Shown here piece after piece: positions 1 to 64,000 of a DNA stretch of 64,000 nucleotides. The translations under genes were made by a program, and so were the position numbers. The notes under the pieces were generated by a model. It did no database searches, was not told where the DNA came from, and worked only from the letters and a program-made list of their open reading frames with translations. Numbering within the stretch: the stretch's first letter is position 1; the number at the start of each line of letters is the position of its first letter. Where the stretch lies: assembly GCA_000320545.1 (NCBI GenBank), contig ADNK01000550.1, forward strand, positions 165,520-229,519, given 5' to 3'. The stretch is from Bigelowiella natans CCMP2755 (Eukaryota > Protista > Cercozoa).

Positions 1-290
1 AAGTAAGGGTTCGAATTCGGCATTGCCGGGATCTCTGTGGCATTGTCAATGCACGCCTGCAAGGGCTTGTTTGATTCAACACCATCGTATCTGCAGCATG
101 TCTGAAAATTTGGAGCAGCGCTCACTGACTGACTAGACGCAACTGATAGCGAAGTCAGTGAACTCATGTTTCAGATTTTTATTTCACCGCACAGAAATTG
201 CACGAAAAAGCAGCAAAGTGCTTCATTTTTTTTTGGCTCCGAAATTAGGTCCAATGAACAACGCTCTACGCAACACGACACAACCGGAAA

Positions 291-626
291 ATGCTCCCCC
301 CCCATCCACTGTGGTACGTGTGCTTGTCAGTTCGCCTGCTGCTCGCCTACCTGGTCAAACTAAACGACAAGCCAGAATGGATCAAAATGACGTTGCTCAT
401 CATGCTCGCGCTCATCTCATCCGGGTTCGCGTACAACTCGCTGTTTGGCAGCAACAACGAGGTTCAACTGCGCGCGGTGTTTTGGCACGACGCGCGATGG
501 GTGCATGCGATGCTGTTTGGCGTTGCGGCCGCTAAGCTAGCGCAGAACGAGGCGACTGCCGCTTTTTCAATTCTGATTTTTGATGTCGTGTTCTCTGTGA
601 CGTACCGGCTTGTCACATGGAAGTAA
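291..626 (+). CDS. Small multi-pass membrane protein resembling a family widespread in giant-virus genomes
   Basis: 111 aa with several hydrophobic segments. The pattern CLSVRLLLAYLVK...SGFAY...VFWHDARWVHAMLF...LIFDV resembles, from recall, the C..R..L.Y.AK / GF.Y / WW..LRP.H..L / L..DV pattern of NCLDV hypothetical membrane proteins. Confidence 0.6.
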   Translation: MLPPHPLWYVCLSVRLLLAYLVKLNDKPEWIKMTLLIMLALISSGFAYNSLFGSNNEVQLRAVFWHDARWVHAMLFGVAAAKLAQNEATAAFSILIFDVVFSVTYRLVTWK

Positions 627-742
627 AAATTTCATCACCCTCATTCAATATTTTTTTGTGATGCTTGCTTGTGAGGTCCCAAAATTGAAAGAAGTTTCGA
701 TCCAAAATCCACCACCGACCAACAAAAAAACACACAACCATC

Positions 743-1264
743 ATGATGATGATGCAACGCTGCGCAAACCCTGGTGTTGCAACAAGACGCCGTGGAGGTA
801 AGGTTGCAGACGTGGCTGAAAGTGTCAGAACACTCGAAAATCTCAAAAAACAAAGAAAAAAAACCAAAAAACGAAAAATGGATCTTCTTGAGGATGCGAA
901 AGACGCGAATAAGAAAGCTAAAGTAGTGGAAAAAAAAGAGAAGAAACTCGAAATTGAAGTGAAAAAGCAAGAAAAAAAGGTCCAAAAAGCTAGGCGCCGA
1001 CCAGTAAAGACAATGATAAAAATGAAAATTTCAAAGTCCAAAAATCCCACAATACAATATTGCATACCTGATAATGTAGGTGACGTTTTCGAGAGAAAAA
1101 ACAAAAAAGGCCAAGTGATGAGTAGGATTACGTGCGTGCAGCCTATGCCAGGTAGAATGCCAAGACCGCGATGGCAACTCGAAAACGGCAGACCGTTTCG
1201 CTCAAAATATCACCCAGAACATTCAAAACGCAGCAAGTATGAATTTGTGTCATCAAAAAAATAA
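743..1264 (+). CDS. Lys-rich basic coiled-coil hypothetical protein
   Basis: 173-aa ATG ORF that packs tightly between neighbours (its stop is 13 nt from the convergent ORF end at 1277). Confidence 0.55.
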   Translation: MMMMQRCANPGVATRRRGGKVADVAESVRTLENLKKQRKKTKKRKMDLLEDAKDANKKAKVVEKKEKKLEIEVKKQEKKVQKARRRPVKTMIKMKISKSKNPTIQYCIPDNVGDVFERKNKKGQVMSRITCVQPMPGRMPRPRWQLENGRPFRSKYHPEHSKRSKYEFVSSKK

Positions 1265-1276
1265 AATGTTCATCCA

Positions 1277-1750
1277 TTATGTTCTCATCAAACGCATTCC
1301 AATGAATGCGACTATGCCTAGCTGCACGAGCAGCATTGTGCTGTCGAAATGTTGTGCCGAGTGGAAAAAGGCTTTGAAAAGGTTGAGGGGAAGATGAAGC
1401 ATCTGCACCGTGATGCCAGCGAGCGACATCACGGTCTGCGAGAAAAAGTCAACGACCATCTCTAAGATGACGTTGAGAGGCTGCAGTAGCCTGTGCAAAA
1501 TCGACGCTGCACCGTTTCCTTTGTACAAGGCCATGTCGGCTTGTTTCCAGGAGTCTGCGGTGTCGGCTGCTAGTGCATGCTGCTGACTGAATGTCTGGTT
1601 CAAGTACAGTTCCGGCGGGGGAACCCAGCCCTTGCTAGATTGATCAAAGCTGACATTTTGCATGAGGGGTACCACGGGCAGGCCCCGGTGATTGAGCAAC
1701 GGGTTGTGGTAGCATCCGCTTTTTTTCCGTGGTGGTGAAATGGTGCTCAT
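1277..1750 (-). CDS. Hypothetical protein with a hydrophobic C-terminus (~157 aa from the ATG at 1750)
   Basis: ORF 1277..1840 in the track; likely start MSTISPP; ends in LLVQLGIVAFIGMRLMRT. Confidence 0.5.
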   Translation of the reverse strand: MSTISPPRKKSGCYHNPLLNHRGLPVVPLMQNVSFDQSSKGWVPPPELYLNQTFSQQHALAADTADSWKQADMALYKGNGAASILHRLLQPLNVILEMVVDFFSQTVMSLAGITVQMLHLPLNLFKAFFHSAQHFDSTMLLVQLGIVAFIGMRLMRT

Positions 1751-1872
1751 GGTGTGACCCTGTGCAAGGGATGTACTCAATTTGGAATTCTGTCGTCTGT
1801 GCTGCCTATTTTTTTTTCCGTGCAAAAAAAAATCGATCATGAAAAACGCACGGTTTTTGAGGAATTACGAGC

Positions 1873-4800
1873 ATGAAATTCCAAAGATCGACACGCGGGG
1901 GATTCAATGTTTGGGATCTGATCGCGAGAATTGATGCCAAAATCAAATCGGCAACAGAAAAGAAAACAGCAGAGGCCAAGCTGTCAGTGCATGTCCGATG
2001 CAGCCCCACAGAGCTGCGACTTGCGTTCTCTTCGAAATTTCATGAACACAAATCCGTGACTCAGACGGTGTCTAAGAGTGTGCACGAACACCTTGCTAAC
2101 CTGCTTGCCGTCTTGCTTCACGATGAGGAACGTGCCCGTGATGGGAACCCGAGCACCCCAGTGGCCTTCAATCTAGACATCCATCCCATCGAACCGATCG
2201 AGAAGGTGTTGACAACTCTCGAAACTCCTAGGATCGCGGATGTCAAAACCGATGTCAGCTCCATACCCGGTCCGGCGCATCTCTGGATGCTCGCTGCTCG
2301 GTACATGTTTTCACACGGCAACGCCAATCGCGTGCAGTTCGCTCGCCCGGACGAATTCACAGTTTTGAAGCTGCCAGAAACAAAAGGTTTAGGGAATGAC
2401 ATCACTAAATTTAGAAGCACCCAGTTTGCGTTGATGCGGAAGATTTTCATCCCCGTGACAATACGGTTCAAGCCAAACATGCCGCAGCATCACTTTCTCA
2501 TCGTGAAACCCGAGATGTGCAACACGTTTCTACAGGAATTGTACACCCACGAAAACACCCCGGCAGGTCCCGTTGCGCTGATGGGGTTCGCCAGAATGCA
2601 CATGCGGATTCTTAACGTCCGGCGTAATCAAATTCTGCGTTTCATCCGCACGCGCCTGACTGCGCAGTTGCAGCGGTCGGTGTACAGAATTGCTTCGGCA
2701 ACCTTGATACAAAAATCGATCAGCCTAGCGAACGACAAGGCCACAGTCGCGGACATCGCCATGCAGCAAATCGTTGAGTCCAAAGCAAGTTACAAGCGGT
2801 GGGCTTCGGTCTCGGTGCGGAAGTTCAACAACTTCTCGGTTCTCAACATCGACTTGGTCAACTTGAACCGCCATTCGCTGGCAAATCACTGGGGGTTTAT
2901 CACCCCTCTAGAGGGCGGCACCGACAACAGCGAGGGCAGCGAGCGGCACATATTGGTTGCAACGGAAACGGACAGCGGTCTGTGCGCGGCGCGATGGGTC
3001 AACAGCAAGACCTCGCGAGAGGAGGTGCTTCCTGCGATGCGCTCGATCTTTGTCGAACTGGCGATCCTGCACGGTTGTGTGTACGGAAGGGACATCAAGA
3101 CGATCCAGTCCGATGAGGGATCGGAGTTTGCGGACATCGTGAGGGAGCTCACGAAGATCAAATACACCCGAAGCAAGGAGAGCAAGAACGTCCAGGTCGA
3201 GACGGTCAACAAGCTCCTGTGCCTTCACATGTTCCGCAAATTCGTGCTGACGGACACTGGGCGGTCGAACGTCGAATTGCACGAGCAGCACTGCAACATG
3301 GTGCTTCAGAACGCCGTGGACGCGATCAACAACACCAACCGCGCTGGGCTCGGGGTCATGATCGACTCGACAAAGACGCGGAACAAGAGCATGGACGCCA
3401 AAGTCCCCGACAGCAACAGAAGACAGCGACACCTTCGCCTGCTGAAGAAACTCAACAGCGGCCACGCAAACAAAACCGAGCTGGTGTCCGGTGTGCAGGG
3501 GAGTGTCGACCTTTCCCTGAGCCCGCGCGCGCTCTGTCTGCACCACATCAACGCAAAGGCCGTCGTGGAATCCGTCTTGCACCCCGAGTTGCGGTCCTAC
3601 GACGAATCGCTGTTGCAAATGGTGCGGATGTCCCGGCCGGTCCGGGCCCGGGTGAGCGTGGAACAGAGCAGTGATGCAAGGCTTTTGCTTCTCAACGACG
3701 CGATGCAGCACCCTCGCGTGTACTCCCGGCTCGAGAGGGTAATGAAGAAAGCCAACCTGCGTGACTCCATGGATCACAGGAAAAAGTTTCTGAAGAAAGT
3801 GGGCAAGATGAACAACCAGAAGCGCGGGGCACTGGAGAGACACCGCAAGGCGACCGCGTTTGACAGGCGAATCAGCACCGAGGCCAGTGAAAACCTCATC
3901 GCACGGATGCTCAAGGACTCGCTTTGGGACAAGATGCAACGACACGTCGTGCGCTGGGGTTACACCAAGGAGAGCCGGCAGCAGATGCACCTCCCGGTGT
4001 TCTCTCTGGTGCGCGTGCTGGTCGACGACACCAAGGCCTCCGGATCCATCATGGAGAACCGAAAGGCTGCACCGACAACCCCAATCGTTGAGGAAGACCT
4101 GGATTGCCTCAAAGAGGAGCGCAAGGGAGCGGGGCGAGGCAGGGGAAACGCACGCGGGGGAAGAAGGGGGCGTGGCAGGCAGCAGCAGCAGCAAAACAAA
4201 CAGATGGAGGGCGTCTACGCCGAGTCGCACTGGTCGCTGAGCGAGAAAAACTCCGATGTCCTACAGACGGACACCCGGAAAGGCGCCGTGAACAACATCC
4301 TGGCACACAACCGAAAACGCTTCTACAAAGGGTACCGCGCGCATTGGTCCTACGACGTTTATGTCGTTCTGTGCGTGCTCCCGACCCTGCAGTCGCACAC
4401 GAACACGTCGAAGGAGGATGCCTCGAAAATCGTTCGTTTGAGGTGTAGGTACATGGTGTGCCCGCTCTGGGTGCTTGGGCGACGCTCAAAAACATTCAGG
4501 GACGCGGTCAGACGGAACCCGACCAGGCTCGACCTGGTGATGCGAGATCTGCGCAGGAACGCCAAACGGTTTTTGACCGAGGAAGGGAACTGGGCGGACG
4601 CTATCGGGGTAGCCAAGGATTTGTGGACTCGCAACCAAAGCCAGTATTACCTGATGCGGAACACCGAGAAGACCAGAGAGGTCGATGCCAAGACGGACCG
4701 GCAGCAGTACAAATCGCCATACCCGTGGAAGATCCGACCGGAATTGCAGCGCATCAACTGGAACACTAACCAGGCTTCGTTGATGTACCCATTCCTCATG

Positions 4801-5823
4801 CTCAGCAACAACGAGACCACGCGTCGGATGCACATGTGTGCCCCCATCTACGTGCACCCCTGGCAGTACGAGGAATCCAGTCTCACACAGGACAAAGCGA
4901 AAGATCTCACGTGCCCCAGAGTGTGGCGGAGAACGCTCTTGCCTGTTTATGGCATTCGACAACGCAACTGGGACGATCCTATCCGCAGCAGCAGCATCAT
5001 CAACGTCAACGACAAAAGTTACCGAGACGCGGCCAAACTCACCTCAGAGCCCCTGGCTTCGGTCGGGGTGGTCTCCGCGACACCGCTCGACCGGAAGGAC
5101 AACCAGACGGTCAGGTACAACAGCGAACGAATGACCAAGACGGACGTACAGACCGGTCTCTGCAGGCTCTGCGAGAAGAAGAACGGGATATTCTCGAGCA
5201 TCTACACCTCCATGAGTGAAATGGAAAACTTAGATAACAAAATTTTGAGCCCAGTTACGAGGAGGGTGAAGGCACAGAGCTATGTGATGTGCATGCTCTT
5301 TGTGTTTGCCGTGCGCTGTGGGTACGATTTGAAGAGTGCGCGAAACAAATGCAAACACACCAATGCTTTCAAACCTGAAAATCTCACCGCAACCGAGAAA
5401 CTCATGTACGACACCATTTTCCTCAAAACCGTGCCGAAATTAGACGGGCTTGTTTTCGAAAATAATAACGAAGCATACGACGCTCTGAACGAACAAGTCG
5501 AAAAGCTTACAAAGAAGAAGTTCGGAAGCACCAAGAACAAATCTCTTTTCGTGCGGCTCTGGATGCGGTGGTGCATGCGAAGCATGCTTTTGTTCATGGA
5601 GACCCCGAGAGGCACACAACCGTACCTGGACGCAATGCTAAAGGTGAAGAAAGCTGTTGACAACAAGTTTAGCAGAGAGATTTTCGACACCCTCCCGTCC
5701 AAGAATGAGTATTACATCACCAGCCAAGCCACAAGTGACGAGAAAGATGCGAGGGCAAAGCAGGTGCTGTATCGACTTTTCACCCGAATGAACGAGATCG
5801 GAAAAAATTTTCCTTCCCGCTGA
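1873..5823 (+). CDS. Very large retroviral-type (rve, DDE) integrase, Polinton/virophage-like, 1316 aa
   Basis: Core motifs VLNIDLVNL (D327, nt 2851), HILVATETDSGLCAARWVNSK, TIQSDEGSEF (D414, nt 3112), QVETVNKLL (E443, nt 3199) and NAVDAINNT. Downstream are FSLVRVL and FYKGYRAHWSYDVYVV (nt 4321), the latter matching the KGY..W..E.F.V motif of Polinton-type integrases. Confidence 0.8.
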   Translation: MKFQRSTRGGFNVWDLIARIDAKIKSATEKKTAEAKLSVHVRCSPTELRLAFSSKFHEHKSVTQTVSKSVHEHLANLLAVLLHDEERARDGNPSTPVAFNLDIHPIEPIEKVLTTLETPRIADVKTDVSSIPGPAHLWMLAARYMFSHGNANRVQFARPDEFTVLKLPETKGLGNDITKFRSTQFALMRKIFIPVTIRFKPNMPQHHFLIVKPEMCNTFLQELYTHENTPAGPVALMGFARMHMRILNVRRNQILRFIRTRLTAQLQRSVYRIASATLIQKSISLANDKATVADIAMQQIVESKASYKRWASVSVRKFNNFSVLNIDLVNLNRHSLANHWGFITPLEGGTDNSEGSERHILVATETDSGLCAARWVNSKTSREEVLPAMRSIFVELAILHGCVYGRDIKTIQSDEGSEFADIVRELTKIKYTRSKESKNVQVETVNKLLCLHMFRKFVLTDTGRSNVELHEQHCNMVLQNAVDAINNTNRAGLGVMIDSTKTRNKSMDAKVPDSNRRQRHLRLLKKLNSGHANKTELVSGVQGSVDLSLSPRALCLHHINAKAVVESVLHPELRSYDESLLQMVRMSRPVRARVSVEQSSDARLLLLNDAMQHPRVYSRLERVMKKANLRDSMDHRKKFLKKVGKMNNQKRGALERHRKATAFDRRISTEASENLIARMLKDSLWDKMQRHVVRWGYTKESRQQMHLPVFSLVRVLVDDTKASGSIMENRKAAPTTPIVEEDLDCLKEERKGAGRGRGNARGGRRGRGRQQQQQNKQMEGVYAESHWSLSEKNSDVLQTDTRKGAVNNILAHNRKRFYKGYRAHWSYDVYVVLCVLPTLQSHTNTSKEDASKIVRLRCRYMVCPLWVLGRRSKTFRDAVRRNPTRLDLVMRDLRRNAKRFLTEEGNWADAIGVAKDLWTRNQSQYYLMRNTEKTREVDAKTDRQQYKSPYPWKIRPELQRINWNTNQASLMYPFLMLSNNETTRRMHMCAPIYVHPWQYEESSLTQDKAKDLTCPRVWRRTLLPVYGIRQRNWDDPIRSSSIINVNDKSYRDAAKLTSEPLASVGVVSATPLDRKDNQTVRYNSERMTKTDVQTGLCRLCEKKNGIFSSIYTSMSEMENLDNKILSPVTRRVKAQSYVMCMLFVFAVRCGYDLKSARNKCKHTNAFKPENLTATEKLMYDTIFLKTVPKLDGLVFENNNEAYDALNEQVEKLTKKKFGSTKNKSLFVRLWMRWCMRSMLLFMETPRGTQPYLDAMLKVKKAVDNKFSREIFDTLPSKNEYYITSQATSDEKDARAKQVLYRLFTRMNEIGKNFPSR

Positions 5824-5857
5824 TGAAGTGGTCTCAGTGCGCACGACGCATCAATCG

Positions 5858-6106
5858 ATGACCAAAAAAACACACAACGGGTGCCTCATACGCAACCCAT
5901 ACCACCCAAATCACAAGAAGGCCAAGCCGCGCATCAGAGTGAGCATGTGCGTGCCGCACGCCGGGAAAAAAGGCGCGAAGCGGACATCATACTGCGCACG
6001 CACTGCGCACATCAAAGGCAAATGGAAGCGTGATCCAAACAGTCGGAACTTGGTGCAACGAAGACGATGGAAGTGTAATTACGTGAGTGGTGAACTCAGG
6101 ATTTAA
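5858..6106 (+). CDS. Small basic hypothetical protein (~82 aa)
   Basis: ATG at 5858 within ORF 5828..6106; fills the gap between the integrase and the convergent 6157 ORF; K/R-rich. Confidence 0.4.
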   Translation: MTKKTHNGCLIRNPYHPNHKKAKPRIRVSMCVPHAGKKGAKRTSYCARTAHIKGKWKRDPNSRNLVQRRRWKCNYVSGELRI

Positions 6107-6156
6107 AAACAAAAAATGAATTGAAAATGAAAATGTGAACATGCCATTTGTTTCGA

Positions 6157-7362
6157 TCATTTGAAATATTTCTTGTATTCCTCTTCATCATCAGAAATCC
6201 AAGGTTTCCAAAAGATGGTGATTTCCAGCTTTCTGTTCGTGTACTTCTCGCTTGTTACGTTCTTGTAGATGTCGCGACCCTGAGAGTCGAACAGCTGGAA
6301 GTGTATCCACAACTCCCCGTAGCCCTCCTCTGCATACATCTTGATGTTCTGATTGTAATGGGGTACGAACAACACGCTGTCAGGCTTTTGCAGTTTCGCT
6401 TTCATCCCTGGATGCCAATTTTGCGAAGATTGATAGTTTTGTTGAGAGTACCATTTGAAAACACGCCCGAAATCATTGAAGTTGTTCATTGTCTCTTTGT
6501 GTCGAAAATGACAACAACTTTCGTAATAGCACCACTGGAATTTTGTTACTGGTTCGTGCTTGTCGCCGTAAATGGACGTGATGTACCCGTTCTGGTAAAA
6601 TGTGTGGTCGTAAACTCTGAGTAACAATTTCTGTTCCGGTCGCATTTTCACTGTGTGTTCGTACTGTCCGAGTTTCCTCAACTCTTTGAGGAATTCAAAA
6701 GAAGGCAGGTCACAAACGAGTCCACTACTCCGAGAATTTTTTAATTGTTCATACGCTTGGGGCAATGTCTTCGTAAACACTTTCATGTCCAATTCGATCA
6801 TTTCATTTTGAGTAATCCAATGCGGTCGCACATCCATTGTCATTTTGTTGTTCAACATGTTCAATGTCATTGACCGAAAATCAATTTTTGTGCCGTTGTT
6901 GAGCATTTTCCTCATGTGTTGACTTCTGTTTGACTGTTTCCCTCTCAAACCAGTGGTGCCAAAGCGTTGACAAATCAAAGAATAGCTCACCGCTTGCATG
7001 ATGTCACCGGAAATCTGGACTCCGTTCAGGTTGTCGTGGGACAAAATGCATTTCAGAGCTCTGGAAAAACTGCATGGGTTCTCACTGCACTCCTTTCCAG
7101 AGACATCGGAGTTCTTCAACACGAAAATTTCCAGATTCGGGAATCTGTCGTTGAACCAATTTGTTGTTTGGTCCTCCAATACGGCTTCATCAAGGACAGA
7201 TGAATTCCATGCCTCCAGATGAATCTCGGTTATGTCATGCATTTTTCCTTCAGTTTTGTGTTTCAAATCATTCTTTGACACAGGACCACCCAGCAACAAA
7301 GTGTCGTAGTCGAGGTGATTGCAGGCACGCTTCACAGAAGGCGAGTAATCGATTTTGAGCAT
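6157..7362 (-). CDS. Hypothetical protein, 401 aa
   Basis: Long uninterrupted ATG ORF; a possible LRR-like segment (RFPNLEIFVL) near the N-terminus; no family recognised. Confidence 0.7.
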   Translation of the reverse strand: MLKIDYSPSVKRACNHLDYDTLLLGGPVSKNDLKHKTEGKMHDITEIHLEAWNSSVLDEAVLEDQTTNWFNDRFPNLEIFVLKNSDVSGKECSENPCSFSRALKCILSHDNLNGVQISGDIMQAVSYSLICQRFGTTGLRGKQSNRSQHMRKMLNNGTKIDFRSMTLNMLNNKMTMDVRPHWITQNEMIELDMKVFTKTLPQAYEQLKNSRSSGLVCDLPSFEFLKELRKLGQYEHTVKMRPEQKLLLRVYDHTFYQNGYITSIYGDKHEPVTKFQWCYYESCCHFRHKETMNNFNDFGRVFKWYSQQNYQSSQNWHPGMKAKLQKPDSVLFVPHYNQNIKMYAEEGYGELWIHFQLFDSQGRDIYKNVTSEKYTNRKLEITIFWKPWISDDEEEYKKYFK

Positions 7363-8050
7363 GATGGCGCCAGATCGGGTCAGGGGGTTGTTGCCAGTGT
7401 TTGTTTGAATTGTGTTTCAACCACAAGATTCAACCAAGTGCTTGATTTTGTTCATTTTTTTTGTCGACTCTTCTTTGCAATTCTGAACAATTGAGCCTGC
7501 ATTTTTGTCACGTTTTGCGTGGTTTGGCCCTAAAAATGACACGAAATGGCGTGTTGATCAGCAGAAAAATGCTGTGTTCATTTTGCCATGGAAACCCAGC
7601 CACTTTTCCATGCTGCGACATAGATGTAACGATGATTCACTGACAACAAACAAAGAGACACTGTGCAAGATGAAACGTCGAAAAATGCGTTCGGGAATGC
7701 CCTTTTTTTGATTTTGCCTAAAATTTCACCAAACACAAGATTTTTTGGACATTTTTTGAAATTTAGCCGAGAAAGAATTTGCTATTTGTCGCACCCTTGA
7801 CACGGCATTGAATTCTGACTTCGGAGTTAAGAACTCAGTCTGACTGGGCAGATGACCTCCTGGATGGTTTCCGTGGTGTTTTGCCTAAAACGATCCACGG
7901 AATTTCTGGACATCTGGAGACCCCGTCGAGACGAAAAATTATTTTTTTGGCAAAAGAGCAAAATTCAAGATGAGGAAGGGGGGGGTACCTCTTTTGTTTT
8001 TTGACTGGGCAAATGTCACGATTTTCCATCTCGACACGACAAATTTCATC

Positions 8051-8281
8051 ATGGATGACCTGTCTCCATCACCACGGGATCCAAAAATTGTCTTCAACCA
8101 TTTTGTAGCACATCCATTGATGCATTGGCAGGAATTCAACAAAATTTGCAAAAAAGTGAGAGAGAGATACGAATCTCTGCCAAAGTTCAAAAAAACACGA
8201 AAGATAGTTTGCTTGTCCCCATCACCACAAAAAGCTAGAATTGTGGACGAATGCCAAGTTAAACTTTCATCAATGCGTTAA
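8051..8281 (+). CDS. Possible small hypothetical protein (76 aa from ATG 8051)
   Basis: Part of ORF 7970..8281; preceded by an AT-rich spacer that shares a motif with the spacer before 10413. Confidence 0.3.
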   Translation: MDDLSPSPRDPKIVFNHFVAHPLMHWQEFNKICKKVRERYESLPKFKKTRKIVCLSPSPQKARIVDECQVKLSSMR

Positions 8282-8425
8282 AAGATCAATGCAAGCATGT
8301 AAATTCCTTCATGTTGATGCCGCGATGCGCGCGCGAAGCCCCGCTTGCATGCACTCAATTGGCTTTGCAAAGCTGCTTTGCTGTGTTGCTCTTTCGACAT
8401 TTGTGTGCATGCACTACATGAACAA

Positions 8426-9991
8426 TCAACAATTTTCACACCCATGTTCACAATTCACAAAAAAAGGCATCAAGGGCTTTTTGATTTCGCTACGTTTGCG
8501 TAGAGAATATTTAGACTTTTTTTGGCGCTTCTTTCTGTCATTCTTCTTCCGAGGCACATTGTTCTCGTTGCTGTATAGCGATGGGGGATTTGCATGTTTC
8601 CTCTTCCTCAGCCTCTTTTTTTTTTTTGATTTCATGGGTGCTGAAGTCATCCAGATCCGTAATTCATTGACGAAATCGCGAACAAACTCGTCCAACACGA
8701 TCTTGGTTTCTCCAAGCTTGTTGTATTGCCTCACAAACTGTTGAAGATAGTCGATGAGGTAATGAACTTCCATGAAATAGACCAATTTATTAGCTTGTTT
8801 GCTTTCTTGTTCTGCACACCTTTGCGAAAAAAAGATCAACTTTTCTGGCAGAATTTTCGATGTTTGCAAGAATCTTGCAATGTTCGACCACGAATGGTGC
8901 ATCGATGCATGTCGACTTAACCGATTTGGAACGCGAATGTACAACACGCCCTCGAAACGACACATTTTGACTAAGAGTGGGTGTTTTGTCTTTTTGAAAA
9001 AGGTCACACTGTCAAGAGTCGCTTTTCCTGGCAGCGGGAATATGGGAGCGTGGAGTTCGTCGATGTCATGGTGATGGTCCGTAAGGGACATGTATCGCTG
9101 GATCAAATTGTAGATTTCAATGTTTTCCTCCGTGCTCGCCAAGCTTGAAACTGAGCTCTCATCATCGCTTTCTTCGGTGACACCCAACTCGTTCAGCCTT
9201 TGTGCCTGTCCCAGACAGTTGTAAAGCAAGGTTTGACACAATTCAATGGAGCCGTTCATCCTCAGCTTGCTTTCCTTGGTGATCTTCAGAAACCTCTGCA
9301 ACATGGCAGTGTCCTGGTTTCTCCAAAACTTAGCGACCTGATCCTCAACGCCTTCAGCAAGTGCCTTCAAATCGCCCAGTTGAACATGACATAATTTCAA
9401 ATCCTTCAGATATTCAGCAGTGGTGTATGCAGGATTTCTGTGGTGGCGCTGCATGAGTTCGTCCAAAGTGTTCATAACTTCTTTGAAAGTGAACTCCATG
9501 TGGGACAATTTCCCGAGATGTTTGAAATGCAAACTGAGACTAAATGACGGCAAGGTTGTTGCCACCTTTTCATCTTCATCCGTGAGATCTCCCGTCCCCT
9601 CCTCCGGCAAGGAGAAGAGAGCTGTAGGTTTAGCGGTGTTGGTTTTCCTTGTCCTGGATTGGTACCGATCACTTCGTGGGGCGGAAGGAACAGGGGCGGA
9701 AACCCTCCTTGGAGGTGTGTAGTACAAATGATTGCTCGTGCTTCCCCATGACTTGGGCTGCGTGAGTTTGAGGTCTGGTGACTCTTGCATTGTTCGGACG
9801 AGACGACAAGGAAGGGGGATAGGAAGGTCAATGCCACTGCGAAAGATGGGAAGTGACACAAAGTGCGAGAAGAGTATGGAATTTTCTTTTGCTTTGTTGG
9901 ACCAGATGATGGGAACATTGACACCAAACCAGTTGTCGCACTTGTGATTTCCGGGTGACTTTTCACATTTTGCATCACAAACCAAAAACAA
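8426..9991 (-). CDS. Hypothetical protein, up to 521 aa (true start probably downstream; 9991 is a TTG)
   Basis: Long ORF with a helical/coiled-coil middle, an acidic patch and a strongly basic NLS-like C-terminus (KSKKKKRLRKRK). Confidence 0.7.
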   Translation of the reverse strand: MFLVCDAKCEKSPGNHKCDNWFGVNVPIIWSNKAKENSILFSHFVSLPIFRSGIDLPIPLPCRLVRTMQESPDLKLTQPKSWGSTSNHLYYTPPRRVSAPVPSAPRSDRYQSRTRKTNTAKPTALFSLPEEGTGDLTDEDEKVATTLPSFSLSLHFKHLGKLSHMEFTFKEVMNTLDELMQRHHRNPAYTTAEYLKDLKLCHVQLGDLKALAEGVEDQVAKFWRNQDTAMLQRFLKITKESKLRMNGSIELCQTLLYNCLGQAQRLNELGVTEESDDESSVSSLASTEENIEIYNLIQRYMSLTDHHHDIDELHAPIFPLPGKATLDSVTFFKKTKHPLLVKMCRFEGVLYIRVPNRLSRHASMHHSWSNIARFLQTSKILPEKLIFFSQRCAEQESKQANKLVYFMEVHYLIDYLQQFVRQYNKLGETKIVLDEFVRDFVNELRIWMTSAPMKSKKKKRLRKRKHANPPSLYSNENNVPRKKNDRKKRQKKSKYSLRKRSEIKKPLMPFFVNCEHGCENC

Positions 9992-10412
9992 TGGCGGGAA
10001 ACTCTACCATTTCTCTGGAATCGAGCGGGAGGGTTCGAGAACAATGCGAGTTCGCGTGGAATGGCAGGGGAATTTTTGCGGGTTTGGGTGTTCGGGTGTG
10101 CAAAAAGACCACAATTGCTTCCTGGCCCACGTGCTTTGCTGCTCCGTGGCATTTTGCGTGCCCATCACTCGTAAATTTCTCGTGACAAGGTACCCTCTTT
10201 TTGTTTTTATTTTTAAAAATATCTTTTCGGTAGCAAGAATTTGGTGAAAATTGCCTAAATGTCAAAAAACAAAGAGAGTCCCGCCAAACACCCAAACGAA
10301 CAAAATCACCCAAAACACACCATGAACTTTTCTCATGCAAAGGAGCACTTTGCTTTCACTTTCCACCTGTCCGCGCTCCTACCTTTCGGCCCCAGTGTTG
10401 CAATCTGAGCAC

Positions 10413-11211
10413 ATGCCCTCCCCCATCAAGAAGCGCCGAATCGATGCTGTCCGTGAAAAGGATCGAGACGACGATACCAAGGACTCTGTGGATGATCTTA
10501 ATCGGACCATTTCGGACCTCAACAGAACAATCATGGACAAAGTCTTTGATTTGGAGGACAAAAACAAGAAAATAAAGTCAATGCAGATCATCATCGACAA
10601 TCTAAAAGACTACGTGAGGCTGTTGGAGAACGTGAAGAAGCCAGGGGAAGCTGTCAAGAGCACCAGCCCGTGCAATTCGAACAGTGAAGAGTCCGATTGC
10701 AGTGGTGAGATAGACCCTGATGATTTCGAGCAAAATGACATTTCGCACGTGGACTTTGAGGACGATGACTCTGAGGAAGAAAGCAAAGGCAACAACAGCG
10801 TCTCTGAGAGTTTGGCGAACATTGTCCAAAACTACAACTATGCAATGGACCCTGAAGATATCCGTGGTTTCGAGCACCTGAAACATTACCGGCCATTGGA
10901 TGTGTTGCAAGATTTCCTGGACTTTGATTCCAAAATCGAGAAGTTGATGGAAACGAACGATTTAGAGAAGAAGGAAAAAATGGAGAAACTTGAGAGCATC
11001 CTCAAATTTAATGAGCAGATTTTGACAGTGATTCATGATGACCTTTTGGGTTTTGGGTTTAACCACAATTGTGTTCATTGGAGTGAGGTGTATCTGCGCC
11101 TCACAGGGTCAGTCAGTCCATGCTTGGAAGACGTCTCTGATTCTTTCAATGTGCTCTTGCTCAAAGTGAACATCATCACATTCAAATGCAAGAAACTGGC
11201 TGGTCTCCTCA
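10413..11211 (+). pseudogene. 5' part of the D5-like helicase gene interrupted by LTR element copy 1
   Basis: The ORF runs into the LTR at 11212. Removing 11212..16329 (element plus one TSD copy, CTCA) joins ...KLAGLL to KKTERVDLY... in frame: 799+725=1524 nt, a 507-aa ORF. Confidence 0.8.
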
Positions 11212-11537
11212 TGTTGCGCGTAAGGTGTTCACAGGCCGAGGCGCTACGTGCACAAGTAGGCAGGGGGGGGGAAAGGCACGTTTGCTTCCTTTTGAAGAGT
11301 TGTGTTTATTTTTATTAAAGATTATATTTTTATTAAATCGTGCACTGCGTAATCATTCGCGAAGCTTTCGCGAATGCCGCCGCACGTGGGGCAGCACACT
11401 TCCGGTGTGCTGCCATGAGTCCCGCCGGAACCCACGTGCCTATGCTGTATTAATATCTACGTTATCTATATTCTATATCCGCGACAACCCCTTTGTTGTC
11501 GCACGTGACTTGTGCCCGCGTAGTGGTACGCGCTACA
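11212..11537 (-). repeat. 3' LTR of copy 1 (326 bp)
   Basis: TG...CA termini; identical by eye to the five other full LTRs. Confidence 0.95.
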
Positions 11538-11588
11538 CCTCCCCCAAGTCACGTTGCTCCTTCCTTCCTTCCTTATTCCCTTAGACCT

Positions 11589-14500
11589 TCATCGCTTTCG
11601 GAACTTCACCAACCACCAGGTAATAGATTCCTCTCTAACCTTATCTCCTTTGTCGCTTACCCAGAACTCACCTTCGTCCTTAGGTTCGTGTCCATACCAG
11701 CCCTCTGCATCAAGGTCCCCCAGGACCTTATACCAGTGCTCAAAGGGTAAGTCGGGAACAGCTAGGTAGAGTAGCTGATATTTTCCGTCCTTTATTTTCA
11801 TAGCTACCCTCTCCATATTTCGTAATCCAGGGTAGCCTAGATAGACAATCTTCATGCGCCAATCGTCGTTCACCCTGACCTTATTGTTTCCATATTCCAC
11901 ATCGAACTTAGGTCGGGGTCCTAAACAAGGCATTGCTCGCTCCCACACAGTAGGGTTTACTTTAACATCCTCTAGGAGCTTCTCACCGATATCATAATTC
12001 TTTAGGTGACTGATGTGGCGCAAGGTGACCCTGTTCCCATCATAGATGTAGTACTGCTTCCTCCCCTTCCTCTCGGTAACCTTTGCAACGCCACCCCAGA
12101 AGGGGTCTTGTTTATTTCTCGATCTCAGATTTACCTTGGCCCTAACATACTGTCCTTCCTTTAGAACTCGGCCATCGTACGGGACCTTCTCGTCTTCGCT
12201 CTCGGTATCGTCGTCGTTGTCGTCGCCTTCTTCCCTCTCCTTATCCTTGATACCTCCCCCAGACGTGAAGGTGTCGTTTACTAACCCTTGTATCTTGTCT
12301 GGTGTGGTGCTATTTATCCTGCTTAGGTTGGCCAAGGTGCGGTGGAGTCGCTCTACCTTGGAGTTGGACTGGGCATAGTATACAGGTGAGGCATCAATAT
12401 TAGGGTGTGGTAGCTGTAGAAGAGAGGTCTCATTATCCACATGTAACTTCTTTGGTATCTTGTTTATGCTAACTTCATCAGGGATAGCCTGGAGCTCAGA
12501 CTCCCAGGTACGGTAGCAGTTAGTAAGCCTCTGCTTATATAAGCCTTTGTTCTTCTTAGCAACGTTGACCTTGATAATCTTTTTAACCCAGCACTTTCCA
12601 GTGGCCACATCAACGAAGGTAAGGTAGTGATAGCCATCGTACTTATAAACATCAATTTGCACGATATCTAAGAAGTTCCTTGCTTTGATTTTCTTAGATG
12701 CACGGCTCTTGCTGGACTCCTTGGTGGCGACGCCTGCCGCCTTCAAGCTGGAGCACCTGCAGCCACGCAGGTATGTCCTTATCTCTTTTAGCTTGTAGGG
12801 CCAGTAGTAATGGTAGAGTAGAGCAGTGATATGGTTTTCTCCTACGTGTGCAGGTCCATGGGCGGTAAAGAGAAGGGCTCCCCTGGTCCGCCGTGGCACG
12901 TAGGTACGCCTAACATTATTAGTGTATACATATATCCTATCACTAAGTACCTCATGCTTGTGTTTGTATTTATCCAGGTGTTCTTGAAGGTGCTGGAGCT
13001 CCTCTGGCTCAGGCAGGAAGTCGCCGTCCTCGAAGGTAATCGCGTTAACCATAGGGGTGACCTGGGTAGGGACTTTCTTTTCGAACAGCCTGCTGAAATA
13101 GTCAGCAAGCTGCTTGTCTCCTGGTGCGTAGACCACTGTCCTCTTGTCCCTAAACTCTTCCGTGTCCGCCCTCATAGCTGCATACTCATCGTTAGGCGCT
13201 TCGAGCTTGCGGTCGATGCCTAGGAGGGGCTTGTGGTCAGTCATTAAGGTGAAGCTGGGCACCGACAGCAGGTAGTATCTTAGTTTCCTCTGCGCCTCAG
13301 TCATGGCTTTATACTCTCCTTTTGTAGGGCTGTACTTGGCCTCAGCTGCTGTGCAGGCCCTGCCCCACACCCGTATGATCTGCTGGTCTTGGGTAAGTAC
13401 AGCAGCCATACCTAGCTTAGACCAGTCTGTCCATAGGGTAGCTGGTCTAGTAGTGTCTAGCTTAGCATTCAATAGGGTGTTGCTGCATAACTTTATTAGG
13501 TTATCGAAGTGGGCATCAAGGCCAGCCTTGGCCCACACCTTAGCGAAGCTGAGGCCTACAGAGTTCTCCTTCCGGTAAGCAGTAGTAAAAGCAGCTGCAG
13601 TCCTAGCGTAGGTAGGGGAGAACCTACGTAGTATCCAAGCTGCAGTCTGCAAGAATGACTTTAACTCCTTTGCATTCTTAGGTTTAGGGGCTTGCTGTAG
13701 TGCTGCTACTTTCTCGGGGTTTGGGGTGATGCGGCCTTGCTCCAGGTAATATCCACACCACTTGATTCTTGTAGCTAGGAATGTACACTTCTGCAGTCTA
13801 ATAGTAAAACCGAAGTGTGCAAACCTAATAAATATATTTTCCAGGAGGAAGATCTGAGCGACGACTGTGTTGGTACATATTATGTCATCATCCACATACA
13901 CAAACACAAACACCCACAACACAGACGCCATCCCATCATGTGTGTATGCCCTGTAGTTCTGACTACTGAACGCATCCCCTGATATGCTTAGGCCGTAAGG
14001 GAATACGACGAAGTGCCACTTCCTGTGCCTGCTGGAGAACGCGGTAATGGGGCGGGAGGTTTTGTGGATGGGTGTCTGCATGTATGATTCATTTTTATCT
14101 AGGGAAGAGTAGTATTTGTATCCTATGACGTGTTCAATAACGTCATCTATCCTTGGTGTAGGTGTCTGGATCCTCTTTATTACTCGGTTGTGGCGGATGA
14201 AGTTGTGCGCCAGGCGGAAGAAAGGGTAAGTAGGTTTCTTAGCTAGCACATGTCTCACGTTCCATGGTGAGTTGCTTGGCTCTATCTTCCCTTCCTTTGC
14301 CCATTCATTGATCTGCCACTCTATCTTTTCCCAGTCCGCTTCCGGTCGCCTATGTTCTGGGTCATTGATGATGCACTCTTCGTATCCCTTCTTTAGCTCG
14401 ATCTTTACTGGGGTAAGCTTGCTGGAGGGCTTCGTCGTCGGCTTGGTGATGTCAGAGTACTTCTCGTTTAATATTTTATTAATGTACTTTTTGCCTTTGT

Positions 14501-15557
14501 CGATATCCCAATCATCAGCTGGGGGGGTCTTGTCCAGTAGCTCCGTTATCTGTCGGATGGTCTTGCCGGGGTTCTTCTTCCGTAGCTCGGTAGGTGTAGG
14601 TAGCTTGTTGTCCGCTAGGTCCATAAACTCTAACGCATTAACGCTTGACTCAGAGGTCCACTCGTCAAGCCGTATCATGTTCTGGCTGATGGTCCTGCCT
14701 GACTTCTTTGGCAACTTAGCAAAGTATATCTTGTGATTGTAGAATGATATGATCCCCCCTAATTTTTCTAGGGCATCCTGTCCGAGGAGTAGTTCCATGG
14801 ATAAAGTCATGGCTACTCGGGTCTTGATTTGGGTCTCCGCGTCGCTGCCAGGTATCTGTAGCTTTAGCATTAGCTCACCGACGGTCTTCATGGAAGAGCT
14901 TCCGTCTGCTTGAGCATATTTACGTTCTTTCTTAGTCACTTGATCCAATAGTCCTAACCTTCTTACTGTGCTTAGGCTTATGAAGGACTTCGGCATGCTG
15001 CCACTATCCCAAAGGGCAGGTAGTTTCTTGTAGTCTCCGTAGCTGTCTTTAACTTTAACCTTGGTCATAGCAACTTTGATAGTCCTGTTAGCGTCTTCGT
15101 CATTAATGTTGCATACTCCTAAGTTCTTTATGTCGTCTAGGGTCATGGGCTTGTCTTGGTCCTGCGTTGCTGGTACTGCTGTCTTCGTCGGCGCCTGCTT
15201 AAGGTGATCTAATATTCCGTTTATCTGCTGCTGTATAGCATTGATACTGTTCTGCTTTTTGTTCTTATATTTATTGTTCTTCCCGTTGTTGCTGCCTTGC
15301 CATTTGCTGTTGTTATATCCTTGTCCTCTGCCTTTCTTTCTCTTTAACTTCTCGTAGTGTTCGTTGAGCTGCCTGATCGTCATCCTGGGTCGTCCTTCTT
15401 TCCTGTCTCTGCAGTCTTTAGCGGTGTGTTTCCCTTTACGTGAGCAGTATCCGCAACGTCGGTTACCTTCCCTGTCCTTGTACCAGTCTCGCTGCGGCTT
15501 AATAGCGTTAATGTTTCCTATGCCAGGTACCTTAGGGCTGGTAAACTTGGAAGCCAA
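11589..15557 (-). CDS. Gag C-terminus/Pol polyprotein (zinc knuckle, aspartic protease, RT, RNase H, integrase, C-terminal extra domain)
   Basis: CGYCSRKGKHTAKDC knuckle; LWDSGS protease; FPYGLS and YVDDD RT motifs; WTDWS and TDHKPL RNase H; H..H/YYWP/CRC zinc finger with QIDV, HVDNE and KVERLH integrase motifs. The first three residues (MAS) derive from the rearranged PBS. Confidence 0.93.
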   Translation of the reverse strand: MASKFTSPKVPGIGNINAIKPQRDWYKDREGNRRCGYCSRKGKHTAKDCRDRKEGRPRMTIRQLNEHYEKLKRKKGRGQGYNNSKWQGSNNGKNNKYKNKKQNSINAIQQQINGILDHLKQAPTKTAVPATQDQDKPMTLDDIKNLGVCNINDEDANRTIKVAMTKVKVKDSYGDYKKLPALWDSGSMPKSFISLSTVRRLGLLDQVTKKERKYAQADGSSSMKTVGELMLKLQIPGSDAETQIKTRVAMTLSMELLLGQDALEKLGGIISFYNHKIYFAKLPKKSGRTISQNMIRLDEWTSESSVNALEFMDLADNKLPTPTELRKKNPGKTIRQITELLDKTPPADDWDIDKGKKYINKILNEKYSDITKPTTKPSSKLTPVKIELKKGYEECIINDPEHRRPEADWEKIEWQINEWAKEGKIEPSNSPWNVRHVLAKKPTYPFFRLAHNFIRHNRVIKRIQTPTPRIDDVIEHVIGYKYYSSLDKNESYMQTPIHKTSRPITAFSSRHRKWHFVVFPYGLSISGDAFSSQNYRAYTHDGMASVLWVFVFVYVDDDIICTNTVVAQIFLLENIFIRFAHFGFTIRLQKCTFLATRIKWCGYYLEQGRITPNPEKVAALQQAPKPKNAKELKSFLQTAAWILRRFSPTYARTAAAFTTAYRKENSVGLSFAKVWAKAGLDAHFDNLIKLCSNTLLNAKLDTTRPATLWTDWSKLGMAAVLTQDQQIIRVWGRACTAAEAKYSPTKGEYKAMTEAQRKLRYYLLSVPSFTLMTDHKPLLGIDRKLEAPNDEYAAMRADTEEFRDKRTVVYAPGDKQLADYFSRLFEKKVPTQVTPMVNAITFEDGDFLPEPEELQHLQEHLDKYKHKHEVLSDRIYVYTNNVRRTYVPRRTRGALLFTAHGPAHVGENHITALLYHYYWPYKLKEIRTYLRGCRCSSLKAAGVATKESSKSRASKKIKARNFLDIVQIDVYKYDGYHYLTFVDVATGKCWVKKIIKVNVAKKNKGLYKQRLTNCYRTWESELQAIPDEVSINKIPKKLHVDNETSLLQLPHPNIDASPVYYAQSNSKVERLHRTLANLSRINSTTPDKIQGLVNDTFTSGGGIKDKEREEGDDNDDDTESEDEKVPYDGRVLKEGQYVRAKVNLRSRNKQDPFWGGVAKVTERKGRKQYYIYDGNRVTLRHISHLKNYDIGEKLLEDVKVNPTVWERAMPCLGPRPKFDVEYGNNKVRVNDDWRMKIVYLGYPGLRNMERVAMKIKDGKYQLLYLAVPDLPFEHWYKVLGDLDAEGWYGHEPKDEGEFWVSDKGDKVREESITWWLVKFRKR

Positions 15558-15561
15558 AGGT

Positions 15562-15798
15562 TGTTGCGCGTAAGGTGTTCACAGGCCGAGGCGCTACGTG
15601 CACAAGTAGGCAGGGGGGGGGAAAGGCACGTTTGCTTCCTTTTGAAGAGTTGTGTTTATTTTTATTAAAGATTATATTTTTATTAAATCGTGCACTGCGT
15701 AATCATTCGCGAAGCTTTCGCGAATGCCGCCGCACGTGGGGCAGCACACTTCCGGTGTGCTGCCATGAGTCCCGCCGGAACCCACGTGCCTATGCTGT
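15562..15798 (-). repeat. Internal partial LTR (3' ~237 bp of the LTR in element orientation) inside copy 1
   Basis: Matches the LTR from TGTTGCGCG to TATGCTGT, then switches to gag sequence. Confidence 0.9.
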
Positions 15799-15999
15799 TG
15801 CATCTGCTTTCTTAATCCCGGGTGCTGGTCCCGGCGGTGCCTGTGGAGGTGTTCCTCCTCCTTCCTTAGCGTCCGTATCGCCCTTCCTTTCCTGTTTCTG
15901 CTCGTGCCCTTGCACGGCCTGCGAGCCAAAGTCCTGCTGTTCTTCTAGCTGCTGTGACATTGTTAGTCAAATCGTTTCCCGTGTGTGGAAGCCAAAGGT

Positions 16000-16325
16000 T
16001 GTTGCGCGTAAGGTGTTCACAGGCCGAGGCGCTACGTGCACAAGTAGGCAGGGGGGGGGAAAGGCACGTTTGCTTCCTTTTGAAGAGTTGTGTTTATTTT
16101 TATTAAAGATTATATTTTTATTAAATCGTGCACTGCGTAATCATTCGCGAAGCTTTCGCGAATGCCGCCGCACGTGGGGCAGCACACTTCCGGTGTGCTG
16201 CCATGAGTCCCGCCGGAACCCACGTGCCTATGCTGTATTAATATCTACGTTATCTATATTCTATATCCGCGACAACCCCTTTGTTGTCGCACGTGACTTG
16301 TGCCCGCGTAGTGGTACGCGCTACA
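16000..16325 (-). repeat. 5' LTR of copy 1 (326 bp)
   Basis: Followed in element orientation by ACCTT-TGGCTTCCACACACGGG (putative PBS) and the gag ATG. Confidence 0.95.
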
Positions 16326-16329
16326 CTCA

Positions 16330-17054
16330 AGAAAACCGAAAGAGTGGATTTGTATCAAAGCATATCGTACAAAATCCACGCGTACGTCAAACTCCTTGAA
16401 ATGTGTTACATCCACACGCACAGAATCAACATCATGTATCTAGAGGACACTGGTTTGGCAAAAATCATGGAAACAGGGGTCATGTCAGGCCACCCAGTGT
16501 GCGAGTTTCAAGAAAGAGCATGCAACCTCAACATAGAAACCACACACGTGGCAACGCCGAATGCGTCTGACGTGGTTGCGTACACTGTCAAACTCATGTC
16601 GATGAAAGGCTTGGTCCACGACAACGAGCACGTGTTAAAAGTCGACAATGGAATCGCTGAGTATTACACTGGAAAAAAGAAAAACGGATACAACAAAACG
16701 CTGAGGCAGGTTGAGGATGGCAAGGTCACGCTCACCGAATTCGTTTACAATGAGGTGATGTCGAGAATGGGGGGCATGAACAGCAGAGTGAACCCAGAGG
16801 ATGTTGTCAAAAAGTACCTGACGAAATTGAGGAATGCCGGGATCACTCTGAAACGCAATTTGACTTCCTTTTCGACCAAGAATCTCACATTTGACTGTCT
16901 GACTTTGTCTTTGCGGATGCGAAGTCATAGGGGGTATTTCGATCGACTACAGAAAGGAACAGTCGGTAATGCAAAATGCCACAAAAAACAAAAAACAAAA
17001 AACAGCATGCTGATCTTCATGTCCCCTTTCTTTGCAATCAGGAACGCCGTATGA
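16330..17054 (+). pseudogene. Middle part of the interrupted helicase gene (D5_N-like region)
   Basis: In frame with 10413..11211 after element removal; SFSTKNLTFDCLTLSLR loosely resembles the L.F.NG..DL.T..FR motif of D5_N domains. Confidence 0.65.
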
Positions 17055-19134
17055 CACCAGTGTGAGGAGTGAGAAAGAGCTTTGGAAGAATTTTTGGGAC
17101 CTCGACATCTTTGTGCCGAACGGCGAGCACACAAAGGTGTTGTATGATGACAACTTTTTCATCAAGATCAATCGTGACCAGTTGGGAAACAAGGCTAAGC
17201 GTGGCACGTGGTTTCAAAACGAGTATTTCCCAGACCCCACTGATGTCAAGTATGAGGACAGTTATTTGCACAATGAAGAGGCCTCGCGAAGCACCTACAA
17301 CCCGTCATTGACCATGTACCACATAATCGCAAAGACAGTGTACGCCGGCCTTGTGAAAACAAAGTACATGGAAAATGTTGGCGTGTACTTTTGGAGAGTG
17401 GGAGACGCAGGCACCGGGAAATCAACTTATCTGCAAATGATGAAACACATCTTGAGTGGAACTGGACCGGAACAAGTCATGAGCATGAGCTCCCATGACG
17501 GTGAAACCGCTTCGAACTTCAGTTTTGCCAGAATAGCCAAACACAACGGCGGTTACTACAGGGCGGTGCACTGCGAGGAGGCACAAAACATAAAATTGAA
17601 CGTTCGGCAAATCGTGTTTGCATCGATGTCAAACGCACCAATCACCACGGCTGGGAAGCACCAGCAGGCCACGGAGCAACGGTTAAACATTGCGTGGGAA
17701 TTTAACAGCAACGCGACGGTTGCGACCGTGATGAACCAGGGCTCCATTGCTGCAAATTGCCGCCGCGTGCAACTCTTCGAGCACAACGCCAAGAACATGC
17801 AAAAGAAAGACGAATCTAACATGACAACGTGGATAAACAACAAGGTGCTTCACAGTCTGATGGCAATTGCTATCTCCTACACCAGCTGCATGTTTGTCAT
17901 GGAAGGCAAGAATTTCTTGAAGGACACTTTGCAGCAGATGAGCGAGTCAGAAAAATTCAAACATTTGAGCAAGAAAACCAAAATGTTCGCGTTTGTTGAA
18001 TCGGGATATTTCGTCAAAAAAGAACACGGTCTTGTCCCATACAGCGTGTTCAAAAAAGCTTATGACCATTTCAAATACCCGCCGGTAAAAGGGAATGTGT
18101 ACCAATTGTACAACGAGAAACAGGACAGTGGCAAGGTTCTAGAGAAGATATGGGGCATAAAGGTTCTGAACGTCTTGAATGTCCCCAAAGAATGCAAAGG
18201 CGTACAAAAATCCAGGGGAAGGTCTTTGAAAGGGGTTTTCCTTCCGGTGTTCAACGACTGTGCTTACAAGGAACCAAGTGAGTTTTACCGAAGTAACAGA
18301 CCGGTGTACAACTCCACAGGTTCCGCTGAAACCAAACTTCGGGGTTCAGACACCGACATTACAGACAGGTACATCATTGGCGTCGAGGCTTCACCAGATG
18401 CCTTGAAGAATTATCATGGATTAAACTTCACCAATTACAACAAAAAATTGTCGCTGTGTGATGCAATGGTCCAAAAAAACGAAAGTGAGGTGACATATTC
18501 ATTGGTTGAATTGCAGCAGTTAAACGATGATGCAGCTTTTGACAACATCAATGGAGACGTGTTGGATGAAACGGAAAAGGATCGCTTGAGAACAGTTCTT
18601 CATTTGATCAATGCTTCCACTGCGATGAAGGAAAAAAGACAAAAAATGGAGGAAAAAATCCAAACAATGGAGCAAAAGGTCCCCACAAAATTTCACCAGC
18701 GCAAATTCTGTGGATGGCCGTTGTGGGTGCTCCGAAAAAAAGGCCTTTTGGACAAGATGCTCACGGAAACCGAAGAAGGATCCAAAAAGTTCAAACCAGT
18801 GACCAGGAACGTGGGTCGTGGACTTCAGCACCAGGAAAAGGTTGTGTTGGACTGGCTGGAAACCTACATGAACATCGATTCAAGCAATGGCAAAGCGCGT
18901 TTCAGTTTCAACAAGGACAAGGCAACAACTGCAAAGTTCAACGACATCATCTCACACATCAACAACATCACATGTGTCTTGGTGTCCCGATTCCACGATC
19001 GTTTGCACTATGACAAGAGAATTTGTGACAACGACGAAAACAAAGCACATTTTGAGGAACTCTTAGACAAGACTAGCAAGTATTATCAATTGATTGAAAA
19101 GACGTGCTCGAAACGCAACATGGAAAGACAGTGA
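17032..19134 (+). CDS. D5-like superfamily 3 helicase domain protein (probably the 3' part of a larger gene)
   Basis: Walker A GDAGTGKST (nt 17401-17427), Walker B AVHCEEA and motif C WEFNSN. The ORF starts at a TTG and overlaps the preceding ORF by 23 nt in another frame. Confidence 0.85.
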   Translation: MQSGTPYDTSVRSEKELWKNFWDLDIFVPNGEHTKVLYDDNFFIKINRDQLGNKAKRGTWFQNEYFPDPTDVKYEDSYLHNEEASRSTYNPSLTMYHIIAKTVYAGLVKTKYMENVGVYFWRVGDAGTGKSTYLQMMKHILSGTGPEQVMSMSSHDGETASNFSFARIAKHNGGYYRAVHCEEAQNIKLNVRQIVFASMSNAPITTAGKHQQATEQRLNIAWEFNSNATVATVMNQGSIAANCRRVQLFEHNAKNMQKKDESNMTTWINNKVLHSLMAIAISYTSCMFVMEGKNFLKDTLQQMSESEKFKHLSKKTKMFAFVESGYFVKKEHGLVPYSVFKKAYDHFKYPPVKGNVYQLYNEKQDSGKVLEKIWGIKVLNVLNVPKECKGVQKSRGRSLKGVFLPVFNDCAYKEPSEFYRSNRPVYNSTGSAETKLRGSDTDITDRYIIGVEASPDALKNYHGLNFTNYNKKLSLCDAMVQKNESEVTYSLVELQQLNDDAAFDNINGDVLDETEKDRLRTVLHLINASTAMKEKRQKMEEKIQTMEQKVPTKFHQRKFCGWPLWVLRKKGLLDKMLTETEEGSKKFKPVTRNVGRGLQHQEKVVLDWLETYMNIDSSNGKARFSFNKDKATTAKFNDIISHINNITCVLVSRFHDRLHYDKRICDNDENKAHFEELLDKTSKYYQLIEKTCSKRNMERQ

Positions 19135-19235
19135 ATTTGCAGACTTGAACATGCTCTTGTGTTCAAAATGACACCGTTAAAAACATTGCGCGCATCAACA
19201 TGTTGGCGCTTTGAATTTCTGATGTTAGTCACATT

Positions 19236-19357
19236 GGCGCCATGCACGAGGCAGCGACGCGCCATTGATGCCAAGTCGCTAAAAACGACGCCAAGGCGAT
19301 TCTGCGCAATTTGAAGTCGGGCCGCGCCGCGCTGCCAAGTGGCACATGATGGCAATG
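19236..19357. repeat. Intergenic repeat B, copy 1 (GC-rich, ~120 bp)
   Basis: GCACGAGGCAGCGACGCGCCATTGATGCCAAG...AAAACGACGCCAAGGCG...GGCAATG; also found at 20511, 21424 and inverted at 23014. Confidence 0.85.
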
Positions 19358-19432
19358 GAGTTCACAAAAATCATGTTGAGATGTTGTTGAAATTTTGAGG
19401 AACATTCAGGCACCGAATGATCTAGTTTTCTT

Positions 19433-20260
19433 CTAGTGTTCTTTGACTACTTCCATGCCCATTTGCAAAAACGCAAATCTGAATTTTTGCATCATTGCCT
19501 GGTGGCAATCTGTCTCGTTCTTCAATTTCTTCACAAGATGTTCCAAATGATCGTTCAGAAACATGGAATCCATTTTCATGATGTTGTTCAGTTTCTCATA
19601 CTCTGCATGAATGACTCGGAACTCTTTTGCCGCCCGATCGCGGAGATAGAGAACATCTTTTGCAAGTTCTTTGACATCATCTTCGTTGTGATAACCAAAA
19701 TGAACGAACAATTCTTGGCATCTTTCTAGTGAGATTTCTTGGAAACCACAAATGCTGTTTTTCAACGATTTGAGATGGAATTCTGTCGTGAAACCTCCCC
19801 TGCCGTCGTCAAGGCTCCGGATGATGTCGTAGACGTTTTCGTGGAGCGTGCCCATGTGATTGCCGTACGTCCATTTGAGAGGCATGAGCCATCTGCAAGG
19901 GTTTTCCGTGGTCCAGAAGAATTTTGCAACTGTGGACATGTCTCTGATTAGCCGACAGAGAATCCGGTGTGGGGCTTGAAAATTTCCAGGAGTTTTGAAG
20001 TCCGTCCGCGAGAATCTGGGAATGGTTTTTTGCCGGAACAATGCATCCCGTCTCTTCGCTCTTTCAACAGTTTTCCAATTATCGGGCGTTTTGTTCTGGT
20101 CCTTGAAGGCTTCGAAAATTTCTTCAAAGTCAGGGACGTCAGTTCTTTTTGATTCCAATAGAGTGTCTCTGTTCTGTCTCTGGATTTTCCGAAGTTTCTC
20201 GCGTCGTCGCTTCTTTTCTGGACTCTTTTTTCGATTTTTGACTGAACCTTTGATTGGCAT
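19433..20260 (-). CDS. Hypothetical protein (~275 aa from ATG 20260), basic N-terminus, coiled-coil C-terminus
   Basis: Part of ORF 19433..20395; the ATG of MPIKGSVKNRKK lies 47 nt downstream of repeat A. Confidence 0.7.
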   Translation of the reverse strand: MPIKGSVKNRKKSPEKKRRREKLRKIQRQNRDTLLESKRTDVPDFEEIFEAFKDQNKTPDNWKTVERAKRRDALFRQKTIPRFSRTDFKTPGNFQAPHRILCRLIRDMSTVAKFFWTTENPCRWLMPLKWTYGNHMGTLHENVYDIIRSLDDGRGGFTTEFHLKSLKNSICGFQEISLERCQELFVHFGYHNEDDVKELAKDVLYLRDRAAKEFRVIHAEYEKLNNIMKMDSMFLNDHLEHLVKKLKNETDCHQAMMQKFRFAFLQMGMEVVKEH

Positions 20261-20306
20261 GGCTCTGATTTCTTGCTTTGAGGGTTTGATTTGTGGCTCC
20301 GAGGCT

Positions 20307-20370
20307 ATTTGGATTCTGATGAGAATGAGGAAGTGAGAAGGTGAGGATCGAGGCTCGGAGATTGCACGGG
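20307..20370 (-). promoter_or_regulatory. Repeat A copy 1: 64-bp putative promoter/5'UTR core
   Basis: 63/64 identical to the copies at 21244-21307 and 23280-23343; always 31-47 nt upstream of an ATG and preceded by CACGTG boxes. Confidence 0.7.
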
Positions 20371-20510
20371 ATGGCCATGTGGCTTTTTGGGCCATGCCAC
20401 GTGACCCTCACAATTTGAAATTTTCAATTTTGGAAGCCACGTGGCCCTCTCGTCAGAACGAAGTACAAAGGAAAAAAAACAAAGACAAAGGAGGTGGTTT
20501 GTTCGTTTTG

Positions 20511-20654
20511 CGCCATGCACGGGGCAGCGACGCGCCATTGATGCCAAGCCATTCAAAACGACGCCAAGGCGATTCCGCGCAATCCGAAGCCGTGCCGCGC
20601 TGCGCGGCGCCGCGCCGCGCCGCGCTGCCTGCTGAGTGGCACATGTTGGCAATG
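20511..20654. repeat. Intergenic repeat B, copy 2
   Basis: Direct similarity to 19236-19357, with an expanded GCGCC tract. Confidence 0.85.
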
Positions 20655-20684
20655 CACACCAAGTTTGTGGCAAGAAAAGCTTGT

Positions 20685-20999
20685 TCAATTTTTAGATTTG
20701 GGCAGCACACAGCGCTTCTCATTGTCGAGTGCAAACATGACAGGGCCTTTCGAGTCGAAGGAAACGAAATGTCCTCCTCTCTCCATTTTCTTGTAGGTTT
20801 TGTTCAGGTCGTCTTGGGTGACTGTTGGAAGTGTGCAAAACCCGAAGCGGTCACTCCAAGTGTCCAAGAAGAGACCAGTCAACGATTTCTTTTTTTTGTC
20901 AGAAAGGGAGTAGAAAGGATCGAAGGTGGTGTTGGGTGGCAGACGAAAACCTCCAAAATTTTCACACCAATTGTTGAAAATTTCCGCATCGTGTCTCAT
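20685..20999 (-). CDS. Hypothetical protein, 104 aa
   Basis: Its ATG overlaps the TGA of the H3-tail ORF (ATGA). Confidence 0.5.
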   Translation of the reverse strand: MRHDAEIFNNWCENFGGFRLPPNTTFDPFYSLSDKKKKSLTGLFLDTWSDRFGFCTLPTVTQDDLNKTYKKMERGGHFVSFDSKGPVMFALDNEKRCVLPKSKN

Positions 21000-21211
21000 C
21001 CAATGTCTCGTTCATCATTTAGGAGTTTTGCCTCCAAAAGAAAAACGTTCAATTCAATGAAGGGTTTGCCAGTGATCTCGCTGAGAGGGCAAAAGCTTGG
21101 TGACACTTGATTGTATTTCTTGTTCTTTCCAGTGCGCCAACCCCGTGACGTTGGTCGCCGACCAACTAGTCCTCCAGTGGACTTGCGTGGGGTTTGTTTG
21201 GTGCGTGCCAT
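20996..21211 (-). CDS. Histone H3 N-terminal tail fused to unrelated sequence (71 aa)
   Basis: MARTKQTPRKSTGG followed by non-histone sequence; 38 of the first 42 nt are identical to the H3 gene at 21990; repeat A lies 33 nt upstream. Confidence 0.75.
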   Translation of the reverse strand: MARTKQTPRKSTGGLVGRRPTSRGWRTGKNKKYNQVSPSFCPLSEITGKPFIELNVFLLEAKLLNDERDIG

Positions 21212-21243
21212 TGTTTCTTTTTGATTGTTTAGGGTTTGAGGTG

Positions 21244-21307
21244 ATTTGGATTCTGATGAGAATGAGGAAGTGAGAAAGTGAGGATCGAGGCTCGGAGATT
21301 GCACGGG
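21244..21307 (-). promoter_or_regulatory. Repeat A copy 2
   Basis: Identical over 64 bp to the reverse complement of 23280-23343; three CACGTG boxes upstream (21311-21405). Confidence 0.7.
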
Positions 21308-21423
21308 GTAGCCACGTGGCTTTTTCAACCAAGCCACGTGATGTTGCTGGTTCGGCCATGTGACCCTCTTGCTTTGAATTGTTCCTTTTTTAGAAAGCCA
21401 CGTGGCTTTCTTGTCACGACGAA

Positions 21424-21510
21424 ATGCACGAGGCAGCGACGCGCCATTTGTGCAAAGCCGCTTCGAAACGGCGCCAAGGCGGGTTTTGGCGCGGCAACAC
21501 GTTGGCAATG
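21424..21510. repeat. Intergenic repeat B, copy 3 (shorter, more diverged)
   Basis: GCACGAGGCAGCGACGCGCCATT...CGCCAAGGCG...TTGGCAATG. Confidence 0.8.
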
Positions 21511-21573
21511 GACAGAGGGCTCACGGACAAAGTTTTGCGGTGATGAAAAATCAAACTTGGGTGCATGCAAGCA

Positions 21574-21990
21574 TCAGGCTCTCTCCCCGCGAATGCGGCG
21601 AGCAAGCTGAATGTCTTTGACCATGATTGTCACTCTTTTGGCGTGGATGGCGCAAAGATTGGTGTCCTCGAACAACGACACCAAGTAGGCCTCTGAGGCC
21701 TCCTGCAACGCCAAGATGGCGGCGCTCTGAAAACGGAGTCCTTCTTTGAAATCCTCGGCGATTTCCCTGCAAAGGCGCTGAAACGGCAGTTTGCGGATGA
21801 GGAGGTCGGTGGATTTCTGGTAGCGGCGGATCTGACGCAGGGCGACGGTTCCAGGGCGGTACCGATGAGGCTTCTTCACTCCTCCAGTGGCAGGTGCTGA
21901 TTTTCTGACTTTGGACGCTTTGGTGGCGAGCTGTTTGCGAGGAGCCTTTCCTCCAGTGGTTTTGCGTGCGGTCTGTTTGGTGCGTGCCAT
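21574..21990 (-). CDS. H3: Histone H3, divergent, intronless, 138 aa
   Basis: [73 protein letters not shown]...[33 protein letters not shown]. True ATG at 21990; the longer ORF in the track is upstream read-through. Confidence 0.97.
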
Positions 21991-22386
21991 GGTGAGCCAA
22001 GCAATGGTCGAGGGGTTTGAGTTGTGAGGACTTGAGCTGATGAGGGAGTGAGAGGCCGGGCCTTGGAATCCAAGTGAACGAGCCACGTGGCTTTTGACCA
22101 AAATCCACATGGCTTTGTTGGACGGGGTCACGTGGCATTTGTTCGAAGACCACGTGACCACAAGATCCGTTTTTCCCTTTTTTGGTCGTGTGACCTTGTT
22201 CAACAGGCCACGTGACTACCCCGCCCTGCTTCTGTTTTGACACCTGCAACCACGTGACCCGAACCCTGGTGAGCCACGTGGTCCACCCCCTTCAACTCCG
22301 AGGCCTGGACCCTCACTTCCTCATCTGCTCAAGTCCTCACAACTCAAACACCCGACAAACTTTGAACACCTTCGCCTCTGAACCTG
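21991..22386. promoter_or_regulatory. Putative bidirectional promoter with six CACGTG boxes between H3 and the acidic-protein gene
   Basis: CACGTG near 22084, 22130, 22151, 22209, 22251 and 22275; both arms carry a CTCACT(T/C)CCTCATC.GCTCAAGTCCTCACAACTCAAAC leader related to repeat A. Confidence 0.65.
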
Positions 22387-22962
22387 ATGCCACGTCCAAA
22401 ACCGAATAACCCAACCAAGAACCGCACCGTCAAAGATGACGCTCCGAAGCGCCAGTCATCACGCAACAGGAAGGCGCCACCCAAGTTCGACCCCTCCGCC
22501 GAAGAGACCACGCATGACCCTGCAATCAAACGTCAGAAGAGTGAAGGCGACGAAAAGAAGAGCCGTGACCCCCCCTCCCAAGTCGACGTTGATGATGCCG
22601 TGGAAACAGTCGCCGAGAACTCCCCAATGACCAAAGCTGACGTCAAGGAAAATTCCACCATCAATGGGGGCGATGATGATGAGAAAGTCGAAGAGAAGGA
22701 TGAAGAAGAGCGTGAAGAAGAGATGGATGATGAAGAGCATCATGATGAGGAGGAAGACGCCGAAGAGAAAGAGAAAAAGCGGCTTGCCAAGATCGCTCGT
22801 CAGCAGGCAAGGTTCGAGAAAATGTGGCATGTCGATGGCACGAAATTGCTTGAAGGAGGAAAACGCGTCAAAGGAGTCCGTGTGATGCCGGGCGGCAAAC
22901 TTGAAAACGTCTCCTGCTGGGGGCAAGAAACCACTGTGGTGAATTTTCACAAACACATTTGA
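22387..22962 (+). CDS. Hypothetical protein, 191 aa, with a basic N-terminus and a long Asp/Glu tract
   Basis: ATG ORF divergent from H3; RQSSRNRKAPPKFDP motif; DDDEKVEEKDEEEREEEMDDEEHHDEEEDAEE tract. Confidence 0.75.
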   Translation: MPRPKPNNPTKNRTVKDDAPKRQSSRNRKAPPKFDPSAEETTHDPAIKRQKSEGDEKKSRDPPSQVDVDDAVETVAENSPMTKADVKENSTINGGDDDEKVEEKDEEEREEEMDDEEHHDEEEDAEEKEKKRLAKIARQQARFEKMWHVDGTKLLEGGKRVKGVRVMPGGKLENVSCWGQETTVVNFHKHI

Positions 22963-23013
22963 ACGTTGAAATGTCAGTTTTTTTCATCAAGCTTTTCTGA
23001 TCTCAAACTTGAT

Positions 23014-23136
23014 GTGCATTGCCAACGTGCGCCACTTCGCAGCGCGGCACGGCGCGGCATTGCGCAACATTGCCTTTTCGTCGTTTTGAATGGCTTGGCA
23101 TCGATGGCGCCTGGCGCGTCGCTGCCTCGTGCATGG
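23014..23136. repeat. Intergenic repeat B, copy 4 (inverted)
   Basis: Reverse complement of copies 1-3; similarity to copy 2 extends to the AAGTTTG...AGAAAAGCTTG flank. Confidence 0.85.
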
Positions 23137-23279
23137 AGCAAAACGAACAAATTGTCTTCTTCGCATTTCGTTGTGACAGGAAGCCACGTGGCCTCTGGAA
23201 ACCAAAAATCAAAACTGAAAGGGTCACGTGGTTGGCAAAACCAGGTCACGTGGTTCGGTCGAAAAAGCCACGTGGCTTG

Positions 23280-23343
23280 CCCGTGCAATCTCCGAGCCTC
23301 GATCCTCACTTTCTCACTTCCTCATTCTCATCAGAATCCAAAT
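23280..23343 (+). promoter_or_regulatory. Repeat A copy 3
   Basis: CCCGTGCAATCTCCGAGCCTCGATCCTCACTTTCTCACTTCCTCATTCTCATCAGAATCCAAAT; four CACGTG boxes upstream (23185-23275); ATG 31 nt downstream. Confidence 0.7.
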
Positions 23344-23373
23344 CACCTCAAAGCCAGAAATCAAAAAGAAACA

Positions 23374-24468
23374 ATGCGAACCAAGACCCGGCACACAAAA
23401 TCAAAAACAATGCCAACCAAGACAAAATCAAATGGGCCCAGGATGAGATGCCAGACGAGTGAGACGGAGAAGAAAAATGTCACAGCTCGCATTCCACCAA
23501 CCATAAAAAACCAACTCAAAAATTTGGAGAAAGCAGCCAAGCACAGAGAATATTGCCCATGCGAGGGAAATTTCGAGGAATGTTGCGACAACCCAGCCAA
23601 CTACCCAGTGCAACGTCACGGGGTTGAGCGGAAATCAGTCAAGGACTTTGGCGGCAAAAAGGAGCTACAAAAAGTGGAGCGACGAAAAGCGATTTTGAAA
23701 AACCAAAAAAATGCCAGGACCACCGTGAAGGATTTCAACAGGATGATCAAATCACTGGAGAATTTGTTGGAAAAATTGAAGCAGTTCAGTGAAACAGTGG
23801 AAAAGGAGTACCTCCATTTCCGTGACCAACACAAAACGCCATGCGCGGACAAGAAAAAGTGCCATGCAGAGTGGGAGTTGTTCAAAAATGACCTGGAATT
23901 TGTCTCAACGAGGCTTTGGAACTTCAGTTACGTTCGTTTTCCACTCCACAAGGCCATGAAAAGGGTCGTGCACAAGATGAACAGGAGCATCAACCAAATA
24001 TCTTCTGATTCATTCAAAAGAAAGGTGATTCGAGAACTCAATGACGTCAAGGGATTCACCAAGATTTTCAGAAAAGGAGGCGACTTGCCAGAAACTCTAA
24101 ACATGTTGAAAGAGCACAAGGATGACATGAAGGCATTGTCAAAAGATTATGATTTGAAACCAGCCTCCATTGATCGCCACGAGAGTTTTTTGGGCATTTT
24201 TGAGGAACTTTGCAACATCGTGTTTGAGGTGTCAGGGGACTTGAGTGACACATTCAATGACATGACTTCAAAGCAGATTTTGAAAATTTCAGATGTCGTC
24301 AAAAACATTTATCTGGAATTGAACAAACCCCACAAATGGAATGATGGGGACGGACCTGATGGCGAGTCAGACTCACGTGATTCAGATGATTCTGGTTCTG
24401 AATTTGAGCGTTTTTATGACACTGATGATGATGACAATGATGAACGTTGTGATGATGTTAAACAATGA
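23374..24468 (+). CDS. Hypothetical helical protein (~364 aa from ATG 23374) with an acidic C-terminus
   Basis: Part of ORF 22966..24468; the upstream part of that ORF is read-through of the repeats; contains CPCEGNFEECC. Confidence 0.75.
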   Translation: MRTKTRHTKSKTMPTKTKSNGPRMRCQTSETEKKNVTARIPPTIKNQLKNLEKAAKHREYCPCEGNFEECCDNPANYPVQRHGVERKSVKDFGGKKELQKVERRKAILKNQKNARTTVKDFNRMIKSLENLLEKLKQFSETVEKEYLHFRDQHKTPCADKKKCHAEWELFKNDLEFVSTRLWNFSYVRFPLHKAMKRVVHKMNRSINQISSDSFKRKVIRELNDVKGFTKIFRKGGDLPETLNMLKEHKDDMKALSKDYDLKPASIDRHESFLGIFEELCNIVFEVSGDLSDTFNDMTSKQILKISDVVKNIYLELNKPHKWNDGDGPDGESDSRDSDDSGSEFERFYDTDDDDNDERCDDVKQ

Positions 24469-24783
24469 TGAAACATCTTTGAATTCTTACAAATCGAAAA
24501 CTTGATCATGTGAAAACTGTGCACATGTCTAAGAACATGCAAAAACATTGAAGCTTGCAATTTGCGATGTGGCAATGACTGAAAATGCATCGATCTCATG
24601 CAAAGATGTTGAATGGGGCGCAGAAGCATTCAATTGATTTCATCCGCGTGTGACTGCCAGTCGTTGCATGCATTTCAAATCGCACAATGATGCAACCGCT
24701 TGGAACATGGAGAAGACATGTTTGGTGCATGTGAGGAAACTGAGAACCTTTGCTTTGACTCAAATTTTCGAGCCATACTTATA

Positions 24784-24842
24784 ATAGACACAGCAATACA
24801 CTATATATAATATATATATTGTGTATTGCATGTCTATCATTG
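24784..24842. repeat. AT-centred hairpin, inverted relative of 25140-25198
   Basis: ATAGACACAGCAATACAC...GTGTATTGCATGTCTATCATTG. Confidence 0.7.
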
Positions 24843-25139
24843 TTGCAAACTCAAGATGCCAATGATGATGAACATGATGGATTGATAATTGCACGTGTGT
24901 GCACAATGTCAAGCCAAGCCGAAAGGAACACGCCACTTTTGCGTTCGCTCAAATAGCCATTTTCAGCAGCAATTTTGAAATGACCTGCTGCACCAGTATG
25001 CAAGCAAGTCTAGAAGTCTGATGCGATGACCCGCATATTCAAATTTAACACATTGCATTGATGCAAACGCACACATAGACATGAGCAAGACTGACGTTCA
25101 GAAAGTTTGTACGCATCGTAGTGTGAGCATGGGTGAGCT

Positions 25140-25198
25140 TGCAATGATAGACATGCAATACACTACATATATATTGTATTGCTGTGTCTATCATTGCA
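25140..25198. repeat. 59-bp hairpin with a perfect 14-bp terminal inverted repeat
   Basis: TGCAATGATAGACA ... TGTCTATCATTGCA, with an inner GCAATACA/TGTATTGC stem. Confidence 0.75.
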
Positions 25199-25485
25199 CG
25201 CCCTCGTCGGCCCAATGTTGGCATGCACTAGTGCATGCTGCCATCATGATGCTCGGCTGCCAACGCAACTAGGCAAGAGTGAGTACAAAGTGAACACATA
25301 TGAGCCATTTACGCGAAACATCCCCTAGATCATGCGCCAGCTGAGATCCCAATTTGTACAGATCGAATATGTCACCGCCTTCATCATGTTAGGGCTTCAT
25401 TCCACTTTTGCAGTCATGAAAACCAGATGTTGTTGAGAGACGGAATCATGATCGAGTGTAATGAAAACATTTTTTTCCAATGTAG

Positions 25486-26660
25486 TCATCCTAATGTAGC
25501 TGTGCAAGTGCACACATAAACTCGATGGAATGCACCGGAATTCGAATAGCTGTAAGGGCTTCCCACCTCACCAAGTGATGTTCGTAGGGTATTAATAAAG
25601 CTGTATAATAAGACTTGCTTAAACATCAGGGAGATCTTCGTTGCTAACGGGTTGTGCCCAATACAAAGCATCGCTAAAGGAAATATCGCGCTTTTCCCCC
25701 CTTTTTGATTCCTCATCAAAGGATGCATCAGAGACATATCTCGTCAAGGACTTTGTTACAAGATCAAAAGAGTGTACCCCGTCGTCGCATTTAAGCAATA
25801 ATTCGTAAGTTTTGGATGCAAATCTGAGTTGTGATACTGATGAAATATCTGCAGAACTGCCACTACCTTCTACATTATTTTCGTGGATGTATGCTGTTCC
25901 TGTATGTCATTAGAAAAAGATATTTGAGATTTAATATGTCTAAACTTTACGCAGCAGTTCGTAGTTCAATCAATATCCAATGTTTACCGAAAGGTAGATC
26001 GACAGTTAGCATCCCTGCTGCATCTTTTGATGTAGCTTTACCTACAGAAAAGACATTACTTCGCTCATCAGATCAATTTAATTGATTAGTCACCATCTCC
26101 ATATGTAGTCGTTACATCAGTCTCTTTCATGTTGATCTGAGTAAGTGTAGCAAAGAACAGAAGAACAGTGTTAGACTCATTTGATAAAATACATGCAATT
26201 CCTACTTTTGCACTTTGGGTTGGCATATAGCCTGTCCCGTATGGTAGAGCAACGTTCGCCATTCCATCATCTTTAAAAATATTCATGGCCAAATTTTCGG
26301 AATTCAGCGTGTAGCTAATTTGCCATTTATAAATCTGTGTTTGTGAAAGTCTCATCAAAATTACCTACACCCTTAAGATGACCAGATCCATAAGGAGTCT
26401 GGACAGTCTGTGTAATGAATATCACATCATCATAGATTTGGAAAAACATATTTCGATAACTAATATATTTGTGGCCATATATATTCTCAGAATGCATTTT
26501 GGATACATACCTTTTCTGTCTTCAACGGAGTAGAGTACAGTTGTTGTCCTGTTTTCCCATCAAGCAATTGCAGCACTTGTCCATCGTACAGAACAGCTTC
26601 CAAAGTTCCGTCTACCGAGGTTGTTTGCAGAACTGAAGGTGTCTGAGAACAGTCAATGCA
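25486..26660 (-). CDS. Probable multi-exon host gene of unknown function (boundaries approximate)
   Basis: Short open segments separated by GT..AG-bounded AT-rich gaps (e.g. ...GQQLYSTPLKTEK|gtatg; ...GSGHLKGV|gtaat; ORF 26086..26358). Confidence 0.35.
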
Positions 26661-27088
26661 AGATATTACTAATCAAAATCATAATATTTCGCAGTTCTTC
26701 TCTTTCTGCACTACCTTGCTTCGAAGAAATTGGGAAGCTTCGTGTAGACTTGTTTTGACTTCCTTCACCAGGTATTTAGCATATCTTTCCCGACTTCCGT
26801 GCTAGGTAAAGTTTCTTAATTAAAATTCTGAAATATGAAGCATGCGTAGCAGATTCATACCTTTTCTTTTCTTTTCGTTCGAAACTTTTCGTTTGTATCA
26901 AACTTAAAGACAGATAAGATTCATTATATCGACAATCACAAAGGGGTGACGTGATTGATTGAAGTGTAAAAGGCTATTTGTTGGTATCGTACTTTACTTA
27001 GCTTATTGTCTTTCCAACTCAATAATCGTTGCCTATGAGACATATTTAGGTCATCTTTGCACTGCGTTTTCCTTTAGTCCAACAACAA

Positions 27089-27831
27089 TTACTCAAAATC
27101 TTTCATGTCCTCGTCGCTAAGGAGCTTGCTCCCGTTTATCCTTATAATCTGGATATCAAACACGAGATCCGAGTTCGGAGGGATATCGGGTCCAGCACCT
27201 TCGGAACCATACGCAAGGTCACTGGGCAAGTTGATAATTGCTCTCTCCCCAAGTGACATTTGCAAGGCAGCCTCGTCCCATCCCTTTGTTAATAGCATTT
27301 TCATTGTAAACCTTTTGGGATGAACACACACCTATTTCTTCGAGTACCTTTATCACATCTCCTACTCCCACCTGATTTGTGAAAATAGAAAATAACGAAT
27401 TTGTAACAAACGAGGAGACAACATTCAAAATGCAAGGAATGCAAATTTGCAAAAAGACAAGAAACACCTTGAAATCAAAGGGCTGACCACGATTACGACT
27501 CGAGTCAAATTCTTTGTTGCCCTTCTTCAAAGTACCGGTGTAATGGACAGTGAGTAAATCTCCCTGAATTACATTATGTCAATTCACGTTCCTCACTAGT
27601 TTACCTTTTGGCACATCCTCCATTACCTTTGATGGATAGTGTTTTCCATCCCCAAATTCGAGAATCTATGACCATGTTAACTTTAGAACTAACATAAATT
27701 TTGACGCAGTAACTAAGACTCTAAAAAACTCGAATGAGATCACAGACCTTCTTTTGGATTCCAATGTTGTGCCAATCTTGGTTGTTGTTTTTGTCCTCAT
27801 TCATCGTTTGGTCCCTTTCGTATTTAGTCAT
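27089..27831 (-). CDS. FKBP-type peptidyl-prolyl cis-trans isomerase, spliced
   Basis: Exons assemble to ...GIQKK|[13 protein letters not shown]|[32 protein letters not shown]|VGVGDVIK|[47 protein letters not shown] with GT-AG introns; the 3' end may extend further. Confidence 0.9.
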
Positions 27832-29249
27832 CTTCTCAGCCAGTCCGTGAAGCATTGTTGCGCAACAAGTAAGATTGTTCTTGTGCAGATTTTAGTAGCC
27901 AACATTCGCAAATCTCAGCCGAATTTATCTTCGCGCCAACGCAATTAATCGGGAAAGAATGCTCATCTCAAGTTTTCCTGAGTTGGTGCTGCGATGTCGC
28001 TTGTCGTATGAGCAGACCTTTGGAAGATTTAGGGCAGTTTTGTTCCTGCGACTTGTTAATTTGCGCGATTGTGTCACGACAACTTGTCATTACGAACGAA
28101 TGCGTGAAGAGAAATGGACCAACGAAGGTGCTTTTGCAACACGAGCGGAACACCCGTGGTGAAAACCCCCCTCTCGCCTGTTTTGGGCACGTGGCGGCCG
28201 TTTCGACCTGAAAACACTTTGACATTCCAGCATTGACCGTGCACTATTCATCACTCCATCACAGAGACGCTGATCTGCAGCACCAGAGCACCGAGCAGAA
28301 GACTGGAAGAGACTGCACGACGAACAGGGGTGGAGGGTGCCAGGGTGGGAACAACCTGGCAATGCTGGAAGGATGGTCTTGACGTGGGACACAAGACCGC
28401 TGCATGAATGTGAACGTGCACAAACACCAGTCCAGCAGTCTAGCAGTGCTTCTTTCTGAACGTGCCATGGAGCATGCCAGCATGGCTGAATTGCCAAATT
28501 GGTCTGCTGACATGGCTCTGCAATCCTTTGCTTCACAGTTCTCGAGTCAGCACGCACGTGTCAAGCTGCAAACGACGCACGCACATCTTCTGGAAACGAA
28601 ATGCGTCTGGTGAGTCTTCCATCCTGGCATTCTAGCCATTGTCAAATTCACAAAGCTAGAAAGCTGTTGTGAACGGGTTCAAGCCAATCAGCAGTGTGAG
28701 TGACCGTACCACTCTAGCACTGGCGATTCAAAACGTGTTCCTTGCTCTCTGATCATCATGCATCAAAGGTTGGGGATTTTCCAGCTTTGATCAATTGTGA
28801 TCAGGATTGGGCGGTGTGCCAACCAACATGCAGAGCAAGCAAAGAGAACGAGGTTCGGAGCGCGCAGCATGCGGATTCGAGCAACACTGCAACGTAGCCT
28901 CGTAGATTGCTTTGCGTGTGACTGTGCAAGATGTCATGTCATGCAGATGACATTCTTACAGAACAAATAGTGAACTGAATGATGGATTAACTGTCACAAA
29001 GAGACCCAAGACATAGTAATTCTAACTGGTAAAAAAAAATTCTAATGTGTTCTAATGAATTTACAACTCCAAAATCGACTCCTCTGTATTGCTATGCACA
29101 TTATTTCAATTTAGCATGCACCATGCTAATGATGATTTCGACATTGAGGAATCCCACCGAATACTTCCACAACCGACTGTACTTTCTCATATATCTGTAC
29201 AAAAATAACGATGCTATTTTTATTTCCTGCCCAAAAAAATGCTGACACG

Positions 29250-30740
29250 TTAAATATTTTGCTTTCTTTCTTTATCTGATTTTGTTTTTTCATCATTTTT
29301 ATGCACTTCGACGTCCTTGATAATGACGGAATTATCGTACTCTCTAGCAGCCTCATTATAATAGTAGTTTGTTGTGGTTGCTTCAAAGTTAAGAGCTCTG
29401 GGTAGATCGGAGGCTATTTTCAGCGGCAGCACCCGACAAGAAACAACGGGTTCGTGAAGTGCTGGACATAGGCCAGGAGGCAAGAAACGACCGAATTTTC
29501 TCGAGAATTGCTCCCTCCTTCGCGACTCTTCCTTTGCAGCTTCGTCCAGTTCTTTCTGGAATCGCTGCATTAAGCACTGGTGTTGCTGCATTTGTGTGTG
29601 GCGACGTCGAATTTCTACGCGCATCTCTCCATACGCCGAGTGGAAGTGTCTATACCATGCAACAAGGTTGCTCAATTCAGTAATCATTCCCGACACGGCT
29701 GTAACTCGTCGATCAAAGATAGATACGTTGTTCTCGAACTCCTGAAGCATCACCTTGAGACGTGGCACCTCTACTTCGATTGCAGAATTGAACGTAACAA
29801 CCTTTTCATATGCTTCGCCGTACTGTACAGCGGTACTCTGAATCCGGTGGTGTACGGAGGCGACCTTTTCCTCACACCTTCTGATCGAGTCCTTAACATG
29901 CTTTAGACGTTCGTGGGAAGCGGTGGATTCTCCAACCTTGGCCTCTATATCAGTGAGCTCAGAACTATGATATTCGATGTCCTTAAGAAAACCTCGCTGC
30001 ACGTCTACCTTCTCGTTGAGGAGCTGCTCAGAGGTTTCGGGCACAGTTACTTCCCCCCGAAGGCGCGCTAGCTCCTCTACACTGCTATCCACGGCATTCA
30101 TAAATTTCTTTGTCTCATCGAGGAAGTTGCGGACGATAACGATCTCGTGCGCTGTCTGCTCTTGTAAATTTCGAACAGACTGTGCATCAACAAAGTCGAA
30201 AAGAGTGCGGCCGTCCTGCCCTGCCAGCTCTGGATCAAGCTTTTCCTTCTCTAGGGCATTGAATACTGACTGGAGCTCGTCCGAATAAGGTACTTCTTTC
30301 ATATCAACGAAGTCTCGTCCGATTTTCTGCATGTGCTCATGCATCGCCTGAATGAGAGTAAAGAAATAACAACCGTTAGCAATACAATATGAACATAAAC
30401 ATGTCTACCCGTTCATTCAACCAGAAAAGGAAAAAGAGAAATTTTCAACAAGGGAAATTCCGCACATGGGCGATAGCTCGCTTAATAAATCACTTCTCGT
30501 AATATGACAATCATTCATAAAAACGTATTCCCATGTTGCATACCATCATCCTTCCCTGCAGGTTTTTTGCAACCCCATATTGCAAGTCCAGCTCTTTTTT
30601 AATCACAAGCAGCTTCGTCCTTGCGTTTGATATCTGTTTGACCTTCTTTCTGGTTAGATCTCTCATGCGGAGGCTCCGATTTAAGGGTTCCAAGCTCTGA
30701 GAATGTAAGTTCGAGGGAGGCGACTTGGACGCCATCGTCC
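29250..30740 (-). CDS. ATG17-like autophagy scaffold protein, spliced (5' end uncertain)
   Basis: TLFDFVDAQSVRNL, LSNLVAWYRHFHSAYGEMRVEIRRR and FGRFLPPGLCP match the Atg17/APG17 pattern; an in-frame GT-AG intron at 30348-30543 joins GRMM|AMHEH. Confidence 0.7.
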
Positions 30741-31558
30741 CTGTAACCATTCAATACAGAAAATTGAACATGGTTTCCTTAACATTGCTCCATTCTAGAT
30801 TGAACTCACAACTCCACAATATTCAGGCAAATAATGAAAGAAATGGATATGAAAAATACTTTTCAAGTCCAGTGGATATGAAAAACACTTCCAAGTCCAG
30901 TGGCACTTACGAGCTATCGAACGAAAATTATGGAAGTGTATCCAAACCCGAAATTAGATGGAAATAGTATTTTTTCTCTAAATCCAAAGGATCTAAGAGC
31001 GTACTATATACAACTGAAGGAATTTCAGAAGATGGGAAAGGGCTAAGTGGAAGGAAATCGTGATGTTGGAGTATGCTCACACCCGAATTAGAAGTAGGCT
31101 GACTTTTAGATACAGACTTCGTTTAAGTTGCCAAGAAGATAATCAATCTACAGTCACAAATTGTTTTTGTTTTGAAGACCTCCGGCTTGGCTTCACTGGT
31201 TCCAACTGTTCCAACGTTTCCCGTCCTTGTAGCGCGTACCACTACGCGGGCACAAGTCACGTGCGACAACAAAGGGGTTGTCGCGGATATAGAATATAGA
31301 TAACGTAGATATTAATACAGCATAGGCACGTGGGTTCCGGCGGGACTCATGGCAGCACACCGGAAGTGTGCTGCCCCACGTGCGGCGGCATTCGCGAAAG
31401 CTTCGCGAATGATTACGCAGTGCACGATTTAATAAAAATATAATCTTTAATAAAAATAAACACAACTCTTCAAAAGGAAGCAAACGTGCCTTTCCCCCCC
31501 CCTGCCTACTTGTGCACGTAGCGCCTCGGCCTGTGAACACCTTACGCGCAACAACCTT

Positions 31559-31581
31559 TGGCTTCCACACACGGGAAACGA
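31559..31581 (+). promoter_or_regulatory. Putative primer-binding site of the retrotransposon
   Basis: TGGCTTCCACACACGGGAAACGA, complementary to a tRNA-like 3' end (...TTCCCGTGTGTGGAAG-CCA), 5 nt downstream of the 5' LTR; cognate tRNA not identified. Confidence 0.6.
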
Positions 31582-31592
31582 TTTGACTAACA

Positions 31593-33941
31593 ATGTCACA
31601 GCAGCTAGAAGAACAGCAGGACTTTGGCTCGCAGGCCGTGCAAGGGCACGAGCAGAAACAGGAAAGGAAGGGCGATACGGACGCTAAGGAAGGAGGAGGA
31701 ACACCTCCACAGGCACCGCCGGGACCAGCACCCGGGATTAAGAAAGCAGATGCAGCAGCAGAGGCACTGGAGAACTTCTACGAGGCGGACGACGAGGACG
31801 TGGCCGCCGAAAGCAAGAAGGTCGTAATGGCATTACGAGCCTTGCGACCCAGGGCGAGCAACTACGCCAAACTGAAAGTATCGATAGAATACAAGTATCA
31901 GACACATGATGTTTGGGCAGCTATCATGCAGGACATCATGGATTACGAAGCAGACTTACCTCCAGAGTGGGCAGCTTTGTTTAGGAACGACGGGGGTCTG
32001 GGCGCCTCGCGGGGGACGACCCAGAGCACCGTCAAGCAGCAGCAGCCGGTACAGCGGAACACCCAGTTCATGTCTGTTAAAACAGCACCGGTTATGATAA
32101 CGAAATACAACGGGAAAAGAGGTGAGGCAAGGAGGTGGTGGAAGAACGCTAGGAGTATACTCTGCGACTTTACCCCTAACCCCACCGAAAACGACAAGCT
32201 CAAATGGCTAGCTATAATAAAGCAAGCCATGGACCTTTACGAGACAGGCAGGACCCGGATCAGGCAGCTAGAGAAAATACACACTACAGTTAGTGGGCTA
32301 CGAGACGTTGAGGCGATAATGAAGGCTTTTGTAAATGAACAGGATGCTAACTCCCTACCCCAGGCTATTAGAAAATACAGAGCAATGATGCAGCATGAGA
32401 GAGAACCTGTTAGAGACTTTGCCACGCGCTTCCAGGATATGATCGACGAACTACATGATTTTAATTACAACACAGGTGATGATCAGGCAAGGTTTGAAGA
32501 GTTCAAGTTAAAGATAAAGGAATCCACTTACGTTACGGAGAAAGGCTACACCACGATGGAGGCAGCAGTGCAGGCTATATCCCTACGCGAGCAGGAGCAG
32601 GACCGCAAGTTTACCAGCCCTAAGGTACCTGGCATAGGAAACATTAACGCTATTAAGCCGCAGCGAGACTGGTACAAGGACAGGGAAGGTAACCGACGTT
32701 GCGGATACTGCTCACGTAAAGGGAAACACACCGCTAAAGACTGCAGAGACAGGAAAGAAGGACGACCCAGGATGACGATCAGGCAGCTCAACGAACACTA
32801 CGAGAAGTTAAAGAGAAAGAAAGGCAGAGGACAAGGATATAACAACAGCAAATGGCAAGGCAGCAACAACGGGAAGAACAATAAATATAAGAACAAAAAG
32901 CAGAACAGTATCAATGCTATACAGCAGCAGATAAACGGAATATTAGATCACCTTAAGCAGGCGCCGACGAAGACAGCAGTACCAGCAACGCAGGACCAAG
33001 ACAAGCCCATGACCCTAGACGACATAAAGAACTTAGGAGTATGCAACATTAATGACGAAGACGCTAACAGGACTATCAAAGTTGCTATGACCAAGGTTAA
33101 AGTTAAAGACAGCTACGGAGACTACAAGAAACTACCTGCCCTTTGGGATAGTGGCAGCATGCCGAAGTCCTTCATAAGCCTAAGCACAGTAAGAAGGTTA
33201 GGACTATTGGATCAAGTGACTAAGAAAGAACGTAAATATGCTCAAGCAGACGGAAGCTCTTCCATGAAGACCGTCGGTGAGCTAATGCTAAAGCTACAGA
33301 TACCTGGCAGCGACGCGGAGACCCAAATCAAGACCCGAGTAGCCATGACTTTATCCATGGAACTACTCCTCGGACAGGATGCCCTAGAAAAATTAGGGGG
33401 GATCATATCATTCTACAATCACAAGATATACTTTGCTAAGTTGCCAAAGAAGTCAGGCAGGACCATCAGCCAGAACATGATACGGCTTGACGAGTGGACC
33501 TCTGAGTCAAGCGTTAATGCGTTAGAGTTTATGGACCTAGCGGACAACAAGCTACCTACACCTACCGAGCTACGGAAGAAGAACCCCGGCAAGACCATCC
33601 GACAGATAACGGAGCTACTGGACAAGACCCCCCCAGCTGATGATTGGGATATCGACAAAGGCAAAAAGTACATTAATAAAATATTAAACGAGAAGTACTC
33701 TGACATCACCAAGCCGACGACGAAGCCCTCCAGCAAGCTTACCCCAGTAAAGATCGAGCTAAAGGAGGGATACGAAGAGTGCATCATCAATGACCCAGAA
33801 CATAGGCGACCGGAAGCGGACTGGGAAAAGATAGAGTGGCAGATCAATGAATGGGCAAAGGAAGGGAAGATAGAGCCAAGCAACTCACCATGGAACGTGA
33901 GACATGTGCTAGCCCCTAAACTAAGAATGCAAAGGAGTTAA
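31593..33941 (+). pseudogene. Gag-protease part of copy 2, truncated at the RT deletion
   Basis: 782-aa ORF containing full Gag, the knuckle, the DSG protease and the start of RT; goes out of frame after NVRHVLAP. Confidence 0.9.
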
Positions 33942-34062
33942 AGTCATTCTTGCAGACTGCAGCTTGGATACTACGTAGGTTCTCCCCTACTACGCTAGGA
34001 CTGCAGCTGCTTTTACTACTGCTTACCGGAAGGAGAACTCTGTAGGCCTCAGCTTCGCTAAG

Positions 34063-36012
34063 GTGTGGGCCAAGGCTGGCCTTGATGCCCACTTCGATAA
34101 CCTAATAAAGTTATGCAGCAACACCCTATTGAATGCTAAGCTAGACACTACTAGACCAGCTACCCTATGGACAGACTGGTCTAAGCTAGGTATGGCTGCT
34201 GTACTTACCCAAGACCAGCAGATCATACGGGTGTGGGGCAGGGCCTGCACAGCAGCTGAGGCCAAGTACAGCCCTACAAAAGGAGAGTATAAAGCCATGA
34301 CTGAGGCGCAGAGGAAACTAAGATACTACCTGCTGTCGGTGCCCAGCTTCACCTTAATGACTGACCACAAGCCCCTCCTAGGCATCGACCGCAAGCTCGA
34401 AGCGCCTAACGATGAGTATGCAGCTATGAGGGCGGACACGGAAGAGTTTAGGGACAAGAGGACAGTGGTCTACGCACCAGGAGACAAGCAGCTTGCTGAC
34501 TATTTCAGCAGGCTGTTCGAAAAGAAAGTCCCTACCCAGGTCACCCCTATGGTTAACGCGATTACCTTCGAGGACGGCGACTTCCTGCCTGAGCCAGAGG
34601 AGCTCCAGCACCTTCAAGAACACCTGGATAAATACAAACACAAGCATGAGGTACTTAGTGATAGGATATATGTATACACTAATAATGTTAGGCGTACCTA
34701 CGTGCCACGGCGGACCAGGGGAGCCCTTCTCTTTACCGCCCATGGACCTGCACACGTAGGAGAAAACCATATCACTGCTCTACTCTACCATTACTACTGG
34801 CCCTACAAGCTAAAAGAGATAAGGACATACCTGCGTGGCTGCAGGTGCTCCAGCTTGAAGGCGGCAGGCGTCGCCACCAAGGAGTCCAGCAAGAGCCGTG
34901 CATCTAAGAAAATCAAAGCAAGGAACTTCTTAGATATCGTGCAAATTGATGTTTATAAGTACGATGGCTATCACTACCTTACCTTCGTTGATGTGGCCAC
35001 TGGAAAGTGCTGGGTTAAAAAGATTATCAAGGTCAACGTTGCTAAGAAGAACAAAGGCTTATATAAGCAGAGGCTTACTAACTGCTACCGTACCTGGGAG
35101 TCTGAGCTCCAGGCTATCCCTGATGAAGTTAGCATAAACAAGATACCAAAGAAGTTACATGTGGATAATGAGACCTCTCTTCTACAGCTACCACACCCTA
35201 ATATTGATGCCTCACCTGTATACTATGCCCAGTCCAACTCCAAGGTAGAGCGACTCCACCGCACCTTGGCCAACCTAAGCAGGATAAATAGCACCACACC
35301 AGACAAGATACAAGGGTTAGTAAACGACACCTTCACGTCTGGGGGAGGTATCAAGGATAAGGAGAGGGAAGAAGGCGACGACAACGACGACGATACCGAG
35401 AGCGAAGACGAGAAGGTCCCGTACGATGGCCGAGTTCTAAAGGAAGGACAGTATGTTAGGGCCAAGGTAAATCTGAGATCGAGAAATAAACAAGACCCCT
35501 TCTGGGGTGGCGTTGCAAAGGTTACCGAGAGGAAGGGGAGGAAGCAGTACTACATCTATGATGGGAACAGGGTCACCTTGCGCCACATCAGTCACCTAAA
35601 GAATTATGATATCGGTGAGAAGCTCCTAGAGGATGTTAAAGTAAACCCTACTGTGTGGGAGCGAGCCATGCCTTGTTTAGGACCCCGACCTAAGTTCGAT
35701 GTGGAATATGGAAACAATAAGGTCAGGGTGAACGACGATTGGCGCATGAAGATTGTCTATCTAGGCTACCCTGGATTACGAAATATGGAGAGGGTAGCTA
35801 TGAAAATAAAGGACGGAAAATATCAGCTACTCTACCTAGCTGTTCCCGACTTACCCTTTGAGCACTGGTATAAGGTCCTGGGGGACCTTGATGCAGAGGG
35901 CTGGTATGGACACGAACCTAAGGACGAAGGTGAGTTCTGGGTAAGCGACAAAGGAGATAAGGTTAGAGAGGAATCTATTACCTGGTGGTTGGTGAAGTTC
36001 CGAAAGCGATGA
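34063..36012 (+). pseudogene. RNase H-integrase-C-terminal domain part of copy 2
   Basis: Protein identical to the corresponding parts of copies 1 and 3 in the ORF track. Confidence 0.9.
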
Positions 36013-36020
36013 AGGTCTAA

Positions 36021-36063
36021 GGGAATAAGGAAGGAAGGAAGGAGCAACGTGACTTGGGGGAGG
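36021..36063 (+). promoter_or_regulatory. Polypurine tract region before the 3' LTR
   Basis: GGGAATAAGGAAGGAAGGAAGGAG, followed by GGGGGAGG immediately abutting TGTAGCG. Confidence 0.7.
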
Positions 36064-37112
36064 TGTAGCGCGTACCACTACGCGGGCACAAGTCACGTGC
36101 GACAACAAAGGGGTTGTCGCGGATATAGAATATAGATAACGTAGATATTAATACAGCATAGGCACGTGGGTTCCGGCGGGACTCATGGCAGCACACCGGA
36201 AGTGTGCTGCCCCACGTGCGGCGGCATTCGCGAAAGCTTCGCGAATGATTACGCAGTGCACGATTTAATAAAAATATAATCTTTAATAAAAATAAACACA
36301 ACTCTTCAAAAGGAAGCAAACGTGCCTTTCCCCCCCCCTGCCTACTTGTGCACGTAGCGCCTCGGCCTGTGAACACCTTACGCGCAACATCCTTTGCTAT
36401 GACGTGGTTGGCTGGCTACGACCCAAGAGGCGCCCCATTCGATTGAAATGTAAGTCTGACTGAAGGCTTGATCTCTTGTGAATTTTCGTGAAGTTTCAAT
36501 GCGTAAACCTTTTTGCGACAACGGCTTTCTGGACGAAACACCAGCTAATACTCTGAAAGTGATCTGGGTTCGTGTTCCGAGTTTTTAGTCACAAGTTGTC
36601 CAGTAGTTTTACAGAATTCAGGCGAGTTAATAATCCAGAATGAATTAAAACCTCGTGCGTTTCGAATCGCTTCTCATCTCCCGCGCTTGTACGTACCGCA
36701 ATTGACCACGAGCGCCCTAGATATTGCATGTCGCTGAGAGTGTGCTGTCGTGATTTAACAAAAAGGCTCGTTTGTCTGCTTGATCATTTCTGGTCTTTCT
36801 GACTGGGAAAACATCCTAATTTTAATGACCATTACATCTGTGCATGCAGCATCCCATTAGGCTAGTCATTTTCAGAGAAAAGAGAGGCAGGATCATGTCG
36901 CATATTCAGAAATAACCATCGTTCTTTGATTAAAAGTGAAAACTTGCGAATGTTTGTTTTTAGACCGGAAATGTATGAAAAATGGGTCCTATTTTTGGTT
37001 CTGGATTTTTATTTGAAATAGTTAAATTTTGAATATGCCAGCAGCCCAAGCAGGCTGATTGGCAGTGATGCTACCTGGGGGAGGGGGACATTCGATTGTA
37101 GGTGAAGGAAGA

Positions 37113-38370
37113 ATGATTCTGGCGATTGTACTAATTATTGCGTATTCTCTTGGACCTACGGAAGCCTTCGAGGACAAAGGACAAAGACGCCTTCTCCCAG
37201 GTACGTTTATGGTTTAGGAATGAAAATGACCAAATGTAATGCAACTTCTTCATGTGTTTTTAAAGGGATTAAAGAGGTCCTAAATGTAATCGACTTAAAG
37301 GGGAAATTAACGAGAGTAAAGGATGTCATAGCCCACACAAATATGACTGAAGTTGCGATGCGAGCCAGTAAAATGAAGGACAAAATAGCCAGTACGGACG
37401 TGAGCGATGTTGTCTCTAAAGCAGAAAGTGCAGCGGTACATTTAAAGGGAAAAGTACAGAGTGGTAAAATTAGCGCGACCTTATCGAAAAATATGCGAAA
37501 AGCTGTCGCAGATGCTGAAGGTTCGTTCTTTTTTTCCGACAACTCTGCCAGTAGATGATGTGCGATGACTGTATGTCCCCCCAGGTGTTAGCGATCTCCT
37601 TGGAGAAGCAGTGAACTTAGGAGCAGAATTAGCAAGTGCAAATGTATCGGGTGCCCTTCCACCAAATAAAGAAATTGAAGGTTTGAAACAGATGCAATTT
37701 TCCTCGTGGTTTATGATTTTCGGTACAACAGCATATATTTATAATTTTGTGAACAGGATTTGCAAAGGCAGTAGAGGGATTAAAGAAGCTCGCAGATGAG
37801 AAGGTTAAAAATAAGGATCAGGTTGAGACAGAAGAAGAAGTCGATGAAAATTCGATCACAGACCTAAAAAGCGAAAACAATCCGATCAAAAAGACTATGG
37901 ACTCCTTAGGAGAAGCAATGAAGAACATTAACATTGCGTCAGGTGTGCAATTGTAGCACTGAAACAAAACTATTCCTGCACACATACCCCAGATTGGTTC
38001 CTGTTCCCCCCCCTCTCTTCCCTCCCCCTCTTTATCCTTCCACCATAACATTTCTTCCTTACAGGAGAATTCCCTTCGGGGACAAATACCTCCAAGGAGC
38101 TGCAATCTTCGATGGGGTCCTTGCAGAAGGCGGCGCAAGAGGTGGAGCGTGGAGTGAAGGAAAAAAGGAAGGCTCAGGAAGAAGCAGCCTCTAAGGAGGA
38201 AGAAAGGGAGAGGAAATTACTTGCAGGCCTGACAGAAAAGGCGCAGAACTCTGAGGAATGTCTCCGCATTGGCCGTGCGGCACCGAAGATATACCCGCTT
38301 GTGCTCAGTAAAAGGAAAACAGAATGGAGTCTACCGTTTATGGCAATAGAGGTCGTAGTGCTGATATCAT
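37113..38370 (+). CDS. Probable spliced host gene with an N-terminal signal peptide (exon structure uncertain)
   Basis: First exon MILAIVLIIAYSLGPTEAFEDKGQRRLLP|gtacg; further open segments at 37220-37558 and 38112-38372; may continue into the 39.5-kb repeat exon. Confidence 0.4.
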
Positions 38371-38740
38371 AGCAAAGAATAGTGACTGCTTAATTACGTA
38401 CATCTATATGTGTATGTATTTGTGTGTGTATGTGTGTGTGTGTGTATGAATGTTTGTATGTTGTTGCTACGAAATAAATCAAAAATTGATAATTGCCTAT
38501 GATTTAATTGACAACGATAAGGTTGAGGTTCTACACTTGGTACTCTCTTGTGACTTTGCCGTGCTAATTGTAATCTCTGTTGTATGTGCAGATTGGGAAA
38601 ATGGTCGGAAACGCAAAGGCGATGGGCCAATACGGCGGGCTAAAAGGCATCACATCCAACACTATGCTACGCGACATCCCTGATTGCTGTTTCAACGTTA
38701 CACGAGGAAAGGTTACTAATATTTTAACACCAATAGTCGC

Positions 38741-38774
<34 letters not shown>

Positions 38775-39458
38775 ATGGTAGTAGGTATGCGGGTTTTGGT
38801 CTGGCAAAACGTACATGACAATTGCTCCTCCTCCCCATCTCTCTCTCTCTCTCTCTCTCTCTCCCTCCCTCCCCCACCCCCCCTCTCTCTGCTCTACCTC
38901 TATCTATTTTCTTTTTCTTCTTCTTTTCGAAGGATAATGAACCTTTATTATGTGTGTTGTGGGTATTATATGCGTTATAAACTACATGGTCCATATCTTT
39001 ACTTCTGGCATTTTCACCGTTACTTTGTTTCTTTTCCCGTCATTCTAACCCCCCTCCCCAGTTGTCTCTTCAAATAGTCATCATGATAATCATTATTATG
39101 CCTTCCTGTTGCTTATATTCACCACCATCATTGCCATACAATTTCAGCCTGGGATGCGATATCTCAAATTAGATTCTTTCGCAGAGTGCCTAGAAAGTAG
39201 TAATCTATCTCCCGTACTACGTGTTACTTGTGTGAGTAAGAAAGTGAATGAAGGAGAAGAATGTATGAAATATGACGATGAGAAGACAAGAAGATATGTG
39301 TGGTATGTATGTATGCATATTGACTGAGGCACTTTCCATCTCTTGCTCGTTCTTCCGATATTCTTTAAATCTCTCTCCCCCCCCCCCCCTCTCTCTAACA
39401 TCTTCCACCATCTACCCCTCTACCTCAACTATCGCCATGGTGGGTAGGTCTAAATCGT

Positions 39459-40352
39459 GTGTGGCTTGATACAATCACGTTGGCCCCCACGGCTGCAGAA
39501 AGGACCGAAGAACCCACTGCCAGAGAAACAGAAGTGCCTACCCAGTCACCTGTGTCTCTACCGACAATCGCCCCAACCACAATCTCGACTGAGGAGGAGA
39601 AGGAGGAGGAGGACGGAGAAGCGTCAGCACCAACAGCCTCTCCTACCACAAGCATCACTGAGGAGGAGAAGGGGGAGGAGGACGGAGAAGCGTCAGCACC
39701 AGCAGCCTCTCCTACCACAAGCACCACTGAGGAGAAGGAGGAGGAGGACGGAGAAGCGTCAGCACCAGCAGCCTCTCCTACCACAAGCACCACTGAGGAG
39801 AAGGAGGCGGAGGACGGAGAAGCGTCAGCATCAGCAGCCTCTCCTACCACAAGCACCACTGAGGAGAAGGAGGAGGAGGACGGAGAAGCGTCAGCACCAG
39901 CAGCCTCTCCTACCACAAGCATCACTGAGGAGGAGAAGGAGGAGGAGGAAGGAAAATCAATAGACACACGACCGACAGCCTCTCCAAAACGCACAGGTAG
40001 TATCATCAAGGAAAGTAAGGGGGGGAAGCAGCAGGGCGTTGTGGTGGGTGTTCCAGAGCGACAAGAAGGCATAGAAGAAGAAACTATTGGCACTCCAATA
40101 ACTGCTGAAGGGCTATTAAACTCAACGAAGAATATGATTCCACCTGCGATGACCACGTCCGAAACCTCCACCGTCAATGAGCAGCCAAATACCGCATGTG
40201 TCTCCTGTCCTCCGGCCTGCAAGAAGCTCATGGGATCTCAAGGCGAGGAGATGGAAGCCAGCGGAAGTCAAAATCAATATCCGGACAACACAGGTAATAA
40301 TCTTGAATGTGCTTTACGTTTGAGAGATTTAGTTGATTCTTGTTATTGCTAG
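39459..40352 (+). CDS. Mucin-like Thr/Glu/Pro/Ala-rich exon
   Basis: 297-codon ORF with (TEEEKEEEDGEASAPAASPTTS)n repeats and a Cys pair (CVSCPPAC). Confidence 0.7.
   Translation: MWLDTITLAPTAAERTEEPTARETEVPTQSPVSLPTIAPTTISTEEEKEEEDGEASAPTASPTTSITEEEKGEEDGEASAPAASPTTSTTEEKEEEDGEASAPAASPTTSTTEEKEAEDGEASASAASPTTSTTEEKEEEDGEASAPAASPTTSITEEEKEEEEGKSIDTRPTASPKRTGSIIKESKGGKQQGVVVGVPERQEGIEEETIGTPITAEGLLNSTKNMIPPAMTTSETSTVNEQPNTACVSCPPACKKLMGSQGEEMEASGSQNQYPDNTGNNLECALRLRDLVDSCYC
39588..39955 (+). repeat. Coding tandem repeat, five units of 66-69 bp plus a partial unit
   Basis: Units start at 39588, 39657, 39726, 39792, 39858 and 39924. Confidence 0.9.
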
Positions 40353-41239
40353 GCTTTCCTTATGATGAGACCAAGAGGACACCAAACGGACTACACCCAG
40401 TATGTACATTGCGCGATTATTCCGTCTTTTAATTGGTGTGCGAATGCGGTAACTAAAACGTAGTCTTCATACATACTTAGGACGAAATTGATGCCGCTAC
40501 AAGTCAGCAAAGTTGTTGTTGCTGCAATTCTAGCTGCTGACATTTGTGAACGGGCCGGAGCAGCCACGTAAATGTATTTCTTCATACAAATTAGTCACTG
40601 AGAAACAGGCGTCATATGTTTCATTGCACTTGTCACTGGCGTGAATCGAATGCGCGTGCTCGATCGTGGTGCGGCAGCCCGCTATGAGCTAATGATAACT
40701 GACATTGATGCACTAGCTATACGTGATCAAACAGCGCTATTGAAATGGTGTTACGTCGAATTGTTATTGTGTACATGCAAGGACTTATTTTTAAAACAAC
40801 ATGGGCTGCTCGATCGACACCATAGACGCTGTAAGACGGATGTAATGGAGTGGTTAAATCTTTATTTCAATGGCCATCCTGATGTAGCTGTGTTGTGCAA
40901 AGCAGCGACTGCAGCGCTAATGTTGAGTCTGTTTGTCTCCGCTATCACGTTGTGCTGTGACATAGTATATCTAACTATGTGATATACGACGTGTGTCTAT
41001 TGTAGTTGTGATAATCACATCGACACAGTGAACGTTGAAGAAATGAACGTTTGATAGAATTCACCCGCCAGCATGCACCACATACGGCTACACGCATATT
41101 GCATTATTGAAGCGCAGCTGCGACACGATGGATCTCAACATTATAGCTCGCATCAAATGCGACAACCGAATGACATCAGCATGTTAACACCGAATGATTC
41201 CTAATGCGTACAGATCTCGCATTGATTGTAGTACTTTTG

Positions 41240-42812
41240 TTAGCCAAAACAGCCTTTCTTGCCACCCCCCTTTGATTCCGCGAGTTCCGCATTCAAACGC
41301 AAAATTTCCTTTTTCTGGTTCTCAATTTGTAGGATAAGTTCATTTGCTTTCTGGGAGCTTCCAGACTGTCTGAGTTTATTCATTTTGGATACGTGTTGGT
41401 CCTTGAGCTTGTCAATTTGCTTATCCTTCTCTCTCAGCTTTCTATTCGCATCCGAGAGCTCAGCCTAAATTGGAGTGACAGAACTTAGTCGCAGAACAAG
41501 CAGTAGCGATTCTCGATGACACTAATTTGACCAAAAATATCTAAAAGATTATTTTACAACTGCGACTCGCTGGCACTTATGTGGCTTACAACTGAATCGC
41601 CTTCTCTTCTCTTTTAGATTAATCTCACTTACTTTGGTTTTAGAGAAATCTATTTGCATCTGGTCTGCATCCTCTAGCTGCTGCTTGAATGCCGTTAACT
41701 TGTTGGCCTGTGTAGCAGCACAGATACATAAACAAACAAGGAGAGACGACAGGATCAGTGCTGGCAATATCGGACGGTAATACGTGACGTTTATGGGCCT
41801 ATCATCATGATAATAATATATACATATTTATCAACTCTGGTCTATTAAGAAGGGAGTACGTTCCACCTGTTGCGATTTTTCAGCTTTGAGCATTTCATTC
41901 TCATGGCTGGCCTCATAGTACTTTTTGTCAAGCTCCTTCTTCTCAGCCACCACCTTGAGCTACAGTAGTATACATGAATGAGGACTACTGTGTGAGGAAT
42001 CGTCACCAATGATGGCAACCATTCACCTAATATCCCACAACTATGCACAGGATACAGAATTAGTGATGTCACTTACCAGCATATCGTTACGCTTGTCGTC
42101 AGCAAGCATGCCGTTGAGCTGATCCACCTCCGTTTTGGAAGCCTTGAAGCGACCAATCAGCTCCTGCAATGTGGGAAGAATCAATGCTGTCTTTACTGGC
42201 TCTATTTCTGCCTGTTTTCATTTGATTTACACGCTGCGCCTTCACTGTGGAAAAGCGAACACTATTCATGTAGCCGAAAAAATAAAACTTCATACTCTCT
42301 AACCGAAGCCCGTGACCATCCTATCATGCCGTCATGCGCTGTTACTGCCCCTTCTTCTTCTTCTTCTTCTTCTTCTTCTTCTTCTTCTTCATCATCATCT
42401 TCTTCTTCTTCATTTGCTGTCAAACATTTATTAATGCTACCTGCAACTGCTGTGTTGCTGGAAACTTATGCAGTTTCTTCTCTAGGACGCTGGTCAGCAT
42501 ATCCTTAATGTCCCCAATCTCATCAATAGCCAGCTGCGCCTCCATCGATAGCTTTTTCTTGTCCTTTTTGTATTATTTAAAAGGTATGTTGTGGAGATGA
42601 GAGGAAGAAGGGAATTTTGTGCCTAATTAGTGAAAAATGGTATGATCTACGGTACCTTCAACTCACTTCCTGTTGGATGGGAGCCGTAGACGTTGATCAG
42701 CAGAGCACCTACATGTAATGGATAAACGGAGGGGGGGGGGGGGGGAGGGGAAATTGAATTGTTCAAAAATTTACGAACGTAACACACAAACCACGCACAC
42801 ACACACACACAA

Positions 42813-42845
<33 letters not shown>

Positions 42846-43195
42846 GAGGAATACACGCATTGCTTCATCACCCTCTTGGGCTGTCTTCTGAAAACTTGTC
42901 GTTACAGGATCAATGATAATGTCTCTCGAGTGCTTTAACACCTTTTATAACACAACATTATCAGTCCCTTACAGAGATATCAGTATAATCTTGTTTCCTA
43001 GCATCCGACATAAGATTTTTGCTGCTGCTGGGCTGGCCTTTTCGAGTACCGGATTCGTGGTCGCGCCTTGACAGACAGACGTCACCGTCATAGAAACTTC
43101 TTGATGGAACTTGTACTCGCAGAACACCTTCAAATCAGGAATGTTAGAAGTACAATTTTCTTTTGCTTCGCATGAGCTAAAATGCATTTTTGTGT

Positions 43196-43235
<40 letters not shown>

Positions 43236-45216
43236 TGAAGATAATATGAGAATCAAGGCACCTCGCGCGAAAACTGCTTTGGAATGCCAAGGGCTTTAGA
43301 AATAAGAATCGAGACTTTGAGAGGATGGCCCATGATGTTTGGCAGCTGTTCTTCAAACCCATCGTGATCGACCTGCAGCATAATCAAAACGGAAACAACG
43401 ACGACGATAACGACGATGGCGTAAACGCGATATTATACCGATTATATTTAGCACACCAGCACTTGGCACCTTTTCTATGCACTCCTCCGTGATCTCTGGG
43501 ATGATGCTAACCCTCAATTTGCCTAAAAGAAACAATAACGACAGAAAGACGGGGAAGAAGAATAACAAACCAGCTTCGAAAGACAGACACCAAGCTCACA
43601 AAGACGACGTCGCACGTAAGGAAGCGACTCTACAATGAGGCGTTGAGAAAAAAAGGAGGAGAAACCCTTACAAGACCGACCTCGTGGCGCTCCTTTGTAC
43701 GAGAGTATTGGCGTGAAAACGTGAATCGGCATGAGGAAAAGCAGCGGTTCAAGGTATCTGTGGAAGAAAAGAGGTAGCGTTCATAAAGATCATTGATCGT
43801 GAAGATTCTGCACTTTCTATTTGCTCTGCCATCACACCATTATCATCCCAGGATGATAATCATCATCATTATTCACTGTCACCACTGCCATCATCATAAA
43901 ACCCAAGAGCAATTGATTCCAATTATTAGCAAAAGGAAAACAACGTCCTTCCTTACACTCGGCAAGATCCAAGTAGCTGGGGCGCTTGGTTGTTGAATTG
44001 GAAGGGGTCCTCCTGAGAAAAAGCACCATGAGAACAACAACGGGACTATTACGATTGACATGGAGATATGTAATAGTGCCTGGTTGCGAAGGAGGGGCAA
44101 ATTATATTTAAAAATATTCATATTTTCTGGGAGATTGGGCACTCCATCATGTAAGGAAGAAACGGTTCATCAGAGAGGACTCATTCTCATGAGGTGGAAG
44201 TACCTTGGCCTTGAGCTTGGATTCTTCTTCTTCTTCCTGTTACCATAATTCATCCCACCATCATCGCACCATCCCCGAAACTACATCTTCAACATTCAAA
44301 TTTTGTACATGAAGGGGGCAAATGCCGATAGGAATGGGACTGCCTACTACCTGGTCTAACATATGTTTTTCGTACGAATCTTGAAAGTCGTTCATCTTCT
44401 CCAATAGAATCTGAGCGCAAGTAGCAAAGCAGCAGTAGAAGCAGCAGCGGCAGACATTCGAACGATCAAATCTCTGAGGATCCACCGAGAAAGCAACTTT
44501 GAGCATAGAAAGTAACAAGAATATTCAAAATACTACCTCGTGATTCCAAAGGGATTTTTTCCCGTCCTCTAGATTGACGATTTCTACCAAGACCTCTGCT
44601 GCCTCCGTGAACGCATCCTTGTCAGCCGTCTTCTTCGGCACGATCCGAACAGTGAAGAACAGCTTCTTTTTCAGCTCATTGCAAATGGCGTTCGCCTCAT
44701 TGACTTGTAACGACGAAAGGACAAAAAAAAGTCATGGATCATTAATATAGTGAATCATACATAAATGAAAGTCCAGCCTCTCATGACTTATTACCTACGG
44801 GCAACATCTGGATAAGCTTTTGACGTAGAATCTTCATGTTTCTCCCCTCTTGCTCCAGGTACCGCTCATTTCTCTGCTTTGCTAACCTGATGAAAGAGCA
44901 AAGATCATTTCTGGATCGGCAGCACGGAATGTCCGTTTCTTGACGTTTGGTGTGGAAAAGGCTCAGTGTATACAGGCCAAAGCATCCACACCTATCTTTC
45001 TTGATAGCCTCTTCCAATTGCGAGGACATTTTGTTTGCCTCTTCCTAATAAATGGGAAAGAGTCCAACTCAGGAGTAACTTACCAACTGCTGGAAAAGGG
45101 AATATGGTACTATTTATAAGGCAAAATGAAGGAAATTGTCGTCAATATTGTCCCTATCTTTTCCTCAAACTCTTATGGCGACTTTTCGATAGTAACGCCA
45201 GAATAATAATTAAATA

Positions 45217-45255
<39 letters not shown>

Positions 45256-46490
45256 AAGGTGCGACCTCTTTCCTTTCTATTTCCAAAAGTAGTTTTTTCC
45301 TTTCTTCTTGCATTTTCATGGTTCGTTTTTGCAGCTCCTGTCCATAGTAGAAAATGGCGAATATGAGGTGCAAACCCAACCTCAAAAAAGCATATTAACT
45401 AGTATTCCCTCTGAATTTAATTATTGCTATCATTATTATTATTATTATTATTATCGTTTGCCGGCATAAGAATCGGCACGACCTCATTCCAGCGCTTCTT
45501 CGCCATATGGTCCACTTCCATCTTCATCTGTTCCATTCTTTTCTAATAAACACAGGTGCCGAAAAGATCAGGGGAAAACGAAACAGAAAATAGGAGTTGA
45601 GAGGATGCCGACTAGTGTTCAGAACCTTGAGCTCCTCCTCCTGCTTCTCCTCCATTATCTTAAGCTTTTGCTGCATTTGCTTCTTAACCTCGGCCTAGAG
45701 AAGAGATATGGAAAGGGGTTTCTCATAGTTGCAAAACGAAGACATGCTTCTAAACTCCTTTGCTTTTTTCATGCAACCATGCAGAGGAAGAAGCGAAGAA
45801 CACCTGAGATTTCAGAATTTTTTGTTTCTCAGCCTCCATGCTGACAAGCTTTTGTTCCAGCTCCTTCTTCTTCTTCTTCTCTTCCTGCACCCGTCGCTTA
45901 AATTCTTCTTCCTCCTTGTCAATCTGGAACATCGAGTTGGCAATCTGCTTCTGCGCGTGTGTGAAGTCGAACCTGTGCACGGAAATAGAAAGAGCTTCAA
46001 TTCCAGCATTCGCATCTCACATGGTGGGCGGGTAATTATTGGACAGGTGCGTGCGTCATAGTTCTTTACCGTTTGTCCTGAGGACTTCGCTTTGTTGGAT
46101 CGACGAATCTATAGTAGTGATGCGCTCCGAACAGAATGCAGTCGTTATGTCGAAGCCGTATCGGGTTTAGGACAGGTTTGCCTTTACACACACACACGCA
46201 CGCACGCACGCACGCACACACACACGCACACATCACCAGGAATAGGCATAAGGTGAAAGAAAACGGGAGGAGGCAGAATTATGTAACAATTGGCCTACGT
46301 TTCGATTGCACAAGTGAGATGACTTTTTATTAGGATGATACCAACAACGTAGCACGTACCATTAACGAAGACTCTGGAATTCTGAACCGCTGAAATGGTG
46401 ACTTCGTCCTCTGCAGATTAAGGAAGTTGAGAAACCAAAATACATCATTGAATATCCTCATAGTATCCAATGTCACGCAGTAGATCAGCA

Positions 46491-46543
<53 letters not shown>

Positions 46544-46675
46544 TGCACACATATGCACTTACGATCTCTCAGGACGTCGGCATGGTCGCGCTGGATTTGA
46601 AGTCCGCCTAAAGATGTTTGAAGGACCCCATATTTGATAGAGTTGCAAAGGGCGAAGGGGATAATGAAAGGGCTA

Positions 46676-46719
<44 letters not shown>

Positions 46720-47236
46720 CGGGAGGGGGGAAGTAGGATAGAAATGCTATTTTGATGGCACTGACCAAGGACAATGTCATTGTCACTTGGAGGTGGCTGC
46801 ATATCTTTTCGGCACACCTGTTGGTACATTTAGAAATTAGGGAATTAGTTCTCATGAGGCTATCGTCATGTTCGTATCCTTCTCTCTCTTCACTCCTCCC
46901 CCTCCTCCGACCTTGGTAATCCCCGGTTTGAAGGGATACATGAGAACCTCGCTGAGTGCAGGGTCGGCATGCAAATTCACGATGCATAGTTCGGTCCTAG
47001 ATAAGCAGAAGACACACAGAGGGTTAATGAAATAGAGCAGGAAAAGGGGAAACCAAAAGAATGATTCGAGAAATCGTTGTCCTTTCAAACCAGAATTTGG
47101 AGGGTGCTCGGTCCATCTTTATTTTCCTGATACGGAAGTGATGCAATAAGTTTTGAAACACAACAAAATAAACGTATATGTAAAGTTATGTTTATATATG
47201 TAGGTGTGCGTGTATGCATGTTTGCATGTCCATTAC

Positions 47237-47268
<32 letters not shown>

Positions 47269-47852
47269 AAGAAGAAGAAGAAGAAGGAGAAGAAGTAGTA
47301 GTTGTAGTATCATGCAGGGATTTTGAAAACATGTTTGTGTTACAATACGCTCCAGCAGCATGTTGCGTTGCCAATCGCACCTTGATTCCATCCGTTTCAA
47401 CTTAATCTCAAACGAATCCTGCATCTTCTTCATCAAAACCTAACCAAGCAGACAAAAATGTCACTTATGAAGAAGACGGAAATGAGAAGAAGGAAAGGAG
47501 AAGAAGGAAAGGAGAAACGAATCTTCATTCTTCAAATTCGGAATTGAATCACATAGTCTCGTTAGAATTACTATCGATGATGTCTTCGACGCTTTTGTTA
47601 CCCCCCCCCCCACAACAGGCAGAGGACCAATATTCCACAAGAGACAATCATACACGAATGAAACACTACACAATGAATCTTATTACCTCTGTTTCTTGCA
47701 ACTTTTCCTTCATTTCTTTATACTCTTTGGTCTCCTCTACCTTCACCTCCTCGACTTTATCAGATATATCCATCCATATAAATTGTTGTCGCAGGATGTC
47801 CAAATCCATACAAAGTGTGTGTGTGTGTGTGGGTGGGTGTGCTTGGCTCCAG

Positions 47853-47893
<41 letters not shown>

Positions 47894-48027
47894 CGTTTAG
47901 CAGAATACCTTCTCCTGTTACTTGCTGGCGTAGCTTTTGTATTTCGGCCTAATTTCAGGGTTTATTCCCGATAAGAAGTGTTCTCATGTTCAGGTAGATG
48001 CCAGCTTAATCAACAAGCCGATTCTCT

Positions 48028-48078
<51 letters not shown>

Positions 48079-50751
48079 CATATCGTGCGTACACCGCATG
48101 AAAACCATAAAAAAATACCACCTTCAACTCTCTGATTAGCTTGGCGTTCGCATCTTCGTTAACCTTTGCCTTATTCTTAATCTGTATGAGAAGGGAAGGA
48201 ATAATATCAAAAATTAATCAACAGGAAGATAACGTGAATACATGCACCACTCCATTCATATGGGAGGTAGGATCTACAGCAATCCAGACCTGCTTGGCCC
48301 TGTTGGCGTATCTGAGCGTTTGCACGCTCTCATCATAGTTGTCAGCAGCTGGAGATATTGCTGCAATCATTATTGTCTTCGAGTTCCCTGAGATTGAAGT
48401 TAGATCAGGCGTAGTTACGTGTTGCACCGTCAAACCACCCCGGTGCACGCAAGACGAGCAGACAATGCTGTCTACTTCAATGCAGCCATGGCATTCTATG
48501 GCCTATACTCACCTCCGAGAGACTGCTTTAGCAGCCACGTGAGCTTAGAATCGCGGAAAGGGACGTGCTTGTTCTTCTTCCCTAATAACACCGACATATA
48601 TTGAGTCAGATATAGATTTCGGGTCACTGTGAAAGTCTCCGAAATTCGACACCCAGCATGTGAAGGAGGAATGGGTAATGTTGTATGTGTCCTTATATTC
48701 AATTTCCTTCCAATGGAACAAGATTGCAGGGGGGTGTGCTAAGACTCATCAGTCCCCAAATGTTCCTTGTTCTCCTTACCCTGAGCGCGGTCGCAGAGAG
48801 CCTTGATTACGTTGCCAAGCGCCGACAACGCCCTTTTAAATACACAAGTTAATGATTAATAATAACTCTGAACAGAAGATCACGGCTTAATGATTAGTAT
48901 ATACAAACGTATTTCCCCTCTCAAAATTGTAACCGTGAAGATCAGTTGCTAACATCTGAAATACAGGCAAAATGCGCCTACTTGTTGATGTTGACGCCCT
49001 CCCTTAGCCTATCGCCAGTGGCACCGGTTTTGTCGATTCTCTCCGATCCTTAACAAAGAAGAGGATTAAGGAGATAAAAAAGTATCAATGGTACTGTGTT
49101 CAAACACGCTGCCGTAAGTACCACAAATATCTATATATGATCGACACCTGCAAGGTCCACAAGGCTTGTCTTCGATGTTTTATTCGAACGCTTCTTTGTT
49201 TCCTCATCATATGTCTGGGTTGTCAGAATAATTTGAAATATCGTGTGTGCCCGAGAAGAGGTTTTATTCATTTTCGTAGAGTGGACTGTGCGGGCCTGTA
49301 TTATTCGAGAGGGTTTCCGAGGGATGAAAAGCACAGACGTTATCACGAGGAGACGGGCATTCAAAATAAGTCATGAGAAACACACCATAAGTGCCAAGCA
49401 TACGAGTACATGTGGTATATTCATGCTAAAGCTGTCTTCTCCTTGAATAATTGAAACAAATTTACCCTCGTGCCTTCTTCCATCAGGTTCTCGATCTCTT
49501 CATAGCTAGCAACCACTTCCCTTTTCAGATTTTCCACGTATGGACCTATAGACGAACGCTTTCAAAACGAGACTCTTTTTTGGAGTTTGGTCATCTATTT
49601 CAAGAGCAAGAGGCTGACGCAAGCGTACATATTTTGGGACTGGCAACAAATTATTGCCGACCTAAAACGGGATGATCTCGAATCTTTAAGCCGTGTTTCT
49701 TCATCTTGTCCATATTCAGGAGGTCACGAACCTGAAGTTTGCCGTGGGTGCAGCAACATATGATTACTTATAGGATCAAATAGTCGAAGATTTTGCTGAA
49801 ACAGATCAAGTCTTGTTTATCTTTCATACAAAAAACGGGAGGAGCATACTCATAAAGCCATTTCAAGAAAGGAAAGATAATTACAAGAAATGAAATCACC
49901 GTCTCATTGTATATCTCGAGCATAGACGCCTCAACAATGTACTTGATATTTTCTTGCTTGTTGTCTTCAATTCGCTTGAAGAGGTCATCCATAGCCAGGG
50001 GAATGATACCCTTATCTTCCTCACTCCCAACCTGCAAATATCTCATATTGTAACTCACGTACATTTTGAGTTCCAAATTTCTTGCAAGATCAGCTTCACT
50101 ACATACCATACTGTAGCTCTTTCCCGCCCCGGTTTGTCCATATGCGAAAAGGCAAGTGTTGTAACCCTAAGATTAAAATTTAATTTGTATAAAAATGAAA
50201 GATGATAAATATTCTCACGAAGGAAGCAAAGGAGCCATTCACAATCCGCTACAACCTGCATTGCGTTGTCCAAAATCGTGTGGCCCAAGTCTTTGAAGAT
50301 GGATTCATTGGTGGCAAAATCTGTTTGGCCATCCTAGTAAATATGCACCCCAAAAGATGCCATCATGTCAGTCTTTAGCGCGTTTTTATTTTTGGTTCAT
50401 TCCACAATTGAACCGCCATCTCTCGTGTAGTTTGATTATATTCTTCCGAGTATACATGGGTGAGATCCACAGGATTTTCAAATTTCTACCTTCGCGTGCG
50501 ACCAGTAGCTATAGTCGAAGGTGAAGGTCTTATCTTTACCGTTTTCGGGATCCGTCACCGTCGTTTGTTTGCCGTTCTGATCGAATTAGTGCCGTGAAAT
50601 TAATCCTACACATAGCCTTACTAACAAACTATATCCGTTAGCCCACCATTTTGACGCATAGCTTCGATTTGAGACCCTTCTCTCTGCGATTAAAAGGCCT
50701 CACGCGCACGGCCACCACGATGTTATTGTCTCCATCGTCTTCCCCGCCCAT
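41240..50751 (-). CDS. Kinesin-3 family motor protein, many exons
   Basis: [24 protein letters not shown]; TFDYSYWSH; P-loop [15 protein letters not shown]; SSRAHTIF; LVDLAG; [19 protein letters not shown]; [30 protein letters not shown]; FHA-region [12 protein letters not shown]. Coiled-coil 3' exons ending ...GGKKGCFG* at 41240 are assigned to the same gene by inference. Confidence 0.88.
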
Positions 50752-51511
50752 TTTCTGCCGAAATATTGTCAATATCAAGATAATGATAGTTATATGATGC
50801 ATCGTAATAGAAATGGAACGAGCTATAGATGATAACACCTTTTTGGGCTATGTTGTAAGGGGGGTTTTGTATATGCTTTCTTCCGACTTAAAGTGCTGGT
50901 CTAGTTGCCTGCGTTATGATTGGTCTTCATGATAGTTACTAGATTTTCGTTCGCAGGAGAAAGGATACTAAATGCCGAATTTCTATCGGAAAACCCCCGA
51001 ATCACGTAGAAAAGGAACTATAGCAACCCCATTTTACTCGAAATGGTTGTTTCATTCTGCCTCACCCCTCCCTTAGATACTATTTCCCGTGTTCAAATAG
51101 AATACAAGCAAAGACTTTTCGTCCTCCCTGCCCTTCAGAAATGTTTGGCTTTGCTGTAGTGTTTTACTTCCACTGTAGATCTTACTACCTACCTCGCTAT
51201 TGTTAACTTGTCTGAGGGGAAGGAGGAGGTCCCTGCAAACCGAGTTAGTCGGATCTATGCTCTTCCAGCTAAAGGGGGTTTCTTGTTAATTTGTGGTATT
51301 ATCCCAACAATAATGCAATAAAACCCCTCCGTTTCTACACTAAGTAGCTTTCAGTTACAAGAACGACGCGACAATGCATTTCATACAGGTGCGACAATAG
51401 ATTGAGTATGTCGCATGATGGGAAGGGCTTGTAATTTCAACTTAATTTTTTGTTAGAAAAGACTCCAATGGCCTCCGAGCTGAGAACGAGTACGAAAGAA
51501 CCTACCTCAGC

Positions 51512-53055
51512 ATGAAGTTTGTAAGCACTCGAGGCAAAGTGCGAGGGGTGAGTCTGGAGAAGTGCATCTCTTCCGGCTATGCGCAGGATGGGGGACTCTT
51601 TATGCCCGAGACCATCCCGAAGGTTGTTCTTCCTGAATTATCCCCCGTAAATCTCATTTGCCTTTCCACCTAGGTCGCAATTAAAGATCTACTATCCTGG
51701 CAAAATCTAAGCTTCCAGGTTTTTATATCCTCTCACCACTTTCGACTACACTCGAATTGTAATATTTTCCAGCACACTCGAATTGTATTAGCTTCCTGCG
51801 CTAAAGAAGCTTCGAGTCTTCAATCAAAAGCATGATACCGAAATGTGTATCTGTACCTAGGACCTGGCAGTGGAAATCCTTTCTTTGTTCACTGGCGATG
51901 AAATCACACGAGATGAGCTGAGGCTTATCATATATTCGGTTTGTTTTCGCTTCTCAGTGTTTGCGTAAAATGTATTTAATCTTGAAGGAATGATCTGAAT
52001 GCAGGGTTTTGAGGAATTTGGCTGCCGTGAAATTGTGCCCATAGTCGACGTGCTTGAGGAAAAGGGGGTCAGGATTTGCTCGGCGGAGCTTTTCCATGGT
52101 GTTGAAAGAGTTGGATATGGGATAGGAGGAGGAAGTGGTGCCAAGTTATGTCGAAGGGTTACTAATATCATAAATAATGAAGGTCAAACGTACGCATTCA
52201 AAGACTTCGGGCAGCAAGTATTGTGCCGTCTTCTCGATTTCTTCAAAAGGTATGGATAAGAATATTCCCTATACCATCTCGCTTACAACGATTAGAGTCG
52301 AAGCGAAGACGCCAAGGGCCATGTGCAATCTTCCAATGTGTGAAAGTGGTTGTGAGTATCATCTTTTGTAATGCTTCGAGTTTTGGTTTTCTCGTTGAGG
52401 ACAAGTCTTTCATCTTTAAAGACGAGAATATTTCTAACTCTTACTTGATATATCTATCAGAAAACGGGGCGAGTCGGCAACTCTTCTAGTCAGCACCACA
52501 GGTAGCTTCCGCAGCAGCAACCATTACTTCTTTCGAACACTATTATCCCGCCATCAGCCAGCACCATAGTTGTTGTGATAGTCATGATGTCGTCGATATA
52601 TTATCATCAGGAGACACCGGTCCTGCTGCGATCGCTGCTGTCAGGAGCACAGAAAATCTCAGGTAGTAAGTAGTCAGTCAGTAGGAAGAGATGGGGGAGA
52701 AGGGTTTGGTACGGGAATACTTTGATGTGCTCCACATCTCTTATCAGAATCATCATCGTTGTCATCGAAATGACCAATATAACTACAGGATTGTCTGCTT
52801 TTATCCAAAGGATCAAGTCTCCCGTCTCCAGGTTGCATGCACATAGCATGACATTTACCTCAACCGTGCTTGAAGTGTTTATATCACGTTCACTATCGTT
52901 TCCATCATGAACATAATTATTCAGGAAAAGCAAATGACCACAGTCGATAGTCCAAACGTGCACGTATACCCTTTCGAAGGTGGTAATTTTTATGTTGCTT
53001 AAAATTCTTTAATTACTCTGTGCATATGTGTAAATATACACACGTATATAAATAA

Positions 53056-53098
<43 letters not shown>

Positions 53099-53425
53099 TT
53101 TTTCATTTATATTCTTGAATACCATTGATTGTATGAGCGACGGTGAAAAACTCACTCTCCTGACGAAACAGGCGGTGGTGATGACATGGACTTGCCGATA
53201 AAGAAGATAACAACGGATGAGATGGTGAGAATGGGAAATCATTTTGCATGAAGAAGAAGATGATGACGATGCTGAATGATGAGGGTAGTTGGAAGGCATG
53301 ATGATGCAACTCGCAACTCGATAAGCACTATATTATTCCTGGAGTAGTCATAGTAGTATTTATGCGGTGATATTTCTTGAGAGTGTATGTTTCATACCTC
53401 TTCTTTCTTTTTATCCCTTTCTGAC

Positions 53426-53462
<37 letters not shown>

Positions 53463-53605
53463 CTATCTCTTTCTTCCTTCCTCCCCTCGTGATCCTTCTA
53501 CATCAATCAGATTCAGAAAGACTACAACCTTTGCTCTGTAAATTCGATCAATATTGGCAGGTAAATACTTTGTGGTGCGTGAAAAATACTTTTAATGCAA
53601 GGAAG

Positions 53606-53640
<35 letters not shown>

Positions 53641-53686
53641 GACTTAGAAATCACATGTGCTAATGTGTGTGTGTGCGTATGTGTGT

Positions 53687-53728
<42 letters not shown>

Positions 53729-55388
53729 TTAAGGATTCTGGCACAAACAGTACACTACTTCTTCGTCTATCTTAAGGTGAGGTTGCAAGACCGTGGTGGT
53801 GGCAACGAATCATTTGTCCAGAAAAGCTTTTCCTTTTTATCCGCATTCTTCCTCTCCTTTTCCTGTGTGACTTTTCCTTTCTTCCTTAAGCCTGTCTTCT
53901 ATCATCATCACATCGATCTGTCGTTTTCTTATTCGGCTTCTTGTCTTTTGTCAGTCACTATCGACCGCTCAAATATCTGTGAGCACAAAATTAGTATTCA
54001 GCATTCCAACCGGTGCTATGGGCAACGTCACCGCTGGTATTCGTCGCACATATACACATATATACACATATAGGTGTACAAATAGAATGCACACGCACCG
54101 TTTCCGTAACTCACCTTTCCGTCAGGTATCTTAGCGAAGCAAATGGGCTTGCCAGTGGGGCGGTTTGTATGTGGAGTTAACGCCAACGATATACTGCATC
54201 GGTGAGCTTGTGCATGTGGTGAAGGGGGGAGGGGGGGGGGATAACGTTTGTTATTTGCAGAGTTGTAATCGGAGCTGTAGAATTAATGGAGAACAATTTA
54301 AAAAACGAGAGGGATGCTGCTGTGTTTATTATCTCTGTCAGAGCTGTAACGACTGGAGTGTTCCGCAAGAAGGACCTTGCGCGCACACTTTCCGAGGCGA
54401 TAAATATCCAGGTCCTATCCCCATCCAGATGTTTCAATAGTTTAACTTGGTTAGAAACCTGATGTGGTATTCATACTTGAAAGGTTCCCTACAACTTCGA
54501 GCGCGTCATGTATTTGCTGGACGATGGTAAAAGCCAGGCGGAGATCATGAAGCAAATGGAAGTGCGTGGGTTGAGAGATACAAGGAATAAGAGGAGGAGG
54601 AGACGGGGCTGGATGAGATTAGAAGATTTTGGAAAATGATGGACATAGTCTTACTCTTTTATTGATTTTCTTAAAGGAAAAGGGTTCTATGTCGCTGTCT
54701 CAGAACCTCCATATAAAGCTGAAGGTTGAAAGAAATTGCGATGAGGCGGTGGGGGGAAAATAGCTTGGGTTAGTGGGTTGGTATCTTTGCTAGTCTCCAG
54801 CATCAACCTCAACAATCTGAGACAGCAATCAAGGAACACCGATTTATTTGTGTTGCTACTAGATAGACTAACGACGCTTTGTTGTTTCTTCTGTGAAGTC
54901 TTTCAATTTTTTGGAATCATCTATCATTTACAGCAACTGATTTCGACGGTCCGAGTCAATGATGGGCCAATGTTGCAGACGATCAAAGACCTCTACACAG
55001 ACCGAAAGTGCCCGTGACTCTAAAAATATAAGGGAGAAGAACAGTGGTTTGGGACGTGGGGGCGAAGTTATAGTCGTTTCAATGTGTGTTCTCTCTTTAG
55101 GTACTTGGCAGATCCTCACACAGCAGTGGGGATCTATGCGGCCAGAAATTTCACCCGAGAAAACAAAGCATTAGGCTTCTTTCGGGATACAAAGCTGGGG
55201 CCTATGGTGATATGTAGCGGGGAGGAATGGAAAGGAGAGAAGAAAAATAAAGGGGGTGGATAGTGAAAGGCGGAAGTAACAGTCTGGAATCCTTTTCCTC
55301 TCATTATTATCATCTTAGGCCCCAAAAATCGTTTGTCTGGCCACTGCCCACCCGTGCAAGTTTGAGGTAGTCTTGCTTTCCTTCCTCT

Positions 55389-55435
<47 letters not shown>

Positions 55436-55850
55436 CTTCCTCACCTAAAAATTTATTTCTGCATCTTCCGGTAGGAAGCGATTCGCGAAGCGATGGGAGG
55501 GGGATTTTGGGAAGAGACTGTGCTAAAAACCGCAGGGATGATGCCAAAATCAGCCAAGGATCTAATGCGATTGGCAGAGGTTCCCAGGGGACTCTTCAAG
55601 AAAGGAGAAGACTGGCCAGAAAGGTACTCATCTGTTAATTCGGTTCCCTGTTGTCCTACGCCTCTTTCATAATGATGAACCGTGATTTATCATTAGGCTA
55701 CGCAGTATAATATTGACAGAACAGAAAAGAAACCCAACGAAGGAGAAGAGGAGAGCTATTTGTGGGAGTTCCGCGGGGATCCTTTCGATTTTAAGTCTAG
55801 CAGCACTAGTTGCAGGCTTCACAGCTTCCATGCTTCGACGCAACAATTGA
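51512..55850 (+). CDS. Threonine synthase-like PLP enzyme (THR4/THNSL2 type), spliced
   Basis: MKFVSTRG...GYAQDGGLFMPE; ELFHG; TYAFKDFG (PLP lysine); STTG|DTGPAAIAAV; CGVNANDILHR; PYNFERVMYLL; DPHTAVG; LATAHPCKFE; the last splice gives ...EDWPERLRSIIL...; head-to-head with the kinesin gene. Confidence 0.92.
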
Positions 55851-56273
55851 GACATTTGTTCAATTAGCGCACTGTTGTCAGAGATGTTGCAATGTTGCTG
55901 ATGCATTTAGACCTGCGTCGCTAGCACGGCGGTCGCTGATACAAGCATCCTGATGGAGCACCTTGTGCAGACACATAGACGTAGCCACAAATGCACATGA
56001 TCATCAAAACTTTGATCTTTTGAACACTTTGCTGTGCAAGAAGTGACGCTAGACGCCGAGTGAATCACTCACCACATGGCTTCTGCCACATCGATGCACC
56101 ACCTCTGACCTGCTAGGCACGTTCTAGCGTTAGACATGCCTTTCATCGCATGTGTGCAGTGATTGAGACAATGATCGCACCGTGACCATTCGACAAATTG
56201 CATCGCATGTTGTGCAGATGAGGACTCCATGCTGCATGTGCGTGTTGCGCGTAATGGGAGCAGCTGCATGGAA

Positions 56274-59200
56274 TGTTGCGCGTAAGGTGTTCACAGGCCG
56301 AGGCGCTACGTGCACAAGTAGGCAGGGGGGGGGAAAGGCACGTTTGCTTCCTTTTGAAGAGTTGTGTTTATTTTTATTAAAGATTATATTTTTATTAAAT
56401 CGTGCACTGCGTAATCATTCGCGAAGCTTTCGCGAATGCCGCCGCACGTGGGGCAGCACACTTCCGGTGTGCTGCCATGAGTCCCGCCGGAACCCACGTG
56501 CCTATGCTGTATTAATATCTACGTTATCTATATTCTATATCCGCGACAACCCCTTTGTTGTCGCACGTGACTTGTGCCCGCGTAGTGGTACGCGCTACAC
56601 CTCCCCCAAGTCACGTTGCTCCTTCCTTCCTTCCTTATTCCCTTAGACCTTCATCGCTTTCGGAACTTCACCAACCACCAGGTAATAGATTCCTCTCTAA
56701 CCTTATCTCCTTTGTCGCTTACCCAGAACTCACCTTCGTCCTTAGGTTCGTGTCCATACCAGCCCTCTGCATCAAGGTCCCCCAGGACCTTATACCAGTG
56801 CTCAAAGGGTAAGTCGGGAACAGCTAGGTAGAGTAGCTGATATTTTCCGTCCTTTATTTTCATAGCTACCCTCTCCATATTTCGTAATCCAGGGTAGCCT
56901 AGATAGACAATCTTCATGCGCCAATCGTCGTTCACCCTGACCTTATTGTTTCCATATTCCACATCGAACTTAGGTCGGGGTCCTAAACAAGGCATTGCTC
57001 GCTCCCACACAGTAGGGTTTACTTTAACATCCTCTAGGAGCTTCTCACCGATATCATAATTCTTTAGGTGACTGATGTGGCGCAAGGTGACCCTGTTCCC
57101 ATCATAGATGTAGTACTGCTTCCTCCCCTTCCTCTCGGTAACCTTTGCAACGCCACCCCAGAAGGGGTCTTGTTTATTTCTCGATCTCAGATTTACCTTG
57201 GCCCTAACATACTGTCCTTCCTTTAGAACTCGGCCATCGTACGGGACCTTCTCGTCTTCGCTCTCGGTATCGTCGTCGTTGTCGTCGCCTTCTTCCCTCT
57301 CCTTATCCTTGATACCTCCCCCAGACGTGAAGGTGTCGTTTACTAACCCTTGTATCTTGTCTGGTGTGGTGCTATTTATCCTGCTTAGGTTGGCCAAGGT
57401 GCGGTGGAGTCGCTCTACCTTGGAGTTGGACTGGGCATAGTATACAGGTGAGGCATCAATATTAGGGTGTGGTAGCTGTAGAAGAGAGGTCTCATTATCC
57501 ACATGTAACTTCTTTGGTATCTTGTTTATGCTAACTTCATCAGGGATAGCCTGGAGCTCAGACTCCCAGGTACGGTAGCAGTTAGTAAGCCTCTGCTTAT
57601 ATAAGCCTTTGTTCTTCTTAGCAACGTTGACCTTGATAATCTTTTTAACCCAGCACTTTCCAGTGGCCACATCAACGAAGGTAAGGTAGTGATAGCCATC
57701 GTACTTATAAACATCAATTTGCACGATATCTAAGAAGTTCCTTGCTTTGATTTTCTTAGATGCACGGCTCTTGCTGGACTCCTTGGTGGCGACGCCTGCC
57801 GCCTTCAAGCTGGAGCACCTGCAGCCACGCAGGTATGTCCTTATCTCTTTTAGCTTGTAGGGCCAGTAGTAATGGTAGAGTAGAGCAGTGATATGGTTTT
57901 CTCCTACGTGTGCAGGTCCATGGGCGGTAAAGAGAAGGGCTCCCCTGGTCCGCCGTGGCACGTAGGTACGCCTAACATTATTAGTGTATACATATATCCT
58001 ATCACTAAGTACCTCATGCTTGTGTTTGTATTTATCCAGGTGTTCTTGAAGGTGCTGGAGCTCCTCTGGCTCAGGCAGGAAGTCGCCGTCCTCGAAGGTA
58101 ATCGCGTTAACCATAGGGGTGACCTGGGTAGGGACTTTCTTTTCGAACAGCCTGCTGAAATAGTCAGCAAGCTGCTTGTCTCCTGGTGCGTAGACCACTG
58201 TCCTCTTGTCCCTAAACTCTTCCGTGTCCGCCCTCATAGCTGCATACTCATCGTTAGGCGCTTCGAGCTTGCGGTCGATGCCTAGGAGGGGCTTGTGGTC
58301 AGTCATTAAGGTGAAGCTGGGCACCGACAGCAGGTAGTATCTTAGTTTCCTCTGCGCCTCAGTCATGGCTTTATACTCTCCTTTTGTAGGGCTGTACTTG
58401 GCCTCAGCTGCTGTGCAGGCCCTGCCCCACACCCGTATGATCTGCTGGTCTTGGGTAAGTACAGCAGCCATACCTAGCTTAGACCAGTCTGTCCATAGGG
58501 TAGCTGGTCTAGTAGTGTCTAGCTTAGCATTCAATAGGGTGTTGCTGCATAACTTTATTAGGTTATCGAAGTGGGCATCAAGGCCAGCCTTGGCCCACAC
58601 CTTAGCGAAGCTGAGGCCTACAGAGTTCTCCTTCCGGTAAGCAGTAGTAAAAGCAGCTGCAGTCCTAGCGTAGGTAGGGGAGAACCTACGTAGTATCCAA
58701 GCTGCAGTCTGCAAGAATGACTTTAACTCCTTTGCATTCTTAGGTTTAGGGGCTTGCTGTAGTGCTGCTACTTTCTCGGGGTTTGGGGTGATGCGGCCTT
58801 GCTCCAGTAATATCCACACCACTTGATTCTTGTAGCTAGGAATGTACACTTCTGCAGTCTAATAGTAAAACCGAAGTGTGCAAACCTAATAAATATATTT
58901 TCCAGGAGGAAGATCTGAGCGACGACTGTGTTGGTACATATTATGTCATCATCCACATACACAAACACAAACACCCACAACACAGACGCCATCCCATCAT
59001 GTGTGTATGCCCTGTAGTTCTGACTACTGAACGCATCCCCTGATATGCTTAGGCCGTAAGGGAATACGACGAAGTGCCACTTCCTGTGCTGCTGGAGAAC
59101 GCGGTAATGGGGCGGGAGGTTTTGTGGATGGGTGTCTGCATGTATGATTCATTTTTATCTAGGGAAGAGTAGTATTTGTATCCTATGACGTGTTCAATAA

Positions 59201-61986
59201 CGTCATCTATCCTTGGTGTAGGTGTCTGGATCCTCTTTATTACTCGGTTGTGGCGGATGAAGTTGTGCGCCAGGCGGAAGAAAGGGTAAGTAGGTTTCTT
59301 AGCTAGCACATGTCTCACGTTCCATGGTGAGTTGCTTGGCTCTATCTTCCCTTCCTTTGCCCATTCATTGATCTGCCACTCTATCTTTTCCCAGTCCGCT
59401 TCCGGTCGCCTATGTTCTGGGTCATTGATGATGCACTCTTCGTATCCCTTCTTTAGCTCGATCTTTACTGGGGTAAGCTTGCTGGAGGGCTTCGTCGTCG
59501 GCTTGGTGATGTCAGAGTACTTCTCGTTTAATATTTTATTAATGTACTTTTTGCCTTTGTCGATATCCCAATCATCAGCTGGGGGGGTCTTGTCCAGTAG
59601 CTCCGTTATCTGTCGGATGGTCTTGCCGGGGTTCTTCTTCCGTAGCTCGGTAGGTGTAGGTAGCTTGTTGTCCGCTAGGTCCATAAACTCTAACGCATTA
59701 ACGCTTGACTCAGAGGTCCACTCGTCAAGCCGTATCATGTTCTGGCTGATGGTCCTGCCTGACTTCTTTGGCAACTTAGCAAAGTATATCTTGTGATTGT
59801 AGAATGATATGATCCCCCCTAATTTTTCTAGGGCATCCTGTCCGAGGAGTAGTTCCATGGATAAAGTCATGGCTACTCGGGTCTTGATTTGGGTCTCCGC
59901 GTCGCTGCCAGGTATCTGTAGCTTTAGCATTAGCTCACCGACGGTCTTCATGGAAGAGCTTCCGTCTGCTTGAGCATATTTACGTTCTTTCTTAGTCACT
60001 TGATCCAATAGTCCTAACCTTCTTACTGTGCTTAGGCTTATGAAGGACTTCGGCATGCTGCCACTATCCCAAAGGGCAGGTAGTTTCTTGTAGTCTCCGT
60101 AGCTGTCTTTAACTTTAACCTTGGTCATAGCAACTTTGATAGTCCTGTAGCGTCTTCGTCATTAATGTTGCATACTCCTAAGTTCTTTATGTCGTCTAGG
60201 GTCATGGGCTTGTCTTGGTCCTGCGTTGCTGGTACTGCTGTCTTCGTCGGCGCCTGCTTAAGGTGATCTAATATTCCGTTTATCTGCTGCTGTATAGCAT
60301 TGATACTGTTCTGCTTTTTGTTCTTATATTTATTGTTCTTCCCGTTGTTGCTGCCTTGCCATTTGCTGTTGTTATATCCTTGTCCTCTGCCTTTCTTTCT
60401 CTTTAACTTCTCGTAGTGTTCGTTGAGCTGCCTGATCGTCATCCTGGGTCGTCCTTCTTTCCTGTCTCTGCAGTCTTTAGCGGTGTGTTTCCCTTTACGT
60501 GAGCAGTATCCGCAACGTCGGTTACCTTCCCTGTCCTTGTACCAGTCTCGCTGCGGCTTAATAGCGTTAATGTTTCCTATGCCAGGTACCTTAGGGCTGG
60601 TAAACTTGCGGTCCTGCTCCTGCTCGCGTAGGGATATAGCCTGCACTGCTGCCTCCATCGTGGTGTAGCCTTTCTCCGTAACGTAAGTGGATTCCTTTAT
60701 CTTTAACTTGAACTCTTCAAACCTTGCCTGATCATCACCTGTGTTGTAATTAAAATCATGTAGTTCGTCGATCATATCCTGGAAGCGCGTGGCAAAGTCT
60801 CTAACAGGTTCTCTCTCATGCTGCATCATTGCTCTGTATTTTCTAATAGCCTGGGGTAGGGAGTTAGCATCCTGTTCATTTACAAAAGCCTTCATTATCG
60901 CCTCAACGTCTCGTAGCCCACTAACTGTAGTGTGTATTTTCTCTAGCTGCCTGATCCGGGTCCTGCCTGTCTCGTAAAGGTCCATGGCTTGCTTTATTAT
61001 AGCTAGCCATTTGAGCTTGTCGTTTTCGGTGGGGTTAGGGGTAAAGTCGCAGAGTATACTCCTAGCGTTCTTCCACCACCTCCTTGCCTCACCTCTTTTC
61101 CCGTTGTATTTCGTTATCATAACCGGTGCTGTTTTAACAGACATGAACTGGGTGTTCCGCTGTACCGGCTGCTGCTGCTTGACGGTGCTCTGGGTCGTCC
61201 CCCGCGAGGCGCCCAGACCCCCGTCGTTCCTAAACAAAGCTGCCCACTCTGGAGGTAAGTCTGCTTCGTAATCCATGATGTCCTGCATGATAGCTGCCCA
61301 AACATCATGTGTCTGATACTTGTATTCTATCGATACTTTCAGTTTGGCGTAGTTGCTCGCCCTGGGTCGCAAGGCTCGTAATGCCATTACGACCTTCTTG
61401 CTTTCGGCGGCCACGTCCTCGTCGTCCGCCTCGTAGAAGTTCTCCAGTGCCTCTGCTGCTGCATCTGCTTTCTTAATCCCGGGTGCTGGTCCCGGCGGTG
61501 CCTGTGGAGGTGTTCCTCCTCCTTCCTTAGCGTCCGTATCGCCCTTCCTTTCCTGTTTCTGCTCGTGCCCTTGCACGGCCTGCGAGCCAAAGTCCTGCTG
61601 TTCTTCTAGCTGCTGTGACATTGTTAGTCAAATCGTTTCCCGTGTGTGGAAGCCAAAGGTTGTTGCGCGTAAGGTGTTCACAGGCCGAGGCGCTACGTGC
61701 ACAAGTAGGCAGGGGGGGGGAAAGGCACGTTTGCTTCCTTTTGAAGAGTTGTGTTTATTTTTATTAAAGATTATATTTTTATTAAATCGTGCACTGCGTA
61801 ATCATTCGCGAAGCTTTCGCGAATGCCGCCGCACGTGGGGCAGCACACTTCCGGTGTGCTGCCATGAGTCCCGCCGGAACCCACGTGCCTATGCTGTATT
61901 AATATCTACGTTATCTATATTCTATATCCGCGACAACCCCTTTGTTGTCGCACGTGACTTGTGCCCGCGTAGTGGTACGCGCTACA
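56274..61986 (-). mobile_element. Ty3/Gypsy LTR retrotransposon copy 3 (full length, three 1-bp deletions)
   Basis: LTRs at 56274-56599 and 61661-61986; 5713 bp; Gag-Pol broken into ORFs 60125..61621, 59049..60128 and 56651..58849 by single-base losses near 60147, 59087 and 58806; no clean TSD. Confidence 0.95.
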
Positions 61987-62122
61987 AGGCGCTACGTGCA
62001 CAAGTAGGCAGGGGGGGGGAAAGGCACGTTTGCTTCCTTTTGAAGAGTTGTGTTTATTTTTATTAAAGATTATATTTTTATTAAATCGTGCACTGCGTAA
62101 TCATTCGCGAAGCTTTCGCGAA
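61987..62122 (-). repeat. Tandem partial LTR (136 bp) abutting copy 3
   Basis: Repeats the LTR segment AGGCGCTACGTGCAC...GAAGCTTTCGCGAA. Confidence 0.9.
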
Positions 62123-64000
62123 ACGTGCTGCACATCGATGCTTTGATGCCGTATGCTAGTATGTACGTGTCAAGAGACAATACATAACAGTCTACACATA
62201 TATTGAGGCATAGCGTTACACCATCCGTCCTGTGTGTTGACTGCTATTCGTATGCTTATCGCCGCGACTTCTTCTTCTTCTTCCCCCCCTTATGATGTCT
62301 TCGGCCACCACCACCGCCTTTACCCGAACCAGGTCCCACAAGTACAACCTGACGCATGATAAGCGTAATGTGGTGTGAGCACGAAAGGGAAATACATGCA
62401 GATTATTGCATCTTCTGTGATGATGATGCCTTTTCATTTTTCTCTGAACGATGCATGCAAGGCGTTGCTCTTCGTTTATCCTAGCACACTCAGTATACCT
62501 TTGAATTTGAGATCATAACTGCTACCATCTTGTTTTCGTCCATTCCTCTCATTATCGACTTCTCGGTGACGGTGCAGATGGGCATTCTAGTGAAACTCTA
62601 TCAAAGGCAAATGAAGAACCAGAGCAGAGCACTTAGATAGACACAGAAAATGGTTTCACGTCGACCAATGTGGTAAATGGAGACGAGATGGGGTATAAAC
62701 AAGGGTGGATATATGCCACCTCAATACATGCCTTCACGGCCTTTCCCTTTTTCATTTTACCTGGTTTAATTGCACACAACCTCTTACATTATGTTATAGG
62801 TATATTCATCAATCAATGATTGGGGAACAGTTTTTATATATTGAAGTTTATCGTTCACGAAGGCAGCATTCTCTGTCGTCGTGGCCGTTGTCTTACCAGG
62901 GACAACTTTTGCTTTGAATTTGTAATCGCTCACAGCAGCAAAAGGTGCGCAAACAGGCACAGCGTATAAGATCCTAATGAAGGGGGACGGGGGTGGGGGC
63001 AGGAACGAGTATAAGAAGAGAAATCGACATCAGATAAAAAATTATCATCACGTCGCACCCACACCACCATTCTCTCACATCATGATCATGGTCATGATCA
63101 TTAACAGCTTAATGCAACATCCACCGATAGGGCGGCGAGTCCTCATCCTTTTTGTCATCATCATCATCGTCGTCATGATGGACATTGCTGCCTACGCTCC
63201 CATTCTTATCGTCATTTTTGCTTTCCCCGTCGTCCTTCTTGTTTCCAGAGAGTTTTTCGCGGAGAGGCTTGCCGGTCAGGCAATCGAGCTCCTCAATTCC
63301 AACCTTTTGTTTTTCCGTGGGGGGGGCGAGGGGGTTGTTGGTTAAGCAGTTATCAATCACGTGAAAGAAGGAGAAGAAGAAAAGGAATCGTGGTGAATGG
63401 TGAAGAAATTATGGTAAAAAATACTGACAAGAATGTGTTGATCATGCTGATTATAGTATTGGTCATAATTATAACAATCTCATTGGTTTGTCGATTTAAC
63501 TGTTTGTTTCTCCACAGCCTCATCGTCCTCCTCCTACAATGCATACAGTTAGTGATGATACCATTTCATTCAATGACGCTGAGCTCATGGACAACAGAGA
63601 AGAAGAAGAAGAAGAAGAAGAAGAAGAAGAAGGAGAGCAGCATCGAGATGGAAAACCGACACATGAAAGAATTTTTGAAAAGGAATGACCTTAGGCCTTC
63701 TTTTACTATAGCTGCTGCTGCTATGTTGCTGTTGGTTTTTCTTCTCACTACTAGAAATGCCATCCCCCTTCTTCTCTTCTTCATTGCCATTATGACCACT
63801 GCTGCCTGTATCAGGACTAGCCTTTGGGCGTTGAAGACCTTTCATACGACGATGATGTGAGAAATAACGGCAGATAACACCATGATAACTGTGAAAGAAA
63901 GGGAGGACAACCAAGAAGTCTCGTCGCGATCTCCAGGTCTTCTTCGTCCTGGTCAGCATACCTTTTCAACCATCGTAGTTCTCATTGTGTACTACCACTA

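Follow-up and report, generated by a model that had tools for sequence, protein, structure and literature searches.

A probably virus-related mobile element with a long retroviral-fold integrase and a histone H3 cassette in the nuclear genome of Bigelowiella natans

We analysed a 64,000-nt stretch of the Bigelowiella natans CCMP2755 genome (contig ADNK01000550.1, positions 165,520 to 229,519 of the forward strand), here called the window, whose coordinates are used below. Positions 1-24773 form an island of foreign composition, about 19.6 kb of which remains when a nested LTR element is left aside. The island is the right-hand part of an element whose left end is cut off by the window. A Markov change point places the composition break near 24773, and the compositional difference between island and host DNA is far above chance. 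The island is around 81% coding, its GC content is 47-48% as against 42-43% outside, and TpA o/e is 0.31 and 0.20 in its two arms compared with 0.58-0.74 in host stretches. In the island genes, TA has almost gone from codon junctions but is retained in Tyr codons; the helicase gene has 7 such junctions where 47 are expected, and in a 454-aa orphan (8426-9790, minus strand) TA is kept mainly in Tyr codons. The first-pass annotation had described a foreign block with many orphans beside intron-rich host genes, and this description holds: orphans are present, the TpA contrast is clear, and spliced host genes lie to the right, among them an FKBP gene with short introns (27089-27800, minus strand; FKBP_C E 4e-14, exon walk).

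The gene at 1873-5823 (plus strand) encodes a 1316-aa integrase of the retroviral (rve-like) fold. Its acidic triad D327, D414 and E443 (D-D-E) is intact, and the triad and a C-terminal motif, KGYRxHWSY, are invariant or nearly so in five of five aligned sequences. As the first-pass annotation had proposed, this is an rve integrase, of the retroviral-like type carried by Polintons/Mavericks: the predicted core matches HIV IN (Foldseek E 3e-6) and also the MELD-virus and mavirus integrases, with a fold alignment (VIA) of Z 13.8 and rmsd 2.6 with 134 aligned. The mavirus and MELD integrases have 358 and 327 aa, so that the protein is about four times their length. Only five of 1.84 billion representatives matched it: four are environmental proteins of 804-1020 aa, and the fifth is a paralogue from B. 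natans. No relative was found in prokaryote genomes. One environmental relative, P0005 (loci L002 and L003), is the sole one with readable neighbours; it is distant (29% over the integrase core) and lies among dense ORFs including Pox_A32 (E 6e-6), DVNP (E 6e-12) and endonuclease VII, in a giant-virus-like contig.

A 111-aa hydrophobic protein (291-626, plus strand) had been annotated as an NCLDV-like membrane protein; its hydrophobic character stands, it has no match in Pfam, PHROGs, NCBIfam or IMG/VR, and the NCLDV likeness is putative. A basic coiled-coil orphan (743-1264, plus strand) gave sub-threshold coiled-coil matches only, including a sub-cutoff TIGR01554 match confined to the N-terminal coil, and no library match was obtained for an orphan with a hydrophobic C-terminus (1277-1840, minus strand) or a small orphan at 7970-8281 (plus strand). 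The 82-aa basic protein at 5858-6106 (plus strand) falls into a viral family of uncharacterised function (phrog_10346, E 1.5e-4) and matches a Pelagibacter phage HTVC023P protein (36%, E 4e-3); an IMG/VR scan with this ORF gave one confirmed stretch and returned zero loci. Weak phmmer matches to viral loci, obtained with the ORFs starting at 1277 and 5858, were rejected as noise from non-coding frames. A 401-aa orphan (6157-7362, minus strand) gave a weak LRR-like lead, and a motif suggested that it may be a penton; its model has a pLDDT of 28 and its Atlas matches are below 0.9.

The helicase gene (plus strand) is broken up in this copy by a retrotransposon and a probable intron. Its coiled-coil, acidic 5' part (10335-11211) is cut by the retrotransposon, and the frame resumes in register at 16332. 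The middle part (16330-16965) supplies residues 1-177 of JGI model P0017, and Atlas structure alignments to D5-like proteins extend across it. A 76-nt segment follows (16966-17041, plus strand), which is probably a spliceosomal intron, with a GTAATG donor, a pyrimidine tract and a CAG acceptor. The junction is identical to that in P0017, ORF P0018 of a second copy starts at the same place, and the intron took the place of an earlier reading with a frameshift near 17.0 kb; the earlier description of the block as apparently intronless is therefore probably wrong. The 3' exon (17042-19134, plus strand) encodes the D5-like superfamily 3 (SF3) helicase that had been named in the first pass, as seen from its Walker A motif GDAGTGKS, DUF5906 (Pfam, E 4e-4), an Atlas feature score of 0.97 with 213 shared features, and its paralogue P0018. 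No primase domain was seen in this exon; run X15, by guess an RNA run, has a contig across it. SF3 or SF1 replication helicases are typical of Polinton-like viruses (PLVs) and also of virophages, and those of the D5-like kind occur in PLVs, plasmids and phages as well; in the Atlas comparison a Nucleocytoviricota cluster takes the top structural row, and most rows are phage or bacterial. For both helicase and integrase, no relative was found in IMG/VR and PDB sequence searches gave chance matches only.

The segment that splits the helicase gene (11212-16325, minus strand, 5.1 kb) was overlooked in the first pass, which had described a single virus-like block of about 24 kb; the island part of that description stands, and this segment is a Ty3/gypsy-type LTR retrotransposon. 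Its LTRs (11212-11537 and 16000-16325) have TG..CA ends and are 100% identical to each other, the target duplication is 4 bp (CTCA), and pol (11589-15383) has protease, RVT_1, RNase H and Integrase_H2C2 (Pfam) in the order protease-RT-RNase H-integrase. As the Ty3 element brings its own integrase, the block contains two unrelated integrases; the reading of 1873-5823 as merely the integrase of the Ty3 element was discarded, since the ORF is a separate one (hhalign probability 0.3%). The insertion is younger than the surrounding element of about 19.6 kb. Two further copies lie in host DNA, at 31228-36389 (plus strand, target duplication TCCT) and at 56274-61986 (minus strand), and the LTRs of the island copy are about 99.9% identical to both. 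Because a retrotransposon shared with the host jumped into the element, the element is tied to the host nucleus. In addition, a test stretch, roughly three quarters of it island and the remaining quarter host, has a share of 0.92-0.96 of its words in 14 DNA-type runs from 12 studies. These runs and the shared Ty3 copy with its target duplication make contamination or a misassembled join, which had been named as what would overturn the first reading, unlikely, and this explanation was rejected.

The right end of the island holds five genes that carry a common CACGTG-rich upstream module. Gene A, a 275-aa orphan (19433-20260, minus strand), has common upstream and downstream modules. The next gene (20685-21211, minus strand) is an H3-tail fusion, which starts with ARTKQTPRKSTGG, continues in unrelated sequence, and shares 12 of its first 14 residues with the H3 of the island; it is read as two overlapping ORFs in the window, whereas with the extra base that an X2 contig (DNA run) has at 21001 both fall into a single frame of some 175 aa. 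A 138-aa full histone H3 variant follows at 21574-21990 (minus strand; Pfam Histone E 1e-45), starting at 21990 and not at 22110. It has the complete histone fold and an N-terminal tail with K4, K9, K27 and K36, together with the changes S10T and P121V and a two-residue insertion before R26-K27 that gives KASKVRKS. The histone H3 genes of the first-pass annotation comprise a single full H3 and an H3 tail of 14 residues. Gene D, an acidic 191-aa orphan (22387-22962, plus strand), stands head-to-head with H3 and has the H3-type upstream module. Gene E, a 364-aa orphan starting with MRTK (23374-24468, plus strand), has 1 TA at codon junctions where 28 are expected; over 221 nt, its upstream region and start match those of the H3-tail gene at 84% identity. 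The motif GCCACGTGGC (up to one mismatch) has 12 of its 13 matches within 19.3-23.3 kb, with 1.24 expected in the window, and was not found in IMG/VR.

Of the 138 positions of the island H3, 125 are identical in its best cellular counterpart and 116 in the best match among 53 viral H3 proteins. In a tree made by a quick method, in which no B. natans host H3 was included and 56 of 79 forks are open, the island H3 lies in a mainly cellular group (SH-aLRT 81). No run recorded as RNA is listed as containing the mixed island and host stretch used for the DNA-type runs, and runs X18-X20 and X22-X24, with shares below 0.2, are left out of account. In the RNA-type runs X15 and X17 no contig lies over the cassette, and the 6% of RNA-type run X21 that was read gave 23 reads on 7.3 kb, none of them in the H3 or gene A bins; the absence of H3 reads is weak evidence, because conserved genes may be filtered out.

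By sequence comparison, the element is multi-copy in the B. natans nuclear genome. A second copy has 96% protein identity in the integrase, 95.5% in the 111-aa protein (P0012), 90% in the 401-aa ORF (P0015) and 88% in the helicase (P0018), and each of these genes sits on a 43,443-nt contig. A third copy, elsewhere in the genome, is seen as a decayed integrase model (88%). The linkage of H3 to the integrase is known from the window copy alone.

The combination of an rve integrase and an SF3 helicase is that of Polinton-like viruses and virophages. PLVs, Polintons/Mavericks and mavirus-type virophages resemble the island in these two enzymes and in multi-copy insertion in protists, and retrotransposons nested in or near them are described in sections of PMC10120064 and PMC8547959, as in the island. 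They differ from it in the length of the integrase and the H3 genes. Giant endogenous viral elements (GEVEs), such as the Chlamydomonas punuivirus and the NCLDV inserts that later papers attribute to B. natans (Blanc et al. 2015), are like the island in their dense orphan ORFs, D5-like helicase and invasion by transposable elements, and some of their genes have spliceosomal introns, as the island helicase probably does (10.64898/2026.10.09.758095, in part). Unlike them, the island has a long rve integrase, and in its 19.6 kb only the D5-like helicase and no NCLDV core gene (PolB, MCP, A32, VLTF3, RNA polymerase) was seen. The available part of the punuivirus preprint (10.64898/2026.10.09.758095) names no candidate enzyme for the 6-bp duplications. 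Endogenous nimaviruses are large DNA viruses with a captured retroviral-type integrase (PMC10871703, in part); they are crustacean viruses of another class. A polintovirus-like integrase is reportedly described in the journal version of the punuivirus study.

Histones are present in several Nucleocytoviricota (Marseilleviridae, Medusavirus) and are not a standard Polinton gene. Single, stand-alone H3 genes that are changed around K27, as in the island, are common in giant viruses and mirusviruses, and many of 60 IMG/VR H3 loci have altered tails. However, none of the 60 shares another gene with the island or has the insertion of its H3, which is nearer to cellular H3 and is accompanied by a tail-only fusion and duplicated promoter modules.

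We consider it moderately probable that the likely source of the element is a giant-virus-related large DNA virus, that the element likely inserts itself, and that it has captured H3 genes whose products are predicted to load onto, or act as decoys for, the host H3K9/K27 silencing. The giant-virus link consists of the one distant integrase relative and weak small-protein matches, the other three environmental relatives being without context. In such an element, the integrase would join the element ends to host DNA, like Polinton and retroviral integrases, and the helicase would unwind the element DNA for copying, the polymerase being encoded at another place. An H3 gene of cellular origin may have been taken up together with its promoter and 3' signals, and this unit may have been duplicated four times and then filled with other coding sequence, one duplicate keeping no more of H3 than its first 14 codons. 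Expression would depend on host RNA polymerase II and the spliceosome, and the H3 variant and H3-tail proteins are predicted to load onto or decoy the H3K9/K27 silencing machinery. B. natans heterochromatin bears H3K9me3 and H3K27me3, according to a portion of 10.1101/2025.03.17.643675. The chromatin-modulation module suggested in the first pass is, as a putative function, in keeping with the gene anatomy; cassette transcripts were not seen. A further-reaching version, which we put forward only tentatively and regard as doubtful, is an undescribed family of self-integrating elements with very long integrases that occur also in giant viruses, a captured host H3 unit used as a reusable cassette yielding an H3 variant and tail decoys against K9/K27 silencing, and an element-specific, TpA-directed mutation that erodes the DNA. 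Among the papers listed by literature searches, no title or abstract start describes an H3-bearing integrase element in B. natans, and none listed uses the phrase Tyr-sparing TpA loss.

The first-pass annotation had left open an integrating DNA virus or a large transposon, and an integrated virus-related mobile element is what is seen. A giant DNA transposon with integrase, helicase and cargo that has already lost its virion stage is unlikely but fits several observations: Pfam, PHROGs and NCBIfam gave no capsid, packaging ATPase or polymerase in about 19.6 kb of the island, the integrase is intact in two copies, the probable intron is common to both, and the promoter modules are host-type. 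Against this, the sole located integrase relative sits in a virus-like contig, the left part lies beyond the window, and no terminal repeat pair or target duplication of the element was found in the window, which excludes the left end. We hold it rather improbable that the element is a divergent PLV or virophage, the class suggested at first, with its capsid module to the left of the window or too divergent to detect. The fold matches to MELD-virus and mavirus integrases are in line with this, an rve integrase, a primase-helicase and 15-30 kb are usual in PLVs (PMC10120064, in part), and virophage and PLV inserts are already known from B. natans; these, like the NCLDV inserts also known from it, went unmentioned in the first pass. 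However, no MCP, penton, ATPase, protease or pPolB was detected in the 19.6 kb, the integrase has the fourfold length given above, and, in the published descriptions, the B. natans PLVs have an SF1 instead of an SF3 helicase and the virophage-like copies have a GC content below, not above, that of their flanks.

The cassette could be a separate module: it has repeats of its own, and its TpA level is lower. That a separate, host-H3-derived repeat family happens to lie beside a viral relic with integrase and helicase would account for the restriction of the common modules to 19.2-23.4 kb, for a TpA o/e per 2 kb that is lowest there (0.07-0.13 versus 0.26-0.43 elsewhere), for further module copies with different neighbours (loose ends) in DNA run X2, and for the near-cellular H3. 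We give this little credence, as no host-like DNA or visible junction lies between helicase and cassette, one X2 contig spans the helicase through gene A, and the Tyr-sparing TpA loss is common to both parts and absent from host genes. A mirusvirus relic is highly improbable: H3 is a core mirusvirus gene, present in 54% of genomes (PMC10132985, in part), and many mirusviruses have spliceosomal introns (PMC12768974, in part), but mirusvirus H3 is phylogenetically distinct (PMC10132985) from the near-cellular island H3, no HK97 capsid, portal, terminase or other hallmark was seen in the window, and the word integrase is absent from the main text of both papers.

The long rve-type integrase is a testable candidate for the entry of giant-virus DNA into protist chromosomes, as it is found in a giant-virus-like contig and also, within a multi-copy insert, in a model alga that is in culture. 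Viral single H3 genes are common, and a duplicated, captured H3 unit with a tail-only fusion would allow histone decoys against silencing to be tested directly in a protist. The Tyr-sparing TpA loss points to a mutational or selective process acting on foreign DNA.

The right-end zone (24505-25201) is probably repeated elsewhere. The summed contig depth of DNA run X2, which is not a copy number, is 370 at 24505-24740 and 35-52 over most of the island. Rfam gave no match within 1-27000, and the zone contains two related AT-centred palindromes or hairpins, at about 24784-24838 and 25137-25201.

The block at positions 1-24773, which is followed by host DNA on the right, is a real, endogenous, virus-derived element, the class of which we leave unsettled. 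It consists of two elements, the island element itself and a Ty3-type LTR retrotransposon inserted in it (11212-16325), which has identical LTRs, TG..CA ends and a 4-bp target duplication (CTCA), and whose pol ORF encodes a protease, RT, RNase H and an integrase zinc domain. The island ORF split by this insertion resumes its reading frame in register beyond it, and because a retroelement of the host has inserted here, the sequence itself gives good evidence that the island belongs to the nuclear genome. Host genes surround two further copies, each ~99.9% identical, one at 31228-36389 with the duplication TCCT and the other at 56274-61986; three ~99.9% identical copies with 4-bp duplications within 64 kb represent a very recent burst. 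Each copy shows irregularities, which are either real or assembly errors: most of gag is missing from the first, which has an extra partial LTR at 15562-15798, part of the RT is missing from the second, and in the third there are small indels as well as an LTR fragment at 61987-62122.

Once the retrotransposon is subtracted, the island measures ~19.6 kb; it is ~81% coding and has a GC content of 47-48%, compared with 42-43% in host DNA. Island proteins match, identically or almost so, JGI Bigna1 gene models of the chlorarachniophyte alga Bigelowiella natans, which we therefore take as the host. Beyond about 25 kb, on the right, lie ordinary host genes, namely a spliced FKBP gene and an ATG17-like gene, together with microsatellite-rich DNA; the first-pass annotation had likewise placed the island beside intron-rich host genes. 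Between 0.92 and 0.96 of the sampled words of 17400-27390, a stretch made up of roughly three parts island to one part host, are present in 14 DNA-type runs from 12 studies under one organism label, of which one may be the assembly source. All 30 bins of 17400-24740 are covered by contigs of the DNA sequencing run X2.

A composition change point lies near 24773. The observed/expected ratio of TpA is 0.31 and 0.20 in the island arms and 0.15 in the island non-coding parts; host DNA has values of 0.58-0.74, and the retrotransposon reaches 1.05. Across codon junctions, TA is found 7 times versus 47 expected in the helicase gene, 18 versus 55 in the integrase gene, 3 versus 30 in ORF 6157, 1 versus 28 in ORF 23374 and 0 versus 5.7 in the H3 gene, while it is retained in the Tyr codons of island genes; no such loss is seen in one host gene (22 versus 23) or in the retrotransposon pol (111 versus 87). 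The scarcity of TA at codon junctions combined with its retention in Tyr codons indicates that the element is under pressure against TpA and that its proteins, including the orphans, are under selection at the protein level. In P0001, a decayed 88% integrase paralogue (JGI Bigna1 gene model), Cys stands in place of three of three Tyr residues within 154 aligned residues, and most of its 18 differences fit A-to-G changes, as read from the protein and with the direction unproven. Possibly, an A-to-G process at TA sites acts on foreign DNA. Fungal RIP runs in the opposite direction to such a process.

The integrase (1873-5823, 1316 aa) is contained in the JGI Bigna1 gene model P0011 and has no match in Pfam, PHROGs or NCBIfam. 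When its first 1176 residues were searched with phmmer against 1.84 billion representatives, five proteins matched: P0001 and four from environmental samples, which are 804-1020 aa long. IMG/VR and prokaryote genomes yielded no relative. The alignment of these proteins retains D327, D414 and E443 as well as a C-terminal YKGYRxHWSY motif, which resembles the motif at the C-terminus of Polinton integrases. Confident in the core only (mean pLDDT 46.5), the AlphaFold model has Foldseek matches to the integrases of HIV and STLV (E 3e-6 to 5e-6) and also to those of MELD-virus and mavirus; its core aligns with MMTV integrase (Z 13.8, rmsd 2.6 over 134 residues), and the C-terminal strands give a weak SH3/Tudor-like match (Z about 6). 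The intact catalytic residues and the modelled core fold, which matches retroviral integrases, thus agree with the rve-type assignment made at first pass. That this protein is the Ty3 integrase was rejected, as there is no sequence relation between the two. Genomic context was read for one of the four environmental relatives, P0005, which is located in three metagenome contigs with dense ORFs including Pox_A32, DVNP and endonuclease VII, a context that appears giant-virus-like. Two metagenome loci (L002, 209-11741, and L003, 1-12785) carry P0005, a 955-aa rve-like integrase, with an A32 ATPase, DVNP and endonuclease VII, as well as a 556-aa protein with what we assume to be tyrosine-recombinase-like motifs; these contigs are a candidate self-integrating giant virus.

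The helicase gene is in three parts (10335-11211, 16330-16965 and 17042-19134). The JGI model P0017 holds this helicase and joins the last two parts over a 76-nt stretch that has GT..AG ends and a pyrimidine tract and resembles short host introns. The helicase ORF in a second copy of the element begins at the same place, and because the break is common to both copies, an intron accounts for it more plausibly than a sequencing error does. The description of the island as intronless therefore probably has to be narrowed to exclude the helicase gene, while its D5-like helicase is borne out: the Atlas groups P0017 with D5-like DUF5906/D5_N proteins (score 0.97, 213 features), and its structural rows are headed by a Nucleocytoviricota cluster, most others being phage or bacterial. 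No primase domain was seen in the gene product. A 1690-nt contig of X15, a run whose RNA type is guessed, spans 17463-19153 with no differing letters and one gap, and the run has nothing from 19360 onward. Since this contig ends 19 nt past the helicase stop, and three short contigs of a second RNA-type run, X17, all fall inside the helicase, this suggests that the 3' part of the gene is transcribed.

The right end of the island is a cassette of five genes (19.2-24.5 kb), which have in common an upstream module with CACGTG boxes and, in four of them, a downstream module. Twelve of the 13 matches to GCCACGTGGC in the window, for which 1.24 are expected in all, fall in the cassette, and the thirteenth, a similar box, lies upstream of the host FKBP gene at 28186-28195 and is possibly a host promoter element. 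Both histone features reported previously were recovered. The full H3, starting at 21990, shares 125 of 138 residues with its best cellular matches; for an Amorphochlora H3 the figure is 124, and none of the 53 full-length sequences among 60 viral IMG/VR loci exceeds 116. In a quick tree of 98 rows, with cellular rows of at least 120 identities de-duplicated, it is placed in a mainly cellular group (SH-aLRT 81), most forks being open, and no other island gene was found at any of the 60 loci. H3 was likely captured recently from a eukaryote. Among its changes are S10T, P121V and an insertion of two residues that creates KASKVRKS ahead of K27; those in the tail adjoin K9 and K27, with K4 retained, as in many viral H3. 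Many of the 60 single-H3 loci are altered around K27-S28 or have tail insertions, and two (L062 and L063) matched only over the first 22-25 residues.

The tail fusion, ORF 21211, opens with the H3 tail (12 of 14 N-terminal residues, DNA near-identical) and then diverges; one extra base at 21001 in an X2 contig brings it in frame with 20999-20685, giving one protein of ~175 aa. ORF 23374 opens with MRTK, and its upstream region is 84% identical to that of the H3-tail gene. The simplest history would be that an H3 transcription unit was captured and then duplicated, with its regulatory DNA preserved and other sequence put in place of the coding part. An acidic 191-aa orphan (22387-22962) lies head-to-head with H3, a position often occupied by a partner histone gene, and is a candidate histone-binding protein. 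No cassette expression was seen in X15 or X17, and only scattered reads were seen in the RNA-type run X21; conserved genes may be filtered, so this weighs little for H3.

The second copy is represented by P0010 (integrase, 96% identity), P0012 (95.5%; counterpart of the 111-aa membrane protein at 291-626), P0015 (90%; counterpart of the 401-aa ORF 6157-7362) and P0018 (helicase, 88%). Each lies on a Logan contig 43,443 nt long, which we presume to be one and the same. With P0001 and the window copy, there are at least three integrase copies. The right end is probably repeated elsewhere: summed X2 depth, which is not a copy number, climbs from 35-52 to 370 at 24505-24740, and loose ends in X2 join the cassette module to other neighbours. 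One of these is the AT-centred palindrome that also lies, in two related versions, at the island-host boundary (about 24784-24838 and 25137-25201); it may represent the ends of the element, origins or a small repeat.

Each ingredient of the element has precedent. In the B. natans genome, PLVs and NCLDV inserts are reported alongside 38 virophage-like elements (PMC6723459, PMC5499653, PMC5294986, PMC8547959). PLVs are described as pairing an rve integrase with a primase-helicase (PMC10120064), but are defined by capsid genes, whereas no capsid gene was seen for the island in the window. Orphans, TE invasion and introns are reported for giant endogenous viruses (10.64898/2026.10.09.758095, PMC12768974); the Punuivirus preprint describes 6-bp duplications and reports no integrase found (10.64898/2026.10.09.758095), whereas the island has a long rve-type one. 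Some giant viruses are reported to have recently acquired a single H3, which is given as a core gene of mirusviruses (PMC10132985). Our literature search did not find descriptions of this family of very long integrases, of its occurrence in a giant-virus-like contig as well as in a multi-copy insert of an alga, or of the H3 cassette and TpA signature, although the locus may be listed in Blanc et al. 2015 or the supplements of that paper.

We propose that the integrase would drive insertion of the element into host DNA and that its genes would be transcribed by polymerase II of the host and spliced by the host spliceosome. Both the H3 variant and the tail fusion are predicted to act on, or decoy, the host silencing system, which in B. 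natans is reported to mark transposons and repressed genes with H3K9me3 and H3K27me3 (10.1101/2025.03.17.643675).

Elsewhere in the window, host ORF 39399-40352 contains six tandem repeats of 66-69 nt with Thr/Glu/Ala-rich, mucin-like units, and exons of a host kinesin-like gene, with motifs recognised by eye, lie at 48200-50300 on the minus strand.

What the first reader, a model, noticed from the sequence alone, without database searches (positions are those of the whole stretch)
20260..23376. Modular expression cassette [repeat B]-[CACGTG array]-[64-bp repeat A]-ATG reused in front of unrelated ORFs
Seen: three complete cassettes (two on -, one on +) with a 63-64/64 identical core 31-47 nt before the ATG. 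Two more diverged leaders precede H3 and the acidic protein. About 15 CACGTG boxes lie in 20.39-23.28 kb. The downstream proteins share no similarity. Known: CACGTG is the E-box/G-box bound by bHLH and bZIP factors. Inference: a histone-gene-type promoter/leader was duplicated and used to recruit or create new genes, giving a co-regulated module and possible recombination hotspots for gene shuffling.
Basis: partly seen in the sequence, partly recalled or inferred. Interest (0 to 1): 0.78.

Follow-up and report, generated by a model that had tools for sequence, protein, structure and literature searches.

The report
Reused promoter-tail spacers in algal element

Summary
The repeats are real: 15 CACGTG boxes (0.94 expected), a 64-nt core identical at 63-64/64 in three leaders, and two diverged leaders. 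Three corrections. (1) Repeat B has four copies, each 30-75 nt behind a stop codon; the extra copy (19234-19364) has no promoter behind it, so B is likely a 3' tail and the unit is [boxes-A-ORF-B]. (2) The ORFs are not all unrelated: gene 2 starts with the H3 tail (38/42 nt), and two DNA read sets show it intact (175 aa). (3) The host is B. natans, and the array adjoins an rve-like integrase and a D5/SF3-type helicase in gene-dense DNA, likely an unclassified mobile element. Contigs show only about four near-identical A copies genome-wide, so it is no dispersed MITE. One is a 210-nt boxes+A block copied elsewhere without B or the gene start. Best reading: an inverted-plus-tandem array of tail/promoter spacers that works like phage PeSL cassettes, letting ORFs be exchanged between fixed regulatory flanks. 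Promoter function and shuffling are inferred; one RNA run gave 3 reads, with no control.

The parts
19234..19364 (-). B0: fourth copy of repeat B, behind gene 1; no boxes, leader or ORF follow it
   Evidence: nhmmer E=1e-36; 114/131 identical to B1, no CACGTG in the rest of the 400 nt behind the stop
19433..20260 (-). gene 1, 275-aa orphan with basic N-terminus
   Evidence: no Pfam family below E 0.1
20296..20445 (-). leader A1 (core 20307-20370, two Inr-like YCAYTYY) plus boxes at 20376 (one mismatch), 20398, 20438
20507..20688 (-). B1: likely 3' tail of gene 2; homology to B3 runs up to the stop codon
   Evidence: (I3, I6)
20685..21211 (-). gene 2: first 14 codons are an H3 tail, then about 160 aa of unknown type; 71 aa in the window, 175 aa with the extra base both DNA runs read behind 21001
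21234..21406 (-). leader A2 (core 21244-21307, three YCAYTYY at 8-nt spacing) plus boxes at 21313, 21335, 21357 (one mismatch), 21399
21420..21518 (-). B2: likely 3' tail of H3; shortest and most diverged B (77-81% to the others)
21574..21990 (-). full-length histone H3 variant, 138 aa (S10T, 2-aa insertion before the K27 motif)
   Evidence: Pfam Histone E=7e-46; PDB alignment
21991..22386 (.). 396-nt divergent promoter region, an imperfect palindrome: leader AH (22010-22093, -), six CACGTG plus two near-boxes, leader Aac (22271-22356, +); no B inside
   Evidence: (I4)
22387..22962 (+). acidic ORF, 191 aa: basic N-terminus, acidic stretch
   Evidence: best Pfam row E=0.06, under its cut-off
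22983..23142 (+). B3: likely 3' tail of the acidic ORF
23138..23347 (+). boxes (23185, 23225, 23247, 23269) plus leader A5 (core 23280-23343); this 210-nt block is inferred to exist identically at a second locus outside the window
   Evidence: contig breaks and loose ends in runs X1 and X3, mapped; downstream letters absent from the window
23374..24468 (+). gene 5, 364-aa predicted helical orphan; paralog P0011 on B. natans scaffold 59 starts at the same Met; no B behind it
1873..5823 (+). context: 1316-aa ORF with a weak rve-like integrase core
   Evidence: Pfam rve E=0.059, under cut-off; D-D-E spacing by eye; fold search not significant
10335..19134 (+). context: D5/SF3-type helicase gene, interrupted by a Gypsy LTR element (about 11212-16324) and holding one GT-AG intron in the JGI model
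   Evidence: DUF5906 E=4e-4; Atlas score 0.97 to DUF5906/Pox_D5 clusters

Best explanation
Five genes lie in an inverted-plus-tandem array of units [CACGTG boxes - leader A - ORF - repeat B], in which boxes+A are likely a host-polymerase promoter and B likely a 3' tail, inside what is probably a large integrase/helicase mobile element; the repeated spacers likely act as recombination docks that exchange ORFs and promoter blocks between fixed flanks. Shown: the repeats, their layout, the box conservation and 22/40-42-nt spacing, the H3-tail chimera, the low copy number, the host species. Inferred: a host bHLH/bZIP-type factor binds the boxes; transcription starts at the Inr-like YCAYTYY repeats about 50-75 nt before the ATG; B carries 3'-end signals; an inverted duplication made the divergent H3/acidic pair and tandem duplications extended both arms; crossovers or conversion at the end of the B core and at the 3' end of A made the mosaics. 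It would work like the PeSL terminator/promoter cassettes of T4-type phages.
For: Layout: B lies 30, 54, 63 and 75 nt behind the stops of 4 of 5 genes; B0 has no box behind it; the central promoters lack B. Selection: between the gene 2 and gene 5 promoters, boxes 36/40, spacers 39/65, core 64/64. A is non-coding: the two long JGI models read it in different frames and paralog P0011 starts at the ATG just behind it. YCAYTYY stands 52-76 nt before 5 of 5 cassette ATGs, against 2 of 7 other element ORFs and 0.23 per 110 nt background; the consensus is the oomycete INR (PMC3599244, passages). Mosaics: gene 2 has the gene-5-type leader and start context up to the ATG (82.5% over 223 nt), then the H3 5' end (38/42 nt), then a B that shares 60 extra nt with B3. 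Recurrent junctions: B copies part ways 0-12 nt after the B core and A copies within 21235-21244. In both DNA runs the contigs give three exits from the A2-type core, and a 172-nt promoter contig is broken at 23138, which needs a further copy of 23138-23347 with other flanks. Context: ORF cover 0.79-0.85 against 0.18-0.19 in flanking host DNA; one 43,443-nt Logan contig holds relatives of four neighbouring ORFs (integrase 96%, 111-aa ORF 95%, helicase 88%, 401-aa ORF in the same 90% cluster).
Against: No start site or 3' end was seen: RNA run X21 gave 3 reads on 20632-22668 from 15,999,702 records (reads up to 60 nt, no host-gene control), so the array may be silent. B folds no better than shuffles (z = 1.01, 0.95, -0.17, 0.72), unlike PeSL stem-loops; its role is unknown. 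Gene 5 has no B behind it. The element's ends were not found (no linking repeats in 1-31000), so that the array belongs to it is inferred from adjacency; no relative of gene 5 from the 43-kb contig appeared (lengths 249-795 aa only). No second genome shows a swapped ORF at an orthologous site. The further promoter copy may simply lie upstream of the gene 5 paralog with an insertion: a depth-5.5 contig of run X24 joins this promoter to P0011-type sequence. Contig depth is no copy number, and in X3 the promoter contig's depth (58.3 vs 34.5-51.5) is ambiguous. The five promoters are not independent, so box spacing is descriptive only.
Confidence: 0.55

Rival explanations
1. Plain whole-gene duplication: one H3-like unit was duplicated (inverted, then tandem), the ORFs diverged beyond recognition, and the flanks were kept alike by selection and gene conversion. 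No ORF was swapped in.
For: Same layout evidence. All five proteins start with basic tails (7-13 K+R in 25 aa); gene 2 keeps the H3 tail; gene 5 starts MRTKT.
Against: 8 of 10 ORF pairs have no DNA or protein similarity while even the inter-box spacers keep 60% identity. ORF lengths run from 138 to 364 aa. Gene 2 switches sharply from 38/42 identity to none.
Confidence: 0.2
2. One reading: B + boxes + A is one upstream, histone-type expression cassette that was inserted in front of unrelated ORFs.
For: The three inner spacers are homologous from stop to ATG; B lies 19-71 nt before the first box in 3 of 4 copies.
Against: B0 has no promoter behind it; the H3 and acidic promoters have no B; the copy outside the window begins 4 nt after the B core. 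The H3 leader is the outlier, and host histone promoters could not be compared.
Confidence: 0.1
3. The box arrays and B are not promoter parts but binding sites for the element's own proteins (origin, iterons, enhancer-like homologous regions); the ORFs are passengers.
For: 10-bp palindromic boxes at 22- and 40-42-nt spacing; a helicase gene lies next door; almost no RNA reads.
Against: Every array ends 99-121 nt before an ATG and is followed by an oriented Inr-like leader. The unrelated Gypsy LTR, a host-driven promoter, also holds three CACGTG.
Confidence: 0.07
4. The array is a host locus (an H3-variant gene and its decaying duplicates) that merely borders the mobile element.
For: No element ends found; the 43-kb relative gave no gene 5 relative and no member in the clusters of gene 1, H3 or the acidic ORF.
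Against: Intron-free orphan ORFs at 0.85 cover, contiguous with the helicase gene, unlike flanking host DNA; a gene 5 paralog lies on another scaffold.
Confidence: 0.06
5. A and B are dispersed host MITEs with chance positions near ATGs.
For: Short repeats in both orientations.
Against: No copy elsewhere in the 64 kb; about 4 near-identical A copies, and no unexplained copy of the B parts laid, in two DNA runs; 5 of 5 A copies are oriented before an ATG; no terminal inverted repeats.
Confidence: 0.02

Closest known systems
PeSL cassettes of T4-type phages (PMC2839356: abstract and section 13; PMC4122927: abstract)
   Same: Repeated intergenic elements running from the upstream stop to the downstream start, joining a 3' element with a promoter, placed before ORFans in a variable region; recombination between them is the proposed shuffling route.
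   Different: Eukaryotic nuclear element; E/G-box plus Inr-like motifs instead of sigma70 boxes; no stem-loop above chance; 5-6 copies instead of about 50; neither activity nor exchange between genomes shown here.
Divergent histone gene pairs with a shared promoter (recalled, not from a call)
   Same: H3 shares a short (396-nt) divergent promoter region with a partner.
   Different: The partner is an acidic orphan, not H4; no Rfam histone 3' stem-loop match; the promoter also serves non-histone ORFs.
Polintons, PLVs and Tlr1-type elements; B. natans PLVs and provirophages (PMC5499653, PMC5127031: passages)
   Same: Gene-dense integrated DNA with an rve-like integrase and a helicase in a genome known to hold such elements.
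   Different: Helicase is D5/SF3-type, whereas the described PLV-Bnat carry an SF1 helicase; no capsid, packaging ATPase or pPolB recognised among the ORFs scanned; no terminal repeats seen; helicase relatives were found only in B. natans, one Logan contig and one MMETSP/JGI cluster.
H3-tail mimics and transposon anti-silencing proteins such as VANC (PMC8166343, PMC5735166: search listing only)
   Same: Gene 2 carries an H3 N-terminal tail with K4, K9 and S10 on a non-histone body; possible chromatin decoy.
   Different: Here the tail was copied from an adjacent H3 gene; no function or domain was identified.

Membership tests
PeSL | repeated intergenic element spanning upstream stop to downstream start | tested here: met
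   three spacers align from close behind the stop to the ATG
PeSL | stable stem-loop terminator | tested here: not met
   z = 1.01, 0.95, -0.17, 0.72 for the four B copies
PeSL | sigma70-like promoter and Shine-Dalgarno site | not tested
   eukaryotic host; leaders hold CACGTG and YCAYTYY instead
PeSL | placed before ORFans in a variable region | tested here: met
   4 of 5 ORFs have no Pfam family at cut-off; 4 of 4 non-histone ORFs none in PHROGs below E 0.03 (gene 2 by its C-terminal part)
PeSL | ORF gain or loss by recombination between cassettes in related genomes | tested here: inconclusive
   mosaic gene 2 and a separately copied promoter block, but no orthologous locus to compare
PeSL | measured promoter and terminator activity; mini-circles | not testable with these tools
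   needs reporters and PCR; 3 RNA reads only
Histone gene-pair promoter | H3 divergently paired with H4 | tested here: not met
   partner is a 191-aa acidic orphan
Histone gene-pair promoter | histone 3' stem-loop | tested here: not met
   0 of 5 Rfam rows (E<=1) in 19100-25500 fall in the array; none is a histone family
Histone gene-pair promoter | likeness to the host's own histone promoters | not testable with these tools
   no genome held
MITE | high copy number, dispersed | tested here: not met
MITE | terminal inverted repeats and target duplication | tested here: not met
   no inverted pair bounds A or B
Polinton/PLV (surrounding element) | rve integrase | tested here: inconclusive
   Pfam rve E=0.059 under cut-off; model pLDDT 40.6, no fold match at E<=0.001
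Polinton/PLV (surrounding element) | SF1 or SF3 helicase | tested here: met
   DUF5906; Atlas 0.97
Polinton/PLV (surrounding element) | jelly-roll capsid, packaging ATPase, pPolB | tested here: inconclusive
   none recognised in Pfam or PHROGs scans; the element likely runs off the window's left end
Polinton/PLV (surrounding element) | terminal inverted repeats | tested here: inconclusive
   none within 1-31000; left end not in view

The most novel reading that the evidence does not exclude
An undescribed family of large integrase/D5-helicase elements in a chlorarachniophyte carries a eukaryotic counterpart of phage PeSL arrays: fixed tail/promoter docks that capture, swap and fuse ORFs and have built a co-expressed chromatin module (an H3 variant, an H3-tail decoy fused to a new domain, and an acidic chaperone-like protein) that counters host silencing.
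Probability: 0.2. Interest if true: 0.82.

Novelty: new variant of a known kind. Interest (0 to 1): 0.55.

Why it matters
If right, it shows in a eukaryotic nucleus the cassette-driven gene shuffling known from phage variable regions, caught with its intermediates: a promoter block copied on its own, a histone-tail chimera and recurrent junctions. It would offer a route by which mobile elements give orphan ORFs ready-made expression. It also supplies a compact candidate promoter (phased CACGTG boxes plus Inr repeats) for a lineage in which my one search found no paper holding both 'CACGTG' and 'chlorarachniophyte'. If the array is silent and only duplicated, it is a modest curiosity.

Tried and rejected
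No whole genome held, so no genome-wide list of A/B copies or host histone promoters. No RNA holder listed among 20 holders; not used as evidence. No A or B match in viral contigs and no A match in metagenome contigs. No related loci for the helicase, gene 2 C-part or gene 5 in viral contigs or the integrase in metagenomes. Integrase homolog search gave 1 protein among 7992 candidates. Structure models were poor (pLDDT 40.6 and 55.8) and Foldseek gave no match at E<=0.001. PDB sequence searches: 0 rows for the integrase core, 3 rows at E 0.43-1.7 for the gene 2 C-part. The Atlas did not answer for the integrase core or the gene 2 C-part. A U-box-like pattern in gene 2 is by eye and from recall; the two halves scanned apart gave no Pfam family and the full-length protein was not searched. 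B as a hairpin terminator or histone stem-loop: rejected. Gene 2 as a decayed H3 pseudogene: rejected, since similarity stops after 42 nt and the frame is open for 175 aa with the base the reads show. The longer JGI starts for genes 1 and 5: disfavoured. The box-phase test included 4 near-boxes chosen by eye and non-independent copies, so its p-values are not used. Earlier findings: none. Blanc et al. 2015 was not held, so whether this locus is among its annotated elements is unchecked; its supplements may bear on novelty. Paper searches showed no listing describing this array.
Full report
Observation. The counts hold. There are 15 CACGTG at 20398-23274 against 0.94 expected, most within 10-bp palindromes such as GCCACGTGGC or GTCACGTGAC. 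The 64-nt core is 63/64, 64/64 and 64/64 identical and ends 47, 33 and 31 positions before three ATGs. Profiles built from the copies find 5 A and 4 B in the 64 kb, all within 19.2-23.4 kb; the next rows have E>=0.17.

Host and context. A cluster member labelled Bigelowiella natans (JGI model 69883, scaffold 10) is 100% identical to the window's 1316-aa ORF. Bases 1-24.5 kb, leaving out a nested Gypsy element, have ORF cover 0.79-0.85; flanking DNA has 0.18-0.19. This block holds a weak rve-like core (E=0.059; not confirmed by fold) and a D5/SF3-type helicase. One 43,443-nt Logan contig encodes relatives of four of its ORFs. A search of 1.84 billion representatives gave 3 helicase relatives: that contig, an MMETSP/JGI cluster and a 24%-identical B. 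natans paralog on scaffold 12. I read this as a lineage-restricted mobile element; its ends and any capsid genes were not found, so it is unclassified. B. natans is known to hold provirophages and PLVs (PMC5127031, PMC5499653, passages), and most of its NCLDV-like inserted genes were reported silent (PMC5294986, passage).

Anatomy. Left arm (-): H3-B2, gene 2-B1, gene 1-B0. Right arm (+): acidic ORF-B3, gene 5. The centre is a 396-nt imperfect palindrome holding both diverged leaders. B starts 30-75 nt behind the stop of 4 of 5 genes; B0 has no box behind it and the central promoters have no B. In a tandem array only the ends tell head from tail, and both ends say tail. Gene 5 lacks a B, which counts against full regularity. 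B folds no better than shuffles and matches no Rfam family.

Promoter reading (inferred). Between the gene 2 and gene 5 promoters the boxes are 36/40 identical, the spacers 39/65 and the core 64/64 (Fisher p=0.0008 for boxes). Boxes recur at 22 and 40-42 nt. YCAYTYY, the oomycete initiator consensus (PMC3599244, passages), stands 52-76 nt before 5 of 5 cassette ATGs and 2 of 7 other element ORFs. A is read in different frames by two automated gene models, and the gene 5 paralog starts at the ATG behind A, so A is non-coding. That CACGTG is bound by bHLH/bZIP factors is established knowledge, recalled; the factor here is unknown.

Mosaics. Gene 2 has the gene-5-type leader and start context (82.5% over 223 nt, ending at the ATG), then 42 nt of H3 (38/42), then unrelated sequence, then a B sharing extra sequence with B3. 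Both DNA runs laid (X1, X3; 2 of 20 holders) read one extra base behind 21001, which opens a 175-aa frame; the window's break is likely an assembly error. Genes 2 and 5 also share an exact 16-mer, inside a 34-aa stretch that the gene 5 paralog's model lacks. The other 8 of 10 ORF pairs are unrelated.

Copies outside the window. In both DNA runs the A2-type core has three exits: gene 2, gene 5 and a sequence absent from the window. The gene 5 promoter forms its own 172-nt contig, broken at 23138 (depth 135.7 vs 62.9-80.4 in X1; 58.3 vs 34.5-51.5 in X3; depth is only a hint). By parsimony a further copy of 23138-23347 exists with other flanks; it starts 4 nt after the B core and stops at the 3' end of A. 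Summed depth at 21277 and 21308 fits about four copies. So A is low-copy, and boxes+A can move without B or the gene start. The caveat: a depth-5.5 contig of X24 joins this promoter to mid-gene sequence of the P0011 type (29/30 to window 23815-23844, with the Phe codon of P0011), so the extra copy may serve the paralog. The tool showed only part of the pieces (15 not shown).

Expression. Run X21 (about 6% read, 15,999,702 records, up to 60 nt) laid 3 reads on 20632-22668. Genes 1 and 5, most of the acidic ORF and any host control lay outside that stretch. The result is weakly against activity in that run and says nothing on start sites.

Mechanism and comparison. The best fit (0.55) is an array of tail/promoter spacers made by one inverted and several tandem duplications, kept alike by selection and conversion, and used as recombination docks. 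It works like PeSLs, described as composite terminator/promoter motifs that run from stop to start before ORFans and mediate shuffling (PMC2839356, abstract and section 13; PMC4122927, abstract). It is not a PeSL: no stem-loop, and a eukaryotic promoter type.

Verdict. A real, structured feature; a new variant of a known kind of arrangement, in an unclassified element. None of ten paper searches listed it, but the main paper on B. natans viral inserts could not be read. Interest 0.55: the layout and the H3-tail chimera are shown, while promoter activity and ORF exchange are not.

Noticed in passing
window 11212-16324, 31228-36397, 56266-62260: Three near-identical copies (about 100% over kilobases) of a Gypsy LTR element, each rearranged or partly deleted; the first splits the helicase gene with a 4-nt target duplication. 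Each LTR holds three CACGTG, so the motif may be a general host promoter element.
   Followed up: partly
window 15548-15998: A partial extra LTR and a gag fragment inside the first Gypsy copy, an internal rearrangement.
   Followed up: no
window 24781-25194: 414-nt MITE-like element whose two ends are AT-rich hairpins and inverted copies of each other; lies near the likely right end of the gene-dense block.
   Followed up: no
window 16967-17041: The helicase gene model (P0009) has a short GT-AG intron, pointing to nuclear transcription of the element.
   Followed up: partly
window 21001: Both DNA runs read one more base than the window here; likely an assembly error that splits gene 2 in the reference.
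   Followed up: yes
window 21574-21990: The H3 has S10T, a 2-aa insertion before the K27 motif and several core changes; it is alone in its 90% cluster, while gene 2's tail keeps S10.
   Followed up: partly
window 22447-22494: The acidic ORF has a basic R-x-S-x-R-x-R-K-x-P-x-K-F motif that recalls chromatin-anchoring tails of retroelement proteins (from recall, untested).
   Followed up: no
window 21138-21153 (-) and 23611-23626 (+): Exact 16-mer with short inverted ends shared inside genes 2 and 5, read in different frames; unexplained.
   Followed up: partly
P0013 (scaffold 12), P0011 (scaffold 59), P0012 cluster: A distant helicase paralog and a gene 5 paralog elsewhere in B. natans, and a transcript-derived helicase relative in MMETSP, suggest an older family of such elements.
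   Followed up: partly
window 27089-27830 and 29250-30344 (-): Intron-rich host genes: an FKBP isomerase and an ATG17-like-domain protein, the latter next to the second Gypsy copy.
   Followed up: no

Follow-up and report, generated by a model that had tools for sequence, protein, structure and literature searches.

The nuclear genome of the cultured alga Bigelowiella natans contains a virus-like island that carries an intact histone H3 variant gene and, adjoining it, an open reading frame (ORF) that begins with the H3 tail but is non-histone from there on. Viral H3s that occur singly and have an altered K27 region are already known; what is unusual here is the element that carries the gene, a host that is in culture and the tail fusion next to it. 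The reading to which we incline, by a modest degree, is that an integrating virus-like element captured the H3 gene from a eukaryote and that, once the element is active, the protein assembles with the host's H4, H2A and H2B into looser nucleosomes. The function of lone viral H3s is hard to test because they are known mostly from uncultured viruses. By being present in a cultured alga's nuclear genome beside canonical host H3s, this variant makes expression, incorporation and methylation directly testable. The coordinates in Table 1 and below refer to the 64,000-nucleotide stretch that was analysed (the window).

Table 1. Features of the H3 gene, its neighbours and the surrounding island
Feature	Position	Strand	Basis
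Histone H3 variant, 138 codons, intact, intronless	21574..21990	-	Translation; PF00125 E 7e-46
S-K-V codons in place of A25; net +2 residues before R26-K27	21907..21915	-	Alignment
Upstream cassette of H3 gene	22007..22092	-	80% inverted twin at 22272-22356, before divergent ORF 22387
Downstream cassette common to other island genes	21424..21481	.	86% to 19242-19298 and 20515-20571
Upstream cassette of tail gene	21209..21427	-	82.5% like that of ORF 23374, up to ATG
ORF starting with H3 residues 1-13 (A7P), then non-histone sequence	20996..21211	-	ORF translation
Orphan ORF, 104 codons	20685..20999	-	Single open frame with tail ORF in run X2
1316-aa ORF with rve-type integrase-like domain (~residues 310-460)	1873..5823	+	Language-model look-alikes
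Long ORF, first piece, split in frame by LTR element	10335..11211	+	Sequence
Young LTR retrotransposon: protease, RT, RNase H, integrase zinc domain	11212..16325	-	Identical LTRs, 4-bp target duplication
Remainder of split long ORF	16326..19134	+	Sequence
D5/SF3-type helicase ORF, in another frame open from 17014	17314-19134	+	Score 0.95, DUF5906/Pox_D5 look-alikes; weak sub-threshold Pfam DUF5906
Orphan ORF with shared cassette	19433..20260	-	Cassette alignment
Orphan acidic ORF, divergent from H3 gene	22387..22962	+	ORF scan
Orphan ORF with shared cassette	23374..24468	+	Relatives in B. natans gene models
Pair of short palindromic repeats near apparent right island end	24781..25201	.	Sequence

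The H3 variant has both an H3 tail and a complete histone fold, and aligns end to end with solved H3 chains (H3.2) apart from a single insertion of two residues. All of the changes listed in the initial annotation are present in the translation (T10, Q50, C71, E76, E80-G81, V121 and the insertion before K27), as are the lysines described as retained (K4, K9, K14, K18, K23, K27 and K36); K79 is likewise kept. One label needs amending: E80-G81 had been given as TD80-81EG, but relative to host-type H3 the change at position 80 is N80E and not T80E. The variant also differs from animal H3 at D59, A87/I89/L90 and S102. D59, I89, L90 and S102 are common to chlorarachniophyte H3 and so are not specific to the variant. 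Twelve residue differences and the insertion separate it from the chlorarachniophyte H3 P0100. A further in-frame ATG, at 22110 within the upstream cassette that is common to island genes, is unlikely to be the start codon.

Is this a centromeric H3? CenH3 proteins have a divergent tail, a longer loop 1 and have lost Q68, F84 and T118. The variant keeps a canonical tail, a canonical loop length and all three residues, and a CenH3 identity was rejected.

At the insertion, the hexamer CCAAAG occurs twice, 9 nt apart, and yields the extra lysine; a short local duplication at the DNA level is the likely origin. The resulting spacing, K23-A-x-K-x-R-K-S-A-P, matched none of the viral contigs searched, and the 11 metagenome stretches in which it was found include no histones. 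None of 42 distinct viral H3s has a K23-R26 spacer longer than usual. In the sequence collections compared, the spacing is thus rare.

A contig from DNA run X2 spans 21278-22420 with no differing letters and no gaps, and this letter-for-letter identity leads to the rejection of a sequencing or assembly error as the source of the variant. Between 0.87 and 0.95 of the sampled words of 19400-24500 are contained in 20 DNA runs from 15 studies; these runs share one organism label and may therefore represent one strain, and one of them may be the source of the window itself. As a separate observation, a further X2 record (record 3) aligned on 21573-21737 is a sister H3-like piece with 4-nt and 8-nt insertions. 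Its silent letters are as in the H3 variant and not as in host H3, and it is probably a decayed second copy of the element.

Do ordinary host H3 genes carry the same substitutions? The initial annotation had proposed this comparison, taking their presence in host paralogues outside viral islands as evidence against a special variant. Host paralogues were read from reads and contigs that aligned at 82% likeness to the window. S10 is present in 3/3 X21 reads and also in X24 and X2 contigs, and P121 in 23/23 reads. The loose ends, translated by hand, give K-A-A-R-K-S-A-P without the insertion and V-R-E-I-A-Q-D-F-K-N. The host H3s therefore carry S10, AARKS, V71, Q76, N80 and P121, with E50 and D81 unreadable. 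Because the host reads and contigs are canonical at these sites, S10T, the insertion, V71C, Q76E, the change at position 80 and P121V are specific to the variant.

From the start of the window to about 24.5 kb, the ORFs are long, intronless and mostly orphans. The viral-island setting proposed for the H3 gene holds, as the gene lies among ORFs with rve-like and D5/SF3-like look-alikes. The integrase call rests on a score of 0.95, with 25/30 Atlas matches assigned to PF00665 and a D-D-E spacing read by eye; the ORF at 1873-5823 has no Pfam match and no significant PDB sequence match, and its protein falls in the same 90% cluster as a B. natans gene model. For the helicase-like ORF, a PDB sequence search likewise returned no significant match. 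The LTR retrotransposon sits in the ORF that precedes the helicase and splits it in frame; beyond this comes a frameshift. If the pieces belong to one replication gene, this split means that the element copy in the window is probably dormant or dead and no longer autonomous. Relatives of the ORF at 23374 are found in three other B. natans gene models. The two related palindromes near the right end (24781-24842 and 25137-25201) are 60-65 nt long. Beyond about 25 kb, towards the right, the sequence looks like that of the host, with an ATG17-like ORF. It also holds an intron-split gene recognised by eye, which we take to be FKBP-like.

What kind of element is this? The H3 is a lone histone, with no other histones among the 15 ORFs scanned from the part of the element that lies inside the window. 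No major capsid protein (MCP), penton or packaging ATPase was found among the window ORFs scanned, the left end lying outside the window; nor was a protein-primed DNA polymerase B, a virophage-type protease or terminal repeats identified within the window, where the element is incomplete. An rve integrase, as used by Polintons, by Polinton-like viruses (PLVs) and by virophages, is indicated by look-alikes without an HMM match. Among NCLDV core genes the window has the D5-like helicase alone, a family common to other elements. NCBIfam and PHROGs gave no credible match for 11 island ORFs. The helicase, the integrase portion, the 104-aa ORF, the cassette and the tail start with A7P had no relatives in the viral contigs searched. 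Single-sequence fold predictions reached pLDDT 43 and 30, the latter for ORF 6157-7362, and both were unusable. Since the capsid module and the ends were not found in the window, the element is not filed here as a relative of virophages or Polintons.

The H3 gene shares its regulatory surroundings with its neighbours. Five genes between 19433 and 24468, H3 included, have shared upstream cassettes, and related downstream cassettes recur. All seven CCACGTGG sites in the window (7/7) fall in 20437-23275, where 0.65 would be expected. Such a cassette would make H3 and its neighbours one regulon. Across 19234-23376, CACGTG-rich upstream cassettes and GC-rich downstream cassettes are common to unrelated ORFs, and the family looks like gene shuffling between reusable regulatory modules.

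H3 relatives are encoded at 60 viral loci, of which 51 gave 42 distinct full-length proteins and 9 had no full H3 by the pattern used. ARKS is kept in just 7/42 of these proteins, so viral H3s typically have an altered K27 region; the K4-K9-S/T10 start is found in 26/42. Q50, C71, E76 and V121 each occur in one viral H3 among the 42. Identity of the variant to cellular H3 is 91-92%, and to the 14 viral H3s aligned it does not exceed 85%. The protein search took the best 120 of 4354 matches, under a ranking that favours long or duplicated H3 models, and its 88 distinct proteins are a non-random sample. A tree of 62 rows (the 42 viral proteins, 19 of 119 other matches and the variant), with bootstrap values not settled, places the variant among cellular H3s (94/83). 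It does not join chlorarachniophyte H3, and the tree therefore does not name the donor.

In the histone fold, lone viral H3s reportedly share 73-87% identity with host H3, and they are interpreted as recently captured genes whose products join nucleosomes of the host type (PMC9145170; PMC11222145, accessible text). Those of Dishui Lake phycodnavirus 1, sylvanvirus and the Manila clam xenomavirus are likewise lone and host-like and keep most modification sites (PMC9145170). The chaperone site is hybrid in both, AAIL in the variant and TAIL or SAIL in the singlet viral H3s, and S/T31 is absent from the variant as it is from them (same source). The variant is closer to cellular H3, and its indel lies before R26, whereas those of the viral H3s compared lie after K27 or before K23. 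The singlet genes are carried by free large viruses or a xenomavirus and the present gene by an integrated element. Bracovirus CvBV-H4 is another single histone of host origin, found in an endogenous viral setting, and its tail too varies by indels; it is, however, an H4 in a wasp host with demonstrated nucleosome entry, while the H3 variant is known from its sequence (PMC9145170, accessible text).

How might the variant act? H3 E50 forms a contact with R39 of H4, and the substitutions E50A/D/K/Q reportedly promote dimer exchange, the neutral E50A change having no dominant growth effect in yeast (PMC11788928, accessible text). Further core changes lie in helix 1, loop 1 and loop 2 of the variant. 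For V71C, Q76E, N80E/D81G and P121V we infer, and only infer, a loosening effect. On the capture reading, an integrating virus-like element would have taken up a eukaryotic H3 gene whose A87-I89 chaperone site may allow replication-independent loading; E50Q acting with the other core changes would loosen the particle, and the tail changes would adjust K27 methylation without eliminating it. By acting as a free decoy for K4 and K9 readers and writers, the tail fusion may contribute to the same outcome. A looser nucleosome appears to be a more likely effect than escape from K27 methylation.

Such an escape had been suggested by the initial annotation, in which the variant, when deposited on viral chromatin, may escape or alter K9- and K27-linked repression. 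In its strongest form, the insertion is the selected feature, with lysine at -3 blocking host PRC2, S10T altering K9 signalling and the element's chromatin escaping silencing; we regard this as unlikely. S10T itself is confirmed, but altered K9 signalling is not well supported. For G9a, ARKT peptides are as good a methylation substrate as ARKS, and once methylated they bind HP1 (PMC2175347), and Aurora B phosphorylates the threonine beside the methyl-lysine in G9a, where ARKT keeps the methyl/phospho switch (PMC8541646; accessible text of both). The K9 switch is thus probably intact in the variant, with the proviso that all of the enzyme data cited for K9 and K27 are mammalian.

For K27, human PRC2 on peptide arrays prefers [A/C/V/P]24-[A/V/L]25-[R/K]26-K27-[F/Y/H]28-[A/V/C/T/S]29 (PMC9255955). 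The variant reads K-V-R-K-S-A, and its V-R-K fits the human-enzyme motif [AVL]25-[RK]26-K27, including R26, a key PRC2 contact (PMC9255955; PMC4853476). Among the changed positions, -3 (position 24) alone departs from the preference, having lysine where the array favours [ACVP]. H3 residues 22-30 are ordered in the EZH2 site (PMC4853476), and no part of the viral H3 tails is more altered than the K27 region when the ARKS count is set against that for K4-K9-S/T10; both points speak for an effect on K27. So does a western blot that reportedly detected H3K27me3 in SAR species and included a B. natans lane (10.1101/2019.12.26.888800, accessible text). Against it, V25, R26, K27, S28 and A29 remain, and because the insertion is N-terminal to R26, K27 and K36 keep their distance to the core. 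The array list also lacks the native S28, so that absence from it does not equal being unmethylated. Overall, the proposed escape finds little support, though weaker K27 methylation through lysine at position 24 is possible.

Could the gene instead be a passenger, captured and now decaying under relaxed selection without special function? None of 119 aligned reads of RNA run X21 reaches at least 95% identity to the variant, with about 6% of the run read, a strain that may lack the island, conserved reads possibly filtered and an aligned stretch without a host control gene; the variant is thus unseen in RNA while its paralogues are transcribed. Inserted giant-virus genes in B. natans are reported to be mostly silent (PMC5294986, accessible text). 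This silence would suit a passenger, as would the broken helicase gene, the insertions in the sister H3 piece and the dozen replacements plus an indel, relative to P0100, in a normally very conserved protein. However, the gene has kept its frame, its start and stop and every main tail lysine, and the element's own cassettes flank it. Over codons 110-134, variant and expressed host H3 differ by 8 silent and 2 replacement letters, each in at least 87% of X21 reads. With 17.7 silent and 57.3 replacement sites, the binomial p against neutrality is 3e-4, for a count that covers 25 codons among the table rows listed, mixes both branches and favours reads of at least 82% identity. The excess of silent changes argues for past selection on the variant protein, both branches contributing, and makes a passenger doubtful. 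It is very improbable that this is an ordinary host H3 variant, stage-specific or domesticated, which is in the island by chance: its closeness to cellular rather than viral H3 and its presence in 20/20 listed DNA holders would fit, but cassettes common to orphan island genes lie on both sides, X21 gives no RNA support and the DNA holders may be a single strain.

The tail ORF adjoins the H3 variant on its downstream side and places an H3 N-terminus on a protein without a histone fold. It keeps K4, K9, S10 and T11, and 38/42 of its first nucleotides are identical to the H3 variant. In the window it starts at 21211 and stops after 71 codons. In run X2, the only DNA run aligned, one extra base at 21001 gives a single frame of 175 codons (20685-21211). 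The fusion is a candidate for an H3-tail decoy, as predicted from its translation. A search with the 104-aa ORF among proteins of similar length returned itself alone, and no alignment was obtained with the viral tail-start protein of L013.

Similar arrangements are found in viruses. Among the 60 H3 loci is L040, where 4450-4959 encodes ankyrin repeats headed by an H3 tail and a full H3 gene follows directly. Proteins starting MARTKQ or MARTKE lie 3-4 kb from H3 in six related loci, where about 0.01 would be expected by chance; a conserved viral orphan of 228-244 aa with either start is found in L013 (9037-9771), L021, L022, L024, L025 and L027. The exact H3 start occurs in 38 viral loci, comprising 35 histones, two complete non-histone fusions (L088 and L101) and one gene cut by the contig end. 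Judged by these predicted proteins, the tail-fusion arrangement recurs in free viral contigs. The L101 protein (H3-start match at 3001-3030, minus strand) is a giant-virus protein of 311 aa with H3 residues 1-10 and no histone fold. Its body has, by eye, what we take to be four AT-hook-like repeats after these residues. On the contig of L088, L059 (4525-4962) carries H3 residues 1-21 on about 120 unrelated residues. Within the island, the ORF start at 23374-23410 reads MRTKTRHTKSK (MQTKTQHTKSK in its relative P0128), loosely like an eroded H3 tip, and is preceded by the cassette that also precedes the tail gene. Runs X22 and X24, which are RNA only by guess, include a contig of this kind.

Influenza NS1 and SARS-CoV-2 ORF8 likewise place H3 tail sequence on a non-histone protein (PMC11738798). 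Unlike these mimics as described in the accessible text, the tail ORF has 13 residues at a true N-terminus, copied at the DNA level from an H3 gene, and adjoins a full H3 variant under a related cassette (same source). The pairing of H3 and an H3-tail fusion would suggest that counter-silencing by such means is a strategy that recurs. A more ambitious proposal, which we hold as speculative and rather improbable, is that the carrier is an element of the Polinton/virophage class and not a giant virus, equipped with a co-regulated anti-silencing kit of loose, poorly K27-methylated H3 nucleosomes and a 175-residue K4/K9 decoy, the pairing having arisen independently in free algal viruses. If the carrier does belong to that class, a wider range of mobile DNA has its own histone.

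B. natans holds virophages, PLVs and giant-virus inserts (PMC8547959; PMC5499653). Mavirus-like EMALEs, Polintons, PLVs and Tlr1 combine an rve integrase with a primase/helicase, orphans and retrotransposon insertions, as does the island (PMC8547959; PMC5499653). In contrast, described B. natans PLVs have SF1 helicases and the island a D5/SF3-like one, and the accessible descriptions of these elements mention no histone, whereas the island has H3 (same sources). A literature search that covered journals outside subscription turned up no description of this gene, nor of a Polinton-like element that carries a histone. The 2015 account of B. natans viral inserts by Blanc et al. reportedly covers such loci and may already list the island.

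Two further features of the window were noted. Three near-identical copies of one LTR retrotransposon lie within 50 kb (11212-16325, ~31225-36397 and ~56266-61989), with long stretches that are 100% alike and small frameshifts between them, as in a recent burst. Tandem repeats of 66-69 nt occupy 39425-40231 (minus strand), and the opposite strand would encode an acidic repeat protein.
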